A stretch of DNA of 64,000 nucleotides, taken from IMG/VR virus record IMGVR_UViG_3300021431_000089, positions 1 through 64,000 of that record. One strand, 5' to 3'. The number at the start of each line of letters is the position of its first letter. Position 1 is the stretch's first letter. The stretch comes from a virus (lineage: Duplodnaviria; Caudoviricetes). The position numbers were made by a program, and so were the translations under genes. Positions 1-64,000 of the stretch are shown piece after piece. The notes beneath the pieces are model-generated. The model was given only the letters and a program-made list of their open reading frames with translations, was not told the origin of the DNA and searched no databases.

Positions 1-94
1 GGCTAGGATCGGTCTCCGATCGGCTGGGCTGGGTCTCCGATCGGCTGGGCTGGGATCGTCCCAGCTGGGCTAGGATCGGTCTCCGATCGGCTGG
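1..94. repeat. GC-rich imperfect direct repeats
   Basis: GGTCTCCGATCGGCTGG at 11-27, 32-48 and 78-94; GGCTAGGATCGGTCTCCGATCGGCTGG at 1-27 and 68-94; may continue left of the window. Confidence 0.9.
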
Positions 95-95
95 A

Positions 96-184
96 AAAAT
101 GGAAAGATGCTGCGGAAAGCGCCAAAATGGAAAGATGCTGCGGAAAGCGCCAAAATAAGCCAAAATGGAAAGATGCTGCGGAAA
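96..184. repeat. 28-bp tandem repeat, about 3 copies
   Basis: AAAATGGAAAGATGCTGCGGAAAGCGCC at 96-123 and 124-151; partial copy at 162-184. Confidence 0.9.
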
Positions 185-216
185 AGAAAAAGACGGTTTT
201 TTAACCGTCTTTTCTT
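182..216 (-). terminator. Intrinsic terminator of ORF 220-1887 (possibly bidirectional)
   Basis: AAAAGACGGTT-N4-AACCGTCTTTT hairpin flanked by A/T tracts, right after the stop codon. Confidence 0.75.
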
Positions 217-219
217 CAA

Positions 220-1887
220 TTAGTGTTTGTGTTTTCTTTCCATCGTCTGCTGTCTATACTCGGCTTTTGTGGAAAGACGTTTTGCAATGCGTTTTCTGCC
301 TTCTGCGCATTCCGTGATATTTTTCTGCATACGTGCGAATGATACAGCTTTCCAATAGTTAGCGCTATAGTCAGTAGTCCATGACATATCAACATTTTCG
401 GCTTTTGTATAAGCTATAGGTTTATCGCCTACACTACATGGAATTTCATTCAATCTGTACTCATGCCCGTTCATGATGTATACATCATGTTCTGTGTTCA
501 TATGAACTTTATTCATAATCGGCAATAATGCGTTATTCCATGCGTCTTCTTTTGAAATTGATTCTTTCGGAATGATAACAGATTCTTTTCTGCTCTTTTC
601 TGCCTTCCGTTTCTGATAGTCATGGAAACCTTTGTTCACTGCCTGTTCTTCTTTGCGGTCGGTTTCATCGTCATAAGTTGCCAATGATTCAAACCATCTA
701 TCAATAGTACTATCTAAATGCTTTTTGATATTGATTTTGATTTCTGTATCGCCGTCTTTAATGAGCATTCCGTCAAGTTTGAACAGCTTTTTCCGCATGC
801 CTTCTAACCTATCCCGAACAGATGAAACATCGATACCGAGAATGTCGGCCATGTCACGTTCGGAAATATCGCCGTCATATTGTGCAATGATATGTAATAC
901 ATCTTCTTGTCTATCGGTTAATCCGCAATTGTCGACAATCGTCTTAATGAACAATGTTTCTTCTACAGATTCATTTTCTTTCATGTTTGCGTACTTTGCA
1001 GATTTTACATAGATTTTCTTTTTTGTTTCCTCGTCTTCAAACGATACATAGGTGAAACCATTTTCCAATGCTTTAACGCTTGCATGGCTATCAATTGTTT
1101 CTCTGCCTACTGTAAACGCTGTTTTCAGGTATCTTTCCGAGACTGATTTATATGTAACCTTTTCCCCCTGTTTTAATACTCTTTTTACCGGCACTGTGAA
1201 CGTATGTTCTGCGAACAGGTCAAGAATACCGTTGTTCTCTTTTGTATATTCCATAAGAGCGCAACTGATAGCCACAAAGATTTCAGAACTATCTAAATTG
1301 TCATGTTTGGATTTTGTGTATTCTTTCAAGATTCTGTCTAATTCTTCAAAGTGAATGATACGTTCCTTTTTCGGCCGTCCCTTCTTGTCGTAATCACACG
1401 AACGTGCATACAGTTTGGCGATCTCAAGAGCGTTATAGCATTTACGATAATGTGTGTATTCTGCACACAATTTAATCAGCAGTTTGACATGATCTTCTTT
1501 ACCATCTTTTTGATTTTGCGCAATACGTGAGCTGTAACCGGCACATGTGAGCATATCGGCAATATTACCGAGTGCTAACCCTCGCAGATATTCATCTGAA
1601 GATGTATTGAAGATTGTTTGATAGTGTTTAATCTTTTCTTCAAAGAGTGTGACACTGTCTTTTCTTTTCTGCTCTCTGTCTGCTGTCATCTTAGCTGTGA
1701 GCATGACAGCGTTTTCGGATCGTCCCAGCTGGGTAGCAAAGAATGTAGTTTCGACAGGAACGGTTTTAACCGTTCCATCGTCTCCGATGGTAGTGTGATT
1801 CTGCTGTGATGTGAATGTGTGGAAACCTTCAGACGAAAGTTTCTCTGCGGAATGAATAGCCATTCCATGGATTTTTGTTTTACTCAT
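220..1887 (-). CDS. Hypothetical protein with sigma70-region-4/LuxR-like HTH
   Basis: 555-aa ORF; LTDRQEDVL...ISERDMADILGIDVSSVRDRLEGMRKKL is HTH-like; AAGGA RBS upstream. Confidence 0.6.
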   Translation of the reverse strand: MSKTKIHGMAIHSAEKLSSEGFHTFTSQQNHTTIGDDGTVKTVPVETTFFATQLGRSENAVMLTAKMTADREQKRKDSVTLFEEKIKHYQTIFNTSSDEYLRGLALGNIADMLTCAGYSSRIAQNQKDGKEDHVKLLIKLCAEYTHYRKCYNALEIAKLYARSCDYDKKGRPKKERIIHFEELDRILKEYTKSKHDNLDSSEIFVAISCALMEYTKENNGILDLFAEHTFTVPVKRVLKQGEKVTYKSVSERYLKTAFTVGRETIDSHASVKALENGFTYVSFEDEETKKKIYVKSAKYANMKENESVEETLFIKTIVDNCGLTDRQEDVLHIIAQYDGDISERDMADILGIDVSSVRDRLEGMRKKLFKLDGMLIKDGDTEIKINIKKHLDSTIDRWFESLATYDDETDRKEEQAVNKGFHDYQKRKAEKSRKESVIIPKESISKEDAWNNALLPIMNKVHMNTEHDVYIMNGHEYRLNEIPCSVGDKPIAYTKAENVDMSWTTDYSANYWKAVSFARMQKNITECAEGRKRIAKRLSTKAEYRQQTMERKHKH

Positions 1888-2844
1888 TTTCTTTTCCTTT
1901 CTTGCCGGATTTTTCCGACAGGAAAATTATATCAGACATTCATCTGTTAAAACAGTCTAAGTTCATTTTCTATCCTTATGTACATGGGGCTATTTTTGGG
2001 ATGTAACCGACAACAGGAGCACACCCACAGCTCTAGGCGTTTCATCTCACTGCCAGCAACAAAAATCCGCATAAAATGCCGCCTTTCCCAGCATTTAGCC
2101 AATCCATGCAATGTGCAGATTAATTATTTCCCAAAATTTATTTCCCAAAGAATTCCAGAAAACTGAACATAAACTTAGAGGCTCACCAAGCCCCTATTTC
2201 CAGCATTTCCGGCAACGTTTACCGGCATGCATATTTCCTCACGCTTTCATTGGTTGACACTTTCTCGGACAGGCGCGGTGAGCCGTCCATTCACAGACTT
2301 TTGATTTCTGGAAAATATAAAAAGAAATAAATAAATATACGCAGAAACAAAAGAATCCTGATCAAAACTAGGAAACGAAACCATGGCGGCTGATCTGAAC
2401 TCCGACCGAGACAGAAGCAACAAGGGGATCACAGAGATCCCCCAGCTGATAATGGAAATAACTTCGGCCAATGAATACAGTCTAACTAGAGCGAAGCGCT
2501 GGCTCCGGCAATGCAGGCGACCCAAATCCGCAAAACATGCTGCCCATCAGGGGAACGTGCGACGCACCGCCTTATATATGTCCTTTAAGGCGAATGTCGA
2601 TTTTTGTCAGGCGTGGCCTGGGTTTTTTGAATCCGGTTACGCACCAAAAGGTACATAAATCCATTTTTACCCCCTCTTCCACTGAACAAAACATGCATGC
2701 ATCCGGTATTTCTTCTTTGCCAACTCATGAATATCTGATATAATTCTAGTGGAAACAGATAATCCATATGCACCCTGAGAACCAAGGCCGGCGGCAGCTT
2801 CGCACCGGAGCGGTTCTCTTTGTGCAGATCTGTAAGGAGGAAAG

Positions 2845-4209
2845 ATGATCAGAGTCTGCGACGCGATTATGGGGAGCGGTAAGACCGAGAGCGCCATTAC
2901 GTACATTAACGAACACCCGGATAAGAAGTTCATTTACATCACCCCCTATCTCGATGAGGCGAACCGTATTAAACGTGGGTGCCCGGATGCGAAGTTTGTT
3001 GAACCTTCAGCCAAACTGAAGAAGACGAAGTTCAAGAAGCTGGAACATATCGCCAGCCTTATTAAACAAGGCAGGAATATCACCAGTACCCATGCGGCCT
3101 TCCGCAGGTATACTCAGGCGATGCTCCGCGATATCCGCACCCAGGGCTACACACTGATCATCGATGAGGCGGTGGATGTGCTGGACGAAATCGAAGTAAA
3201 CAACTGGGATATTCAGATCCTCGTGGCAGGTGGGTATCTGAAGAACAACCGCGGCGACCTTACTATGGATGGGTGCAAGGAAATACCTGAAGACGTCACC
3301 GAGGGTAAAGGAGTTAAGAGCCGTATGTTTGATCTTGTTACAGCCATCCAGAACAGACGGGCAGCCACCCTTCTTGACGATGGAAAGCATGTACTTATCT
3401 GGCAGCTTCCGACGAATTTCGTAACCGCATTTGCGGACGTCATTATCATGACCTATATGATCGAGGGTCAGGAGCTTGGCGGGTACCTAAAGGCGAATGG
3501 TCTTGAATATGAAAAGATCGGGGTTGTCAGATGTGATGACGGCGCATACCGTTTTGGAAAGTATAACGAGTACATCCCTGAATATGTGTACGATCTCCCC
3601 AATAAGATTCATATCCTCGGCCATACAAGACTGAATGCGATCGGAAGGCGGCAGACAGCTCTGTCAATGGCCTGGTTCCAGAATGAAGACAATCGTGCCG
3701 AACTGCGGCGTCATCTGGAAAATCTCAAGACTAATATCTGGCGGGCGGACTGCGGGCCGGGCAAATTCATGTGGAGTTCGTTTAAGGCTCAGGATGGACT
3801 GTCCCGGCGCAAGGGCTTTAAGAAGTCGTTCCTTGTCTTCAACGCACGGGCGACAAACGATTACCGCGATAAAGATCATCTGGCCTATCTGGCAAATATT
3901 TATCTGAATGTCGGCCATAAGATCCTGTTTAAACGGCGCGGCGCTCCCATTGATGAGGATGCTTACGCGCTGTCCACGATGATCCAGTGGATATGGCGTT
4001 CGGCCATTCGTGACGGAAAAGAGATATGGGTCTACGTGCCGAGCAACAGAATGCGGCGCCTCTTTACAAATTGGATTGCGGAAGTGTCTAAGGGAGGTGT
4101 TGCGCATTGCACACAAAATGCGACAAGTGTTGCTACGGCGGAGTGTGCTGCTCCGGTAAGGCCGCAGATGAGCCATTCGAATGTGAGTACTTTATCTCCA
4201 TCAGCGTGA
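2845..4209 (+). CDS. SF2 (DEAD-like) helicase/ATPase
   Basis: Walker A MGSGKT, Walker B LIIDEA, motif VI-like QWIWRSAIR; AAGGAGG RBS. Confidence 0.8.
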   Translation: MIRVCDAIMGSGKTESAITYINEHPDKKFIYITPYLDEANRIKRGCPDAKFVEPSAKLKKTKFKKLEHIASLIKQGRNITSTHAAFRRYTQAMLRDIRTQGYTLIIDEAVDVLDEIEVNNWDIQILVAGGYLKNNRGDLTMDGCKEIPEDVTEGKGVKSRMFDLVTAIQNRRAATLLDDGKHVLIWQLPTNFVTAFADVIIMTYMIEGQELGGYLKANGLEYEKIGVVRCDDGAYRFGKYNEYIPEYVYDLPNKIHILGHTRLNAIGRRQTALSMAWFQNEDNRAELRRHLENLKTNIWRADCGPGKFMWSSFKAQDGLSRRKGFKKSFLVFNARATNDYRDKDHLAYLANIYLNVGHKILFKRRGAPIDEDAYALSTMIQWIWRSAIRDGKEIWVYVPSNRMRRLFTNWIAEVSKGGVAHCTQNATSVATAECAAPVRPQMSHSNVSTLSPSA

Positions 4210-4316
4210 TGGATGAGTACGACATCAATGACCGGGCGTCACGCGGTGACTTCAATGTTTATAAAGAACAGTGGCAGATTTACATAGCAGACTATGAAGA
4301 CGGCAATTTCGTCTGA
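4107..4316 (+). CDS. Small Cys-rich hypothetical protein
   Basis: TTG start after GGGAGG; CxxC..C..C pattern; overlaps the helicase tail. Confidence 0.55.
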   Translation: MHTKCDKCCYGGVCCSGKAADEPFECEYFISISVMDEYDINDRASRGDFNVYKEQWQIYIADYEDGNFV

Positions 4317-4328
4317 GGAGGTACGCTT

Positions 4329-4802
4329 ATAAAGATTATTGATTTTGAAAAGAAAGGCAATCTGTTCCGGCTGTTCCTCGGTGCCGATGATTGCAATGAT
4401 TACTGGGGAGATGATTGGGATGATCATCCTTATGAGAGTAATGCGGGCGAAGTGTATGACAGATATGTTAAGGCAATAGCTTATGTTGTCATGGCATGGG
4501 CTGGCGGAGTAGTCGAGCCCGCCGACCAGTGGAGCTGGTATGGACATTCGGGCTTCAGTAAAGAGGACTTTAAAAATGGGGCGTCACCATGTCTCCTCGC
4601 TGTCAGTCCGAAGACGACAGAATCGTACTGGGATCTGAGTGAGTTCACACGGCTCGTCGGTGATAAAAATGTATTGAAGATTTATTACGGACAGCCATGG
4701 GACGAGGCATTCGTCCGGGCGTTGGAAGACGCGGGATGCTTGATACTCGGCGTGGAGGACAGTAACCCGGACGCGCCGGAACGGATGGAGCCGAATGAGT
4801 AA
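4329..4802 (+). CDS. Hypothetical phage protein with an apparent ATA start
   Basis: The frame of ORF 4452-4802 is open back to ATA at 4329, 7 nt after GAGGAGG; the extension reads IKIIDFEKKGNLFRLFLG..DYWGDDWDD. Confidence 0.7.
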   Translation: MKIIDFEKKGNLFRLFLGADDCNDYWGDDWDDHPYESNAGEVYDRYVKAIAYVVMAWAGGVVEPADQWSWYGHSGFSKEDFKNGASPCLLAVSPKTTESYWDLSEFTRLVGDKNVLKIYYGQPWDEAFVRALEDAGCLILGVEDSNPDAPERMEPNE

Positions 4803-7569
4803 ACAGCTTAGCTGTCAGAAGTTCATCTACAAGATCCACAGCTCCAGACTTCGGAAAGAGCGTTGGAAACTGACCTTGCCTATCAGTGAGGCACGCCGGA
4901 ATGAAGAGGTCATATCGTTGGCCGACAGTCAGATCCTTCGATGGATCGATGAGCTGAACGGTGTGACCGATGGTGATTTGCGTGCCCGCCGTATAAAACG
5001 GGAAATAAAACAGATCCGCCTTCAGCCATATTCCACTGAGAATCGGCGCAGAATTAAAAAGCTGTACGAAGAATTGGACAGCGTTCAGTTCAAGCCTGAT
5101 TATATGTGCCTTATCATCGATAAAGAAAAGGATTACTACAGGGCGTGCCGGGGCTTTTCCATAAACGGTATCAGATACGTTAGACTCCTTGGCACCAATG
5201 GCGGAATCAAGAACTCCACGATTGTGTTTGTCAGTGAAAGGCTGGCACCTGAACTGAGACGCAGAATCGAGAACGGCCGCAATCAGGATAAGCCGATTGT
5301 CACTGCAAAACTTGAGGCGTATAAGGCTCTCACCTGCAGTGCATCCAATCCTGTCAGCATGCCGAGCGGTGTCCTCGTCGTAGGCGATGTCGAAACAACA
5401 TTCAAGGATGATATCTTCTATCTGTCCAATGAGGGCGGTGGTGAGCCTAAGATGGAATACGTCAATGGCTACGATGTGACGCTTGACGCATGCGATGGAT
5501 TTGGAATCATGCTCCCCTCCCTGGCAAAACGATGGAGCCGGGAACTTGGCCTTGATTATGTTACATCAGGAGTTAATACACGCTTTTGCTGGGAAAAGGG
5601 CATGGTCTATACGTTCGACTATCTCGACTTCGCCAACAAGGTGGGCGGCAAGTATATCGTCAAGGACGCGTGGGGCGATGATGTCGACATTCGGTTCACA
5701 GAACTGATCCTCACAACTTCCATGGTTAAGCTGTGGGACAGTTATGACAGCTGTGCAGATTACGTACAGAACTGCATCGACAATCATTACACATTCGGGA
5801 TCGCTAAAGTCTGCCCGGAACAACTGGAGAATGAACACACGACTAATTATCAGTTCATTCAACCGCAGTTGCTCGATGAGAATGACATTGATGAACTGAT
5901 TGCCCCAACGATGAACGAGATCACCGATGTGCTTGGCGGTGACTGGCGCAAGACGTTGCTGTTCCTGCGTGGGGAACATCTGACCGACAATGGTATGCGC
6001 AATGCGGTTAACGACTACATTAAAGCAATCTCCATCAACCCAAGGATGATGGAAGATCCGTACGTCAGAAACGGAGTATATCAACTGATCAAGGGCAGGA
6101 TCAATGAGGCTAAGGTCGGCGTGCTCAAAGTACACGGTAATTATTCTATCGTGTCTGGCGATCCATATTTACTGTGTGAGCACATCTTCGGGCTGGAACC
6201 GCATGGACTGTTAAAGGCTGGGGAGATTTACAACAAGTACTGGGCGGATGCCGGATCGGAGGCGGTGCTGTGTTTCCGGGCTCCGATGTCATGCGCGAAT
6301 AACATCAGGAAACTTGCGCCTGTGCGAAGCAAGGAGGCTTTGTATTGGTATCAGTACATGCCGACAGCAACGATCCTTAATGGGTGGGACACGACCTGTG
6401 CCGCTCTGAACGGAATGGATTTTGATGGTGATTTAGTCTTCCTGACAGATAACGAAGTGATGCTTCGGAAATACGTTCACCACCCTACGCTTGTATGCGC
6501 ACAGCGCCGGGCTGAGAAATGCATCCCTACCGAAGAGGACTTCATCAGAACAAATATTAACAGCTTCGGAAACGACATCGGGCAGATCACCAATCGTGTA
6601 ACGTCTATGTATGATGTCCGGGCTCAGTATGAACCTGACTCCGAAGAGTACAAAGTGCTTTCCTATAGGATACAGTCAGGCCAGCAATATCAGCAGGATG
6701 AAATCGACAAATCAAAAGGCATCATCTCGCACCCGATGCCGCGAAGCTGGTATGACCGTCATCAGGTATATAAGATTGAAGATGACGGCAAACGGAATCT
6801 CTATCGTGCTGTTGTCGCTGATAAGAAGCCGTACTTCATGAGGTATATCTACCCCGACCTCATGAATCAATACAATACATACATTAAAAATACAGATCGC
6901 AAATCGCTGCGTGAATTTGGAATGAAGGTTTCCGATTTGAAACAGATTCCGAAGGATGAACTCACGGAGCGTCAGGCTGAGTTCATTCATTACTTCGATC
7001 TTCGCATGCCAGTTGGTGTTAATGACTCGGTGATGAATATCATCTGTCGAAAGTTTGAACAGAGGTTCGACCACCTTCTTGCTCAGCAGTCATCCGCTCA
7101 GAAGTTTGATTATTCAATTATGAAGAGCGGACACCCATACGCCATGCGTCGGTTCGGAGATGTAGAACGGCTTTACAAAGAATACAGCCATCGTCTCCAG
7201 AAGTATACGATGGCGGCTCGACGTGATCGTATTGACCGCCAGTCAATGAATGCAACCATTGAATCTCTGCATGAGGAGTTCAGGGCTGAGTGTGACATTG
7301 TCTGTCCAAATGCCGCCGAGCTGTGTGACATGCTGTTAGATTTATGCTACAGGCGGTCTACGACCAAGCGCTTTGTATGGGCGCTGTGCGGTGATGAGAT
7401 CATCGCCAACATGCTGAACAATTGTAATAATACAATCTCCTACCCTGTAGAAGATGAATACGGAGATGTCTGCTATAACGGCAAACGGTTCTCCGTGCGC
7501 ACCATAGATGGAACGCTCATTGAAGATGATGGAAAGGAGGTTGTCGAAGATGAGTTTAGTAATGAATGA
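4795..7569 (+). CDS. YonO-like single-subunit (two-barrel, RdRP-related) DNA-dependent RNA polymerase
   Basis: 924 aa; catalytic NGMDFDGD; upstream FRAP and DGFG motifs; lies ahead of the structural operon as in SPbeta. Confidence 0.88.
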   Translation: MSKQLSCQKFIYKIHSSRLRKERWKLTLPISEARRNEEVISLADSQILRWIDELNGVTDGDLRARRIKREIKQIRLQPYSTENRRRIKKLYEELDSVQFKPDYMCLIIDKEKDYYRACRGFSINGIRYVRLLGTNGGIKNSTIVFVSERLAPELRRRIENGRNQDKPIVTAKLEAYKALTCSASNPVSMPSGVLVVGDVETTFKDDIFYLSNEGGGEPKMEYVNGYDVTLDACDGFGIMLPSLAKRWSRELGLDYVTSGVNTRFCWEKGMVYTFDYLDFANKVGGKYIVKDAWGDDVDIRFTELILTTSMVKLWDSYDSCADYVQNCIDNHYTFGIAKVCPEQLENEHTTNYQFIQPQLLDENDIDELIAPTMNEITDVLGGDWRKTLLFLRGEHLTDNGMRNAVNDYIKAISINPRMMEDPYVRNGVYQLIKGRINEAKVGVLKVHGNYSIVSGDPYLLCEHIFGLEPHGLLKAGEIYNKYWADAGSEAVLCFRAPMSCANNIRKLAPVRSKEALYWYQYMPTATILNGWDTTCAALNGMDFDGDLVFLTDNEVMLRKYVHHPTLVCAQRRAEKCIPTEEDFIRTNINSFGNDIGQITNRVTSMYDVRAQYEPDSEEYKVLSYRIQSGQQYQQDEIDKSKGIISHPMPRSWYDRHQVYKIEDDGKRNLYRAVVADKKPYFMRYIYPDLMNQYNTYIKNTDRKSLREFGMKVSDLKQIPKDELTERQAEFIHYFDLRMPVGVNDSVMNIICRKFEQRFDHLLAQQSSAQKFDYSIMKSGHPYAMRRFGDVERLYKEYSHRLQKYTMAARRDRIDRQSMNATIESLHEEFRAECDIVCPNAAELCDMLLDLCYRRSTTKRFVWALCGDEIIANMLNNCNNTISYPVEDEYGDVCYNGKRFSVRTIDGTLIEDDGKEVVEDEFSNE

Positions 7570-8314
7570 AAGCGAGTGGGCACGCGATATGATTCTCCGG
7601 CGTGACCTCGGAACAAAGAAATATGAAACGTTGACCAGAGTCGCGAGGTACTACCTCGAGTCTGGTTTTAGTAAGCGTGAGGTAAGAAGGCTTCTGGACG
7701 CATTCGTCCTTCAGTGCGACCCGGAAGCTTCTCTCCCGCTATATTCTGATATGCTCGACAGTGTGATGAAGTCAGCGCAGAAACGGAAGTCTGTAAATAT
7801 TGAATCGATCGGCATCACAGCTAAAGAGCTTGCCACGATCGCAACGTCAGATCAGCGGCAGTCACGCAGACTTGCGTTCGTGCTTCTGGTACTCGCAAAG
7901 TATTATGATATCGTTAAGCCGAATAACGATCACTGGGTCGGAACCAAGGATAGCGAGATTATGAAGATGGCTAACATCAGCACATCTATCAAACGGCAGA
8001 GTGCAATGTATAATCACCTGAATCAACTTGGATTGGTGCAGTTTTCCAAACAGGTCGACAACATCAGTACGAGGGTAACATTCGTCGATGATGGCGATCC
8101 GGTTCTGCTGATTACAGATTTGCGCAATCTCGGTTATCAGTACATGAAATACTGCGGAGACGATGGATACTTTGTCTGCGAAAACTGCGGTGTCACGGAA
8201 AAACGCCGGACAGTGCGCGGCCGCGCCCAGAAGTACTGCCTCGACTGTGCAACAAAAATAAGAACGAAGCAGAACGTTGACGCAGTAATGGCCGCCTACT
8301 ACAACAATCGTTAA
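7550..8314 (+). CDS. Hypothetical protein with C-terminal Zn ribbon, coupled to the RNAP gene
   Basis: AAGGAGG RBS before ATG 7550; CENCG...KYCLDC. Confidence 0.7.
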   Translation: MSLVMNESEWARDMILRRDLGTKKYETLTRVARYYLESGFSKREVRRLLDAFVLQCDPEASLPLYSDMLDSVMKSAQKRKSVNIESIGITAKELATIATSDQRQSRRLAFVLLVLAKYYDIVKPNNDHWVGTKDSEIMKMANISTSIKRQSAMYNHLNQLGLVQFSKQVDNISTRVTFVDDGDPVLLITDLRNLGYQYMKYCGDDGYFVCENCGVTEKRRTVRGRAQKYCLDCATKIRTKQNVDAVMAAYYNNR

Positions 8315-8387
8315 AGTCTATTTGGAAAAAATGGACTCACCAAACCCCGCAAAAAATGCGCGGTTACGGCACGTGTGATGTATTGCG

Positions 8388-8393
8388 TATAAT
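8388..8393 (+). promoter_or_regulatory. Candidate promoter element for the late operon
   Basis: TATAAT in the only sizeable intergenic gap before the structural operon; no good -35. Confidence 0.35.
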
Positions 8394-8468
8394 GATAGAT
8401 ACAGTAACGTTTTCTAATGTGGCGTTTACCTGTATCGGGATTATCAGATATATTATTTCCCTTCTGTT

Positions 8469-8501
8469 GGGGTGCCTGTCACCAAGGTGCCCCTATTTTT
8501 T
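8469..8501 (+). terminator. Intrinsic terminator-like hairpin
   Basis: GGGGTGCCT/AGGTGCCCC stem followed by TATTTTTT. Confidence 0.55.
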
Positions 8502-8530
8502 ATGGTGTGAGATAAAGGAGATTTGAGCGA

Positions 8531-9760
8531 ATGGATACAGATACAATGCTCGACAGGCGTGAAGGCGAATCGGATTTCGAATATCACAAAAGACTGATTA
8601 ATGCGAAGCTTGTCGATAAAACGCTCGACCTTGACTATGCGACGTTATCGCCGTATTTGTTCGGGAAGGCATATGCGCCGGATGTGGCGCGAAGGATGGC
8701 GTATGGTTCTGCCCGTACGCTTAAACTGCTGGAGGAAGATATGGAGCGTGCCGCTTCAGAAGATCCGGCAAACAAGCTGTTAAGCGAAATCGACATGAAA
8801 CAGATTGAGCTTCAGAAGGAACGTCAAAGATTCAGCGACCAGAGACGCGAATTCAATAAGCTCGTCTCTAAAGAAGGCCGCATGGAACATCTGTTTGAAC
8901 GGCTTACAACAGCAGCAGACAGACTTAACGAAACGGTTGGTCTTCTGTTTGGATCTGACCCCGAGATTTCGTCGTGCGGAAACGATGAAGCAGTACTTGT
9001 TTTGTCGGATTGGCACTATGGCCTTGTTGCAAACAACGTATTCAATGTTTACAACAAAGAGATTTGCGTTGAACGTGTTAAGGAAGTGGTAATGCGGGCA
9101 GCTGAACGTATCGCATTACACAACTGTTCAACTTTACATATTGTGTGCTTAGGAGATTTTTTTCATGGTGCATGCCACGTCGGCACCCGCGTAGCATCAG
9201 ACGAGCTGACATGTGACCAGATCATGCAGGTATCGGAAATCCTTGCGCAGACAATAAGTAAACTGTCCACGGTTGTCGATAAGACGTATGTTTATATGAC
9301 CTACGGCAATCATGGAAGAACAATTCAAAAGAAAGATGAATCCATCCACCGCGACAACATGGAACGACTGATCCCGTGGTGGATTAAAGAAAGATTATCC
9401 GATCACGCTGATATTGATGTTGTTGACGATAACGGAGACGAGTTTATCGTTTTATCTGTGGCGGGTCATGATATCGTCGCAGCGCATGGCGACATCGACA
9501 ATGTCAAGCAGGCCCCCAGACTTCTTGCCACGCTGTTTAGCAAGCGGTTTGGCAGGAACATAGAATATGTCATCCTTGGTGATAAACATCACAGGGAGAG
9601 CTTTGAGGAGCTCGGGGTGACATCCGTGATTTGCGGTTCTCTTTGTGGCGCAGACGACTATGCGAATGGGAAGAGATTGTATTCCACCCCTTCTCAGTTA
9701 CTGTTAGTAGTCAACCCGACACATGGTGTCGATGCCGAATATAGAATTGAATTACATTAA
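8531..9760 (+). CDS. Calcineurin-like metallophosphoesterase with N-terminal coiled coil
   Basis: SDWHYG, LGDFFHG, GNHGR, AHGD, GDKHH motifs. Confidence 0.85.
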   Translation: MDTDTMLDRREGESDFEYHKRLINAKLVDKTLDLDYATLSPYLFGKAYAPDVARRMAYGSARTLKLLEEDMERAASEDPANKLLSEIDMKQIELQKERQRFSDQRREFNKLVSKEGRMEHLFERLTTAADRLNETVGLLFGSDPEISSCGNDEAVLVLSDWHYGLVANNVFNVYNKEICVERVKEVVMRAAERIALHNCSTLHIVCLGDFFHGACHVGTRVASDELTCDQIMQVSEILAQTISKLSTVVDKTYVYMTYGNHGRTIQKKDESIHRDNMERLIPWWIKERLSDHADIDVVDDNGDEFIVLSVAGHDIVAAHGDIDNVKQAPRLLATLFSKRFGRNIEYVILGDKHHRESFEELGVTSVICGSLCGADDYANGKRLYSTPSQLLLVVNPTHGVDAEYRIELH

Positions 9761-9761
9761 C

Positions 9762-9783
9762 AGCAGGCTTCGGTCTGCTTTTT
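9762..9783 (+). terminator. Intrinsic terminator
   Basis: AGCAGGC-TTCG-GTCTGCT-TTTT. Confidence 0.7.
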
Positions 9784-9787
9784 ACAT

Positions 9788-9862
9788 GGCAGGGTATATC
9801 AGTGGTAGATTCCCGGGTTCATACCCCGGTGGCTGTTGGTTCGATTCCATCCCCTGCAACCA
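9788..9862 (+). tRNA. tRNA-fMet (CAT), initiator type
   Basis: Cloverleaf; anticodon arm CCGGG-TTCATAC-CCCGG with three G-C pairs; 1:72 mismatch; A11:U24; GTTCGA T-loop; encoded CCA. Confidence 0.9.
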
Positions 9863-9884
9863 TTAGAATAACGGAGGTGTACCT

Positions 9885-10910
9885 GTGGCAAGAAAGACCA
9901 AGCACAATGATATTGTGACACCGGAGTTACTCGCCCAGGTTAACTCCGACAACATACAACTGCTCAATGAGTTTGTTGATTATTTACGATCTCTCCAACG
10001 AAGTAATGCGACGATAGAACAGTATATATATGATATCCGCATTGCCTTTGTCTGGAATCTCCAGTTCAACAACAATAAGTTCTTCGTCGAATGGACTAAG
10101 AGAAATGTTGTTGCATATCAGAACTGGTTGCTTAACACAAACGGGAACAGCCCGGCACGTGTCAGAAGACTCAAAGCGGCATTGTCCTCTTTGAGTAACT
10201 TCATCGAGAACGTGATGGACGATGAGTTCCCGCAGTTTAGAAACATTATTAATAAGATTGAAAGTCCGGCCAATCAACCAGTGCGTGAGAAGTCGGTGTT
10301 CAGCGAGGATCAGATCAAGGAATTGCTGTCATACCTCACCGAGCATAAATACTATGACCGCGCCTGTGCGGTTGCTCTGGCGGTATATTCAGGCAGACGC
10401 AAATCTGAGCTTGTTAGGTTTAAGGTATCTGACTTTGATGAGAGCCACCTTGTGTGTGATGGCGCTCTGTATAAAAGTGATCCGATAAAAACGAAGGGAC
10501 GCGGTGTTGGTGGAAAGATGCTTAATTGCTTCACCTTGGCCAAACAGTTTGATCCGTACCTAAAGAACTGGCTTGCATTTAGAGAGCAGAAAGGTATTGA
10601 CAGTGAATGGCTGTTTCCAAACCCAGCCAACCCTTCTCAGCATTTGGCGTCCAGCGCCCTCAGCGGTTGGACAGATGGCTTCACCAAAATTTTAGGCGAA
10701 GACTTTTATTTCCATGCTTGTAGGCACTTCTGCACGAGTGCATTTAAGCGTGCGGGAATTCCAGACTCGGTTATACAGCAGTACATCGGATGGGAAGATA
10801 TTTCAATGGTGTCTATTTATAACGACCTTGGAGCTGATGAAGAGCTTGGCATGTATTTTACTGCCGACGGAATCACCGCACCGAAGCAGCGTGGATTTGA
10901 TGAAATTTAA
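9885..10910 (+). CDS. Tyrosine recombinase (XerC-like)
   Basis: SGRRKSEL (R), KTKG (K), HACRH (HxxR), IGW...VSIY (W/Y); N-terminal SAM-like domain. Confidence 0.88.
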   Translation: MARKTKHNDIVTPELLAQVNSDNIQLLNEFVDYLRSLQRSNATIEQYIYDIRIAFVWNLQFNNNKFFVEWTKRNVVAYQNWLLNTNGNSPARVRRLKAALSSLSNFIENVMDDEFPQFRNIINKIESPANQPVREKSVFSEDQIKELLSYLTEHKYYDRACAVALAVYSGRRKSELVRFKVSDFDESHLVCDGALYKSDPIKTKGRGVGGKMLNCFTLAKQFDPYLKNWLAFREQKGIDSEWLFPNPANPSQHLASSALSGWTDGFTKILGEDFYFHACRHFCTSAFKRAGIPDSVIQQYIGWEDISMVSIYNDLGADEELGMYFTADGITAPKQRGFDEI

Positions 10911-10928
10911 TTTTCAGGAGTGAAAGGT

Positions 10929-11405
10929 ATGAATAAGAGTGGATTAGTGCGCGACGTCGCCGCCGTTCTGAAACGCAACGATGTTCGCAAAGACATGCCG
11001 GCAAAGAAGCATGTCTTTTATATTTCTGATGATGAAGGAAACTCTAAAAAGTTTTCAGTAACTCAGCAAGGCCGTGGTGTGCATTTTAACATTGCGGACG
11101 TTGAGGCCATCATCGATGCAATGCTGTTCGTCATCAATGAAGCAATTAAGCGTGGCGAGCAGGTAAATTTATTGGGCTTCGGCGCATTCAAGCTGAGGCA
11201 TCTCAAACACATTTCTGTCAAGGATTTCAACAGTGACGGCACAATTGACATCCCAGATAGATATACTGTTAAATTCGTTCCCGGCTGTGACATGAAGAAC
11301 AGTGCCGCAGTGTATGGAACATCTATTGAAGATATGCGTGCTATCACCCTTCCCCTCGGTCTCGCCGAAGACGACGATGACGAATCAGAGGACGGCGAAG
11401 AGTAA
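10929..11405 (+). CDS. HU/IHF-family DNA-binding protein
   Basis: MNKSGLVRDVA start; GEQVNLLGFGAF and VKFVPG signature. Confidence 0.8.
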   Translation: MNKSGLVRDVAAVLKRNDVRKDMPAKKHVFYISDDEGNSKKFSVTQQGRGVHFNIADVEAIIDAMLFVINEAIKRGEQVNLLGFGAFKLRHLKHISVKDFNSDGTIDIPDRYTVKFVPGCDMKNSAAVYGTSIEDMRAITLPLGLAEDDDDESEDGEE

Positions 11406-12442
11406 TGGCTTTAGATATCAGTAGTGTCGCTAATGGAGAAGGCGCAGTCTGCACTAGATGCGGCACACGGTATCCAAAACGTAAGGGCAACTTCGCAACA
11501 TGCTATGGTGCCCTGTATAGAGGTATTGGAACGTTGAGTGTCTGTAAGAACTGCGTTGACGCAATGTACACTCAATACTTCCAGCAGGCACGCAAACCGG
11601 AAGACGCGATCAGGCAGGTTTGCCGTAAGCTTGATCTCTATTATGATGAGACGATTTATCAATCTGTGGTCGCGAAGTCCGTTCCAAGAACACTAATCGA
11701 TCAGTATATCGCCAAGCTTAACCAGCAGCGATACATGGGTATGAGTTATGACGATACGCTGATTAAAGAAAATACGATGTGGCAGTTCGGCATCGTTGAA
11801 GACGAACAAGAACCTGTTGCCATTGAGGAGCAGATCGTCGCGCCAGAACCCGAGCCAGACCCGGAGCCGGAGCCTGAACAAATTGAGATCGATCCGGCGC
11901 TGATTGAATTCTGGGGCGATGGACTCGATGCCGAGTCTTATGACGCCCTCCAGAAGAGGTACGAGGAGTGGCGTGGTAATGGCACCTTTGATATTGCCAC
12001 AGAAATGTTGGTCAAACAGATTTGCTTAACCGAGTTGGATATTGCACGGGATCGTGCTGAGGGGAAGTCGCCCGAAAAGGATATCCAGATTCTGAATAGC
12101 TTGATGGGTTCTGCAAATTTAAAGCCAGCTCAGCAACAGAAGACTGACGAGGCTCAGGCACTTGCCGAGGTTCCTCTCGGCGTTTGGCTGTACAGATATG
12201 AAAACGAACGACCGCTGCCAGAAGTGGACGAAGAGCTGAAGGATGTCAATCACATCCGCAAGTACGTATTTACTTGGATGGGGCATCTGTGTAAGATGCT
12301 CGATATTAAAAATGCCTACTCGGATTTGTACGAAAAGGCAATGGAAGAGTATTCGGTTCAGAAACCGGAATATGAAGAAGAAGAATATGACGACCTGCTG
12401 AGTGACACTGCGGAAGAGGAGCGGCAGGATGACGAGGAGTGA
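11405..12442 (+). CDS. Zn-finger protein, probable terminase small subunit
   Basis: CTRC/CKNC; acidic; directly upstream of and overlapping TerL. Confidence 0.5.
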   Translation: MALDISSVANGEGAVCTRCGTRYPKRKGNFATCYGALYRGIGTLSVCKNCVDAMYTQYFQQARKPEDAIRQVCRKLDLYYDETIYQSVVAKSVPRTLIDQYIAKLNQQRYMGMSYDDTLIKENTMWQFGIVEDEQEPVAIEEQIVAPEPEPDPEPEPEQIEIDPALIEFWGDGLDAESYDALQKRYEEWRGNGTFDIATEMLVKQICLTELDIARDRAEGKSPEKDIQILNSLMGSANLKPAQQQKTDEAQALAEVPLGVWLYRYENERPLPEVDEELKDVNHIRKYVFTWMGHLCKMLDIKNAYSDLYEKAMEEYSVQKPEYEEEEYDDLLSDTAEEERQDDEE

Positions 12443-14186
12443 TAAAGTTCTTAAAGGCGCCGCACTCTGGGGCGCATTCTATCGTGAAAATGTAGATAAA
12501 TTCGTTGAACAATATCTCCATGTCAACTTACATCTCTTCCAACGCATCGTTCTCGTAATGATGTTCTGGAGTACCACCATGGTATTCATTGCAAGCCGTG
12601 GTCTTGGTAAAACATTTCTAAGTGCTATTTACTGTGTCGTGCGATGTATTCTATACCCCGGCACCAGAGTTTGTATTGCAGCTTCGGTGCGTTCACAGTC
12701 AATTAACGTCCTTGAAAAGATAACGCAGGAGCTCGTGCCACGATCACCCGAGCTCCGTGCGGAGATTGACTGGAAGGAAACTAGGATCAATGCAACGAAT
12801 GCAATTATTACATTTAGGAACACGAGCGTTATTAAGGTAGTCACTGCCGGCGAATCAGCGAGAGGAAATAGAGCCAATGTCGTCCTCGTAGATGAATTCA
12901 GACTGGTTAACAAAGATACAATCGACACTATCCTGAAAAAGTTTCTGACCCTGACACGTCAGCCAGATTATAAAGCTTTATCGGCTGAAGAGCGGAAACG
13001 TGAGTGGCGTAAGGAAAAGAACTTGACAATGTACCTGAGCTCCGCCTACTGGAAGGAGCATTGGGCATATCAGAAATGTGTCGATACGCTCAAGGCAATG
13101 GTCAATCCAAAGCGAAGGCAATTTGTTTGTAGCTTTCCGTACCAGTTGCCAATAGCGGAAGGCATGCTTGACCCCGAGTTCGTCGCAGATGAAATGGCGG
13201 ATTCTGATTTCAGTGAGATTAAATTCTCCATGGAAATGGAGGCACTGTTCTTCGGAGCAAGCGGCAGTAACTTCTTCAACTATGATGCTATTGTGCGCAA
13301 CCGGCATATTAAATATCCGATGCTGCCGGATAAGTTATCTTTTAAGCTGAAGGACAATTCGAAGATTCGTATACCTCCAAAGGTAAATGGCGAAATTCGT
13401 ATCCTGTCAGCGGATATTGCACTGATGTCATCAGCAAAACATAACAATGACGCCACAGCAGTGTGGATGGATCAAATGATGCCGACGAAAGCTGGCAGAT
13501 ATTCAAATAGCATTGTATACGGCAACGCATACGAAGGACTAAGAACCGAAGAGCAAGCACTGGTAATTAGAAAGCTGTTTGATGAATACAGTTGTGATTA
13601 TTTGGTACTCGACACGAATGGTATAGGCCTTGGCGTCTTCGACGCACTTTCAGGCGACCTTGACGACCCGGAGACGGGCGAGATCTACCCTGCCCTATCT
13701 TGTTGTAACGACGACAACATGGCGGCTAGATGCACCGTCCCAGGAGCCAGAAAGGTTATTTGGTCAATTAAAGGAACTGCGCAATTCAATTCGGATTGTG
13801 CTGTTCTGTTGCGTGATGCGTTACACAACAACAGGATCAGGCTTCTCGTCAATGAGTACGATGGAGAAGAGAACCTGGCAACCCTTAAGGGTTTTAATAA
13901 CTTGTCACCTGCAGAGAAAATGTCCCTGCAGATGCCATACATTCACACCACCCTTCTCATCAATGAGCTTACTAAGCTACAGCATGAGCAGGTTGGTTCG
14001 CGTATCCGTGTCTACGAACAGACTGGCATGCGTAAAGACCGTTATTCATCTTTGGCGTATTGCTATTATGTTGCTACTCAATTGGGTATCAAAGAATCTC
14101 GTAAACACAATAAAGGCGCAGCGGAGACATCTATGTATCAAATTAGAGCTCCAAGAAGACATATAGACAGAGGAGGCACGTGGTAA
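12429..14186 (+). CDS. terL: Terminase large subunit
   Basis: ASRGLGKT Walker A, VLVDEFR Walker B, nuclease ADIA..ND and KDRYSS. Confidence 0.9.
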   Translation: MTRSDKVLKGAALWGAFYRENVDKFVEQYLHVNLHLFQRIVLVMMFWSTTMVFIASRGLGKTFLSAIYCVVRCILYPGTRVCIAASVRSQSINVLEKITQELVPRSPELRAEIDWKETRINATNAIITFRNTSVIKVVTAGESARGNRANVVLVDEFRLVNKDTIDTILKKFLTLTRQPDYKALSAEERKREWRKEKNLTMYLSSAYWKEHWAYQKCVDTLKAMVNPKRRQFVCSFPYQLPIAEGMLDPEFVADEMADSDFSEIKFSMEMEALFFGASGSNFFNYDAIVRNRHIKYPMLPDKLSFKLKDNSKIRIPPKVNGEIRILSADIALMSSAKHNNDATAVWMDQMMPTKAGRYSNSIVYGNAYEGLRTEEQALVIRKLFDEYSCDYLVLDTNGIGLGVFDALSGDLDDPETGEIYPALSCCNDDNMAARCTVPGARKVIWSIKGTAQFNSDCAVLLRDALHNNRIRLLVNEYDGEENLATLKGFNNLSPAEKMSLQMPYIHTTLLINELTKLQHEQVGSRIRVYEQTGMRKDRYSSLAYCYYVATQLGIKESRKHNKGAAETSMYQIRAPRRHIDRGGTW

Positions 14187-14189
14187 GCC

Positions 14190-15728
14190 ATGGAAAAAGA
14201 TATAAAGATGGCGACCGACACAAGCACATTCATTCCGCTTGGATCAGGAAAGTCGCCCTCCCCAGAATTTAAATTTTCAAGTCCTGTCACGGCACTTCTG
14301 TTGCGTGACTTAAACGATTATAGGCAGAGGCATCCACATTTCTTTATGCGGTATCGCAAGCACGATATTGCCATGTGGCTTGCTAATCCATACAAATTCG
14401 AACGGCAGCTTCGGGATGCAGTTCGATACATTTATCAGGTCAGCTCACATTTCCGACGGATCATTCAGTACTTCGTCGGTCTGACTGATATTGATTATCT
14501 GATCGAGCCATACGGCATCGATCCAAAGCGCGCCAGCGCCAATATTGTAAACCTTAACTATAGACGCACACTCGAAATGCTCGAGAGTATGAACCTGAAG
14601 ACTCAGCTTAAAAAGATCTTAACTGTCGTTTTACGCGAAGATGTATTCTATGGTTATCTGTGGGAAACATCGAATGCAATTACTATTCTCCAGCTCCCAT
14701 CTGACTATTGCGCAATTAGCGAAATTGAAGAGAACGTTTTTAACGTCTCTTTTAATTTTAGCTATTTTACCAATCGAGAAGAACTTCTTGAAAGCTTCCC
14801 TGATGAGTTCAGAGCAAAGTACGAGATTTACAAGCAGAGCGGCAGACTGCTCCGCCATCGCTGGATCACTTTAGATTCTCCGAATGCATTTGCGATTAAA
14901 TGCAATTCAGACATTATCGAATACGCCATTCCGCCTTTCGCTGGCGTGTTGCGCGAAGTATTTGATATCGAGGAGTTTAAAGATCTCAAACTCGAGCGTG
15001 CTGCACTCGAGAACTATGCTCTTGTTTCAATGACAATTCCGCTTGATGACGAAGGTAACTGGGGAATTGATTTAAACAAGGCAGAAGAGTTCTGGCGCAA
15101 CCTCGATGCCGTTTTACCAGAGGAAGTCGGTTCTGTACTGACTCCGATGCCGCTGGAAAAGATCTCATTTGAGCGATCTAATACGAGTGACACGCAGACA
15201 GTAACAGAAGCAGAAGAGAGTCTGTTCACCGCGTCTGGTGTATCGTCGCTTTTGTTTAATAACGCAAAAGCAAGTTCGAATGCACTGCTCTTATCTATTA
15301 AGGCAGACCAGGCAATTACATACGGTATCGTGCTGTCGATCACAGACGCGATTAACAGGTATCTGGCATCACGTCCGTACGCAAAGAATTTCAGATTAAA
15401 TATTCTTGACATTTCACCGTTTAACAGGGACGAGATGTTGGCGACATATTTAAAGGCATGCCAGTTTGGCATTCCAATGGTCAGCTATTATTGCGTGGCA
15501 TCTGGGCTTGACCAGATGGCGATGGACTCAATGTCGTACCTTGAGACAACTGTGCTTAATTTACAGTCACGTTTCAAGCCTCTTGTGAGTTCAACGCAGA
15601 TGAGTTCAGCCAGTTCAAGCAGTAGTTCCAGTACAGACAGCCCGACTGATGGCGATGCGGGTAGGCCGACCAAAGGCCTTGGCGAGATTAGCGATTCCCG
15701 CGAGGCGAACATTGAGGCAGAACAATGA
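14190..15728 (+). CDS. Portal protein
   Basis: 512 aa, directly after TerL; C-terminal AGRP motif. Confidence 0.75.
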   Translation: MEKDIKMATDTSTFIPLGSGKSPSPEFKFSSPVTALLLRDLNDYRQRHPHFFMRYRKHDIAMWLANPYKFERQLRDAVRYIYQVSSHFRRIIQYFVGLTDIDYLIEPYGIDPKRASANIVNLNYRRTLEMLESMNLKTQLKKILTVVLREDVFYGYLWETSNAITILQLPSDYCAISEIEENVFNVSFNFSYFTNREELLESFPDEFRAKYEIYKQSGRLLRHRWITLDSPNAFAIKCNSDIIEYAIPPFAGVLREVFDIEEFKDLKLERAALENYALVSMTIPLDDEGNWGIDLNKAEEFWRNLDAVLPEEVGSVLTPMPLEKISFERSNTSDTQTVTEAEESLFTASGVSSLLFNNAKASSNALLLSIKADQAITYGIVLSITDAINRYLASRPYAKNFRLNILDISPFNRDEMLATYLKACQFGIPMVSYYCVASGLDQMAMDSMSYLETTVLNLQSRFKPLVSSTQMSSASSSSSSSTDSPTDGDAGRPTKGLGEISDSREANIEAEQ

Positions 15729-15913
15729 CAGAACCATTTATTGTAGTTTTTACTGATGAAGCCCGCGATGCACTAATTGATCAGGGTTTCAACTTGATAT
15801 ACGGCGACAAAAATTATTATCTTTTCGAAAATGATGTGTTGCTGGATATAGATTTACCATCAGACCAATATGCCATGACCAGTGTCATGTCATTTGTTAG
15901 TCTGAATTCATAA
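15725..15913 (+). CDS. Small hypothetical protein
   Basis: ATGA coupling to the portal gene; fills the gap. Confidence 0.6.
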   Translation: MTEPFIVVFTDEARDALIDQGFNLIYGDKNYYLFENDVLLDIDLPSDQYAMTSVMSFVSLNS

Positions 15914-15932
15914 GGAATACGGAGGTGCACAC

Positions 15933-17579
15933 ATGCCAAATGTAATGAACCTTACGTTCGATTCCGATGTTTCAAAACTGACTGAAGTGAATAAATCTTT
16001 TGACGCTGGTGTAATCCGCATTGCATACACTGGCGCGAACAGAAATAAATCTTTCATTTCAAAGGCCAGCTTTGAAAAGGCATTGCCGTCCATTTATAAC
16101 TGCCCTATCGTATGCAACTACGATATAAGCACAGACGAGCTAGGCGGTCACGACATTGAGATCGTGAAAGATTCAGACGGTGCCCTACGGGTTATCAACA
16201 CTACAGATCCGATCGGTGTTATTCCCGAAAGCGCAAAGGTGTGGTTCGAGAACTACACTGGCGCAGACGGTATCGAGCGTGAGTATCTGTACGCCGAAGC
16301 TCTTTTCTGGAAAAGACAGGCTGCGTACCAGAAGATAAAAAAGGACGGCATTACCAACCAGTCCATGGAAATCTCTGTTAATGATATGGAAAAGAAAGAT
16401 GGACTGTATTACATTAACGACTTCGAATTCACAGCATTTACTGCTATCGGAGTCGAACCATGCTTCGAGGATTCGGCAATTGAAGTATTCTCGCAGAAGG
16501 CATATAAAGAGCAGCTCTCAGAGATGATGAATGATCTGAGGGCATCTTTTAATTTGGTCACATCATCCGATGAGGATGTTGATGATATACACCCACACTA
16601 TTTTACGAAAGGAGACGTAGAGACATTGAAAGACAAAATTGAGCTCGCCGAAAAATACGGCATCGATGTCGAAGCTCTGGACTTCTCTATCGAAGAACTT
16701 TCTATCGAAGAACTGACAGAGGAGTTTGAAGCTATGCAGACGTCCGAAAGTGTCAACGACTCCGACGCGGAAAGCGCACCTCAGGAAGAGACATTTGCTG
16801 AGGCAGAAGCTGAGGCAGAACCCGCCGCAGAAGAAGCAGAATCTGAAGCCGAACAGGCCGAGGAAGAAGCTCCTGCAGAAGAGTTCGCTCTCACAGGGAA
16901 CATGAGAGAAGAGTTCCAGCGTGAACTCGCAGCCCATCCGGTTATGGATCGTTGGGGCGAACAGCGCCCTTACTGGTTTGAAGACTTTGATGCGGATAAG
17001 TCCGAAGTCTATATCCAAGATCCTGTAGACTATCTCCACTACGCCCTTTCATACAGATTCGACAACGATAAGTGCATTATCGATTTCAACTCTAAGAAGC
17101 GTGTACTTATTTCTTTTGTTGATTTTGTTGAAGGCGCAGAGCAGTCTGTCGATCCCGCAATGGTTTCCATGTTCGAGGCGCTTGACGAAAAGTTTGCCGC
17201 AAACGAAAGTGCAGAATCTGCTTACGCGGAACTGAACGAAAAGTACAACGCACTCGAAGCTACATGCAAAGAGTTGCGCGAATTCAAGGCAAGCGTAGAG
17301 TCTGCCGCTGCGGAGCAGGAAAGAAATGAACTCTTCGCGAAGTTTGAAGACCTCGCCGACGTTGACGCATTTAAAGAACTCCAGGCTAATGCAGATCAGT
17401 ATGATCTCGATACTCTGGAAGAAAAGTGCTTCGCAATCCGAGGCAGACAGGGTGTTGGTTTGAATTTCTCCCTTAGCGAGAATTCAGCTTCCCCGAAAAT
17501 CAAACTGGACAAAAAACTTAATAGTACTCCCAAGCCTTATGGCGGCGTAGTTGAACACTACCTCGGGGAAGTTGACTAA
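15933..17579 (+). CDS. Prohead protease/scaffold
   Basis: GGHD, QSMEI and GVEPCFE protease-like N-terminus; acidic coiled-coil C-terminus; precedes the capsid genes. Confidence 0.75.
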   Translation: MPNVMNLTFDSDVSKLTEVNKSFDAGVIRIAYTGANRNKSFISKASFEKALPSIYNCPIVCNYDISTDELGGHDIEIVKDSDGALRVINTTDPIGVIPESAKVWFENYTGADGIEREYLYAEALFWKRQAAYQKIKKDGITNQSMEISVNDMEKKDGLYYINDFEFTAFTAIGVEPCFEDSAIEVFSQKAYKEQLSEMMNDLRASFNLVTSSDEDVDDIHPHYFTKGDVETLKDKIELAEKYGIDVEALDFSIEELSIEELTEEFEAMQTSESVNDSDAESAPQEETFAEAEAEAEPAAEEAESEAEQAEEEAPAEEFALTGNMREEFQRELAAHPVMDRWGEQRPYWFEDFDADKSEVYIQDPVDYLHYALSYRFDNDKCIIDFNSKKRVLISFVDFVEGAEQSVDPAMVSMFEALDEKFAANESAESAYAELNEKYNALEATCKELREFKASVESAAAEQERNELFAKFEDLADVDAFKELQANADQYDLDTLEEKCFAIRGRQGVGLNFSLSENSASPKIKLDKKLNSTPKPYGGVVEHYLGEVD

Positions 17580-17607
17580 TCCACTTATATAAGGAGGAAA
17601 ACACTTA

Positions 17608-18144
17608 ATGGCTAAACATGCAGTAGTGCGTACTGATAAGCTGCTCGGTACGCAGGGTTTCCCGCAGATTGCTTCTTTTAGATTCTTCGCTACAGTCGAT
17701 AACAAGGAAGCGCCGGCGGAAATTGAAAATGGTAACGTTGTTGACATCAGCGCTGGTCTGCTGACAGACGGTGCAAATGTACCGACAATTATTAACCGTG
17801 AAGAATATAAGGCAGTTGCTCCGACAGCTTCCACAAAGCTGAAGGACGTTCTGCTCGTTGCGAATCCTGAACTGGATCGCACAGTTAAATACAACGCTCT
17901 GGATGAATATATCAACAAAGCAGATATGCCTGTTCGCGGATATCATCTGCACGAAAACGATATCTTCTCCGTTACAGATGAAGCTCTTGATGGCACACCT
18001 GCAGTTGGTTCCATCGTTGAGCTCCAGGCTGGCACAAAACTGAAGGTTGTTGCTTCTGCCACAAACGGTTCAACAACCATCGGTAAGATTATTCAGATTG
18101 AAACAGTTGGCTCTAAGAAGTTCAACGTTATCAAGGTTGCTTAA
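17608..18144 (+). CDS. Capsid decoration/minor head protein
   Basis: Lies between scaffold and MCP; IENG motif; high-expression codon bias. Confidence 0.6.
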   Translation: MAKHAVVRTDKLLGTQGFPQIASFRFFATVDNKEAPAEIENGNVVDISAGLLTDGANVPTIINREEYKAVAPTASTKLKDVLLVANPELDRTVKYNALDEYINKADMPVRGYHLHENDIFSVTDEALDGTPAVGSIVELQAGTKLKVVASATNGSTTIGKIIQIETVGSKKFNVIKVA

Positions 18145-18159
18145 TAGGAGGTACACGAA

Positions 18160-19179
18160 ATGACAGATGTTAAAGAACTCGTGAAGCTCGCTGTGGATGG
18201 CCACAGAGGCTCCGTTGAAAAGTATTCCGTTAAGCAGTCTCAGGACGCTCTCAGAGAAGCACTCATCGAACTGAACGGCGGAAGCACCGTTCTGGATTAT
18301 AGAGCTATTCGCGATGGCAAGTGCAACGGACTCTTCACACTTGTTGAAGAACTGCTCGAAGCTACAGTATCCGAAGGACTTGCTGCGAATGACTTCTTCA
18401 CAAACTTCGTTGACTACAGAAATGTTGCTGAAGGCGACGAAGCAGAATTCGACGTTGAAGACAGCACACTGTTCTTCGTCGACGAAATTGCTGACGGTAC
18501 TCAGGGTATCCGCAGACAGAGACTTGGTGAACTGACAAAGGTCACCATCCCGACAACAATGAAGGCTGTTAAGATCTATGAAGAACTGAACAGAATTCTT
18601 GCTGGTCGTGTTGATTTCAACCACATGATCGACAAGGTTGCAGAATCCTTCGAGCAGAAGATTCTCAACGATGTCTTCACACTGTATTCCGGTCTGACTT
18701 CTGATCAGCTCGGCGGTGTCGCTTACTTCCCGACTCTGGCAAATGCTTACGATGAAGAAGATGTCCTCGATGTCATCGCTCACGTTGAAGCAGCTGCTGG
18801 TGGAAAGACAGCTACAATCGTCGGCACAAAGAAAGCTCTCCGCAAGCTGATCCCGTCCATCCAGGGTGATGGATATAAGGATGACAACTACAACATGGGC
18901 TATGCTGGCAAGTTCTATGGTTCCCCTGTTCTTGCTCTGCCGCAGCGTCACAAGGTTGGTACAACTACATTCGCATTCCCGGATGATGTTATCACAATCG
19001 TTGCTGGCGATGAGAAGCCGATCAAGGTTGTCAGACGTGGTGAACCGCTCGTTATCATGGGCGATCCGCTGCAGAACGCTGATCTGACTCAGACATATTT
19101 CTACGGTGAAGCATACGGTGTTGGTCTGGTTACAGCCGCTAACTCCGGTATTGGCCGTTACGAAATCCCTCAGAACTAA
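18160..19179 (+). CDS. Major capsid protein
   Basis: 339 aa, strong codon bias, gene order, followed by a hairpin. Confidence 0.75.
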   Translation: MTDVKELVKLAVDGHRGSVEKYSVKQSQDALREALIELNGGSTVLDYRAIRDGKCNGLFTLVEELLEATVSEGLAANDFFTNFVDYRNVAEGDEAEFDVEDSTLFFVDEIADGTQGIRRQRLGELTKVTIPTTMKAVKIYEELNRILAGRVDFNHMIDKVAESFEQKILNDVFTLYSGLTSDQLGGVAYFPTLANAYDEEDVLDVIAHVEAAAGGKTATIVGTKKALRKLIPSIQGDGYKDDNYNMGYAGKFYGSPVLALPQRHKVGTTTFAFPDDVITIVAGDEKPIKVVRRGEPLVIMGDPLQNADLTQTYFYGEAYGVGLVTAANSGIGRYEIPQN

Positions 19180-19201
19180 TCAGCGACTGATCTGATTTCA
19201 C

Positions 19202-19225
19202 GGGGCGTCAGCAATGGCGCCCCTT
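19202..19225 (+). terminator. Hairpin after the capsid gene
   Basis: GGGGCGTCA-GCAA-TGGCGCCCC; weak U-tract. Confidence 0.55.
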
Positions 19226-19255
19226 ATCTATTTGAGTTAAAGGAGGACACATTAC

Positions 19256-19816
19256 GTGGCAACAAGAAGTACAACACGTAAAACAACTACTGCCGACACA
19301 GAAGATGTTGAAGAAGTAGTTGCCGATAAAAAGTCGACCGTTAAGGAAGATAAACCTATCGTTCCTAAAGAGGTTGACCTTAGTGAACTGATTACCGTCA
19401 AGAATGGTTATAACGGCAAGCTCGTTTACGTAAGCGCCAGAACACATGAGCGTTTTGTATTCGACGGCTTCGGTGACGAACAGGAAATTGAACTGCGCGA
19501 ACTCCGCAATGCTAAGTCTGCCGCCAAATCATTCTTTGTAAATAACTACTTTATGTTCGGCCCCGAGTTCGAATGGGTTCCCGCTTACCTCGGTATGGCG
19601 AGGTATTATAAGAATTCAATCAAACCGGATGAATTTGAAGACCTGTTTGACATGCCTGCAGAAGAGCTGAGGGATAGGATTTCAAAGCTTAATGATGGTC
19701 AGAAAAAGGCCATCAATTATATGGCACGAGAGAAGATCGCAAATGGCGACATTGACTCCCGCAGGACTATCTCAATGCTGGAAGAGGCGCTTGGTGTTCA
19801 GCTCATCGAAAAATAA
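19256..19816 (+). CDS. Hypothetical head-associated protein
   Basis: GTG start after AAGGAGG; follows the MCP. Confidence 0.6.
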   Translation: MATRSTTRKTTTADTEDVEEVVADKKSTVKEDKPIVPKEVDLSELITVKNGYNGKLVYVSARTHERFVFDGFGDEQEIELRELRNAKSAAKSFFVNNYFMFGPEFEWVPAYLGMARYYKNSIKPDEFEDLFDMPAEELRDRISKLNDGQKKAINYMAREKIANGDIDSRRTISMLEEALGVQLIEK

Positions 19817-19834
19817 CAAAGAGGTATTTGAAAC

Positions 19835-20287
19835 ATGAGCTTAAGCTTTGATGTATTCACTGCAGCATTCTTGTCCAAGATTTCAGAGTACGACTTTCTG
19901 GAGTTTGATGACGCTGAACGTGATGCAACTGTAGATGAATATCTTCAACGCGCAGTTGCTCAGTTTAAGCATGTCTGCAAATACGATTTAAGTGCGAATA
20001 TGGACAAGGCTGAGAGGGTGTTCAATATCGAGGTCGACGAATTTGATCAAGATGAAATCGTTGACATTATCTCAGAAGGCATGGTGATGCAGTGGCTTAA
20101 GATTTATCTTAACAAGCAGGAGCTGCTTGAGATGGGTCTTAACACAAGAGACTTCACCGCCTATTCCCCTGCCGAACTTCTTCGTCGTGTTGGGGACGCA
20201 TATGATCGCGTGAAAAAGGAATATATCCAAGCTGTTCGGGAGTACAGCTACAACCACGGCGATCTCACGAGGTTACACATCAACTAA
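19835..20287 (+). CDS. Probable head-tail adaptor
   Basis: 150-aa helical protein; gene order. Confidence 0.5.
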   Translation: MSLSFDVFTAAFLSKISEYDFLEFDDAERDATVDEYLQRAVAQFKHVCKYDLSANMDKAERVFNIEVDEFDQDEIVDIISEGMVMQWLKIYLNKQELLEMGLNTRDFTAYSPAELLRRVGDAYDRVKKEYIQAVREYSYNHGDLTRLHIN

Positions 20288-20643
20288 TGGTTGAAACTCG
20301 TATGAACACCACGGTTAACAATGAGCTCGTCCATTCTTACTTTAAATCACTCGTTAACAGTATTTTTAAAGTACTCCCGATGTTCGAGAACGGCGAAAGC
20401 TCATTGCCAACTTATCTTGACAGCCTTCAGTCTGAATTGCTTGGGTGCGGTTCTTTCATCCCTGAATTAGAATCAGAGCCTCAGTTCCTGAGTCTCATTG
20501 CGATTCTCCAGTATATGATTGACCACCCCGAAGAGCCGGTTAAGAAAGTGCGCCGCGAAGTATTCAAGGCCATTTCTATCTGCAATCGACTGAAGACAAA
20601 GTATATGGAGGTTACCACCGATGAGCGCGTGGTCGGCTTATGA
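20287..20643 (+). CDS. Hypothetical virion morphogenesis protein
   Basis: TAATG translational coupling. Confidence 0.55.
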   Translation: MVETRMNTTVNNELVHSYFKSLVNSIFKVLPMFENGESSLPTYLDSLQSELLGCGSFIPELESEPQFLSLIAILQYMIDHPEEPVKKVRREVFKAISICNRLKTKYMEVTTDERVVGL

Positions 20644-21397
20644 AGCCAGAGCTGACGTTCACGGCAGAACTCGCAGGCAGACGGCTCTCCGCCGCGAGAT
20701 CCACGACCTTAACAAGAGGGTGCCGGACACACTCTCCTACCATCAGGTAGAAATGTTTGACTGCTTCCATGGTTACAACATTGATGACAGACAGGTGCAG
20801 TCCAAATACATGTTCGAACAGGACGTGGCTATTATTAACTCAGATAACTTAAACGAGAAGTACATTTTCTCATTACCCGGTGATGATATTCAGAACGGCT
20901 CGCTGGTTCATTGGATGGATCAGTATTGGCTTGTTACTGAACGCGACGCCAATACAACGGTATACACCAGAGCAAAGCTTTTACAGTGCAACTATCTGTT
21001 GAAGTGGGTGACAGCAGATAAGAACATTATTGAGCAGTGGTGTGTTGTAGAAGACGGAACCAAATATCTGACTGGCGAATATGAAGCTCGCGACTTCTCT
21101 ACAACTCGTGGTGACTCACGTATTGCAATTACTATTGCAAAGAATGATGAGACATCACGTCTCGGTCGTATGACGAGATTCTTGATCGACGACCCGTTAT
21201 CTCCAGTTAAGTTAGCATATACATTATCGAAGCCGCTTAAATTCAACGGCATTTATGCCGGTGAAGGTGCATTTAAGTGGGTTCTTCAGGAAGTCCAGAC
21301 GACGCCTGAAGACAATCAGGATCTTATGATCGCTGACTATTATAAGTACTTCCCGAAAGATACTCCGGTTACACCGGCGGAAGGAGTGTGGTTATAA
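20621..21397 (+). CDS. Probable head closure/neck protein
   Basis: GGAGG RBS; beta-rich; gene order. Confidence 0.5.
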   Translation: MSAWSAYEARADVHGRTRRQTALRREIHDLNKRVPDTLSYHQVEMFDCFHGYNIDDRQVQSKYMFEQDVAIINSDNLNEKYIFSLPGDDIQNGSLVHWMDQYWLVTERDANTTVYTRAKLLQCNYLLKWVTADKNIIEQWCVVEDGTKYLTGEYEARDFSTTRGDSRIAITIAKNDETSRLGRMTRFLIDDPLSPVKLAYTLSKPLKFNGIYAGEGAFKWVLQEVQTTPEDNQDLMIADYYKYFPKDTPVTPAEGVWL

Positions 21398-21912
21398 TGG
21401 CACAGCTTGCAGATTACTTCGATTATAAGAACAGGCTTATGCGTGACCTGCTCACAGATAGTGAGATCGTTAAGTTGCTTAATGACTCTGTGCCTGTTGA
21501 GGATGGAAAGTCACTTATGTATACGCAGGTCTTCCCTTATGAATATATTCCAGAAACAACGGAGCGCGGATTGACTTACATCTGTGCGGACGTAGATATC
21601 TACGCCGCAGACAGCAAGACATTCTTGACTCCTGTTTTGTATATTTGGGTATTCGCGCATAGGTCGCAGATGCGTCTCCCCGAGGGTGGTGTCCGGGTAG
21701 ATGCTTTATGCAACAAGATTTGCGAGAAGATCAATGGCAGTAGGTTCTACGGCCTTGGCCCGCTCGAAATCTATGGTTGCAAACGGTTCGCACCGCAGAC
21801 CGATCACATCGGAAAAATTTTGATCTTCCACACGAATGAAGTAAACAAGTTCCGTGATCCTAAGCGGAAGATTCCGACCAACAGAAAAGAGTCAGTATAT
21901 GCCGACTCGTAA
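21397..21912 (+). CDS. Probable tail terminator/completion protein
   Basis: TAATG coupling; VFPYEYIP motif; gene order. Confidence 0.5.
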   Translation: MAQLADYFDYKNRLMRDLLTDSEIVKLLNDSVPVEDGKSLMYTQVFPYEYIPETTERGLTYICADVDIYAADSKTFLTPVLYIWVFAHRSQMRLPEGGVRVDALCNKICEKINGSRFYGLGPLEIYGCKRFAPQTDHIGKILIFHTNEVNKFRDPKRKIPTNRKESVYADS

Positions 21913-22627
21913 TATACTATACGCCAGACAGTTGCCAGTCAATGACAAGATCAGTGTGGTCATTCCGACAGTCCGTGAAATCCTAAGCGACGAGGATAGT
22001 TATTACGGACTGATCTCCATGTTAACGGCTATGCCGATTGACTACATGGTGCTCTTGGATGATATGGGGTTAGACTTTTCAGAAATGAATGCCTACGATT
22101 TATTTCTTCTCCTCTTCCCTGTCATCCAGAGTCAGGATGTTTCCATGGTCTTTGGAAATTTGAGTCTCGAGCATTTTACTCGGATGGTCAATGAGCAGAA
22201 CGGTTTAACCGTTCTTGTCGACCCTGTCAACGACATCGTTATCGACCGTGCTGTACATGGTCAGATTCAAGCGGCGTTACGTAAAATACACCACCTAGAA
22301 AAAAATATTAAGCGGCCAGGCAATGATGCCGCAAAGGAATATATGCTTGAAAGAGCCCGCGTTAAACAGAAACGTCGGCGTAACAAGCAGCAAGACTCGG
22401 CACTCGAGTCAATGATTATTGCAATGGTGAACACTGAACAATTCAAATACGATTACGGCAGTGTCTTAGATCTGTCGATTTATCAGTTTAACGAAAGTGT
22501 TCGTCAAGTTATTCGCAAAATTGATTTCGACAACCGCATGATCGGCGTCTACGCTGGTACGGTTGACGCATCAAAAGTCGATCCAGATGATCTCAAATGG
22601 ATCGGCCCAAGTGACAAACAAAAATAG
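21899..22627 (+). CDS. Hypothetical tail-region protein
   Basis: ORF between neck and tail tube genes. Confidence 0.55.
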   Translation: MPTRNILYARQLPVNDKISVVIPTVREILSDEDSYYGLISMLTAMPIDYMVLLDDMGLDFSEMNAYDLFLLLFPVIQSQDVSMVFGNLSLEHFTRMVNEQNGLTVLVDPVNDIVIDRAVHGQIQAALRKIHHLEKNIKRPGNDAAKEYMLERARVKQKRRRNKQQDSALESMIIAMVNTEQFKYDYGSVLDLSIYQFNESVRQVIRKIDFDNRMIGVYAGTVDASKVDPDDLKWIGPSDKQK

Positions 22628-22641
22628 GAGGATGAAACTTA

Positions 22642-23424
22642 ATGAAAGATCTCATCATTACCTCTCTCGAGACAATCACAGCATTTGATCCTGCATCCGG
22701 AGCATATCTTTTTACTCTCGACGAACTTCAGAATGCGTCCATCGCAAACACTGAAGAAAAAGTCGACATTACTGGTAAGCAGGGTCGTAAGCTGAGCTCC
22801 CTGAAGAGAAACAAGGGCGTTACAATCAGTGGCGCTAACGGTCTGCTGTCCGGCGGCCTGATGGAACTCCAGTCTGGTGGTACATTCGAGAACAAGGCTA
22901 CTAACGTTATGTGGGCAGACTATCTGTCCGTTTCTGGAAACAAGGCTACAACTTCCTTTAAGGCAGTTGGAACAGCTGGCGCAGAAATTAAAGGCCTGTA
23001 CGTCAGAAATGCTGATGGTACACTGGGCGATGAACTGACTCAGGCAGACACAGCAGCTGCTGGCAAGTTCGCATACGCTCCGGCGACCAAAACTCTGACA
23101 TTCAACAGTCTGGCAGACGGAACAGAAATCGTAGCTTACTACGAAAGAAAGATCACTGCTGACGTTCTGGTTAACGAATCCGATAAGTATTCCAAGAAGG
23201 CTATGCTCTACATCGATGCAATCGGTGAAGACAGATGCGCTAACGTCTACAGAATTCAGTTCTTCGTTCCGAAGGCTGACTTCAACGGCGAATACTCTAT
23301 CGACCTCGGTGATGACCAGGTTGTTCAGAACTTCGAAGCAGAAGCTCTCGCAGGCGCTTGTGGTGTTGCAGGCGTCCTGTGGACATACACTGTATTCGGT
23401 GAAAACGCTGAAGACGCTGAATAA
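22642..23424 (+). CDS. Major tail (tube) protein
   Basis: 260 aa, high-expression codon bias, AGGAGG RBS, gene order. Confidence 0.7.
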   Translation: MKDLIITSLETITAFDPASGAYLFTLDELQNASIANTEEKVDITGKQGRKLSSLKRNKGVTISGANGLLSGGLMELQSGGTFENKATNVMWADYLSVSGNKATTSFKAVGTAGAEIKGLYVRNADGTLGDELTQADTAAAGKFAYAPATKTLTFNSLADGTEIVAYYERKITADVLVNESDKYSKKAMLYIDAIGEDRCANVYRIQFFVPKADFNGEYSIDLGDDQVVQNFEAEALAGACGVAGVLWTYTVFGENAEDAE

Positions 23425-23429
23425 GCGTT

Positions 23430-23696
23430 GTGGCAAAAGTAATTAAAATCTGCAAGGTCTGTGGTAAGGAGTATGAATACTGCCATACCAACAGACCTGC
23501 AGGTTTGTTTCGCTGGCAGGACGTCGCCTGCTCCCCGGAGTGTGGCAACGAATACTTTAGAAGGATTGCTATTTCAAGAGGCGAGCTCGTAGAAGAGCAG
23601 CCCAAGGCTGAATCCACTGAGGTACAGCCTGTCACGGATGTGGAAGCACCGAAAAAGAGAACAGCAAAACAGCGTAAAAGGAAAACCGAAGACTAA
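23430..23696 (+). CDS. Small Zn-binding protein
   Basis: CKVCGKEYEYC...CSPEC. Confidence 0.65.
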   Translation: MAKVIKICKVCGKEYEYCHTNRPAGLFRWQDVACSPECGNEYFRRIAISRGELVEEQPKAESTEVQPVTDVEAPKKRTAKQRKRKTED

Positions 23697-23700
23697 CTTC

Positions 23701-23730
23701 GAGCGTGTCAATGATGGCACGCTCTTTTTT
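23701..23730 (+). terminator. Intrinsic terminator
   Basis: GAGCGTGTCA/TGGCACGCTC stem plus T6. Confidence 0.75.
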
Positions 23731-23768
23731 ATTACCTAGAAATATTTGATTAATTAGGAGGAATACAA

Positions 23769-26012
23769 ATGCGAATTTTAATTTCAAAGAGAGACGGTGC
23801 TAAGCGGACGTTTGACAAAACGAAAATCGTCAATGCTGTCTTAGCCGCATTCGAAGACGTTGACGGCGAGGTGACAGAGTACGCTCGGACGAAAGCGGAA
23901 AACATCGCCAACTACATCGAAGAGGCTGTACAGAAAGCCGATCACGAATTCAACGTTGAGGAGATTCAGGATCTTGTTGAACATGGTCTGATGTCCTGCA
24001 AGCGTAAGGATGTGGCGAAGGCGTACATTAAGTATCGCTACGAACGTACACGTGTGCGTGAGTATAATACTGCGTTTATGCGTGAGGTTGCTCGTAAGCT
24101 TGACGCAAGCGATGTACAGAACCAGAACGCTAATGTCGACGAACATTCGTTTGGTGGCCGTATGGGTGAGGCGAATCGTGCTCTCACCAAGAAATTCGCA
24201 CTTGACAACTGCATGTCAGAAATGGCACGCAACAACCATATCAATAATTACATTTACATTCACGACTTAGATAGCTATGCCGTCGGAATGCATAATTGTC
24301 TGACGATTCCGTTTGACAAATTATTGGCTAATGGTTTTAACACACGACAGACGGACGTCCGTCCGGCAAACTCTGTCAACACTGCATTCCAGCTTGTGGC
24401 TGTAATCTTCCAGTTACAGTCCCTGCAGCAGTTCGGTGGAGTCTCTGCAAGTCATCTGGACTGGACAATGGTTCCGTATGTACGGAAGAGTTTCTATAAG
24501 CACTACAAAGATGGTGTGAAATATTTTACTGACGGGCAGGAATTTGTACTCGATGACGATCCTGCGAACGTATCAATAGAGGACGCCGTGTACTTTAAAT
24601 ATCCGAAGGCTTATCAGTACGCGATGGATCAGACACGCAAGGAGATCCATCAGGGTGTAGAGGGAATGTACCACAATCTGAATACGCTCCAATCGCGATC
24701 CGGTAATCAGCTGCCCTTCACATCTATCAACTATGGAACATGTACGCTGGCAGAGGGACGCATGGTAACCGAGGAAATCCTTAACGTCTCCATTGAAGGT
24801 CTCGGAAGACTTCATAAGACATCTATCTTCCCCTGCGGTATCTTCCAGTGCATGAAGGGTGTCAACCGCAAGCCGGGCGATCCGAACTACGATCTGTTCC
24901 AGCTTGCTCTCAAATCTACTGCGCAGCGTCTTTATCCGAACTATGCAAACGTAGACTGGTCTGGCAACGCCGGATATGATCCAAAAGATCCGTCGACTTA
25001 CTTCAGCACCATGGGATGCCGTACAGCAAACGGTTATGATATCAACCACGAACCGGGTGTCAACCCGCAAACAAAAGATGGCCGCGGTAATATCGCCCCT
25101 GTCACAATTCTCCTCCCCTTCCTTGCTATGGATGCAAAGGAGAGAGCCGAAGAGAACGGAACAGATATCGTCGAAGAGTTCATGAAGATCCTCGACCAGA
25201 AATTATTTGAAGCACGCGATATGTTGATCGAGCGCTTCAATTGGATCGCTGGCCAGTCTCCTGACTCTGCGAAGTTTATGTACGAGAACGGCACAATGAT
25301 GGGCTATCATCCTGAAGAAGGAATCCGTAGTGCGCTTAAGCATGGCACGCTTGCTGTTGGGCAGCTCGGTCTTGCTGAGACACTTCAGATTCTGATCGGA
25401 TGCGATCATACAACTGAAAGAGGTATGGAACTTGCTAAGCGTATCGAACAGCTTTACAAGGATCGCTGTGCGCAGTTCAAGCAGGAAGAGAAGCTCAACT
25501 TCGGCGTCTACTACACACCCGCCGAGAATCTTTGCTTTACAGCAATGCAGAAATTTAAGAAGAAGTACGGTGTCATCCCGAACGTTTCCGAGAATGAATT
25601 CTTCACAAATAGTATTCACGTCCCGGTTTGGATTGACATGAGTCCATTCGAAAAGATTGACATCGAATCTCAGCTTACAGGATATTCTTCAGCTGGATGT
25701 ATCACTTATGTTGAATTAGAGTCAAGCGCAAAGAATAATCTCAAGGCTCTGGAAGCAATTGTCAACTATGCGATGGATAAGGACATCCCCTACTTCGCAA
25801 TTAACGTACCGAATGATACGTGCCTCGACTGTGGATACACAGACGATATGAATGATGAATGTCCTATGTGCCATAGCAAACGAATTCAGCGTTTACGCAG
25901 AGTAACAGGCTATCTCACAGGAGACTACACAACCGCCTTCAATAAAGGAAAACAGCAGGAAGTTGAAATGCGGTTCAAGCACTCCAAGGATATTTACGAT
26001 TGGCACAGATGA
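23769..26012 (+). CDS. nrdD: Anaerobic (class III) ribonucleoside-triphosphate reductase
   Basis: N-terminal ATP cone (KRDG), YIHDLD, MGCRT, TPAENL, CxxC..CxxC, glycyl-radical RRVTGYL. Confidence 0.95.
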   Translation: MRILISKRDGAKRTFDKTKIVNAVLAAFEDVDGEVTEYARTKAENIANYIEEAVQKADHEFNVEEIQDLVEHGLMSCKRKDVAKAYIKYRYERTRVREYNTAFMREVARKLDASDVQNQNANVDEHSFGGRMGEANRALTKKFALDNCMSEMARNNHINNYIYIHDLDSYAVGMHNCLTIPFDKLLANGFNTRQTDVRPANSVNTAFQLVAVIFQLQSLQQFGGVSASHLDWTMVPYVRKSFYKHYKDGVKYFTDGQEFVLDDDPANVSIEDAVYFKYPKAYQYAMDQTRKEIHQGVEGMYHNLNTLQSRSGNQLPFTSINYGTCTLAEGRMVTEEILNVSIEGLGRLHKTSIFPCGIFQCMKGVNRKPGDPNYDLFQLALKSTAQRLYPNYANVDWSGNAGYDPKDPSTYFSTMGCRTANGYDINHEPGVNPQTKDGRGNIAPVTILLPFLAMDAKERAEENGTDIVEEFMKILDQKLFEARDMLIERFNWIAGQSPDSAKFMYENGTMMGYHPEEGIRSALKHGTLAVGQLGLAETLQILIGCDHTTERGMELAKRIEQLYKDRCAQFKQEEKLNFGVYYTPAENLCFTAMQKFKKKYGVIPNVSENEFFTNSIHVPVWIDMSPFEKIDIESQLTGYSSAGCITYVELESSAKNNLKALEAIVNYAMDKDIPYFAINVPNDTCLDCGYTDDMNDECPMCHSKRIQRLRRVTGYLTGDYTTAFNKGKQQEVEMRFKHSKDIYDWHR

Positions 26013-26569
26013 TGAACTACGCACATATTAAATTGTTTGATATGGCGGATGGTGTCGGCTGTCGAACCGCCCTATTTGTTTCAGGGTGCACGCATCACTG
26101 CAAGGGTTGTTTCAACAAAGAGGCTTGGTCTTTTGATTACGGTCTTCCCTTTACGACTGAGATACAGGACACGTTGATCAATAAATCAAACAAGTCTTTT
26201 ATTGACGGCATCACCATCCTCGGCGGCGAGCCGATGGAGCCACGCAATCAGGAGGCGCTCCTCCCCTTCTTGGAAAAGTTCCGTAAGAGATTGCCGGATA
26301 AGACAATCTGGATTTATTCCGGCTATACATGGGAGCAGCTTCACGACGTTTACTCGGTCGGACTTTACTCGGACACAACCGAGCAAATTCTGAACCTGAT
26401 TGACGTGCTGGTCGACGGCGAGTTCATTCTGGAGAAAAAGGATATCACACTGCGGTTCCGTGGATCTTCGAATCAGCGGATCATTGACGTCCCCGCCTCT
26501 ATCAAGAGCGGCGAGGCCGTTATCAGCGACTATCAGAAGAACGAGCGCCGTAGGGGCGCTGTAGTGTAA
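26000..26569 (+). CDS. nrdG: Class III RNR activase (radical SAM)
   Basis: LFVSGCTHHCKGCFN, LGGEP, DVLVDG, FRGSSNQR. Confidence 0.95.
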   Translation: MAQMMNYAHIKLFDMADGVGCRTALFVSGCTHHCKGCFNKEAWSFDYGLPFTTEIQDTLINKSNKSFIDGITILGGEPMEPRNQEALLPFLEKFRKRLPDKTIWIYSGYTWEQLHDVYSVGLYSDTTEQILNLIDVLVDGEFILEKKDITLRFRGSSNQRIIDVPASIKSGEAVISDYQKNERRRGAVV

Positions 26570-26952
26570 TGCCTTTTAAATTTTATAATGCAAATCCTGA
26601 CAATCGTCTGGTCATTGATTGTACAGTCAGGGGTATCAGTAAAGTGACCGGACAAAGCTGGGAGACGACTTATATCGGATTGGCAAGCAAGGGATTCGAC
26701 ATGCATGACATGCCGAACTCAAATGCGGTCTGGGGCGCGTACATGCGCGAACTCGGATATACACGCCAGCCGATCCCTAACACGTGCCCAGATTGTTATT
26801 CAGTTTACGAGTTCTGCGAGGATCATCCTCGCGGGACTTTTTTATTGGCAACCGGAGATCATGTCGTCGCTGTAGTCGATGGCTACTACTATGACACATT
26901 CGATTCCGGTGACGCCATACCTATTTATTATTGGTATAAAAATGACAAATAA
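26569..26952 (+). CDS. Hypothetical protein with a papain-like Cys/His/Asp arrangement
   Basis: DCTVRGIS...HVVAVVDG..YDTFDSG. Confidence 0.55.
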   Translation: MPFKFYNANPDNRLVIDCTVRGISKVTGQSWETTYIGLASKGFDMHDMPNSNAVWGAYMRELGYTRQPIPNTCPDCYSVYEFCEDHPRGTFLLATGDHVVAVVDGYYYDTFDSGDAIPIYYWYKNDK

Positions 26953-26968
26953 AAGATAGAGGAGGACT

Positions 26969-28288
26969 ATGAAAGTTACTACACGCGAAGTTAAGTTTCG
27001 CGACCCTAACGGGCGGATGGTGAGCTCGCTCGTTATTGGCAATGGATCACTCCATGACGAAGTCGCTGACTACCTGGATAATAATCCAGAGCCAGTAGCC
27101 ACAGCGACAGGAGAATGGCTCACCGAAAATATTACACAGCCCACTACGCCTGTGGTGGACACATCATTAAAAATATCTGGCGCCGCTGCAGATTCTAAAA
27201 CAGTCGGGGATGAGTTAGATGAGTTGAAGAGCGAAATAAGTTCTAAAACAGGACTGTCAGAAGATTTTAAAGTTGCGCTTGATGCGTTCATGACAGCGAT
27301 GCTATCACTCGCTGATAATGTTGCTTATGACGACAATATAAATGGTGATGTAATTTACACTCAAATCGAAACTGCAAAAAATGATGTCCATAGCGCAATG
27401 TATCCACCTGCCAGTCTGACAAGGATCACAGCAGATTATAGACAAAGCGGAGATGTTTATGATACTGCAACGCTTAATAGTCTGAAGTCTGATCTTGTTG
27501 TTATAGCGATTTACGATAGCGGAACACGCGAGACGGTTACTAACTATGCACTTAGCGGAACGCTGACAGAAGGAACTAGCACAATTACTGTTTCGTATGG
27601 TGGCAAAACAACCACATTTAATGTCATTGTTTCTGCATCTCCTTTAGAGCCTGTTGCAGGTGCATATGCTATTTGGGACGCAAGAGATTACACAGTAGGG
27701 CAGACATGGTCTGACAGAATTGGTAGTATCGCATTGACTCCTACAGGAAGTCCGGTAAAAGCCAACGGAGCGGTACAGTTCGATGGCACTGCTAAATACT
27801 TTAGCTTTGGGTCATTATCTGTGCCGACAGCGAGTGGTGTTGTCTGCATTCAAGCATCTTTTAAACTGACTGATCTCACAAAGACATCGTTTATTGTTTG
27901 CGATGATGTTGCCGAAAATGCAAAGATTAACATCGCTCTCCGACCACAGGATGGAGTAATTAGAATACAGTTCTTTGGCGGCAATAGGGCACAAACAATT
28001 AACTACAGTTACACATTTGATAGTGACTGGCATTTCTTAACCGCAAAATTAGGTGAAGGAACTAAGATTGTGTATGTTGACAATACAATGATTGAGAGCA
28101 AAACCGATTCTACAAACACTAGCATTGCACAAATGCTGAATTCTGCGACTGCATTAAAATCTGGGGCATATACGGTTTACAATGGATATTCAAATATGTA
28201 CCTTAGATCGCTTTATATCTATACAAAGTCATTAAGTGATGCGGACATAGCAAATAACTATAGCGTAGAAAGTACACTATGGGGTTAA
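26969..28288 (+). CDS. Ig-like + LamG/ConA-like lectin domain protein (cassette A, gene 1)
   Basis: DTSLKISGAAADSK motif; bacterial Ig-like SGTLTEGTSTITVSYGGKTTTFNV; LamG-like DSDWHF..IVYVDN..IYTKSLSDADIANNY. Confidence 0.7.
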   Translation: MKVTTREVKFRDPNGRMVSSLVIGNGSLHDEVADYLDNNPEPVATATGEWLTENITQPTTPVVDTSLKISGAAADSKTVGDELDELKSEISSKTGLSEDFKVALDAFMTAMLSLADNVAYDDNINGDVIYTQIETAKNDVHSAMYPPASLTRITADYRQSGDVYDTATLNSLKSDLVVIAIYDSGTRETVTNYALSGTLTEGTSTITVSYGGKTTTFNVIVSASPLEPVAGAYAIWDARDYTVGQTWSDRIGSIALTPTGSPVKANGAVQFDGTAKYFSFGSLSVPTASGVVCIQASFKLTDLTKTSFIVCDDVAENAKINIALRPQDGVIRIQFFGGNRAQTINYSYTFDSDWHFLTAKLGEGTKIVYVDNTMIESKTDSTNTSIAQMLNSATALKSGAYTVYNGYSNMYLRSLYIYTKSLSDADIANNYSVESTLWG

Positions 28289-28292
28289 TCTG

Positions 28293-29132
28293 ATGGCTAT
28301 TTACGATAAAAGCGGAAACACATTAAATGCCGTATATGACAGAGGTGGAAACGAACTCACTACTGCATATGACAGACCCGGAAATTTGATATACACAAAA
28401 GGAAGCGGCAGAGAACTCTTGTTTGAAGACGATTTCAACGACTTCGATTCGACAATGTGGATGCATGAAATCGGTAATGTCAGAAATTACGATTCGGAAT
28501 TACAGTGTTACCGTGCCGAAAATGTCAGTATTGAAAATTCCTGTCTTGTATTAACCGCAAAGCGTGAATCATATGGTGGAAAGGCATGGACGAGCGGATC
28601 GATTAGCGGACAGACATTGCAAGCATTTAAATACGGAAGATTTGAGGCGAAAATCAAGTTCCCTAATGTAGTCGGTGCATTCGGTGCGTTTTGGATGGCA
28701 GGTTCAAACTTTTGGAAGGAATATGTCGATGGTGGCAGACCTACAAACATGGGTGTTATATGGCCAGAATGCGGCGAAATTGATATAACAGAAACAATGC
28801 CCGGCAATGCTACAGTAGCGCAAGCGAACATGTGGACTTACACAGGATCGTCAATGGGCGGTGGAAGAAGCACAAGCATAGTATCTTCTGACTGGCATAT
28901 ATATGCGTGTGAGTGGACAAGCGAGTACGTTGCTATATTGCTTGACGGTACAGAGTACAAGCGGTGGACATTCTCGGATTATGATGCTTCAGCTGTGCAA
29001 GCGTATCATCTGCCGTTCTATATGATTCTTAACTTGGCGGTTGGGGCAAGTGGGGGAACTCCTGCAAGTACAACAAACGAAATGAAGATGTATGTTGATT
29101 GGGTCAGAGTGTATGCGCCGTTAACTAACTAA
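28293..29132 (+). CDS. GH16 glycoside hydrolase with N-terminal YDxxG repeats (cassette A, gene 2)
   Basis: FEDDF, FKYGRFEAKIK, AFWM, WPECGEIDITE (ExDxxE), NLAVG, MYVDWVRVY. Confidence 0.9.
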   Translation: MAIYDKSGNTLNAVYDRGGNELTTAYDRPGNLIYTKGSGRELLFEDDFNDFDSTMWMHEIGNVRNYDSELQCYRAENVSIENSCLVLTAKRESYGGKAWTSGSISGQTLQAFKYGRFEAKIKFPNVVGAFGAFWMAGSNFWKEYVDGGRPTNMGVIWPECGEIDITETMPGNATVAQANMWTYTGSSMGGGRSTSIVSSDWHIYACEWTSEYVAILLDGTEYKRWTFSDYDASAVQAYHLPFYMILNLAVGASGGTPASTTNEMKMYVDWVRVYAPLTN

Positions 29133-29171
29133 AAGGAAACTCTAAATCCAAAATAAAAGCCATCAGTTAAC

Positions 29172-29203
29172 GGGTGGTAGTTGACCACTATCACCCTTTA
29201 TTT
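29172..29203 (+). terminator. Intrinsic terminator
   Basis: GGGTGGTAG/CTATCACCC stem followed by TTTATTT. Confidence 0.6.
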
Positions 29204-29218
29204 CCTTCTCATTCTCTT

Positions 29219-29253
29219 TTGAATGTATACACAAATGTGCTATAATGTGTATA
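29219..29253 (+). promoter_or_regulatory. SigA promoter with inverted-repeat operator
   Basis: TTGAAT-16-TATAAT with extended TG; TATACACA (29226-33) / TGTGTATA (29246-53) inverted repeat. Confidence 0.7.
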
Positions 29254-29402
29254 TGAAAGAAAAACAGATACATATTAGAGCAGATGATGAGTTTATGCGG
29301 AAACTTGAGTATCTGATGAGGATCAACAAATTTAAGTCCTTGTCAGAGACCATCCGCAGAATCATCGAAAAGGAGTACAGGAAGGAGAAAGACGATGGTT
29401 GA
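29253..29402 (+). CDS. Ribbon-helix-helix (CopG-like) regulator, 49 aa
   Basis: MKEKQIHIRADDEFMRKLEYL...SLSETIRRII; below the ORF-track size cutoff. Confidence 0.75.
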   Translation: MKEKQIHIRADDEFMRKLEYLMRINKFKSLSETIRRIIEKEYRKEKDDG

Positions 29403-29712
29403 ATTTATTGAGAAGGAAGTGTTGCTTGAAAAGATTCAGAAGTTACTAGATCAGCCAACTTTTATGCATGACAACGATGATTGGGAGAGCGGTGTTACTG
29501 CGGTGGAAACATTGATAGAATCCGCCACATCGTATAACTTTGATGAGGCGGGAAAGTTTCTGCGTTGTACAGTGTATGAAGACGAAAACAAGAAATCTGA
29601 ATCAGTTCCGGTTGACTTCATGCGTGAATACATTCAGCGAGACTGCATGAGTATTCATGACATATCTGTCATCAGTCAGATGTATGAAGCCTATAAACAT
29701 AAGTTTCAATGA
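29395..29712 (+). CDS. Hypothetical protein
   Basis: AAGGAG RBS; overlaps the RHH gene end. Confidence 0.65.
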   Translation: MVEFIEKEVLLEKIQKLLDQPTFMHDNDDWESGVTAVETLIESATSYNFDEAGKFLRCTVYEDENKKSESVPVDFMREYIQRDCMSIHDISVISQMYEAYKHKFQ

Positions 29713-29721
29713 GGGAAAAGA

Positions 29722-29901
29722 ATGGATGATTTCGAATTTATTGCAAGGTACGATATTGCGGAAACAAAAAAGCAGAAGTTCATGTGTTGGCTCGCAAAAA
29801 TTCTTGGAGCGCATTATGTCACAGCTATCGGCAGAATCATGCTACTGCCAGATGACTATCACATGCTTGCTGATGTTTATGGGGTTTCAATCCCATGGTG
29901 A
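29722..29901 (+). CDS. Hypothetical protein, 59 aa
   Basis: GAGGG RBS; MDDFEFIARY...; fills the gap between neighbours. Confidence 0.5.
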   Translation: MDDFEFIARYDIAETKKQKFMCWLAKILGAHYVTAIGRIMLLPDDYHMLADVYGVSIPW

Positions 29902-29916
29902 TCGGAGGAGAAAATC

Positions 29917-30126
29917 ATGAAGTGGATTTATTTAGAAGACGCAGAGCCGCAGAAACGTGAAAAGTATCTCTGCTGTTATCAAAGTGGATACGTTTGCACG
30001 GGCAACTATCTCGGAAATGGACTTTGGAAAATGAACGGCAAGTATTCCAAAAAGCCGTATGCTTGGATGGAACTGCCGAAACCTGCGGAAGCCAGACCGA
30101 TTGATTTGAGGAAGTTCGCAGAATGA
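29917..30126 (+). CDS. DUF551-like small phage protein
   Basis: MKWI...P start and AWMELPKP end; GGAGGAG RBS. Confidence 0.65.
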   Translation: MKWIYLEDAEPQKREKYLCCYQSGYVCTGNYLGNGLWKMNGKYSKKPYAWMELPKPAEARPIDLRKFAE

Positions 30127-30257
30127 AATTCAACGAGCTATCAACAATTCAGAAATTCGGATATGCAAGACATAACTTACTATGGTACATTCACGATGCA
30201 TTCCCAACTAGGCACTTCAAACATGGCAAGCACAAGAGGCTGAGGAAGGCACGTTAA
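30123..30257 (+). CDS. Small basic protein, 44 aa
   Basis: ATGA coupling; MKFNELSTIQKF... Confidence 0.45.
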   Translation: MKFNELSTIQKFGYARHNLLWYIHDAFPTRHFKHGKHKRLRKAR

Positions 30258-30277
30258 CTGCTGTAAAGGGGTACGAA

Positions 30278-30373
30278 ATGAGCATACTAATCGGCATTTG
30301 CATCGTAGCGATTGGTTTCGTAACAACAGTCGCCGGTGTAATAATTGGAGAATACTTTCTAACTTATAAATGA
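30278..30373 (+). CDS. Small single-TM peptide, 31 aa
   Basis: MSILIGICIVAIGFVTTVAGVIIGEYFLTYK; AAGGGG RBS. Confidence 0.45.
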   Translation: MSILIGICIVAIGFVTTVAGVIIGEYFLTYK

Positions 30374-30574
30374 AACAATGAATAACATTAGCATGACACA
30401 TATGGTGACATTATGATAATGCCGATGATAATTACAACGATCCTTTTCTCGCTTTGCATTGTTGGGGAGTCGTGGCTACTCCGCTATCCACCATCGCTAG
30501 AAAACTTTAAATCACAGATTCACAGGGGAATCTCCCCTACTACATTTTAAAATAATCATTTTCTGCACCAAAAT

Positions 30575-30597
30575 CGACGGCGAAAGCTGTCGTTTTT
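30575..30597 (+). terminator. Intrinsic terminator
   Basis: CGACGGC-GAAA-GCTGTCG-TTTTT. Confidence 0.65.
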
Positions 30598-30620
30598 AAT
30601 TTTGTTAAGGAGGTTTATAA

Positions 30621-31112
30621 ATGCCTAATTATAACTACCCTTACGGCATGTACCAGCCTGTGCCACAGCAGCCGCAGGCATATACAGGTACAACGCCATA
30701 TTATCAGACGCAGCCTTATGGCGCATCCCAGCAGTACAGTCAGTATCAGCAGCCGATGCAGAATTATGCAAACGCTGTTAATAACAAGAACATTATCTGG
30801 GTTGCCGGACAGGCTGGAGCTGAAGCATATCAAATGGAACCGGGATCGAGAGCTGTTCTTCTTGATTCCAAAGATCAGGTTTTCTACATCAAGGTCGTCG
30901 GCCCGGATGGAAGACCTGAGCCGTTGATGGCATTTAAGTACGAGCCGCTCAATCTCAATATGCAGAGCGAATCTTCACAGGCCGCTCCGCAGATTGACAC
31001 AAGCAACTTTGCCACCAAGGATGACCTTAACGAGATTATGAATTATATCAAGCAGATGTCTAACCGTAATGGCCAGGCATCCTCTCCGAAAGGAGCAAAC
31101 AAAAATGTCTAA
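30621..31112 (+). CDS. Uncharacterised Q/Y/P-rich protein (module gene 1)
   Basis: AAGGAGG RBS; low-complexity N-terminus, then IIWVAG..AEAY..LLDS..FYIK. Confidence 0.7.
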   Translation: MPNYNYPYGMYQPVPQQPQAYTGTTPYYQTQPYGASQQYSQYQQPMQNYANAVNNKNIIWVAGQAGAEAYQMEPGSRAVLLDSKDQVFYIKVVGPDGRPEPLMAFKYEPLNLNMQSESSQAAPQIDTSNFATKDDLNEIMNYIKQMSNRNGQASSPKGANKNV

Positions 31113-31341
31113 TCCCCTTTTTGAAAAATTAGGGGGTAGTATGCAGAACCCTCAAATGAATAACGCCGGGATGTACAACAACATCTTGGAGCGTGCACAG
31201 CAAATGGCTAAGATTTTACCACCTAATTTCAACCCCCAGAGCATTGTTCAGTCAATGCTCCAGTCGTCCCAGATTACTCAGGAACAGCTGAATCAGGCGA
31301 TGCAGATTGCTAACAGCCTGACGGGACGGCGCCCTTTTTAA
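31105..31341 (+). CDS. Uncharacterised Q/M/N-rich protein (module gene 2)
   Basis: AAGGAG RBS; MSNPLF..NPQSIVQ..ITQEQLNQA. Confidence 0.65.
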   Translation: MSNPLFEKLGGSMQNPQMNNAGMYNNILERAQQMAKILPPNFNPQSIVQSMLQSSQITQEQLNQAMQIANSLTGRRPF

Positions 31342-31386
31342 TTTTACGAAATAACTAGCTATTTATAGCTTGGAGGTAAATTCTCA

Positions 31387-32166
31387 ATGAGCCTTTCTTA
31401 TGACAACAATGGCGGCATGATTATGCCTGTATCACCTATGTATGGAAACTCCGGTTTTGGTTTTGGCGGCGATGGTGCTTGGTGGCTTATCGTCCTTCTC
31501 CTTATCGGCTGGGGTGGAAATGGATTCGGCGCTGGCTTCGGCGGCTGTGCTGGATCAGTTCAGAATGACGTTCAGCGCGGATTTGACCAGTCTGCCGTCA
31601 TGAATGGTATTACAGGCGTTTCTTCCGCCATTGCTAATCTGGGAACAGCAGTTAACGCTGGGTTCTCAAATGCAGAAGTAGCTGACAATGCTCGTCAGAT
31701 GGCAAGCATGCAGCAGGCTTTTGCAACACAGACAGCTATCACAGGTGGCATCAGTGACCTTGCCGCTCAGCTTGCACAGTGCTGCTGTAATAATCAGTTA
31801 GCCACCGCTAACCTGAGCTCCACAATCCTTGCAGAGAATTGTGCAGACCGTGCGGCTGTTTCTGATGCACTGCGCGATGTTTTGGCGAACCAGAATGCTG
31901 GCGTCCAGAGAATTCTGGATCAGATGTGCAATGACAAGATTGATGCCAAGAACGAAAAGATCGCTGAACTGCAGAGCCAGCTCGCAGCGGCAAATCTCGA
32001 AGCTGCTAACAACAACCGCATGGCACAGATCCTTGCCGACAATGCAGCTCAGACAGCGGCACTTGAGCATTATCTGAACCCGTCACCTATCCCCGCCTAC
32101 ATGGTTCAGAACCCGAATTGCTGTGCTAACAATATGTGCGGATACGGCTGTGGTTGCGGCGCCTAA
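31387..32166 (+). CDS. Uncharacterised Gly-rich TM/coiled-coil protein with CCC motif (module gene 3)
   Basis: GFGFGGDGAWWLIVLLLIGWGG hydrophobic segment, AQCCC, coiled coil, Cys-rich tail. Confidence 0.7.
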   Translation: MSLSYDNNGGMIMPVSPMYGNSGFGFGGDGAWWLIVLLLIGWGGNGFGAGFGGCAGSVQNDVQRGFDQSAVMNGITGVSSAIANLGTAVNAGFSNAEVADNARQMASMQQAFATQTAITGGISDLAAQLAQCCCNNQLATANLSSTILAENCADRAAVSDALRDVLANQNAGVQRILDQMCNDKIDAKNEKIAELQSQLAAANLEAANNNRMAQILADNAAQTAALEHYLNPSPIPAYMVQNPNCCANNMCGYGCGCGA

Positions 32167-32180
32167 CAGGAGGTGCTGAC

Positions 32181-32627
32181 ATGGCTGAATTCAGTAACGA
32201 TGCTAGACAGATTATCAATCCGGGCGCATCTGCTGTGTTCAATGTAACTGTTGAGCCATGCAGATACGGTCTTGTAAGGCATAGAGAAGGAGCAGGCAAC
32301 TTCCTGCTCAGTGGATATGTCTCCCCTTCTCCGTGTGGATGCAGAAGATCGGCAAAGTATACAATCAAATTCGGTGCCAACATTGCGGTGCCGGAAGGAG
32401 AGACCGTCGGCCCGATCTCTGTGTCTATTTCGTTGGACGGTGCGAACGTTCCGGCAACAGAGATGATTGTTACACCTGCCGCCGTTGAGGAATTCTTCAA
32501 CGTAGGCCGTGCAGCAAGCATTGGTGTTTGGAACGGTTGCTGTGAGACTGTGACAATCACAAATACAAGTACTATCCCTATCGCTATGGCGAATGCGAAT
32601 ATCGTCATCAAGCGGGATGTGAGGTGA
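32181..32627 (+). CDS. Beta-rich protein, possibly BclA-CTD/C1q-like (module gene 4)
   Basis: AGGAGG RBS; beta-strand pattern ending ANANIVIKR. Confidence 0.55.
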   Translation: MAEFSNDARQIINPGASAVFNVTVEPCRYGLVRHREGAGNFLLSGYVSPSPCGCRRSAKYTIKFGANIAVPEGETVGPISVSISLDGANVPATEMIVTPAAVEEFFNVGRAASIGVWNGCCETVTITNTSTIPIAMANANIVIKRDVR

Positions 32628-32630
32628 GCT

Positions 32631-33029
32631 ATGGAGATCGAAAAAGTTTTAGAGAATCTCGAAGATTCAATCAGTACCGAACTCGAGAAGATGGTCAAAA
32701 AGGGAGACCTTACTCCTACGGAAGTACAGAACGCAACAGACGCTGTCTGTTTACTTGAAAAAATTCGTAAATTTAACGGCGAATTCGACGATGAAGAAGA
32801 TGAATATTCTGAACGCAGTGATTCGCCCGCGAGCTACCGTCGTGGTAGCTATGCGAGAGGCAGAGGCCGCAGATATGCAAACAGATACGAACATTATGAA
32901 CATGGCGAAAGTCGTCATAGCATTAATGATCGTATCATTGACCGGCTTGAGAGGATGATGGATGATGCCGGCTCAGAATATGAGCGTGGTATTCTCGCCG
33001 GTTGGATCGCTAAAGTGGCGGCCGAGTAA
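32631..33029 (+). CDS. Uncharacterised helical protein with SYARG stretch (module gene 5)
   Basis: GAGGTGA RBS; followed by terminators. Confidence 0.65.
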   Translation: MEIEKVLENLEDSISTELEKMVKKGDLTPTEVQNATDAVCLLEKIRKFNGEFDDEEDEYSERSDSPASYRRGSYARGRGRRYANRYEHYEHGESRHSINDRIIDRLERMMDDAGSEYERGILAGWIAKVAAE

Positions 33030-33069
33030 CTTTCGCAATAAGTGGTAATTATTAGCTGTACGCTATGAC

Positions 33070-33143
33070 CGCCAGGATAACCTGGCGTTTTATATTTGAG
33101 GGTGTACGAAGGCACCTCCACGCGGGGTGCCTTCTTTTCTTTT
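33070..33143 (+). terminator. Two tandem intrinsic terminators
   Basis: CGCCAGG/CCTGGCG+TTTT and AAGGCACC/GGTGCCTT+CTTTT. Confidence 0.7.
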
Positions 33144-33159
33144 AAAGCTGAATAGCTAA

Positions 33160-33711
33160 GTGAGGGATATTTTGGAGAGCAAAGAAACACCTGACGAGAT
33201 TACATTGGTGATCGATAATCCGTTGTTGGATAAATACGCAGAGGCGTATTTCAAACAGCATCCAAAGGCGCGAGTCCGCCCTATCAAACAACCATTCCAC
33301 GAATCGATTAACCAATGGATGATTATGAAGCGGCCGATGATGAATGGCCTCAAACAAAAATGGAAGGACTTTATTTGCTGGTTCGTTGAGGAACAAGGTT
33401 ATTCTAACCTGCGCATTAAACGATGTGAGATTTCACAAAAAATATATTACGAGACGAACCGCAGGCACGATCTTGATAACGGTGTGCCCAAGTTTATTTT
33501 AGATGGGCTCGTACAGAGCGGCATGATTGATGATGACGACTCGACACACATTGCAAAGATTACGTTGGAATGTGCGACGGATCACGATAACCCGAGAACG
33601 GTCTTGAGGATCATCGTGCATGAATACGCGGCCGCGGACGAACCGTTACCGTTATGGAAAACAAAAGAGATAAAGGAGAATGAAAATGACAAAAGCGATG
33701 AAAATTGTTGA
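33160..33711 (+). CDS. RusA-like Holliday junction resolvase
   Basis: RRHDLDN..KFILDGLV..GMIDDD. Confidence 0.8.
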   Translation: MRDILESKETPDEITLVIDNPLLDKYAEAYFKQHPKARVRPIKQPFHESINQWMIMKRPMMNGLKQKWKDFICWFVEEQGYSNLRIKRCEISQKIYYETNRRHDLDNGVPKFILDGLVQSGMIDDDDSTHIAKITLECATDHDNPRTVLRIIVHEYAAADEPLPLWKTKEIKENENDKSDENC

Positions 33712-34309
33712 ACCAACAACAGAAGAAAAGACAATGGCCAGCAAGGTAATTATCGACACATCATTTGTTAATAATGAAGTTATTAAATTTAAATGGCATA
33801 ACATCGACATCGATGTAAAACGTTCCCTTCCTATGGAAGATGCAATGGGTTACATCAACGATGTCGTTGCTGGTTGTCTCGATGAGAATGGATCATATTA
33901 TCCAGAAGCAATTGATTTCATGCGTCGACGTGAATTCATTCGTCGTTATACGAATATTGAATTGCCGAACAACACGAGCGATGAGTATAGGATTTTATAC
34001 GGCACAGACTTGTATGACAGCATCCTTGATGTTGTTGACGGCGATCAGGCGGATTCTCTTTGGTGGGCGATTAGTGATCGCATAAATATGATCAAAAATG
34101 ATCGACGCGATGCAGTCGAAAAAGAAATGGCAGAGCTGTATTCAGTGATTAAGAACTTAACTGATGTTTTACAAGCCACCGTTGGTGATGTTAATAGCGA
34201 GCAGATTTCAGATTTTTTAAAGATTGTGGCAAAAAACGACATTGACGAGAAATCAATCGTGTCGGCTTTGCTAGATGAAAAAAACAAAAGAGCTGCTGCT
34301 GAAGAGTAA
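33680..34309 (+). CDS. Hypothetical protein, possible tail assembly chaperone
   Basis: Upstream of the TMP; paralog of 34365-34742. Confidence 0.5.
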   Translation: MKMTKAMKIVEPTTEEKTMASKVIIDTSFVNNEVIKFKWHNIDIDVKRSLPMEDAMGYINDVVAGCLDENGSYYPEAIDFMRRREFIRRYTNIELPNNTSDEYRILYGTDLYDSILDVVDGDQADSLWWAISDRINMIKNDRRDAVEKEMAELYSVIKNLTDVLQATVGDVNSEQISDFLKIVAKNDIDEKSIVSALLDEKNKRAAAEE

Positions 34310-34364
34310 TTGCGAGTTTATTAGATGAAGGAGGAGGGTGCTACATTAATGCACCGTTGATATT

Positions 34365-34742
34365 ATGGGACAAATTAAAAAACTATCTGCGGGCGAGGTA
34401 ATACGCGTAACAGGCATTTCTGGGAAGCAGGCAAAAAAAGTAGTGTGGCACTCGGCAGATTTGACAATCCGGCAACTGTTGCCGGTCGATGAATATGTTA
34501 GTTTGGTGCAGAAAATAATTACCGATTGTGTTAATGGTGATGGCGAGTTGATGGTTGAGATGGTTGATTTCTCTATAAGGAAAAACATCGTTGAATCGTA
34601 TGCATACGTCGATCTCCCTTCCAATCCATCTGACCAATACTATGTTTTATACATGTCTGACATTTATGACTGCGTGTGCAGAAATGCTTGTCGTAGTCAA
34701 ATTGAAGCCATATGGGAGAGCGTTGCTCTTTACACGAGGTGA
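34365..34742 (+). CDS. Hypothetical protein, paralog of the upstream gene
   Basis: Shared WH..D...LP...DF..R.....Y..LP...LY..D.YD pattern. Confidence 0.55.
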   Translation: MGQIKKLSAGEVIRVTGISGKQAKKVVWHSADLTIRQLLPVDEYVSLVQKIITDCVNGDGELMVEMVDFSIRKNIVESYAYVDLPSNPSDQYYVLYMSDIYDCVCRNACRSQIEAIWESVALYTR

Positions 34743-34745
34743 CGG

Positions 34746-35522
34746 ATGGCGAGATTGTCGGTACGTCAGGCGATTAACAACGCCGCAGCGAAGATTAATG
34801 AAGCGCAATCGGAAGCTGACGCAAAAACACTTAGGGCGATATACAAACGATACCTGCCAATAGAAAAACGTGTGTATACGCGCATATTTAATGATATCAT
34901 TACAACATTCTATAATTCATACGACCCAACCAGGTATAGCCGACAAGGTAATGTAGGTTCAAAAAAAGGTGGATTATATAACGTACTCGATATTGAGCGG
35001 GCACGGCGCAAGCAATCGGACTCTTTTGGAACATATACTATCGGTGTTGACGATGATGACGGGTACAGCATGATCAACCCGGAAGAAATGACGATTCAAA
35101 AATACGGCGCGGGTAAATATAATGCTCCGGAAGAAATTTTCCATACTGTTTTTGAAATGGGGTTTCATGGCGGGGCAAGAAAAATATCAGCACAAAAGGC
35201 TAAAAAATGGGGGCAACACCCTCAGCCAGGAGTTCCATTTTACAGGCGTCGTGGTTTCGTTACTGCAGACAATGGAAAAAAAATCAACCACAGGTGGGGT
35301 CGGTGGTTCCCAGCAACCAGCCCGGCCAAGTCTAGTCTCTCTCCAAAGAGTCAATTTATTAAGGAGACAGAAGACCTAGGCGATGTTGGTGGGGAACTGT
35401 ACGAGAAATTAAGCACAATCGCGCATGAAGAAAATGCGAAAACGCAGAAAATATTAGTGCCAAAGCTCAGGGAAATTTTCATTAGAGAAACCGTCCAAGC
35501 ACTCAAGAAGGGAGGTGATTGA
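34746..35522 (+). CDS. Hypothetical pre-TMP protein
   Basis: GAGGTGA RBS; FYNSYDPTRYSR. Confidence 0.55.
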   Translation: MARLSVRQAINNAAAKINEAQSEADAKTLRAIYKRYLPIEKRVYTRIFNDIITTFYNSYDPTRYSRQGNVGSKKGGLYNVLDIERARRKQSDSFGTYTIGVDDDDGYSMINPEEMTIQKYGAGKYNAPEEIFHTVFEMGFHGGARKISAQKAKKWGQHPQPGVPFYRRRGFVTADNGKKINHRWGRWFPATSPAKSSLSPKSQFIKETEDLGDVGGELYEKLSTIAHEENAKTQKILVPKLREIFIRETVQALKKGGD

Positions 35523-35527
35523 CATTC

Positions 35528-38500
35528 ATGCCTGATATTGTCATTCAAAATAATAACAATTTTAGCATCGACAATGAGGCTGAAATTGCAAGATTGGAAA
35601 AGGATTTAGCAGCATCTGACGCTGAGATGACGAAGTTGCGAGCGCATGCCGAAGAGTTAGAGCGGAATTGGGAAAGAGTTAATGGCGAACTGGAAACCAC
35701 TAATGATTTGCTTGAAAGCGCACGGCAGAGAGTGTCTATGCTTTCGCGTTCGGGTGATTTTACAAAAACGTTTCAGCGTGGTATTAGGGAACTACAAGGC
35801 TATCTCAAAAGCGTCAATTTCAATGATATTGAAGGCCGTGAGCATAAGGATGTCAAAGGATGGATCGAAGAGGTCGGCAAAGGCGCTATCACAGCCGGAG
35901 AGGCAATTGAAAAATTCAAAACACAATATAAAGAATATATTCTTTCTGCCGTTTCAGATTCCGGTGATCAGGGTAAATTTTTTACAGATTTGGCCGTTTC
36001 CCTCGACAACCTAGCAGAAACTGCAAAAAAAGTTTTAGACATAGTTACAGACTTAAAGACAAATGGCGTCCAAACGGTGCAGGAAGTTAAGAGCGGTGTG
36101 GACGGTGCCAATAGCACTATCTCTAAAACAACAGACACAATGACTGGCCTGACGGCAGTGTCCAAGGAGACTGCTGAGGGCATGCAGGGCATCGTGACGT
36201 CTTTGAAGGATTTTGCGGAGGTTGGGGCCGGAACAAACATTGCGAACGTGACGGCATCGCTAAATGCATTAGCCGGAGTTGGGCGAGGAACTTTTGGCGA
36301 TAAGTCTGTAAAGAATATTGTTTACCTTGTCCAACAGCTACAAGCATTATCGGCTCAGGGACAAAATATTCAGCCGATTAAATTTGATGTAACTGGTGTA
36401 GCGGCTTTGAAGAGCATCGACTCTAAATCTGCAGATAACATAATAAAAGTTGTTGATGCTCTATCGAAGATGACCCCAGCCATCGAGTCTATTGCCAGCA
36501 TCGGCTCATCGGCTGACGGGATTAAAAGTCTTATTGAGCTGTTTAAGACAGATCCATCTGGGGGGATCAATAATTTAAAAGTTAGTAAGGCTTCGTTGTC
36601 GAATTTAAAAGAGTATCTCCCTCAGATCGCAGGGGTCAATACAAAGAAGCTTCAAGAGATCTTTGGTATCAACACAGCAGGCATTAACAGTCTCAAGGTC
36701 AGTAAGGCTTCTGTTACAAATGTTGTTAATTTGGCACGGGCAGCAGAAATATTACGAACCAATGGTATCGACTTATCCCTTAAGGGCGATGCGATTGATG
36801 AGTTAAACAAGCTGACTCAGGAAGCCGTGGATGCGACTGATGCAACCGAGCAACTTGATCGCAGCCTCGATAATGTTTCTGAGGCATCTAGTCTTAATAA
36901 GACGTTAACAGAAACAGGAAGCCTTCTTGACGGTGTGACTCTGAAAATAGAAAAATTCACCGATGGTTCGTTCAAGAACATGCAGGATCAGCTGAAGGAA
37001 AAGTTCCCGTCTATCGATGAATCATCGCGGAATCAAATATTATCCGTTTTGCAGGACGTCGAAGGAAAGATCACATCGGTACAGGCAAAATGGGCAGAAT
37101 TCCAACACACTGGCGCTAAGCAGGTTTCGCAGCTCTTAATAAACGGCGTCGACGAGCTTGGCAGATCCTTTCAAAAGGTTATTAACTGGCAAGAGATTTT
37201 GGCCGATAGAGAGAGTCAGACATATAAAATTGTTCCATTTGCCGAAGAGACTGTTAAATTCACGGCGCAAGAAGAGAAACTAATTGAAATTGACGGTCGC
37301 TTAGCAGATGTTATCGTCGCCAAGCGCAAGGCTCAAGAAGATTATAATGCCGCTTTGGAGGCTGGTGTCGCAAGCAAAGAACTTGGTCAAATGAAGAACC
37401 TCATCGGTTCGTATGAGATGCTTGAAGACGCCATTAAGAGAGGCGGCGTGGCGCAAAACGACTACACCCTCTTTATGAGTAATGCAGCTTCGAAGAGTAG
37501 GCTGTTAACAAGCGTTCTCAGAGAACAGACCACCGCTCTAAAAGAGCAAGAGACGGAGATGGTCGATACCACGGCTGCAAGGCTGGAACTGCAAAACGCA
37601 CAGTTAAAAGTCCAAGGTGTCATCGATAAGGCGCTCAGCAATGGCGTCACAGAAGACAACGAGGCGCTCCGCGGCTTAATTGATATGCGAGATTGGTTTA
37701 GCCTTCTCGAGGAAGAAATAAGCCGTGTTGGCGTGTCACAGGAAAACTATGATTATGCATTAAAGAATTCTTCCGCTGAAATTCAGTTATACTCTAAACA
37801 ACTGGGATTCGCTATCGATTTAAACAAACAGGAGGCTGCCGCTGCCAGAGAGGCGGCAAAAGCAGAAGCGGCCCGTGTTAATCAGACTCAGGCTCGTGGC
37901 GCAATCACAACGGAGCGTGGGCGAGTTTCTGGCATTATCAACAGTGCTACTGGTTTGGGGTTGTCAGACCAGGACGCAAACTTACAAAGTTTGGTTACCT
38001 ACACCAATCTTCTTGATATTCTCGAAAATGAGTTAGAAAGTGCCAATCTCACACAAAAAGAATTCAATACGATTATGGGTAATCTGAAGTCAATCTTCAA
38101 AGAACCCGAAATCACAGTTAAAAATTTAACAAAAGCATTAAAAGAGCAACAGGCTCATATTGCCAAGTCTGCAAGCGTGTATAAAGATATTGAAAAAGCT
38201 TGTCAAGACTATGCAAAGGCGGCCGAAAGCACAGATGCAAACGTGCGCGGCGCTTATGACGGTATCAAGAAACTTAGTTTTAATCTGGATGAGGCAGGAG
38301 AGAAACTGCGAGCTGGAAAAATATCGGCCGAACAATACGACGAAGAGTTAAGAAATACTACAGCGTCGTTAAAAGAGTACGGCAAAACACTCGATGATGC
38401 GGGTTACGGAACGGATAAAGTTTCTAATAAGTTCGCCGAGTTAGCGCAGCAACTCACCCGTTTCATCACCCCTCTTTATCTTGCACGTAAGGCGTGGCAG

Positions 38501-41500
38501 ACCATTAAGGATATGGCTAACGTCGTCATTGAACTCGAAGATGCGTTTGCTCAGTTGCAGATCGTAACAGGCGCGACCGATAAAGAACTCGAAGAGTTCT
38601 ATGATACGGCAGCGAACATCGCGACGACACTTGGAAAGAGCATTACCGATATCGCGGCTTCAATTGAAGTTTTCTCTCGACTCGGTTATGCGTTACCAGA
38701 CGCAACGACGCTCGCGCAGTACGCAACGATCTTATCGAACGTTGCGAGTGTCTCAACAGATGAGGCGACGACTGGTTTAACCTCTATCATTAAAGGTTAC
38801 AACATGCATGTCGAACAAGCAGAACATGTTTCCGATGTGCTTGTAGATATTGGCCAGAAGTACGCAGTATCTGCTGGCGAAATGATGTCGGCATATGAAA
38901 GAGCTGGTGCTGCACTGGCGGCAACTAATACATCATTTGATAAATCCGCCGCTATTATTGCTGCAGCCAACGCAGCTATCCAAAATGCGAACACAGTCGG
39001 AACTGCCTTGAAGACCATTTCTGCACGTATCCGTGGTTCTAAATCCGATCTTGAAGAACTTGGCGAAGATACCACCCTTCTCGCCGATGGCTTCTCTAAA
39101 TATGCAAAGGAGCTGAAGGCGATCACTGGCGTCAACATCATGGTCGAAGGGACAACCAATCAGTTCAAAGACCTTTACGATATCATGGACGGCATTGCTG
39201 GTGTTTGGGATCAGCTCACCGACACTCAGCAGGCACGTGCCGCTGAAATCCTTGGTGGTACCAGACAGCTTCAGGTTATCGCCTCTATCATTAGTAACTG
39301 GGGTGATGCGGAAAAAGCATTAGTCACAGCACAGGAATCGGCTGGCGCTGCCGCACGTGCGAACACTATTTATATGGACACGACGACTGCCCATATGAAC
39401 CAGTTCAAAGCAGCATTTCAAGACCTTTCTCATACGCTTATTGAAAGCGATCTGTTAAAGGGGGTCGTTGATCTTGGCACTAATCTCTTAAAGATGGCCG
39501 ATGCGGCAATCGAGCTCACAAGGTCGTTAGGTGGATTGAAACCTATACTCGGTGCGATTGTCGGACTCGTGTTAATGCTTCGCGGAGATGCGGTAATCGG
39601 TCTTGTCAGCAAGCTTGGCGGTGTCTTTAGTAAGGTTATTACTGGTTTGATCAGTGGCCTACAAGCTGTTACAACGGCTGGTACTGGAACTATCACTGTA
39701 CTTGACCTTGTTAATGGAACAGCAAATACAGCGGCTGCCAGCATGACCACTTTCCTCTCTGTTGCTGGCATGGCTGTTATCGCCATTTCTGCTTTAGCAG
39801 CAGCGATTAAGTCTGCACGCGAAGAACGCAGAGCTGAAGCCGAGGCTTCGATCAAAGCTGGGCAGGCTTATGCCGATGAAGAAAAAGAACTGTTGGAACT
39901 CGTCAATAAATATGAGGATCTCGAAAGAAGCGGTGCCGCGCATGAGGACATCATGGCCGCCAGAGACGCAGTTATCGATAAACTGCGCGAGGAAGGACAA
40001 GAAGTTGAAGAGCTAAGTGATCGTTACCGCGATTACACACAGGAAGTCCGCAATTCTGTTATCGAGAAATTAAAAGCTGACAGTTATAACCGAGGCAATT
40101 CCATTGAATCGGCAAGGGAACAGTTGGATACTGAGAATTATGGTGGCTATCGCGATGTACGTACCATTGAATGGGATAGAAGCGATAGACAGAAAAATAC
40201 AGAAGCTCTTAAATCGATTCGTGAATATCTGCAGTTATCCAAAACTGGTAACAAGGGTGATCGCGCCGAGATCCAGTTAGATGTCGAGACGGGTAATGCG
40301 ATGGATGCATTCAACAAAGTTGAAGCAGCCATGAAGAAACTGCAGGAAGAAGGCAACACAACTAACGCAGTATACCGTGAGTTGTCAAGAATGTATGACG
40401 AACTCTCAGCTGGGGTTGACACGTATAATGGTTTGCTTACCGATCAGTTAAACACAACAGCGGCTATCCAGATGTTGTCTACCGAAACTCCTAAGTCGAT
40501 TGATGACTATGTCAGGATGAGGGAAAGCATCATCGGAATGATTTCCGGCCAGGAAGAGTTCAAGAATACAACAATCGATGTTGCGGCAGCCGTTGACAAC
40601 TTCCTCGCAAAACAAACAGATTTTGAATCATTTAACGCAGCGCTGAAGAATGTTAGCGAAGACGCTAAAGCCGAATATGATTCGTTACTAAAAGAAGTTT
40701 CCGATAAGAATATCGATATAACAAAGACCGTCTACGGCAATATCGATATGAATCATCGTCAGGCCATTGAGTGGACGAATGAGATGATCTCCAAATATAT
40801 CCACGAACTTGAATCGTGGGGAGAGGATATTAATTCGATTCGCGACACTCTCGGCGGCACCGTTTCTACTGTATACGGCGGATCCGAAGAATTCGATGGA
40901 ATTGAAATTGCTTTCTCGCCTATTCTGCAAACAGAGAACGGCCCCGTTCTCCTATCTTCTGACTCCGTGTATTCTTATATCGAAGCACTGCTTGATAAGG
41001 TTCGCGCATCTGGTGAGTCATGGACGACAGAAGATCTCTTAAAACTTGACTCAGAAGGTCTTGTGATTGAAGGCCAGCGCATCCAGAATATTATCGCGGA
41101 CGTCGGCGAAACAGCAATAAAAACTGGCGAAGCGATGCATTACGTCGGTGATAGCGGTGCATTGGCTATGGCCCGTGAGGAACTCTACAAACTTGCATAT
41201 CAGGCATATGCCGCTGCAGATAGTGCGAATGCGCTCGAACAGGCTTATGCCGGGTTTAGTGATGTAAAGTCGGCGTTTGACGGTGTGACAACATCGTTGA
41301 AAGCTATCACAGATATGCAAGACCTTGTCGCCGAGGGATTTGATGTTGATGTCGAGAAAGCAATGGCGCTTGCCGAAACATATCCGCAAATTCTCGACAA
41401 TGCTACAGTCACAGCTGACGGGCAGTTACTATTAAATGAGGCAACAGTCAACTCTTTCCTCGAAAGCAAACAGGCTGAAATCGGTGCATCGATTGATGCT

Positions 41501-43777
41501 AAGATTGCAGACCTCGAAGCAGATAAAGCGACACTTGAAGCCAAGCGCGACTTTGCTATCGCCCAGCTTGAGATGGCACAACAAGTCGCAAATGGTGAAA
41601 ATGAACTAACTGTTGAGCAGTTACAGAACAGACTCAATAATCAGAACCAGGTTGTACAGGCGTTGATTGGTATGGGCTTCGATGAGAGCGAAGCTTATAA
41701 AGCTGTCCTGCAAGCCATGTCTGATAACACTGAAACGTTCGATGGCAATGTAGCCGATACGGCAGAAAATATTGCAGCCAATATGGCATCATCATCGTCT
41801 AGTATGGCGACTGGGTTTAATGCCAATGTGCGTGCCATGAATACTGGTATGCAGATTCTGGTTGGTAACGCGCATCAGGTTGCTGCCGCTATCGATGCAA
41901 TGGGCAGAGGTGAGGTGTCTGGCGCGATCGGTTATACAGATGGCGGTGGCGACGGGCAGACGATTAATACATTTGGCAAACAACTTTCGAAGAAATCTTT
42001 GGTGAGCGCCAATGTAAAATATCGGTCTCGCAACACGCAACTGAATAATATCATTAAGCAAATTAAGACCGATATAAGTGGGTACACTTCTGCTATCAAT
42101 GCGATCAATGGTCAGATTTCAGCATTAAATGCTATTAGAAATAAGGCAATCAGCGATATTGCCAATTACACACCTAAGACGTCCTCCGGCTCGGGCCGTG
42201 GCGGCGGCGGTGGAGGTGGAGGCGGCGGCGGCGGTTCCGGCTCTTCGTCCAACGAAGAGACTTGGTTCCAGAAGCAGTACAAGCTCCACCAGCACTACGT
42301 CAACATGGACAAGGAGACGCAGGCCGACTTCTTGAAGTGGCTCGACAAGGCTTATAAGCAGGCATATAAAGAAGGCATCATTACTCTGGATGAATTCTAC
42401 AAATACGAAGAAGAAGTATACAAAGGATTCAACCAGATCAAAGAGAATGCGAAGTCTACTTTTGATGCATTGGTCGACTACCGTCTCAAGATGCTCCAGA
42501 AGGAACGCGAGAATCAGAAAGAAGAACTTCAGAATCAGCTTAGCGATTTGAAAGACTTCTATGATAAACAGCGTGACATGCTTCAGAAGTCTCAAGATGA
42601 GCAGAAGTACATCAATGAACAGGCCGAGAAGCGTCAGAGTGTCACAGACCTCAAGACCGAAATTGCACGCCTTCAGTTCGACACTTCAGCTTGGGCAACT
42701 AAGCGCAGAATCGAACTGCAACAGCAGCTCTCGGACGCAGAGAAAGACCTGCAGGATTTCGAAGATGAACATGCTTTAGCTGAAGCTTTAGATGCTTTGG
42801 ATGCGGCATACAATGCCGAAGAAGAACGCATCAATAAAGAGATGGAGGCTATCGATGATGTTCTTAATGACCCGGATGCTCTGTACAATCAGGCACTGAA
42901 GGACATTAAAGGTAATACCGAAGACCTCTTCAAAGCTTTCCTTCTCTTTAATAAGAAGTACGGCGACGGCAAAGATGACACAGTCAAGTCGATGTGGGAA
43001 GAGGCGTTCAAGAACAGCGAAGCGTATAAGAAGATTTTTGGTTCTTACTACGAAGGAACAAAGATCGGTAACTATACTGGCTATAAAGCTCCGACTACTA
43101 AATCATCTTCATCATCGACAAAGAGCAGCAGTTCTGGATCGAGTTCAAGCAAGAGCAGCAGCTCTTCATCGAGCAGCAAATCCTCTGGCACCCCTTCTAA
43201 CGGTCAGACGGTTCAGGTTAAAACATCCGCTACAAACTTCAGCCCGAAGAGTGGCAGTGTCCGTATGGCGTCATTCGTTCCGGGCAGTCAGTATACTGTC
43301 TACCAGACGAGCGGCGATGAAGTTCTGATCGGACGTAACGGTGTCTATACTGGCTGGGTCTATAAGAAGGATCTTGTCGGTTATAAGAAAGGCACCAAGA
43401 ACGCCAAACCGGGTCTGCACAAAGTCAACGAGGAAGGCGCAGAAGCGATCTTCACTTCTGGCGATGGAAATAAGTATCGTATGTTCTCTGGTGGTGAGAA
43501 AGTTCTCAACGCCAAAGCAACAAGCTTCTTATATGAATTCGCCACAGCTGGCGCAGAGATCCTCGACAAGATGAAGGGCTCCGTATCTGATTCGTTCAGT
43601 CATATTGGAACATTCAATCAGCCGATCAATATTTCGATGGGCGACATTGTTATTGAGGGCGATACTAACCAGCAGACCGTTTCCGAGATCAGGCGTGCAC
43701 AGCGCGAACAGATCAACGACGTACTCAAATCATTCAAATCATATCAGATCACGTTATATCGTGGTGTTAAATACTAA
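35528..43777 (+). CDS. Tape measure protein
   Basis: ~2750 aa helical; TP901-type core (LQIVTG..FSRLGY..VGTALKTISARIRG); C-terminal SH3-like domain (VLIG..TGWV). Confidence 0.92.
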   Translation: MPDIVIQNNNNFSIDNEAEIARLEKDLAASDAEMTKLRAHAEELERNWERVNGELETTNDLLESARQRVSMLSRSGDFTKTFQRGIRELQGYLKSVNFNDIEGREHKDVKGWIEEVGKGAITAGEAIEKFKTQYKEYILSAVSDSGDQGKFFTDLAVSLDNLAETAKKVLDIVTDLKTNGVQTVQEVKSGVDGANSTISKTTDTMTGLTAVSKETAEGMQGIVTSLKDFAEVGAGTNIANVTASLNALAGVGRGTFGDKSVKNIVYLVQQLQALSAQGQNIQPIKFDVTGVAALKSIDSKSADNIIKVVDALSKMTPAIESIASIGSSADGIKSLIELFKTDPSGGINNLKVSKASLSNLKEYLPQIAGVNTKKLQEIFGINTAGINSLKVSKASVTNVVNLARAAEILRTNGIDLSLKGDAIDELNKLTQEAVDATDATEQLDRSLDNVSEASSLNKTLTETGSLLDGVTLKIEKFTDGSFKNMQDQLKEKFPSIDESSRNQILSVLQDVEGKITSVQAKWAEFQHTGAKQVSQLLINGVDELGRSFQKVINWQEILADRESQTYKIVPFAEETVKFTAQEEKLIEIDGRLADVIVAKRKAQEDYNAALEAGVASKELGQMKNLIGSYEMLEDAIKRGGVAQNDYTLFMSNAASKSRLLTSVLREQTTALKEQETEMVDTTAARLELQNAQLKVQGVIDKALSNGVTEDNEALRGLIDMRDWFSLLEEEISRVGVSQENYDYALKNSSAEIQLYSKQLGFAIDLNKQEAAAAREAAKAEAARVNQTQARGAITTERGRVSGIINSATGLGLSDQDANLQSLVTYTNLLDILENELESANLTQKEFNTIMGNLKSIFKEPEITVKNLTKALKEQQAHIAKSASVYKDIEKACQDYAKAAESTDANVRGAYDGIKKLSFNLDEAGEKLRAGKISAEQYDEELRNTTASLKEYGKTLDDAGYGTDKVSNKFAELAQQLTRFITPLYLARKAWQTIKDMANVVIELEDAFAQLQIVTGATDKELEEFYDTAANIATTLGKSITDIAASIEVFSRLGYALPDATTLAQYATILSNVASVSTDEATTGLTSIIKGYNMHVEQAEHVSDVLVDIGQKYAVSAGEMMSAYERAGAALAATNTSFDKSAAIIAAANAAIQNANTVGTALKTISARIRGSKSDLEELGEDTTLLADGFSKYAKELKAITGVNIMVEGTTNQFKDLYDIMDGIAGVWDQLTDTQQARAAEILGGTRQLQVIASIISNWGDAEKALVTAQESAGAAARANTIYMDTTTAHMNQFKAAFQDLSHTLIESDLLKGVVDLGTNLLKMADAAIELTRSLGGLKPILGAIVGLVLMLRGDAVIGLVSKLGGVFSKVITGLISGLQAVTTAGTGTITVLDLVNGTANTAAASMTTFLSVAGMAVIAISALAAAIKSAREERRAEAEASIKAGQAYADEEKELLELVNKYEDLERSGAAHEDIMAARDAVIDKLREEGQEVEELSDRYRDYTQEVRNSVIEKLKADSYNRGNSIESAREQLDTENYGGYRDVRTIEWDRSDRQKNTEALKSIREYLQLSKTGNKGDRAEIQLDVETGNAMDAFNKVEAAMKKLQEEGNTTNAVYRELSRMYDELSAGVDTYNGLLTDQLNTTAAIQMLSTETPKSIDDYVRMRESIIGMISGQEEFKNTTIDVAAAVDNFLAKQTDFESFNAALKNVSEDAKAEYDSLLKEVSDKNIDITKTVYGNIDMNHRQAIEWTNEMISKYIHELESWGEDINSIRDTLGGTVSTVYGGSEEFDGIEIAFSPILQTENGPVLLSSDSVYSYIEALLDKVRASGESWTTEDLLKLDSEGLVIEGQRIQNIIADVGETAIKTGEAMHYVGDSGALAMAREELYKLAYQAYAAADSANALEQAYAGFSDVKSAFDGVTTSLKAITDMQDLVAEGFDVDVEKAMALAETYPQILDNATVTADGQLLLNEATVNSFLESKQAEIGASIDAKIADLEADKATLEAKRDFAIAQLEMAQQVANGENELTVEQLQNRLNNQNQVVQALIGMGFDESEAYKAVLQAMSDNTETFDGNVADTAENIAANMASSSSSMATGFNANVRAMNTGMQILVGNAHQVAAAIDAMGRGEVSGAIGYTDGGGDGQTINTFGKQLSKKSLVSANVKYRSRNTQLNNIIKQIKTDISGYTSAINAINGQISALNAIRNKAISDIANYTPKTSSGSGRGGGGGGGGGGGGSGSSSNEETWFQKQYKLHQHYVNMDKETQADFLKWLDKAYKQAYKEGIITLDEFYKYEEEVYKGFNQIKENAKSTFDALVDYRLKMLQKERENQKEELQNQLSDLKDFYDKQRDMLQKSQDEQKYINEQAEKRQSVTDLKTEIARLQFDTSAWATKRRIELQQQLSDAEKDLQDFEDEHALAEALDALDAAYNAEEERINKEMEAIDDVLNDPDALYNQALKDIKGNTEDLFKAFLLFNKKYGDGKDDTVKSMWEEAFKNSEAYKKIFGSYYEGTKIGNYTGYKAPTTKSSSSSTKSSSSGSSSSKSSSSSSSSKSSGTPSNGQTVQVKTSATNFSPKSGSVRMASFVPGSQYTVYQTSGDEVLIGRNGVYTGWVYKKDLVGYKKGTKNAKPGLHKVNEEGAEAIFTSGDGNKYRMFSGGEKVLNAKATSFLYEFATAGAEILDKMKGSVSDSFSHIGTFNQPINISMGDIVIEGDTNQQTVSEIRRAQREQINDVLKSFKSYQITLYRGVKY

Positions 43778-43875
43778 TAATTCGGTTGGGTGGCAATCGT
43801 AAATTCGGTTGCCTCCCGACCATCCATAATGCTTATTCAAAGATTGGTTTTATAAAGAAAAGGAGGCCGAGCGCT

Positions 43876-44703
43876 ATGGCAGATATATATGGGTCGCATT
43901 TCGAATATGGCGGCATAGACTCTTCTACATACGGTCTGATTATTGCCAACGTAGAGAGCACACGATTTAATCAAGTTGCCGGAACGATCACACCTGTGAC
44001 GCTTTTTAGCAAACGCGGCAAAAAGAATTATCTGATTGACGATGACTATTCAGGGTCTCCGCTTTCATTCGAGGTGGATATCGTCACTGACGATGAGCAC
44101 ACACTCAGTCAGTCAGATCGGCGTGCCATTGAACGGTGGCTGTTCAATCGCCACAGCTATCGCAAGCTGTATTTAAATCGAACAGAGAATCCAGATACTG
44201 TCGAGACTGTAGATGGAAGCGAGAAACGTCTGTATATGAACTGCAGATTTATCAACGCTTTCTATCTGGAGTATCAATGCGGTATCGTTGGTTACCGTGT
44301 GACTCTTGCGACAGACTGCGGTTATTGGTGGCAGGACGCAGTGACCAAGACATTTAATCTTGGCCACACTTCCGAGAATGCTTCAACAGTTATTCATGTC
44401 GATGTTGATGCGGACGTTGACGACTACACTTATCCAAAAGTGACTGTTATTATGAACAGTTCGGGCGGCGATTTATATATCACTAACAACACCGACAGCG
44501 ATACACGCATGACTGCTTTCACCACCCTTCCGGCTGGCGCTACGGTCACAATCGATAGTAACTACAACTTTATCAGCGGGCAATATTATGATCATTTCTA
44601 CAGGCAGTACTTCCCCCGCCTTCTCACTGGAAATAATACAATCACAGTTAGGGGGAACGTGCAGTCTATTGCGTTTGAATACAGCAATAGGAGGAACTTG
44701 TAG
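43876..44703 (+). CDS. Distal tail protein (Dit)
   Basis: Follows the TMP; FEYGGIDSSTYGL start, FPRLLTGNNTITV end. Confidence 0.75.
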   Translation: MADIYGSHFEYGGIDSSTYGLIIANVESTRFNQVAGTITPVTLFSKRGKKNYLIDDDYSGSPLSFEVDIVTDDEHTLSQSDRRAIERWLFNRHSYRKLYLNRTENPDTVETVDGSEKRLYMNCRFINAFYLEYQCGIVGYRVTLATDCGYWWQDAVTKTFNLGHTSENASTVIHVDVDADVDDYTYPKVTVIMNSSGGDLYITNNTDSDTRMTAFTTLPAGATVTIDSNYNFISGQYYDHFYRQYFPRLLTGNNTITVRGNVQSIAFEYSNRRNL

Positions 44704-47700
44704 TGATTGTTAAATATGATTCTCTCGATCGATTCGAGAAGCCGAAGCTGACATTGTGTAATCCGGGTGCCAGATATACAGATGGTCACCTGACCAAAGT
44801 CCTCGGGGTCTTGAGCGATTATGATTCAGAAGAAATCGTATTTAACTTTAACTCCACATCGGAGTTAAATTTCAGAATCTATCGTGTCAAACACGACGAC
44901 CCCGATGAAGACAGCCACGCGGCATTTCTGTATAACTCTATTAAACACAGACGCCTTATCTTCGTAGAAGATGTAGGCTTTTTTGTTATCTCCGATACAC
45001 ATGAGGGTTATGAGGGTCTGGAGAATTTCATTGATGTTACGGCAAAATCGGCAGATGCCGAAATTGAACAAAAGAAAGTCCCCTACATTGAAGATAATAC
45101 CTACCCCTTCAGAACTCAATCGGAGGATGAAGTCGGCCTTCTCGACATGCTTGTCCAGTACCTGCCCTTATGGACTATTGGTACTGTTGACAACGCTGTC
45201 GCAGAACGCTGGCGCACATTTGAAGATGTATCAGTCGATGAGAACGTTCTGTCATTCATGCTCCAAGAGATGCAGGACGCATACGAATGCATCTTCGTAT
45301 TTGACATCATCAATCGAGTGATCGATGTCTACGACCAGAATAATTATGTCCGGTCAACTAACATTCATTTAACCGAAGACGATCTGATCAACACCATGGG
45401 TGTTGACTCCAGTTCGGCTGATGTATATACAGCCATCAGTGTAGTTGGTGGCGAGAACGTTACCATCGGCGCAATCAACCCGATCGGTACGAATACAATC
45501 TATGACTTCTCATACTACATCGACTGGATGTCTGACGAGCTTGGCGCGAAGGTTCGTGCTTGGCAGTTGGCGGTCGAGAATAATAAGGAGCATTACAAAG
45601 AACTGAACCTTCAGTATTACACCCTTCTCAACTCTTGCTATACATCCAACTATGAACTGCAGCGACTCAACACGCAGCTGACGATCTACAAGCGTATGCG
45701 CGAGAACATCGTCGCTGGGTCGAGCGGTGCGGCTCTTAATGAGTATAACAAGGTAATCACAGAGAATGGCGGCACAGCAATCCCTATTACTGAAAGTATC
45801 AGCGCAATGCTGCTTGCTGTTGATGCACGCATTCTGGATGTTAAGGACGCTATCCTGCATGCAGAAGATAGTCTGAATGACTATAACAGTGAGCTTGACT
45901 ACTTGGAAAAGGACATCAAAGAAATTGTTGATAGTCTTTCATTTACAACTTACTTCACCGAAGAAGAATATAACGAACTTTACTATTACATCTTTGAAGG
46001 AAGTTATAACGATGAATTTGTTCTCCTGACAAGTGAGATGACACCGCTTGAGCAATTCGAGCAGATGCAGACACTGTATGATCGTGCACAGCTCCAGCTG
46101 AAGCGTGTGTCCCGCCCTACTGAACAGTTCAATATTGACGTTGAGAATTTCGTCTTCGCTAAAGAATTTGAGCGTTGGTCAGAACAATTGGAGACAGGTT
46201 GCTTAATTAATGTAGAGCTGCCGAACGGCGAAGTCGCCGCTCTTTTCTTAAGCAACATCACAATCAACTACGATGACCATAGCCTGACTATGACGTTCGG
46301 TAACAGGTTCAATAAGTTTGACCCGAAGACATTATTCGAAAATGTTCTTGGCGGCATCAATCGATCTGCCAACTCAATCAACTATTTAAAGGATACTGTC
46401 TATCCGTTCAAGAACGGTGAGTTCAACGCAATGCGTGAACAGATTCAGGCATCACGTGATCTCACAATGGACGCAGCATTGGCTTCTGAGAACGAAGAAG
46501 TCACCATCGATGGCTCCGGTTACACAGGCCGTGAGATCAGAGAAGACGGATCATACGATCCGAGGCAGGTAAAGATTACAGGTAAGAGCATCGTGTTTAC
46601 AGATGATGCATGGGAGACCTGTAAGACTGCTATTGGTGAAATTCTTTTAGGCGATGGTACATCTACATATGGTATCAATGCCGAGACCATCATCGGCGAT
46701 CTGATCATTGGTAACCAACTTGTTATTAAGGATAATGATGGTAACGACCTTTTCACTATCATTGATAACAGAGTCACCTCTGGCGTTAGCAGTATCGATG
46801 CACGTGTCAGCAAAACAATCAAAGATACAGACTTCACATACTGTTTGCGAGAGGTCGGCACCTCACCAGCAGCAACTGATACAGACTGGACTACTGTCTT
46901 TCCGACAGAACGCGACGGTAAGCGCATCTGGCGCAAGACTGTGCTGACGCTTGAGGATGGCACACGGGTCATCAAAGCTATTGAAGACATTACTGGCGCA
47001 GACGGCACAAGTGGTGATGATGGCTTATCTGTCAAATCTATTGCATATGAATATTGTTTGAGCGGATCAGACAAAGTCATCACGTGGCCTGTCTATCCAA
47101 GCACCGAGACAATTGTTGACACCGTCTACCCTTCTGTCGCAGAGTGGGCACCGGAATGGAGTGAAAACATCCCGCCATATATCGCCGGATACTATTACTG
47201 GAAACGTGTAATCACTACTTACACAGACGACACGCAGGTCATTGGAGAGCCGTTTGTCGACTATCTGCTTAGCACTATGTACACTTCGATTACGACCAAT
47301 TCGACACGTATCGATCAGACTGATCGTGAAATTTCTTTGGTCGCCAATCGCACGACAACGGTAGCACAGGGAATCGCAGACCTTGATTCTAAGATTGATA
47401 ACTCAATTAAGAAGGTTACAGAAAACATTGCTTCGCTGAATATTACAGCGGATCAGATTACTGCCGAAGTAGCTCAGACAGTACGCGAAGGCATTGACCG
47501 TGATTACAAGTACGCCAGAACTTGGCTCAACCAGGATGGACTGAATATAGCAACCAGCGCGTCAACAACAGAGAGCTTGATTGATGGTACTGGTCTTGAG
47601 GTTCGCGAAGTAATCAGAGAGGCCGATGGAACTATTGCCAAAGACGAAAACGGCAATGAAAAGATCACAACAATTATGAAGGCTAAGGGCGGCGAAGTAG

Positions 47701-47864
47701 AGGCCGCTCGTTTTAAAGCTACAGAAACATTTACATACGACTCAGGCAAAGGATATACCACTACGATGAAGGTCTACTACTCGTCAGTCGATCAAGAGTC
47801 CGGCATCGGATGGTATTGGAGAGAATTGCCCCAAGAAGAGGAAGGAACGGAGGTGGGTAACTAA
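44703..47864 (+). CDS. Tail hub/Tal-like protein
   Basis: Follows Dit; INPIGTNTIYDFSY; coiled coils; gp58-like GINAETIIG. Confidence 0.7.
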   Translation: MIVKYDSLDRFEKPKLTLCNPGARYTDGHLTKVLGVLSDYDSEEIVFNFNSTSELNFRIYRVKHDDPDEDSHAAFLYNSIKHRRLIFVEDVGFFVISDTHEGYEGLENFIDVTAKSADAEIEQKKVPYIEDNTYPFRTQSEDEVGLLDMLVQYLPLWTIGTVDNAVAERWRTFEDVSVDENVLSFMLQEMQDAYECIFVFDIINRVIDVYDQNNYVRSTNIHLTEDDLINTMGVDSSSADVYTAISVVGGENVTIGAINPIGTNTIYDFSYYIDWMSDELGAKVRAWQLAVENNKEHYKELNLQYYTLLNSCYTSNYELQRLNTQLTIYKRMRENIVAGSSGAALNEYNKVITENGGTAIPITESISAMLLAVDARILDVKDAILHAEDSLNDYNSELDYLEKDIKEIVDSLSFTTYFTEEEYNELYYYIFEGSYNDEFVLLTSEMTPLEQFEQMQTLYDRAQLQLKRVSRPTEQFNIDVENFVFAKEFERWSEQLETGCLINVELPNGEVAALFLSNITINYDDHSLTMTFGNRFNKFDPKTLFENVLGGINRSANSINYLKDTVYPFKNGEFNAMREQIQASRDLTMDAALASENEEVTIDGSGYTGREIREDGSYDPRQVKITGKSIVFTDDAWETCKTAIGEILLGDGTSTYGINAETIIGDLIIGNQLVIKDNDGNDLFTIIDNRVTSGVSSIDARVSKTIKDTDFTYCLREVGTSPAATDTDWTTVFPTERDGKRIWRKTVLTLEDGTRVIKAIEDITGADGTSGDDGLSVKSIAYEYCLSGSDKVITWPVYPSTETIVDTVYPSVAEWAPEWSENIPPYIAGYYYWKRVITTYTDDTQVIGEPFVDYLLSTMYTSITTNSTRIDQTDREISLVANRTTTVAQGIADLDSKIDNSIKKVTENIASLNITADQITAEVAQTVREGIDRDYKYARTWLNQDGLNIATSASTTESLIDGTGLEVREVIREADGTIAKDENGNEKITTIMKAKGGEVEAARFKATETFTYDSGKGYTTTMKVYYSSVDQESGIGWYWRELPQEEEGTEVGN

Positions 47865-49711
47865 TGGCAAATATCACCGCAAGTAAATCGGTTAATACAT
47901 ACGCTCCGGCATATCCATCATCGTACCCGTATGAATTATATATATCTGTCGAAGAGACCGGAACAAGTACTGCGGCTAATACATCATCGCTAAAATTCGA
48001 GGCGTGGATATGGTCGCATGGAGCTTCATTTAGTTCTAACTACTCAAACTCGATGAGTATTTGGTGGTACGACGACAATAACTATAAAAACGGAAAGTGT
48101 ATTGTACGCAATACATCAATCTCATCGCTCGCACAGAATTCGTGGATTACAATTACAGGCACTGCAGAGGTCTCACATAACAACAGTGGTAAGCTCAAGG
48201 GCTGGGCTGGTGTTTATTGGACAAAGAGCGACAACAACTCTTATACACCAGCGACCGCTCAGGCAGAGACGGCATGGTTCGATCTGTCGACGATTAAACG
48301 CGCATCGGTTATTTCTCTCGACAAGGATTCTGTCGTGTGTGACGGGCGCAACTCGGTTGTTATTAGCCTCTCGCGCCCCACTTCCAGCTTCACTGACACT
48401 ATCACTTACTCTTTTGGCAGAGCGACTGGAACAATTGCCACAAAGACAACAAGTACTTCTATTACGTGGGTTGTCCCAACAACGCTTCTCGATCAGATCC
48501 CGAACGACAAAGAAGGAACTGTTGAGCTAAAGTGCCAATCTTATAACGGGAACACTGCATACGGTTCGAGCACGGCTTCATTAAGAATCACAACAACCGA
48601 GGCTTTCCACGGCCCGAAAATAGTTGTCAAGCTGGAGTACGACGGGAACGGCAACGTTGCATACGGTAATCGTACGCTTAGTGACATCACTGGTGCGAAC
48701 AAATACATTTCTGGTAAATCAAAAATCTGCTTTGAATTAGAATGTACGGCGTATTATGGCGCGTCACGTGCTCGTACCGAAACAACGCTCAACGGGATGA
48801 TGTCGGGCGGTACGCTAACACCATCATTCGAAGGTGATTTCGGCGACGGGAAGGTTGTCATTACAACCAGAGACACACGTGGTTATGTTGCTAAAAAGGA
48901 AATCACTTTAGATGTTGTCAATTACTTCGAGCCAACAATCACAAGTGCTGTTGCCGACAGAGACACTACTAACGTTCAAAAGGTAATAGGTTCCCTGTCT
49001 GGTAAGTGGTTCAACGGTAGCCTTGGTGCCGAGGATAATGCATTAACAATTTCTGTTTCTTACAACAATCCTGATACGGGCCCGACCACAGTGACGGCAA
49101 CCAGTGTTGGTAACACATGGTCTTATACGGGGGAACTGTTCACTGGCTTGGCTGAGGCGCAGAGCAGTAACGTACAGTTCGTCATCAGCGATGTATTCTC
49201 AAGCGTTACCTCAAACATCATTCCGATTTATGAATACATACCTGTGTTTGCCATGTTCCAGAACCACTTCGATGTCTTTGGAACTTTACACATTCATGAC
49301 CGAGAAGATCCATCAAAGTTTACGGTCATCGGGTATGATTATTGGAATTATCATGCGGGTGATGTGGTTACCTTCGAACCACTGACGGCGTCATTCAGCG
49401 GATTTATGACGTCAGATTCGGGCGTAATCGTATTCACAATTCCGCTCGTTAAGAACGTTCCAGATGGCGTTACAACAACGGTCATCGGTGATATCATTGT
49501 CCGCCATGCAGACGGAAGCTATATCGGCGGTCAGAATGGCGATCTTATTACAAACATCGGTGTTCCCGAAATTACGACAGACAATAACTACGTGCGCATC
49601 AAAATCACGTTGCCGAGCAAATCGTCATTGACGAACAACTCGGTTCTGTGTGTAACACCGGGAACAACGGGTTTAACAGTTGCTTTTGCAGAAGCACAAC
49701 AAGGAGGATGA
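47864..49711 (+). CDS. Minor tail protein (DUF859-like)
   Basis: LSTIKRAS..FTDTITYSFG..ITWVVP..QIPN pattern. Confidence 0.65.
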   Translation: MANITASKSVNTYAPAYPSSYPYELYISVEETGTSTAANTSSLKFEAWIWSHGASFSSNYSNSMSIWWYDDNNYKNGKCIVRNTSISSLAQNSWITITGTAEVSHNNSGKLKGWAGVYWTKSDNNSYTPATAQAETAWFDLSTIKRASVISLDKDSVVCDGRNSVVISLSRPTSSFTDTITYSFGRATGTIATKTTSTSITWVVPTTLLDQIPNDKEGTVELKCQSYNGNTAYGSSTASLRITTTEAFHGPKIVVKLEYDGNGNVAYGNRTLSDITGANKYISGKSKICFELECTAYYGASRARTETTLNGMMSGGTLTPSFEGDFGDGKVVITTRDTRGYVAKKEITLDVVNYFEPTITSAVADRDTTNVQKVIGSLSGKWFNGSLGAEDNALTISVSYNNPDTGPTTVTATSVGNTWSYTGELFTGLAEAQSSNVQFVISDVFSSVTSNIIPIYEYIPVFAMFQNHFDVFGTLHIHDREDPSKFTVIGYDYWNYHAGDVVTFEPLTASFSGFMTSDSGVIVFTIPLVKNVPDGVTTTVIGDIIVRHADGSYIGGQNGDLITNIGVPEITTDNNYVRIKITLPSKSSLTNNSVLCVTPGTTGLTVAFAEAQQGG

Positions 49712-49715
49712 TTGA

Positions 49716-49928
49716 ATGCCATACAACAAAACAACCTGGGTCGATAATACGACAGCGATCACGGCGGAACGGCTCAATAACATGGAAAATGGCATTGAGT
49801 CCGCAAACGGGATCGTGCCAACCACTGAGGGTGAAGCTGGTCAGGTATTAACTAAAACAGAAAACGGAGTGACGTGGGCGGAGTCCGCAACATCCCCTAA
49901 CGTTGTCGGGGAGGTTCTTGAATTATGA
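49716..49928 (+). CDS. Small tail-associated protein
   Basis: YNKTTW..TAITAERLNNMENGI motif. Confidence 0.65.
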   Translation: MPYNKTTWVDNTTAITAERLNNMENGIESANGIVPTTEGEAGQVLTKTENGVTWAESATSPNVVGEVLEL

Positions 49929-50263
49929 CAGCAAGGATCAGCGGCAAGAACATTTCACTGACTCGCGGCGACACATTCAAAGCGGTTGTCGAAATTCTAA
50001 ATGAAGATGGAACACCGTACACACCGTTGCCCGGCGACTCCGTTCGTTTCAAAATGAAAGCGAACTATAACGCGTCAGAGGTCAAGATCGAGAAAGAGAT
50101 TCCTCTGGATACATTATTATTGGAGATCGACCCTGAAGATACTAAAGGACTAAAGATGCCGTCTGAGTATGTTTATGATATTCAGATCACACATATCAAT
50201 GGCGACGTCGATACATTCATAGACAGGGGTAAATTTAAGATTACCGAGGAGACAGATAAATGA
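49925..50263 (+). CDS. BppU-N-like baseplate/adaptor protein
   Basis: ISLTRGDT..PEDTKGL..YVYDIQIT. Confidence 0.6.
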   Translation: MTARISGKNISLTRGDTFKAVVEILNEDGTPYTPLPGDSVRFKMKANYNASEVKIEKEIPLDTLLLEIDPEDTKGLKMPSEYVYDIQITHINGDVDTFIDRGKFKITEETDK

Positions 50264-50520
50264 CAGAGAAATTAAGTGGCACCCTCTCTCAGACGGGTAA
50301 ATTAAGCGGCACATTAACTTCAAAAAATCGCTTATCTGGAAGTCTATCTATGGCGGTCGATACAATTTTCAATGATGACTATAACAAATTAAAAGAGGAG
50401 ACGCTTCCTCAGATCAACAGCGTGACTTTAAAGGGAAATAAACTTTCGTCTGAACTGCATGTTCAGCATGAGATGAATGCAATTTCATATCAGGATATTG
50501 ATGAATTGCTTTTTGGTTAA
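50260..50520 (+). CDS. Small tail-associated protein
   Basis: (K/R)LSG(T/S)L x3; PQINSVTLKGNK. Confidence 0.6.
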   Translation: MTEKLSGTLSQTGKLSGTLTSKNRLSGSLSMAVDTIFNDDYNKLKEETLPQINSVTLKGNKLSSELHVQHEMNAISYQDIDELLFG

Positions 50521-50536
50521 ATAGGAGGTTATACAC

Positions 50537-51904
50537 ATGTCCGATAGTTTTCTGAACTTAACTGGCCTCAGGTATTATCACGAGAAGTTGAAGAGTTTAT
50601 TCGCAAAAAAGTCAGATGTCGACACAGCGCTTGCCGATAAAGTCGACAAAGAAACCGGTAAAGGATTATCGACAAATGACTATACAACAACCGAGAAGAA
50701 TAAGTTGAGGGATATCGCTACCGGTGCTCAGGTAAACGTAATCGAGTCTGTTAAGGTCAACGGAAATGCTTTAAGCATTACGGCTAAGGCAGTTGACGTG
50801 ACTGTGCCGACGGCAGTTTCTCAGCTTACAAATGATAGCAACTATATCACGCTCGCGGATGTTCCAGAAGGAGCGGCGGCGTCAACAGTGACTCCGAAAA
50901 TGGACGGAACAGCCGCTCGCGGTACAGATAGTGGTTTTGCCAGAGGCGACCACATCCACCCAACCGATACATCGAGAGCAGCTGCATCTGATCTGACCGC
51001 ACTTGCAGGCAGAGTCACGACCGCAGAGACAAAGCTTAGCGGAATCGCAGAGGGGGCTCAGGTCAATGCCATTGAAAGCGTCAAAGTAAACGGAACTGCG
51101 CTTTCCATTAAGAGTAAGGCCGTTGACGTGACTGTCCCAACAAAACTTAGCGACCTTTCCAATGACGGAAATTTCGTAACTGACGCATCTTACGTCCACA
51201 CAGACAACAACTATACAACCGCCGAGAAGAATAAGCTTGCGGCAATCGAAGCCAGCGCAGATGCTAACGTTATTGAATCCGTTAAGCGCAACGGCGTAGC
51301 GTTAACTGTAACAAACAAGGCTGTCGATATCTCAGTACCGACTGCTTTATCAGAGCTTACTAACGATGGCGACTTTGTAACAGATGCAAGCTACGTCCAT
51401 ACAGACAACAACTTCACTGACACATTGTTATCAAAGCTTAATGGTATTGCAGCTGGTGCAACAAAAACCACAATCGATTCAGAGCTGAATTCCACCAGCA
51501 CCAATCCCGTACAAAACAAAGTAATCAACACAGCTCTTGGTGCAAAGGCTCCGCTCGCAACCCCTACGTTCACAGGAACGCCTAAGGCTCCGACTGCTGC
51601 CGCCGGAACAAATACAACTCAGATCGCAACCACCGAATTCGTCACGACGGCAGTTGCAAATGCGATTGCTGGCGTTACATCTATCAGCTATCAAGTCGTT
51701 ACAAGTCTGCCAGCGACAGGTGAAAACGGTGTCATTTATCTGGTTGCTCACTCGCACGGAGCCGGAGATGCATATGATGAATATGTCTGGACTGGTACAT
51801 CGTTTGAAAAACTTGGCAATACAGACATTGACCTGTCTGGCTATATGCTGAAGACAGACATGATTGCAATCACCACGGCTGAGATCGATACATTATTTGC
51901 GTAA
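50537..51904 (+). CDS. Fibre protein with internal repeats
   Basis: KGLSTNDYT; three repeats of the QVNVIESVKVNG..KAVDVTVPT type; PTFTGTPKAPT. Confidence 0.75.
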   Translation: MSDSFLNLTGLRYYHEKLKSLFAKKSDVDTALADKVDKETGKGLSTNDYTTTEKNKLRDIATGAQVNVIESVKVNGNALSITAKAVDVTVPTAVSQLTNDSNYITLADVPEGAAASTVTPKMDGTAARGTDSGFARGDHIHPTDTSRAAASDLTALAGRVTTAETKLSGIAEGAQVNAIESVKVNGTALSIKSKAVDVTVPTKLSDLSNDGNFVTDASYVHTDNNYTTAEKNKLAAIEASADANVIESVKRNGVALTVTNKAVDISVPTALSELTNDGDFVTDASYVHTDNNFTDTLLSKLNGIAAGATKTTIDSELNSTSTNPVQNKVINTALGAKAPLATPTFTGTPKAPTAAAGTNTTQIATTEFVTTAVANAIAGVTSISYQVVTSLPATGENGVIYLVAHSHGAGDAYDEYVWTGTSFEKLGNTDIDLSGYMLKTDMIAITTAEIDTLFA

Positions 51905-51918
51905 GGCGGTGACGCTCT

Positions 51919-54018
51919 ATGGCAAATAAGTATTTGGATACCATCGGTTTAGGACATTTAGTTGATAAAATCAAGAGTAAGTTTGTTCCAAAAAGAGAGG
52001 GCGGACACGCATATAACAACGTTGCTTCGGCATATTCCAAAGATGCCCCAGGCTACTGGCGAATAACGCTGCCAACGGTGACGGCATATGAAATGCTTCA
52101 GATTGAAATCGGCGTTCGACAGCACTATTACGTTCCATACTATGGAAAAATCATACTGCATGCATATCATAATAATACATCGCCATACGATTGGCGCCAG
52201 TTCAAAGCCACTTTAATAGGCGAGTTTAACGAAAACTTACAAATCTACGGAAGTGAAGGGAAATACTTTTACATTGCGGGATGCGCTGAATACTCGGCTA
52301 TAAGTGTGGATAAGATCCTTGTTGGCGACAGTGCCATTTATTCTGATCTTTCAAATGTTGTGATAGACCACGTGTCCGCATTACCGAGTACTAAACAACA
52401 GGCAACCCTAACACGTATGGTGACTGGTGTAAAAGGTAATAACGAATCTACATATAGTACCGGCAATGTAAATCTTACGGCGGATAAAATAGGTGCTTTT
52501 GAAAAACAGCCATACGCTGAAGGTACTCTTGAGGCTGGGATCAGACCGTACGTCGATTTCGCAAGGGCTAATAGGCTTGCGTTTTTACCGGCAGACCAAA
52601 TTATTATTGAGCAGACAACTGATGGTGGAGAAACATGGACTTCTGCTGAAATAACAGATGCCACAAAAGAATCATTATTCTCTGAATTTAGTACGCCGGT
52701 CAACATACCTTTGTTAAATAACCAGAAATCAACGTCTTGTGGATTGAGAATTACTATTACTGGCATGAAATATAATGTTCCATCGGGAACTGCGGAGACG
52801 GAAAAGTACAACTATTGGAATAGCGAGTATTTCAAAAGTACCGAAAGATATTTTAACGTCAGAGAATGGTGGTTTTGGTTATCTTCGACTGGCGACCGTA
52901 TTAGACCACAGATATTTTATGCAACGGGGAATAAGCCGAACGACTGGAAAACCTGTTTTGATAAAGATTTCAGAATGAATGGATGGTCTGGATCAGACTG
53001 GATCAGAGCTGGAAGCGGCATGGCTTTTGGTGGTTATACCGGTCAATTCGATCAACCGTGGAATTGGAGACTAATATTTTGGAGTGCCACAAAAGAAAAT
53101 CGAGATACATTCATCAGTGCGTCAGTACAGAACATTCAACAGATAAGATGTTACGGCGACAGTGTTTGGACGGCCGCAAACTGGTTAATGCGTCATGATC
53201 ATTTATACACATGGGATTCGCAACAAAATGTTGCATTCCCAGCAAATGTTAGAGCCACTCAATTTACAGGTGCTCTTAACGGAACCGCGACAAATGCGTC
53301 AAAAGTCAATAACCACACAGTCAACTCAGACGTTCCTGCAAATGCCGTTTTCACCGACACGGTCACCACAGCTTCTACAACTGGAACTGGTAATGCGGTA
53401 ACGGCTATCACGGCTTCCAACGGAGCATTAACTGTGACTAAGGGCACAACGTTCTTGACATCACATCAAGATATTTCCGGCAAGGCTGATAAGTCGGCCA
53501 CCGTTTCCACCGTCGCGTGGGATTCGGCAAATAAAAAACTGACGAAAACAATTAACGGCACAACAACAGATGTTGTAGCAGGCTCGGCAATTCTTAGCGG
53601 GTTAACCAAATCGCAGGTAACGACAGCGCTTGGATATACACCGCCTGAAACAGACACAGTTGCCACTGTGACAACAACTGGTTCGGGAAATGCAATTACA
53701 GCATTGACGGCCACAAATGGCGCCATCACAGCAACACTTGGGGCTACATTCCTTACAGAGCATCAGGATATCTCAGGCAAGATGAATGTGCCAGTTGGCG
53801 GTAATGCAGGACAGGTGCTTACGAAAACAGCCACTGGTTATGAGTGGCGAGATCCCATTTCGCTTGAGGCATATGTCGCAGGCGAGGTAGTAACATTCGA
53901 AGATGGTGTCGTTGATACAGCGACTGGAGGCGGTGGCGGTGTCACAGTAGAACAGGTTCAACAAATGATCAACGATGCAATTTCAGATATAACAGACGGA
54001 GATGAGGTGAGTTATTAA
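51919..54018 (+). CDS. Fibre/receptor-binding-like protein
   Basis: Two GNA(V/I)TA..NGA..TFLT.HQDISGK repeats; Trp-rich central domain. Confidence 0.7.
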   Translation: MANKYLDTIGLGHLVDKIKSKFVPKREGGHAYNNVASAYSKDAPGYWRITLPTVTAYEMLQIEIGVRQHYYVPYYGKIILHAYHNNTSPYDWRQFKATLIGEFNENLQIYGSEGKYFYIAGCAEYSAISVDKILVGDSAIYSDLSNVVIDHVSALPSTKQQATLTRMVTGVKGNNESTYSTGNVNLTADKIGAFEKQPYAEGTLEAGIRPYVDFARANRLAFLPADQIIIEQTTDGGETWTSAEITDATKESLFSEFSTPVNIPLLNNQKSTSCGLRITITGMKYNVPSGTAETEKYNYWNSEYFKSTERYFNVREWWFWLSSTGDRIRPQIFYATGNKPNDWKTCFDKDFRMNGWSGSDWIRAGSGMAFGGYTGQFDQPWNWRLIFWSATKENRDTFISASVQNIQQIRCYGDSVWTAANWLMRHDHLYTWDSQQNVAFPANVRATQFTGALNGTATNASKVNNHTVNSDVPANAVFTDTVTTASTTGTGNAVTAITASNGALTVTKGTTFLTSHQDISGKADKSATVSTVAWDSANKKLTKTINGTTTDVVAGSAILSGLTKSQVTTALGYTPPETDTVATVTTTGSGNAITALTATNGAITATLGATFLTEHQDISGKMNVPVGGNAGQVLTKTATGYEWRDPISLEAYVAGEVVTFEDGVVDTATGGGGGVTVEQVQQMINDAISDITDGDEVSY

Positions 54019-54779
54019 TGGCTAAGGTTTTAGTCACAGAATCATATCTTACAGCTATTGCCAATGCCATTAGAAACAAGCTTGGCGGTAGCGCAGCGTA
54101 TAAGCCATCACAGATGGCAGATGCGATTTCAAGTATTCCGACAGGCGGCAGTGGTAAGCCCGAACAGACAAAGAACGCCACTCCATCCGAAACCGCCCAG
54201 ACGATCAAGCCTGACAGTGGTTATACACTTTCCAGTGTCACTGTAGGTGCGATTTCGTCAACGTATGTCGGCAGCGGCGTCGCCAGAAAATCATCTAGCA
54301 ATCTGACGGCTTCAGGTGCAACAGTGACAGTACCCGCCGGGTATTATTCTTCACAAGCGTCAAAGGCTGTTGCAGCGGCAACACAGGCAACACCAAGTAT
54401 TAGTGTAAGTAGTGCCGGATTAATAACGGCCAGCGCTACACAAACCGCAGGATACGTTACTGCCGGAACTAAATCTGCAACAAAACAGTTAAGCACTGAT
54501 AGCGGTTCAACAGTAACACCGACAAAGTCATCGCAGACGGTGTCTGTCAGTGGCAAATATATGACCGGGAATGTCGTTGTTAATGCGATTCCTGCAGCAT
54601 ATATCACTACCACTGACGCCACCGCCGGTGCGGGAGATATTTTATCCGGCGAGACTGCATACGTGAACGGCTCAAAGGTCACTGGAACTCTGCAAGTCCA
54701 TAATTATTACACAGGTACGGGCGACCCATCCTCTGCCACTGGAAACAATGGTGATCTATATTTAAAGGTGAATAGCTAA
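54018..54779 (+). CDS. Fibre protein (S/T/A-rich)
   Basis: QTIKPDSGY..VTVGAI; GETAYVNG; TAATG coupling. Confidence 0.65.
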   Translation: MAKVLVTESYLTAIANAIRNKLGGSAAYKPSQMADAISSIPTGGSGKPEQTKNATPSETAQTIKPDSGYTLSSVTVGAISSTYVGSGVARKSSSNLTASGATVTVPAGYYSSQASKAVAAATQATPSISVSSAGLITASATQTAGYVTAGTKSATKQLSTDSGSTVTPTKSSQTVSVSGKYMTGNVVVNAIPAAYITTTDATAGAGDILSGETAYVNGSKVTGTLQVHNYYTGTGDPSSATGNNGDLYLKVNS

Positions 54780-56122
54780 TGCCTACAGCAAGATTAATTC
54801 CAAGTGATTACTACCTGAGTAGTTCTTCATACTTGTCCGTATCCAACGAGGATAATATGTATGCCAATACCGATAGCACAACATATGCAAGTGTTTATAA
54901 TTCTCGGGCGAGCACCACGTCATATTACATCTACCTGCGTGGATTTAATTTTGGTTCGGTTCCAAGTGCTGCGGTCGTGAATTCGTTTACGGTTAAGCTT
55001 AAGGCAAGTGAAAGCGGTGTGAGCACATCTACATCTTATAAACCATATTTGGCCAATGGTACATCTGCCATCAACGGAACGTGTGATCCTATAACAGCAT
55101 CAGTTCAGACACTTGAGTTTGATGGATTGACGGCGGATTGGGAAACAATTGTTGGATACGGAAGTGACTTCGGGATTCGCATCAACTGTCGAAGAGCATC
55201 AAGAAACACCGCTGCTTATATGTATATCTATGGCGCAGAGATAGAAGTCAATTACACCGTTCCCAACCCGGCGACGGTGACATCAACTCTGGTTGGTAAC
55301 GGTACAATTTCACCAAATGGTGCATATTCAACATCCGAAGGCGCAACATATGAGTTAACGATTACGCCCGATGATGTCTCGGAGGAAGTGACAATTACAA
55401 AGGACGGCGTTGATGTAACCGCCGACTTGGTTGTGCATGCGCCCGGGCAGACGACCAATTTCGTCCCCGCCGATGTTACCACATCCTATATACAAAGCGG
55501 TTCTTCATATGCAGAGTATGCAGTCGGGCATAGCGCGGAAGATCCGTCCAGTTCTGGAACGTCATCGAACATGTATGCTTCAGATACAGGTTATGCGGAT
55601 TACACATTTAATTTCAGTTCCATTCCGAGCAACGCCGTGATCGATGAGTTCTCTGTCAGGTGCTATGGGCACAGAGAGAATGCAACCATTGACTCAAGCC
55701 ACATCTCGAGTGTAGCAATAGTTGTGAATGATACCGCCGTCAGTGAAGAGGTTGACTTCCCATCGACAAGTAATACAACAATTACTGTTGAGCCGACGGG
55801 TAATATCACGAGAGCAGATCTCAATAATTTAGCCATTCGTCATACGGTTGGTTATTACGGTGGACTGGTTCTAGGTATCACTATAACAATTACATATTCA
55901 ACCGGTTCCGGTACGATTGATCATTATACATACACTTACACTGTAAGTGGAGATGCGGCGATCATCGTTACTATTGGATCGCAGGAGAAGATGTACCTTA
56001 AAGTCAATGGATCGTGGAAGGTCGTTGATAAAGTTTATAAGAAAGTTAATGGCGCCTGGGTTGAGCAGACAGATTTGGCGTCGCTTTTCAATACAGCCTA
56101 TGCCTATGTGCATAGAGAATAA
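54779..56122 (+). CDS. Beta-sandwich adhesin-like virion protein
   Basis: Two FNF.S(V/I)PS.AV domains; C-terminal YLKVNGSWK..VYKKVNGAW. Confidence 0.6.
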   Translation: MPTARLIPSDYYLSSSSYLSVSNEDNMYANTDSTTYASVYNSRASTTSYYIYLRGFNFGSVPSAAVVNSFTVKLKASESGVSTSTSYKPYLANGTSAINGTCDPITASVQTLEFDGLTADWETIVGYGSDFGIRINCRRASRNTAAYMYIYGAEIEVNYTVPNPATVTSTLVGNGTISPNGAYSTSEGATYELTITPDDVSEEVTITKDGVDVTADLVVHAPGQTTNFVPADVTTSYIQSGSSYAEYAVGHSAEDPSSSGTSSNMYASDTGYADYTFNFSSIPSNAVIDEFSVRCYGHRENATIDSSHISSVAIVVNDTAVSEEVDFPSTSNTTITVEPTGNITRADLNNLAIRHTVGYYGGLVLGITITITYSTGSGTIDHYTYTYTVSGDAAIIVTIGSQEKMYLKVNGSWKVVDKVYKKVNGAWVEQTDLASLFNTAYAYVHRE

Positions 56123-56134
56123 GGAGGTAGGACT

Positions 56135-57709
56135 ATGTCAGAAGTGTCGCAGATTAGAGTCAAAGGCACTTTATATGATATCAAGGACGCGGTCGCGAGA
56201 CTTGCGACTGGTGCCCCTGCTGTGGCATCAACCGCTGCGGGCATGACCGACACGTCCAAGATTTACGTATATACGGGTACTGAAAGTGGCTACACTAAAG
56301 GCCACTGGTACTACCACGACGGAACATCGTGGGTGAGCGGCGGCGTATACCAAAGCTCAGGAATCGAAACAGATTCTAGCCTGTCCGTAAGCGGCGCCGC
56401 GGCAGATGCTAAAGTTACAGGCGACGCAATTAACAATGTTGTTTACGTCGGAACCGAGGCAACAGATAGTCATACACAGGTCTTAGTATCGCCGACAAAT
56501 ACCGAGTTGGATATTGTTACGCAGGCCGATTTCGATGCGGAGATCAGTGATTTGAGGATCGCAATAAGTTCTTCACAGGGCATGAGCGCAGAGTTCAAAG
56601 TGGCACTGGAAAATTTAGTATCGCATGTTGCCTTCATTGGCGATGATCCTACTGGACGGGCATATATTGATGCACTGCATACGGCTATGTATCCTCCTGC
56701 TAATCTGACAAGGATTTCAGCGGTATATACGCAGAGCGGGACAGTTTATGCTACGGATTCTATTGATTCGTTGAAAGATGATTTGACAGTTACTGCATCG
56801 TATAGCAACGGAACAATATCAACGGTTGCAAAGACTGATTACACATTAAGCGGAACACTTACTGAGGGCACAAGTACTATCACAGTTTCGTATGGTGGTA
56901 AGACAACCTCGTTCAATGTCACTGTTTCATCCGTTCCGGAGTATGGCACGTTTACTCCGCAGAATATCGTAAACGGAAAATACATTTCTGATACTGGTGT
57001 TATTTCAGATTCTACATATGGATCATATAGTGAAGACTATTTACGAGTAATGTCCCATGTATATTTTATTAAATTCGATAACCTGAAAGGATCGAACCCT
57101 AACTATAGAATTTGCGAGTATGATTCTACAAAGAATTACTTGAGGCAGAACCATGTTTCAAACACTGGAGCGAATTATGGCTTGACGGGTTCATCGAATA
57201 CTTTTGCTTTCCCTGACGATACCAGCTATGTAAGATTGTCTTGGTATGGTGAAGATCAGCTCCGCACGCCTTCGGTCACTATAAACACAGTGTCCTATAC
57301 TGACTTACCTATGGAAATAGGTGATATAGATAGTGCTACTGGCGAGAATAAAGTGGAATCCAAGCGTTGCAGAACGCAAACATTTATTCCTGTTACAGGT
57401 TCCACTATTACCGTTTCCAACTGTCCTTTCTTTGCAAACTGGCATGCAACGGCGGTCAGCAAAGAGGGCACTGATGGTTGGGGCAACGGTGCAGGATATT
57501 TCTTTAGGTGTTATGACTCATCGCATAATATCGTAGGAACGTTATCTTATTACAACAACAACATTACAGATGTCGCTTTACCGAGCGGCACTGCATACGT
57601 CCGAATGATCTTCCAAAAGAACAGCAATGATTTTCCAACGGATTTTGATAAGTTGGTGATACAGCCGATTGTGATTAATGGTGTCAATTACAGAATTGTG
57701 AAGGCTTAA
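56135..57709 (+). CDS. Ig-like + tandem CBM-like domain protein (cassette B, gene 1)
   Basis: DSSLSVSGAAADAK; Ig domain paralogous to 26969-28288; two YD...P..T.YVR domains. Confidence 0.7.
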   Translation: MSEVSQIRVKGTLYDIKDAVARLATGAPAVASTAAGMTDTSKIYVYTGTESGYTKGHWYYHDGTSWVSGGVYQSSGIETDSSLSVSGAAADAKVTGDAINNVVYVGTEATDSHTQVLVSPTNTELDIVTQADFDAEISDLRIAISSSQGMSAEFKVALENLVSHVAFIGDDPTGRAYIDALHTAMYPPANLTRISAVYTQSGTVYATDSIDSLKDDLTVTASYSNGTISTVAKTDYTLSGTLTEGTSTITVSYGGKTTSFNVTVSSVPEYGTFTPQNIVNGKYISDTGVISDSTYGSYSEDYLRVMSHVYFIKFDNLKGSNPNYRICEYDSTKNYLRQNHVSNTGANYGLTGSSNTFAFPDDTSYVRLSWYGEDQLRTPSVTINTVSYTDLPMEIGDIDSATGENKVESKRCRTQTFIPVTGSTITVSNCPFFANWHATAVSKEGTDGWGNGAGYFFRCYDSSHNIVGTLSYYNNNITDVALPSGTAYVRMIFQKNSNDFPTDFDKLVIQPIVINGVNYRIVKA

Positions 57710-57711
57710 GT

Positions 57712-59007
57712 ATGGCAGTATATGATGTGAATGGTGTTGCTCTTAATGCCATATATAATGCTGATGGAAGTGAATTGAACAAGGCTTATAATGCCGACGG
57801 AAACATTGTTTATCAGAAGCAATCAATCGTAATTCCGACGGGTGATTATTCAACACAGATTGGTTATCTGTCGGATTGGTTGATTAATCTTGCGACATAC
57901 ACAGCGAACGGTGAGACATATGTCAAAGAGCGTTACCGCATGGACACATGGGCATGGTCAAGCGGTGCAACGGCAATGGCTTGTGCTCAAACTGCATGGA
58001 TGTATCTGAACTTGTGGCAGTACACGGGTAATAGCAATTATTTGACTACCGCTCGGAACCTTGTCACGAGTCTGGAAAAAGGTAGAGCGTCAAACGGTGG
58101 ATTCCCCATGTTCATCTATAACGCAGGCGATCATTATATGGATACCAACATTTATACAGGCGGTAATTCAGAAGTCCCGATCAGTCTGTTCAGATGTGCG
58201 GAGATTGATGCCGAAAATGCACAGACATATATCACGAACGGTCTGCGGTCATGCGAATATCTGCTTTCGATTCAGAACAGTAATGGCTCATGGAGAACGG
58301 TAACGAATGACACTTCTCAGACGGCTATGTTCACTGCACAAGCAATAAGCGCATTGGCTATGGGGTATCAGCACGCTTCAAATAAAAGCGTTTATCAGAC
58401 GGCTATAGAAAAAGGTATTGCTTTTATTCAGACACAGTTACTGTCAGACAATCGCATTAAGACTTGCCGTGAAGTAAGTCCGAACACTGAATACTGGCGA
58501 CCGCCTACATCAGACCAGTCTATCGTTATAAGAGGGCTTGCCTTAGCAGAATACTATTTGCCGAATAACTCCAATGTTTCCAGTTGGAGAACATTACGGC
58601 GGACACTTTTGTCATATCTGAATCAGTGCATCGGTTCTGAGGGTGCTGTCAGAAATGGCCTTGAAACAACAAATCTTCCGAATGATTTCTATGGATTGAC
58701 TGACCATGTATACACAACATCGTGGGCGATTGAAGCATATCATTTCTGCGGACTTGTTGATAACGATCAGACTGAAATGAACATATCCAAGGGAATCGTT
58801 GATTTCTGTAAAGGAAACCTGTATTTCAACACAGGCAACGAAAACACGAACGGAACGCTCAGAGGTGCGTACAACATTCAAGACGGCAACTGGGATACAT
58901 CAGCGTTGACACAGGATAGCGGTAACGAAGGCGGTGCTGAGATGATTTATGTCGGATGGGTAATGTCTCCGATTTGTACATGGATGATGAAGTACCAAGA
59001 GAACTAA
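57712..59007 (+). CDS. (alpha/alpha)-toroid enzyme-like protein with N-terminal YD/YNxxG repeats (cassette B, gene 2)
   Basis: QW-type repeats YLLSIQNSNGSW and RASNGGFP; N-terminus paralogous to the GH16 gene. Confidence 0.6.
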   Translation: MAVYDVNGVALNAIYNADGSELNKAYNADGNIVYQKQSIVIPTGDYSTQIGYLSDWLINLATYTANGETYVKERYRMDTWAWSSGATAMACAQTAWMYLNLWQYTGNSNYLTTARNLVTSLEKGRASNGGFPMFIYNAGDHYMDTNIYTGGNSEVPISLFRCAEIDAENAQTYITNGLRSCEYLLSIQNSNGSWRTVTNDTSQTAMFTAQAISALAMGYQHASNKSVYQTAIEKGIAFIQTQLLSDNRIKTCREVSPNTEYWRPPTSDQSIVIRGLALAEYYLPNNSNVSSWRTLRRTLLSYLNQCIGSEGAVRNGLETTNLPNDFYGLTDHVYTTSWAIEAYHFCGLVDNDQTEMNISKGIVDFCKGNLYFNTGNENTNGTLRGAYNIQDGNWDTSALTQDSGNEGGAEMIYVGWVMSPICTWMMKYQEN

Positions 59008-59040
59008 AGGAAATTTTAACACTAAACGAATACGTTACAC

Positions 59041-59131
59041 AGGTGCGCGGTTAGCGAATAATTGCGCACCTTTTTAAATTCTTTACAACAACAAGCGAAT
59101 AAGGCGGGAAAGACTCCCGCCCTTTTTATTT
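59041..59131 (+). terminator. Two tandem intrinsic terminators
   Basis: AGGTGCGC/GCGCACCT+T-tract and GGCGGGA/TCCCGCC+CTTTTT. Confidence 0.7.
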
Positions 59132-59162
59132 TCGCGACAAAGGCGATGAAAGGAGAAAGCCT

Positions 59163-59945
59163 ATGGCTACAAAATCTTATCAGGACTTTAAAGAAAAGTA
59201 TCTCGGCAAACGCGTCGACATCGACGGGTTCCCCGCCAACCAGCCCTATCAGTGCTGGGACTATGTCAGTGGACTTTACTTCCCTTATATCGGGGGCAAA
59301 GTCATCCATTGTGGACAGAGCGGCTATGTAAAAGATATTGCCAATCAGCGCAATAGCAATGGCATTCTTGACTTTTGTGTAGATGTAGGGCTGAAAGCAA
59401 CATTGCAGCCCGGCGACATCTGCATTTGGACAAACTGCCCCGCCTGCCCCTACTCTCACATTGCTATCTACGACCACGACGACGGTCAGGAGGCAGTGTT
59501 CTTCATCGGTCAGAACCAGTCTGCCACATACGTCAACATTATCAAGATTCCTGTAGCAGGAATCATTGGCGTATTCAGACCGAAAATTTTCGTCGGCAAG
59601 AAAGAGGCTTCCGAAGTTAAACAGGCAAAGAAGAAAAAGAAGCCTGATCAGATTCTGACCAAAGGCTCCAAGGTTATTTCTGAAGGATTCTACATCCAGA
59701 AGATTAACTACCAGAAAGACTGGGGCTACAACAGCTGGGTTGGCGGATGGTTCCCGCTCAAGGACGTTAACGAGGTTGACGCTCTTGACGGCAGAAAGGA
59801 TCAGATCGTTCACATCGGTTCCGGCTGTGCGTTTAACAAGGGCGTTATGACTGTCATTGACATCAACGTCAAGAATGATACAGCGCTGTGTAAAGAACTT
59901 GGCTACTGGGTCAAGTCCAGATGCCTGCGCGAAGTGGAGGACTAA
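59163..59945 (+). CDS. Endolysin, CHAP domain
   Basis: DIDG..QCWDY, PGDI, SHIAI, FIGQNQ; C-terminal putative binding domain. Confidence 0.85.
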   Translation: MATKSYQDFKEKYLGKRVDIDGFPANQPYQCWDYVSGLYFPYIGGKVIHCGQSGYVKDIANQRNSNGILDFCVDVGLKATLQPGDICIWTNCPACPYSHIAIYDHDDGQEAVFFIGQNQSATYVNIIKIPVAGIIGVFRPKIFVGKKEASEVKQAKKKKKPDQILTKGSKVISEGFYIQKINYQKDWGYNSWVGGWFPLKDVNEVDALDGRKDQIVHIGSGCAFNKGVMTVIDINVKNDTALCKELGYWVKSRCLREVED

Positions 59946-59948
59946 ATT

Positions 59949-60185
59949 ATGAGTATTGATTGGAAAAGAAAATTATCGTCAAGGAAACTCTGGCTTGCTA
60001 TTGCAGGTCTCGTATCGGGTATTATGATTTTTCTCGGAAGACCTGAGAGCGAAGCCACACAGGTATCGGCACTGATTATGTCGGCCGCATCTGTAGTTAG
60101 CTACGTTGTGGCTGAAGGTCTCATCGATTCCGCCAACGCACCCTATGTAGGCGCCGTGGAGGATGAGGCCGATGAATCCAACTGA
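59949..60185 (+). CDS. Holin
   Basis: IDWKRKLSSRKLW, two TM segments, EGLID. Confidence 0.8.
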   Translation: MSIDWKRKLSSRKLWLAIAGLVSGIMIFLGRPESEATQVSALIMSAASVVSYVVAEGLIDSANAPYVGAVEDEADESN

Positions 60186-60549
60186 GTTAGAAGTAGTCTG
60201 GTCATTTGTCGGTAAATTGGCCGCAGTTGTTGGTGTTCTCGTAGCTCTGGTCAAAGGCTATCAGTTTTTGAGATCGCTGACCCCGATCTCCAAACTCGAA
60301 TTACGAGTTGGCGAGGCGGAACAGAAATTAAGGAACGATTACGATCATTTAAAAAAGATCGATGAACAAATCGAGCATTTGGAGAAGACGTCCGATGATA
60401 CGCAACTCCAGATTAAAGAAGTTAATGAGGGCATTCAGCGGATAGGAAAGTCACAGATTTCGCTCTTGCGTCATTTTGTGACTGGGAACGGCCAGAAAGA
60501 AATGGCAGATGAAGCGGACGATCTAACTGAGTGGTTCATCGATAGATAG
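60172..60549 (+). CDS. TM + coiled-coil lysis-associated protein
   Basis: N-terminal TM then coiled coil; adjacent to the holin. Confidence 0.55.
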   Translation: MNPTELEVVWSFVGKLAAVVGVLVALVKGYQFLRSLTPISKLELRVGEAEQKLRNDYDHLKKIDEQIEHLEKTSDDTQLQIKEVNEGIQRIGKSQISLLRHFVTGNGQKEMADEADDLTEWFIDR

Positions 60550-60558
60550 ATGTATCTC

Positions 60559-60582
60559 GGGGTCGCGCAAGCGGCCCTTTTT
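60559..60582 (+). terminator. Intrinsic terminator
   Basis: GGGTCGC-GCAA-GCGGCCC-TTTTT. Confidence 0.7.
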
Positions 60583-60596
60583 AGGAGGCTAAATAA

Positions 60597-60824
60597 ATGA
60601 AAAATTTAACACCTGTAACAAGATTAGAGAAGTATCTTCATGCAATTGCGACCGGAGAGTCGATCAACCTAACTCCGACGAACGACGAAGAGAAGCTGCT
60701 CGACGCGATCATGCGTGGAAATGGAGAGTCGATCCACATCAACCCGAAGACGCGTGATAGTTATTTCCTCGCAAAGATTGCTGGCGCACACATTGTCGGA
60801 GAAGACACTGGAAACTTCGATTAA
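60597..60824 (+). CDS. Small repeat protein (PxTRxE motif x3)
   Basis: NLTPVTRLEKYL / NLTPTNDEEKLL / INPKTRDSYFL. Confidence 0.7.
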   Translation: MKNLTPVTRLEKYLHAIATGESINLTPTNDEEKLLDAIMRGNGESIHINPKTRDSYFLAKIAGAHIVGEDTGNFD

Positions 60825-60855
60825 AAGGATCAAGTGTGAGGAGGCATGAATAGTT

Positions 60856-61095
60856 ATGAAGAATTTAACACCCGTAACCCGCGAAGAAAAGTTCATGGAC
60901 GCAATCGCAAAGCACGAAGTCATCAATCTTACACCTACAAACGATACGGAAAGATTACTTGATTCTATTATGCGCGATAGTCCAATCGCAATTAACCCCA
61001 AAACACGCACTGATTACTTCATCGCAAAGAACGCATCTGCGACAATCCTCGGAGAACCGAAGACTGATGATGTTACAGTGTCCGATGAACAGTAA
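60856..61095 (+). CDS. Small repeat protein, tandem paralog
   Basis: Same MKNLTPVTR start and three repeats. Confidence 0.7.
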   Translation: MKNLTPVTREEKFMDAIAKHEVINLTPTNDTERLLDSIMRDSPIAINPKTRTDYFIAKNASATILGEPKTDDVTVSDEQ

Positions 61096-61108
61096 AATTA
61101 ACTAGACC

Positions 61109-61131
61109 AGCCCAGCGCAAGCTGGGCTTTT
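61109..61131 (+). terminator. Intrinsic terminator
   Basis: AGCCCAGC-GCAA-GCTGGGCT-TTT. Confidence 0.65.
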
Positions 61132-61133
61132 AT

Positions 61134-61207
61134 CCCCCTGTGGCCTAATGGTAAGGCAAGCGACTTTGACTCGCTACATATGGGTTCGACCCCCATCAGG
61201 GGTGCCA
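61134..61207 (+). tRNA. tRNA-Gln (TTG)
   Basis: Anticodon arm AGCGA-CTTTGAC-TCGCT; GGTTCGAC T-loop; G73, CCA. Confidence 0.88.
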
Positions 61208-61247
61208 TTTCTACATAGCTAAATACGGCTAATAAAATACCAGTTTG

Positions 61248-61376
61248 AGAGGGCGTAACTGCCCTCTTTTTTTTGTTTTGACGATGAATGTATATGAAAT
61301 TGTCGTGCGCAGATATGGCGGTTCACTAAAATAAAAAATAGGCAGATTGACTTAATTGTCAGTCTGCCTTCTTTTT
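61248..61376. terminator. Terminators at the convergence of late (+) and early (-) units
   Basis: AGAGGGC/GCCCTCT+T-tract; AGGCAGATTGAC/GTCAGTCTGCCT with an A-tract left and a T-tract right. Confidence 0.75.
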
Positions 61377-61516
61377 CACAATCGTTCAACTATAGCTTGT
61401 ATGAATACTATAACCCAAACCATTACCATGGCGAACATGGCAGCCTCTGCTAATGTACCCCCAATGTACATCCCTGTCAGCAGCAGGATTATTTGGAGTA
61501 TTACGTAGTCAATCAT
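61376..61516 (-). CDS. Small membrane protein, 46 aa
   Basis: MIDYVILQIILLLTGMYIGG...; overlaps the end of the upstream gene. Confidence 0.5.
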   Translation of the reverse strand: MIDYVILQIILLLTGMYIGGTLAEAAMFAMVMVWVIVFIQAIVERL

Positions 61517-61799
61517 CCCCATCATATGCTTCAATGAGATTCATCCACGCTGTTACCTTGGTGTGGTCATCCTCGATTTCACGGTACATGTAATCGTCCT
61601 CGTCGAGGCCGAACCATCCTGCGTGATCTTCAGTCGGAAAGTCCTCCGGGCAGAACTCATGCAGGTTTGTTGAATAACACGCCTTCTGTACGTTTCTGTA
61701 CTCGGCGAAGGTGCCAAGTCTACCGTGGATGGTTACGAGATACGTTTCACCGTCTTGGCCGTCAGGCAGCCGTTCACTCACTGGAATCCATTCGTTCAT
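61509..61799 (-). CDS. DUF551-like protein
   Basis: MNEWIPVSERLP...YLVT...VTAWM. Confidence 0.75.
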   Translation of the reverse strand: MNEWIPVSERLPDGQDGETYLVTIHGRLGTFAEYRNVQKACYSTNLHEFCPEDFPTEDHAGWFGLDEDDYMYREIEDDHTKVTAWMNLIEAYDGDD

Positions 61800-61956
61800 C
61801 TTGTTTTTCTCCTTTTCCGATAAATCTCTTTACTATAATAGCGATCGTAAGGCCTGTCATTTCGAACGCCATGCTTATCTCAATCACCAGCACAGTCGCC
61901 ACTATCGAGATCAGCACACAGGCAAGCGCAACTCCCATCGCTGTATGCATATCCAT
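61774..61956 (-). CDS. Small membrane protein
   Basis: Hydrophobic ORF in frame with the operon. Confidence 0.5.
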   Translation of the reverse strand: MDMHTAMGVALACVLISIVATVLVIEISMAFEMTGLTIAIIVKRFIGKGEKQDERMDSSE

Positions 61957-61959
61957 CAG

Positions 61960-62187
61960 TTAGTTGCCCTCACCGTCTATTGGTATCTGTACCGTGCAGA
62001 GGATATGTGTATCTGTACCGTACAGAGGAATCGTTCTGCCGTACTCATCTGTTGGTTGATACACCACACCACCGATTTCACATCCAGCTTCGCGCTCAAC
62101 TTCTTCCCTGACCGAAGCAAAGTAATTTGCGATTTCTTCGTGCGATCTCTCGGTGCTGCCGATGATCTCAATTTTGAAATAATTCAT
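61960..62187 (-). CDS. Hypothetical protein
   Basis: AGGAGG RBS. Confidence 0.6.
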   Translation of the reverse strand: MNYFKIEIIGSTERSHEEIANYFASVREEVEREAGCEIGGVVYQPTDEYGRTIPLYGTDTHILCTVQIPIDGEGN

Positions 62188-62902
62188 TCGCCCTCCTGTC
62201 GTTTATCTTTAATACATCGTCATAGATGATTCTTACGTCCCTGAATTTTCTGTCCATATGGTAATGACCCGCATACCACTTTTCATAGCTGACGTTGCCG
62301 AGTAATTCTTCCAAGAAGTAGTTAAGCTCGTTTGGCTTGTATAATCCGTGGCTAAGTTCGTAGAGTGTGTTCGCGGGTATGTCGTGCGTGAATATGTAGT
62401 CTACGGTGTTGTCGTTTGCGCGAAGATTCTTCTTTGCCTCTGCGTATTCGAATGAGGACGGCATCTCTTCATCCCACCAGTTGACTCCCCTGTCTGCATA
62501 CTCCGTCTTTGTATACACGCCGCGATCAACCGATCTCGCCCCGCCCATTGCGAAAATCTTCTTTCCGTCGATGTTGAATACCTGACCGCGCATTAGGTGG
62601 ATGACCGAATCGCGTAGGAACTGCACCCTGCCGCCTTTCCACTCTTCGAATTTAAATCTGTTATAAAGCGCTGTGAAGTTCTCGTGATTTCCATCAACGA
62701 ACAGCGTCGTCCATGGAAAGTTATTTATATAATCGAGCCAGTATCTTTCCACCTCGTCCTCGCGGTTCTCCCACACAAATCCGAAATCACCGCAGATAAC
62801 AACGTAATCATCTTTAGTCAGTTCTTTGCCTTTGCCCGCCTCAAAGCGAAGCAACTTTTTAATATCGTATGTCCCGTGGGTGTCGCCAGTTACATAAAAC
62901 AT
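62168..62902 (-). CDS. Metallophosphoesterase
   Basis: TGDTHG, CGDFG, DGNHEN, FTHD, AGHYH. Confidence 0.85.
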   Translation of the reverse strand: MFYVTGDTHGTYDIKKLLRFEAGKGKELTKDDYVVICGDFGFVWENREDEVERYWLDYINNFPWTTLFVDGNHENFTALYNRFKFEEWKGGRVQFLRDSVIHLMRGQVFNIDGKKIFAMGGARSVDRGVYTKTEYADRGVNWWDEEMPSSFEYAEAKKNLRANDNTVDYIFTHDIPANTLYELSHGLYKPNELNYFLEELLGNVSYEKWYAGHYHMDRKFRDVRIIYDDVLKINDRRANELFQN

Positions 62903-63031
62903 AATTCTTATCACCTTCCCTGAGTCCCATACAGCCATTCTGAGGCGCACGGCAGAACCATGATCGAGTGTTCAAAGTTGCCAGAGAATCGCTCGGCAGA
63001 GGCTCTGTGTGGCTGTGTGTGGCTGTTATGC

Positions 63032-63322
63032 CTAATCATCTTCTGTTTCCATATCTTCGCCGTATTCGCAGTATACCGAGTCGTCGAAGTCGGCGATGTC
63101 GACACGTGCGACACCATACATACGCCGATCCAAGTTCGATCCGTAACTCGTCAATCCAAGCGTATAGAGCTTGTAATATGCGTGTGCGATGTTTGTTTGC
63201 AGGTCGATCAGGATCTCCTTAGCCATGTTTGCATTGTGCTCGTCTAGGAACGTGCCAATTACTCGGTCGAAATCCTCGCCTGATTCATGAAGCAGATAAA
63301 TGTACGGTTCTGTTATTCTCAT
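63032..63322 (-). CDS. Hypothetical protein
   Basis: AGGAGG RBS. Confidence 0.6.
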   Translation of the reverse strand: MRITEPYIYLLHESGEDFDRVIGTFLDEHNANMAKEILIDLQTNIAHAYYKLYTLGLTSYGSNLDRRMYGVARVDIADFDDSVYCEYGEDMETEDD

Positions 63323-63343
63323 GTGACCTCCTGTTTTTATCGA

Positions 63344-63390
63344 GGAATTACTTGGGGAATTAATTGGGGAATTAGTTGGGGAATTAATTG
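63344..63390. repeat. 12-bp tandem repeat, about 4 copies
   Basis: GGAATTA(C/A/G)TTGG units. Confidence 0.85.
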
Positions 63391-63493
63391 CTATTGATTC
63401 CTGAAGTAATGCTTCGATTGATGAGCAAACTACATATCATAGCGGCCCGCCCGTCATTCAAAAGTGGTAAATAGGTGGTACAAACTGAGTTGA

Positions 63494-63527
63494 AAATAAA
63501 AGAAACGCCCGATTTATAGGCGTTTCT
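63494..63527 (-). terminator. Terminator-like hairpin downstream of the integrase
   Basis: AGAAACGCC/GGCGTTTCT with a T-rich tail on the minus strand. Confidence 0.55.
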
Positions 63528-63535
63528 GAGCTCTG

Positions 63536-63562
63536 TTAGCACTGTCAATATCAAAGTGCTAA
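63536..63562. promoter_or_regulatory. CIRCE-like operator (HrcA site)
   Basis: TTAGCACTG-N9-AAGTGCTAA versus consensus TTAGCACTC-N9-GAGTGCTAA (8/9 in each arm, exact spacer). Confidence 0.8.
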
Positions 63563-63694
63563 GTTCTTCTCAGATCGTCTCAAATCGTTTTAAATCGCCA
63601 TTTCTGGCTATTCCTATTTAATATATCGTCTCAAATCGTCTTTATTCGTTGCTGTCAAAAGTGGTACAAAGAGTGGTACAACCATGCATGCGTG

Positions 63695-64000
63695 TCATAA
63701 CACCTTACCATTTAACTTTTTAAAGCTCTCCTTTTTGGCGTCCTTGGTCGCCTCGTTGTAAACGTCCATCGTAACCGTGATGGATGAGTGTCCCATCACT
63801 TCTTGGATAACTTTCAGGTTTGATTCATTCTCGCACAGCCTTGTGCAGAATGTATGGCGCAATACGTGAACGCTGAATTTCGGCAAGTATACACACTTTT
63901 TGCCGATATTCCAATTCGCTTCAACCTGTTCGTTGTAATCTCTCTGGATCGCATACAGCGCCGCGTTTACGGTGCCGGGGATCGGCAATGACCCAAACTT
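63695..64000 (-). CDS. int: Tyrosine integrase, C-terminal part (runs off the window)
   Basis: HVLRHTFCTRL..IQEVMGHSSITVTMDVY. Confidence 0.9.
   Translation of the reverse strand, partial: KFGSLPIPGTVNAALYAIQRDYNEQVEANWNIGKKCVYLPKFSVHVLRHTFCTRLCENESNLKVIQEVMGHSSITVTMDVYNEATKDAKKESFKKLNGKVL

Follow-up and report, generated by a model that had tools for sequence, protein, structure and literature searches.

A 16-bp DNA motif marks both ends of receptor-binding modules in phages of rumen Clostridia

We analyzed a 64,000-nt stretch of DNA (here called the window) from the 111-kb genome of a siphovirus of rumen Clostridia, labeled G000 in our comparisons. The window carries two paralogous modules of two genes each, locus A (26969 to 29147) and locus B (56135 to 59021), which lie about 29 kb apart and encode receptor-binding and glycan-degrading functions. 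At both loci, gene 1 runs from an anchor through a Big_3 Ig domain to a lectin-like end that varies, while gene 2 joins a YD-like tag to an enzyme, which is a member of GH16 at locus A and a candidate of the alpha/alpha-toroid type at locus B. An initial annotation, made from the sequence alone, had described this common layout, and open reading frames (ORFs), Pfam matches, and paralogy bear it out. The first genes of A and B share 41% identity over approximately 220 columns (E = 2e-38), and the N termini of the second genes are identical at 19 of 38 positions (E = 6e-9).

All four genes are encoded on the plus strand. Based on its ORF, Pfam matches, and paralogy to its counterpart in B, locus A gene 1 (26969 to 28288) consists of an N-terminal anchor with an AAD-x-K-x-x-GD motif, a linker, a Big_3 Ig domain (23.4 bits, above the cut-off), and a ConA-like lectin domain (Laminin_G_3, 26.4 bits, slightly below the cut-off). 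Gene 2 of locus A (28293 to 29132) opens with a triple YD-like tag (28293 to 28406), which is common to gene 2 of locus B and about 25 relatives. The remainder is a GH16 glycoside hydrolase that matches PF00722 well above the cut-off (E = 6.5e-16; 58.7 bits against 22), contains the catalytic motif E-x-D-x-x-E as E-I-D-I-T-E (around 28776 to 28793), and is also matched by NCBIfam beta-glucanase families. Locus B gene 1 (56135 to 57709) has an anchor that matches a PHROG virion structural protein, a linker, a Big_3 Ig domain (E = 3e-8), and variable C-terminal domains. In locus B gene 2 (57712 to 59007), a triple YD-like tag (57712 to 57825) precedes a candidate glycan-active domain of the (alpha/alpha)6-toroid type. 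Its own Pec_lyase match falls below the cut-off (17.5 bits against 22), and the assignment comes from its 71 homologues, some of which carry PF09492, PF07470, or PF06662. Intrinsic terminators follow locus A (29172 to 29196) and locus B (59041 to 59071, with another at 59103 to 59121), likewise on the plus strand.

Neither locus had a blastn match among 50,697 GenBank phage records. Relatives of locus B gene 2 were not recovered from IMG/VR with either a single sequence or an alignment as the query, and a metagenome scan identified 11 loci. The GC content of the variable parts is slightly lower (0.41 versus about 0.46) but lies within the range of other segments.

The initial annotation had also drawn attention to short sites at the borders of these modules, and four of them can be placed on the plus strand. 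Left site A (27224 to 27239) is read in frame as L-K-S-E-I-S and is a decayed 16-mer that departs from the family consensus described below at 3 of 11 defined positions, while left site B (56552 to 56567), read in frame as L-R-I-A-I-S, is more decayed. Right site A (29130 to 29147) is a TAAAAG variant with one mismatch, and right site B (59004 to 59021) is the family motif with two. Both right sites overlap a stop codon as claimed, with their TAA terminating the respective gene 2. The right sites in this genome are thus good copies, whereas the left sites are decayed. The account given of the left sites also held: they agree at 21 of 25 positions, all four differences are nonsynonymous, and each of the four residues in common has an identical codon at both loci.

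Within the window, the left-site similarity and the inverted arms are at the level of chance. The same alignment contains four further 25-nt windows with 21 or 22 of 25 identities, so that the resemblance of the left sites is not exceptional, and homology between A and B begins already upstream of the left site. Shared residues elsewhere use the same codon in 40 of 82 cases, against which 4 of 4 corresponds to a P of approximately 0.06. The proposed geometry of 5-bp inverted arms around a 6-bp spacer is matched by the four sites at 3 to 4 of 5 positions, the modal value of random windows. The similarity of the two right sites is tied in the top 6 of 5,778 comparisons between stop regions of gene pairs. 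Comparison with relatives identifies all of these sites as degenerate copies of a strongly conserved family motif, and this signal is far above chance. When both strands of the 111-kb genome were scanned with a position weight matrix, right site A was the best match (score, 16.1) and right site B the third best (12.5). In a close relative, G009, the motif copies were the top two matches.

The family consensus, TTAAAG-N5-TTTAA, is 16 bp long and dyad symmetric, with 5-bp inverted arms around a 6-bp spacer. The arm geometry attributed to the sites therefore stands for the family, although the fit of the four copies in the window is no better than chance, and the claim that left and right sites represent one motif is supported. 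The motif is kept at the DNA level by this phage family and delimits each module at both ends. More than 100 related phage loci retain it exactly at module swap points, although these sequences, taken from a small number of rumen data sets, are only partly independent of one another. When IMG/VR was scanned for exact matches to one motif variant, most were chance or in-ORF matches (L-K-G-x-F-K peptides), with about 15 in true context. A role as a generic promoter or regulatory motif was ruled out because each genome has only one or two copies, as was a −1 slippery heptamer (T-TTA-AAG) because the preceding base is not consistently T. An RNA hairpin formed by the motif would hold five A-U pairs at most in its stem.

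The left copy forms the last conserved codons of the gene 1 N-terminal anchor. We found it in frame as L-K-x-x-L in 78 genes, which were retrieved by a peptide pattern that excluded the codons being scored. The first leucine was encoded by TTA (58 genes) or CTA (12 genes) in 70 of 70 cases and by no other leucine codon, even though TTA and CTA make up only 10% and 4% of leucine codons in the background (14% together). The lysine that follows was AAG in 66 of 74 cases (background, 54%), and the second leucine was TTA in 38 of 44. A conserved glycine in the same alignment carries 0.0 bits at its third position, indicating that silent sites are otherwise saturated. Codon use and silent-site information thus support the proposal that the left site is constrained as DNA beyond its peptide. 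Some observations on the left copies count against a role in joining modules. They are always read as L-K, and many Ig cassettes lack a left site, with anchors that lack the L-K peptide; near these cassettes, TAAAG was not found in other reading frames either. In addition, left and right sites need not occur as pairs.

The right copy is noncoding. In approximately 45 copies from distinct loci, a median of 4 nt separates the motif from the stop of the upstream fiber-module gene, whereas the median distance to the next ORF is 174 nt. In 15 of the 45, the TAA of that stop is supplied by the motif itself. Information content is 1.0 to 2.0 bits at most of the 16 positions and 0.7 to 0.8 bits at two of them, and it drops to near 0 in the flanks. 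Across 82 loci, right-type motifs were found downstream of left sites in 30 cases and upstream in none. Left and right sites can differ at as few as 2 of 16 positions. The motif is rare elsewhere, with one or two copies per 100-kb genome.

Homology among relatives breaks at these sites, as had been predicted. All 21 pairs of related loci with at least 75% identity upstream lose DNA homology close to the left site, at −11 to +37 nt relative to it. In one of these pairs, 6 kb of upstream sequence are 100% identical and the break falls within the spacer of the motif, and homology between locus A and G009 stops 11 nt upstream of left site A. On the right, the DNA homology of the window with metagenome locus L253 has its boundary at 59019, in right site B. 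Loci L005, L018, L118, and L158 share a downstream backbone from the right motif onward while their cassettes differ, and the same is true of L253 and L259. Between L005 and L118, flanks that are approximately 90% identical enclose a segment that differs in its entirety from left site to right motif. As evidence of mobility, a B-like gene pair together with its motif occupies the position of locus A in G009, and behind it comes another gene set with a further motif at its end. These relatives also support the view that variable enzyme modules are fused or docked to resident anchors.

The break points have exceptions that weigh against a joint. L005 and L029 break at residue 33, and window locus B and G009 diverge after the Ig domain rather than at the left site. 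Modules that lack the motif (L013/L027 and L025/L033) break at gene ends as well. In some pairs, identity falls gradually ahead of the joint, which is the pattern expected of ordinary homologous recombination in the anchor. Because the break at the left site coincides with the end of a conserved domain, the break alone cannot separate mechanisms. Furthermore, among the 82 loci, there was no instance of one cassette in two different backbones.

A single 16-bp motif thus combines conservation at silent positions, a noncoding copy at the other end of the module, coincidence with replacement borders in dozens of comparisons, and frequent supply of a stop codon. On balance, we favor the reading that the motif serves as a sequence-defined joint for the exchange of receptor modules. 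Under this reading, coinfecting phages or prophages would swap their distal receptor modules at the motif, replacing everything between the left and right joints, or between the gene start and the right joint, while the anchor and the downstream backbone would be retained. The mechanism would most likely involve a protein that recognizes the motif and directs breakage and rejoining. Such an active joint is a tentative proposal, drawn from comparison of sequences. The joint might instead be passive, with the motif providing microhomology for phage annealing recombinases, but we consider this version unlikely. Efficient recombination requires a minimal segment of 23 to 27 bp for Red-beta and 31 to 34 bp for RecA (PMC3945230). 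At 16 bp, the motif is too short for ordinary homologous recombination, which counts in favor of a sequence-defined joint. In its most elaborate form, the hypothesis assigns to phages of rumen Clostridia a site-specific system dedicated to receptor-module exchange, in which a possibly host-encoded recombinase or nuclease would cut and rejoin the 16-bp site, and distal fiber domains would move together with docked glycan-degrading enzymes as cassettes between phages and genome positions. We regard this form as doubtful.

Alternatively, the borders of domains and genes could be the places where ordinary recombination, homologous or illegitimate, exchanges the modules, with the 16-mer kept for a role in expression during every infection and merely coinciding with those borders. 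It could then be an operon-end or termination signal, a binding site for a regulator, or a translational pause created by rare NTA codons. Strong conservation of this kind is more easily explained by first-order selection, and the right motif does stand at operon ends, usually 25 to 40 nt 5′ of an intrinsic terminator. TTA, CTA, and ATA are rare codons here, which makes a pause at the border between the anchor and the distal part conceivable. The breaks at gene ends in modules without the motif fit this explanation, as does the lack of a recombinase linked to the sites. A pause signal, however, cannot account for the 16-mer in noncoding DNA, and it leaves unexplained both the preference for AAG over AAA and the third-position T of the fourth codon. 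The motif also tracks the upstream stop rather than the downstream gene or a fixed distance to the terminator, its low copy number is unlike that of a general promoter or terminator element, and one third of the copies supply the stops of unrelated genes. We consider this explanation unlikely.

A special case of the active joint, proposed in the initial annotation, is a cassette system resembling integrons or pdif modules, in which the 5-6-5 sites would serve for cassette excision and insertion, carried out by either the product of ORF 9885–10910 or host XerCD. The inverted arms and spacer of the consensus speak for such a system, as do the break within the spacer in the pair that is identical upstream, the close similarity of some left and right sites, and the ORFs that, as at attC sites, finish directly at the site or take their TAA stop from it. 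Also in its favor are the two successive gene sets of G009, each ending in a site, and the tandem sites, 20 to 35 nt apart, of L006, L020, and L134. Arrays longer than two, on the other hand, were not seen among the loci examined, conservation is confined to 16 bp without arms of 11 to 13 bp, and complementarity beyond the arms is barely above expectation.

The candidate enzyme also fits poorly. ORF 9885–10910 (plus strand) encodes an Xer-like tyrosine recombinase (Pfam Phage_integrase and SAM_4), and a homologue with 70% identity is kept in G009, but we found no link to the sites. It lies 16 kb from locus A, and there is no recombinase gene beside locus A or B. Scores with the NCBIfam integron-integrase models were 38.5 and 23.5 bits, where the cut-offs are 265 and 435, and Xer models were likewise far below their cut-offs. 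The complete, site-bearing genomes G007 and G008 lack a homologue, so that the proposal of this ORF as the enzyme was not supported. Matches to PF00589 or PF00239 (tyrosine and serine recombinases) were absent from G001, G007, and G008, three complete genomes from the set of related loci. Together with the missing homologues, this rules out ORF 9885–10910 as a universal partner. In most carriers, the protein acting at a joint would thus not be a phage tyrosine or serine recombinase and would have to be host encoded or belong to another family. The cassette system as originally proposed is unlikely. As for the absence of any function, with the sites reflecting common descent of duplicated genes plus chance, the paralogy of A and B and the chance-level statistics within the window would fit, but this is very improbable and already contradicted by near-invariant silent positions beside saturated ones, by an isolated noncoding island of information in dozens of otherwise unrelated contexts, and by the strand- and side-specific association of 30 versus 0.

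The host range of phages is set by receptor-binding modules, which are known to be mosaic. To our knowledge, sequence signals that direct such joining ("linker" or "boundary" sequences) have long been proposed but rarely shown. The motif looks like an undescribed built-in joint for changes in host range. If it is an active joint, phages of an economically important ecosystem would possess a diversity-generating device of a new kind, and the motif would offer a natural design rule for in-frame swaps of receptor and depolymerase modules. Should it prove to be a regulatory signal instead, it would be an unrecognized and sharply defined late-operon element of this phage group.

The motif shares features with several known systems. 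In integrons, attC is an imperfect palindrome of 57 to 141 bp with paired core sites, and an IntI-type integrase adjoins the array, while pdif/Xer sites are 28 bp long, with two 11-bp arms around a 6-bp spacer. As in these systems, the site here lies at the 3′ end of an ORF, often overlapping its stop (15 of 45 copies; median gap, 4 nt), and cassettes can be consecutive. However, there is no adjacent IntI-type integrase, the conserved block is 16 bp rather than a 57- to 141-bp attC, and although the 6-bp spacer agrees with pdif, only 5 to 6 bp are conserved per arm, with no clear complementarity beyond. Moreover, a cassette here can consist of one gene or of several, with one of its borders falling within a coding sequence. 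Membership in either class was therefore not supported for an isolated 16-mer with uninformative flanks.

Fiber inversion systems and shufflons (Gin and the G segment of Mu, Cin of P1, Min of p15B, and Rci of R64) use inverted sites and an adjacent recombinase. Similar to these, the crossover site here falls within a fiber gene past its constant N-terminal part, where homology ended in 21 of 21 pairs, and a downstream accessory gene accompanies the variable C-terminal part. In contrast, the four sites of the window are direct (plus strand, same order), there is no adjacent recombinase, and the two loci are separated by 29 kb that include essential genes.

In the long tail fibers and adhesins of T-even phages, exchanges at or between short motifs (His boxes of gp37 and glycine-rich motifs of gp38) alter host range (PMC3157838). 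There, too, short conserved motifs set apart variable segments for receptor recognition, but they are conserved as protein structure, whereas here silent positions are kept and a noncoding copy stands at the 3′ end of the module. PeSL cassettes of T4-type phages, which are units of a promoter and a stem-loop terminator that occur in many copies per genome and can form mini-circles (Arbiol et al. 2010, PMC2839356), likewise tie short repeated noncoding elements at gene borders to modular shuffling. Unlike these, the present motif is 16 bp long, occurs once or twice per genome and also within an ORF, and has a consensus that is neither promoter nor terminator. Tailspikes of Ackermannviridae form branched receptor-binding complexes through a conserved N-terminal docking part, where recombination takes place (PMC11414711). 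The enzymes described here resemble them in combining a conserved, putative N-terminal docking part with interchangeable catalytic parts, but their tag consists of one to three YD-like units in a short repeat, and the DNA motif comes in addition. Overall, these loci display the features of motif-bounded modular exchange of receptor-binding genes, with a short motif at the borders of variable segments and homology that breaks there.

The phage is a siphovirus with an IMG/VR source record of 111,102 bp (estimated 94% complete); the window covers the first 64 kb of it. Its head module (~12.4-22.6 kb), which includes the large terminase subunit and portal, is followed at 23769-26569 by genes for NrdD, an anaerobic ribonucleotide reductase, and for NrdG, the activase of this enzyme; in the close relative G009, NrdD is present and a separate NrdG ORF is absent at the corresponding place. 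The tail module, with Dit, Tal, and fiber proteins, encodes a 2752-aa tape measure (35519-43777), the length of which implies a very long tail. Locus A (26969-29147) ends the head-side operon and locus B (56135-59021) ends the tail operon, each with an intrinsic terminator behind it. As the initial annotation described, both contain a two-gene layout. Gene 1 encodes a Big_3 Ig domain at A as well as at B, with a ConA-like lectin domain added at A. The product of gene 2 is a GH16 enzyme in A, and in B it has homologs in (alpha/alpha)6-toroid glycan-enzyme families. The gene 1 proteins share 41% identity from the N-terminal anchor through the Ig domain, and the gene 2 proteins have only a 38-residue triple YD-like tag in common.

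A search with the Ig domain retrieved 35 IMG/VR loci, and in nearly all complete loci among them gene 1 precedes gene 2. In these relatives, gene 1 consists of a variable anchor, a linker, one to three Ig domains, and a variable end; gene 2 begins with YD-like units, followed by diverse enzymes (SGNH esterases, phosphodiesterase-like and EEP-like domains, glycosidases). The tag has one, two, or three units, differing among phages (L003-L037, L253-L262), and is missing from bacterial toroid-enzyme homologs, which have other N termini. Because most phages bearing the module are otherwise without similarity to the present genome, the module crosses phage lineages. Prophage-like relatives were found in rumen MAGs of Lachnospiraceae, Ruminococcaceae, Oscillospiraceae, and other Clostridia. 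Within the fiber genes, the 124-kb complete relative G001 has two in-frame TAG codons in the linker (L243, 13598-13640), exactly where relatives have Gln (I-K-Q-A-L-L-Q), and L200 has a TAG in the anchor (~6049) where other relatives have Glu, or Gln in L182 and L194; in these two phages, TAG probably encodes Gln.

In many loci, a 16-mer with the consensus TTAAAG-N5-TTTAA lies directly after or overlaps the stop codon of the module's last gene. The conserved block spans 16 nt at ~0.7-2.0 bits per position, with flanks at ~0 bits. Among 45 distinct noncoding copies, the motif lies a median of 4 nt from the upstream stop and 174 nt from the next long ORF. It supplies the TAA stop itself in 15 of the 45, and likewise at both right sites of the window (A, 29130-29147; B, 59004-59021). 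Further copies occur in other rumen phage contigs and behind phage-borne homologs of locus B gene 2; untagged bacterial homologs of that gene have no motif. When we scanned the whole 111-kb genome with a position weight matrix built from 22 copies, right sites A and B ranked first and third; in G009, the top two matches were its two cassette ends, and the motif is rare elsewhere. Ranks 2 and 4 fall in the unannotated left 10 kb of the genome, at 4558-4575 (+, score 13.0) and 2588-2571 (-, score 12.1). Some loci have right-type motifs in tandem, either 20-35 nt apart (L006, ~7319-7370; L020, 8498 and 8533; L134, ~20-80) or 212 nt apart (L074, 172 and 384). The DNA between them is noncoding; such pairs might represent vacant cassette positions or sites that are bound cooperatively.

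The left sites (A, 27224-27239; B, 56552-56567) lie in frame within gene 1. We reproduced the initial observation that they are identical at 21 of 25 positions and that all four differences are nonsynonymous. Within the window, the likeness is not exceptional: four other 25-nt windows match equally well, and the homology between A and B begins upstream of the site. The proposed inverted arms fit no better than the modal value of random windows. On window evidence alone, left-site similarity is thus unremarkable, and only the right sites stand out (among 5778 pairs of stop regions, theirs ties for the top 6).

We therefore turn to 78 distinct fiber genes gathered via the anchor peptide AAD-x-K-x-x-G-D, a pattern that excludes the site itself. 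Four to five codons 3' of this peptide lies L-K-x-x-(L/I). Wherever its first residue is Leu, the codon is TTA (58 genes) or CTA (12); Lys is AAG in 66 of 74, the fourth codon ends in T in 56 of 78, and a fifth-codon Leu is TTA in 38 of 44. Background usage in the first related set (L003-L037) is 10% for TTA, 4% for CTA, and 54% for AAG, and another conserved L-K, in the Ig domain that these genes also encode, is written with many different codon pairs. Since the third position of the invariant anchor Gly carries 0.0 bits, silent changes have reached saturation in this gene set. Through these codon choices, the left site is the right-motif 16-mer at the DNA level, with some left and right copies differing at just 2 of 16 positions. 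Conservation ends abruptly at the 3' edge of the left motif. The site is invariably read as L-K, and it is absent where the anchor of an Ig cassette is without this peptide. The left sites of the window, with TTG and ATA codons, are decayed copies. Conserved both as an isolated 16-bp island in noncoding regions and at silent positions of an ORF, the 16-mer is shown to be a functional DNA element.

The claim that homology among relatives breaks at the sites was borne out. Wherever two loci were at least 75% identical 5' of the left site (21 pairs), their alignment stopped between -11 and +37 nt from the site start; for 18 pairs the end fell within 0 to +30 nt. L156 and L173 show 100% identity for 6 kb and diverge within the spacer; in pairs that are 96% and 94% identical for ~5 kb, the break falls at the motif's last base. 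L005 and L118 have flanks ~90% identical and differ over the whole stretch from left site to right motif, the distal domain of L118 being without the Ig module. A common downstream backbone starts at the right motif, with different cassettes before it, in L005, L018, L118, and L158, and likewise in L253 and L259. Homology between the window and G009 stops 11 nt before left site A, and that between the window and L253 stops at 59019, the last base of right site B as first annotated. At the locus A position, G009 has a B-like gene pair, whose stop is provided by the terminal motif, and then a second gene set with a second motif at its end. The tail-operon end of G009 is empty; behind the stop there (62773-62800, in L237) come a 15-nt palindrome containing TTTAA and then A-A-A-T-C-A-G. 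This sequence is similar to the right half of the motif with its right-hand flank and could be a half-site or a scar. Across 82 loci, 30 right-type motifs lie downstream of left sites and none upstream.

The element is tied to receptor-module exchange because it lies at replacement borders, is attached to the upstream stop and not to the downstream gene, and often serves as the stop codon of unrelated genes. We lean toward the view that the 16-mer would serve as a joint for exchanging receptor modules. An active joint is a tentative proposal, and a passive one seems rather unlikely. The minimal efficient segments of RecA and Red-beta are longer than 16 bp (PMC3945230), which makes protein recognition of the motif more likely than ordinary homologous recombination; as an alternative to such recognition, relaxed annealing at short microhomologies is possible. 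Break positions alone cannot separate site-specific from homology-driven exchange, since the left-site break coincides with the end of a conserved domain. Other borders are also used (anchor residue 33 in L005/L029, the Ig-domain end in window B versus G009, and motif-less gene ends), identity declines gradually before the joint in some pairs, and no cassette common to two different backbones was found among the 82 loci. The main rival is a regulatory or expression signal that only happens to coincide with module borders; we regard it as unlikely.

The full integron-like model of the initial annotation, a special case of the active joint, is doubtful. Its candidate enzyme is encoded by ORF 9885-10910; the product is a tyrosine recombinase and is kept in G009 at 70% identity. 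However, integron and Xer models scored it far under the cutoff, and its candidacy is not supported: the complete, site-bearing genomes G007 and G008 have no homolog. Neither PF00589 nor PF00239 matched anywhere in G001, G007, or G008, so the motif is not regularly accompanied by a tyrosine or serine recombinase of phage origin; its partner may be a host enzyme or belong to another protein family. A second tyrosine recombinase (63695-64000, -, extending to 64954 in the whole record) is probably the integrase, and homologs lie 3' of lysis genes in L018 and L020. Locus L187 (5009-7306) has a tandem duplication of a ~456-nt unit comprising the anchor end, left site, and following domain; a stop closes the first duplicate, and a right motif is located 12 nt past the second ORF. 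A further 370 nt on is a 71-aa fragment that looks like the N-terminal domain of a recombinase. That the 16-mer has no function at all is highly improbable, given its conservation at silent positions.

No description of the 16-mer was found in the literature searched. The closest known systems include motif-bounded swapping in T-even fiber/adhesin genes (PMC3157838), PeSL-mediated shuffling (PMC2839356), fiber-gene inversion systems and shufflons, and integron attC sites, and the motif belongs to none of these. It has no adjoining recombinase and no attC or Xer-site structure, is not a promoter-terminator unit, occurs in one or two copies per genome, and is conserved as DNA rather than as protein.
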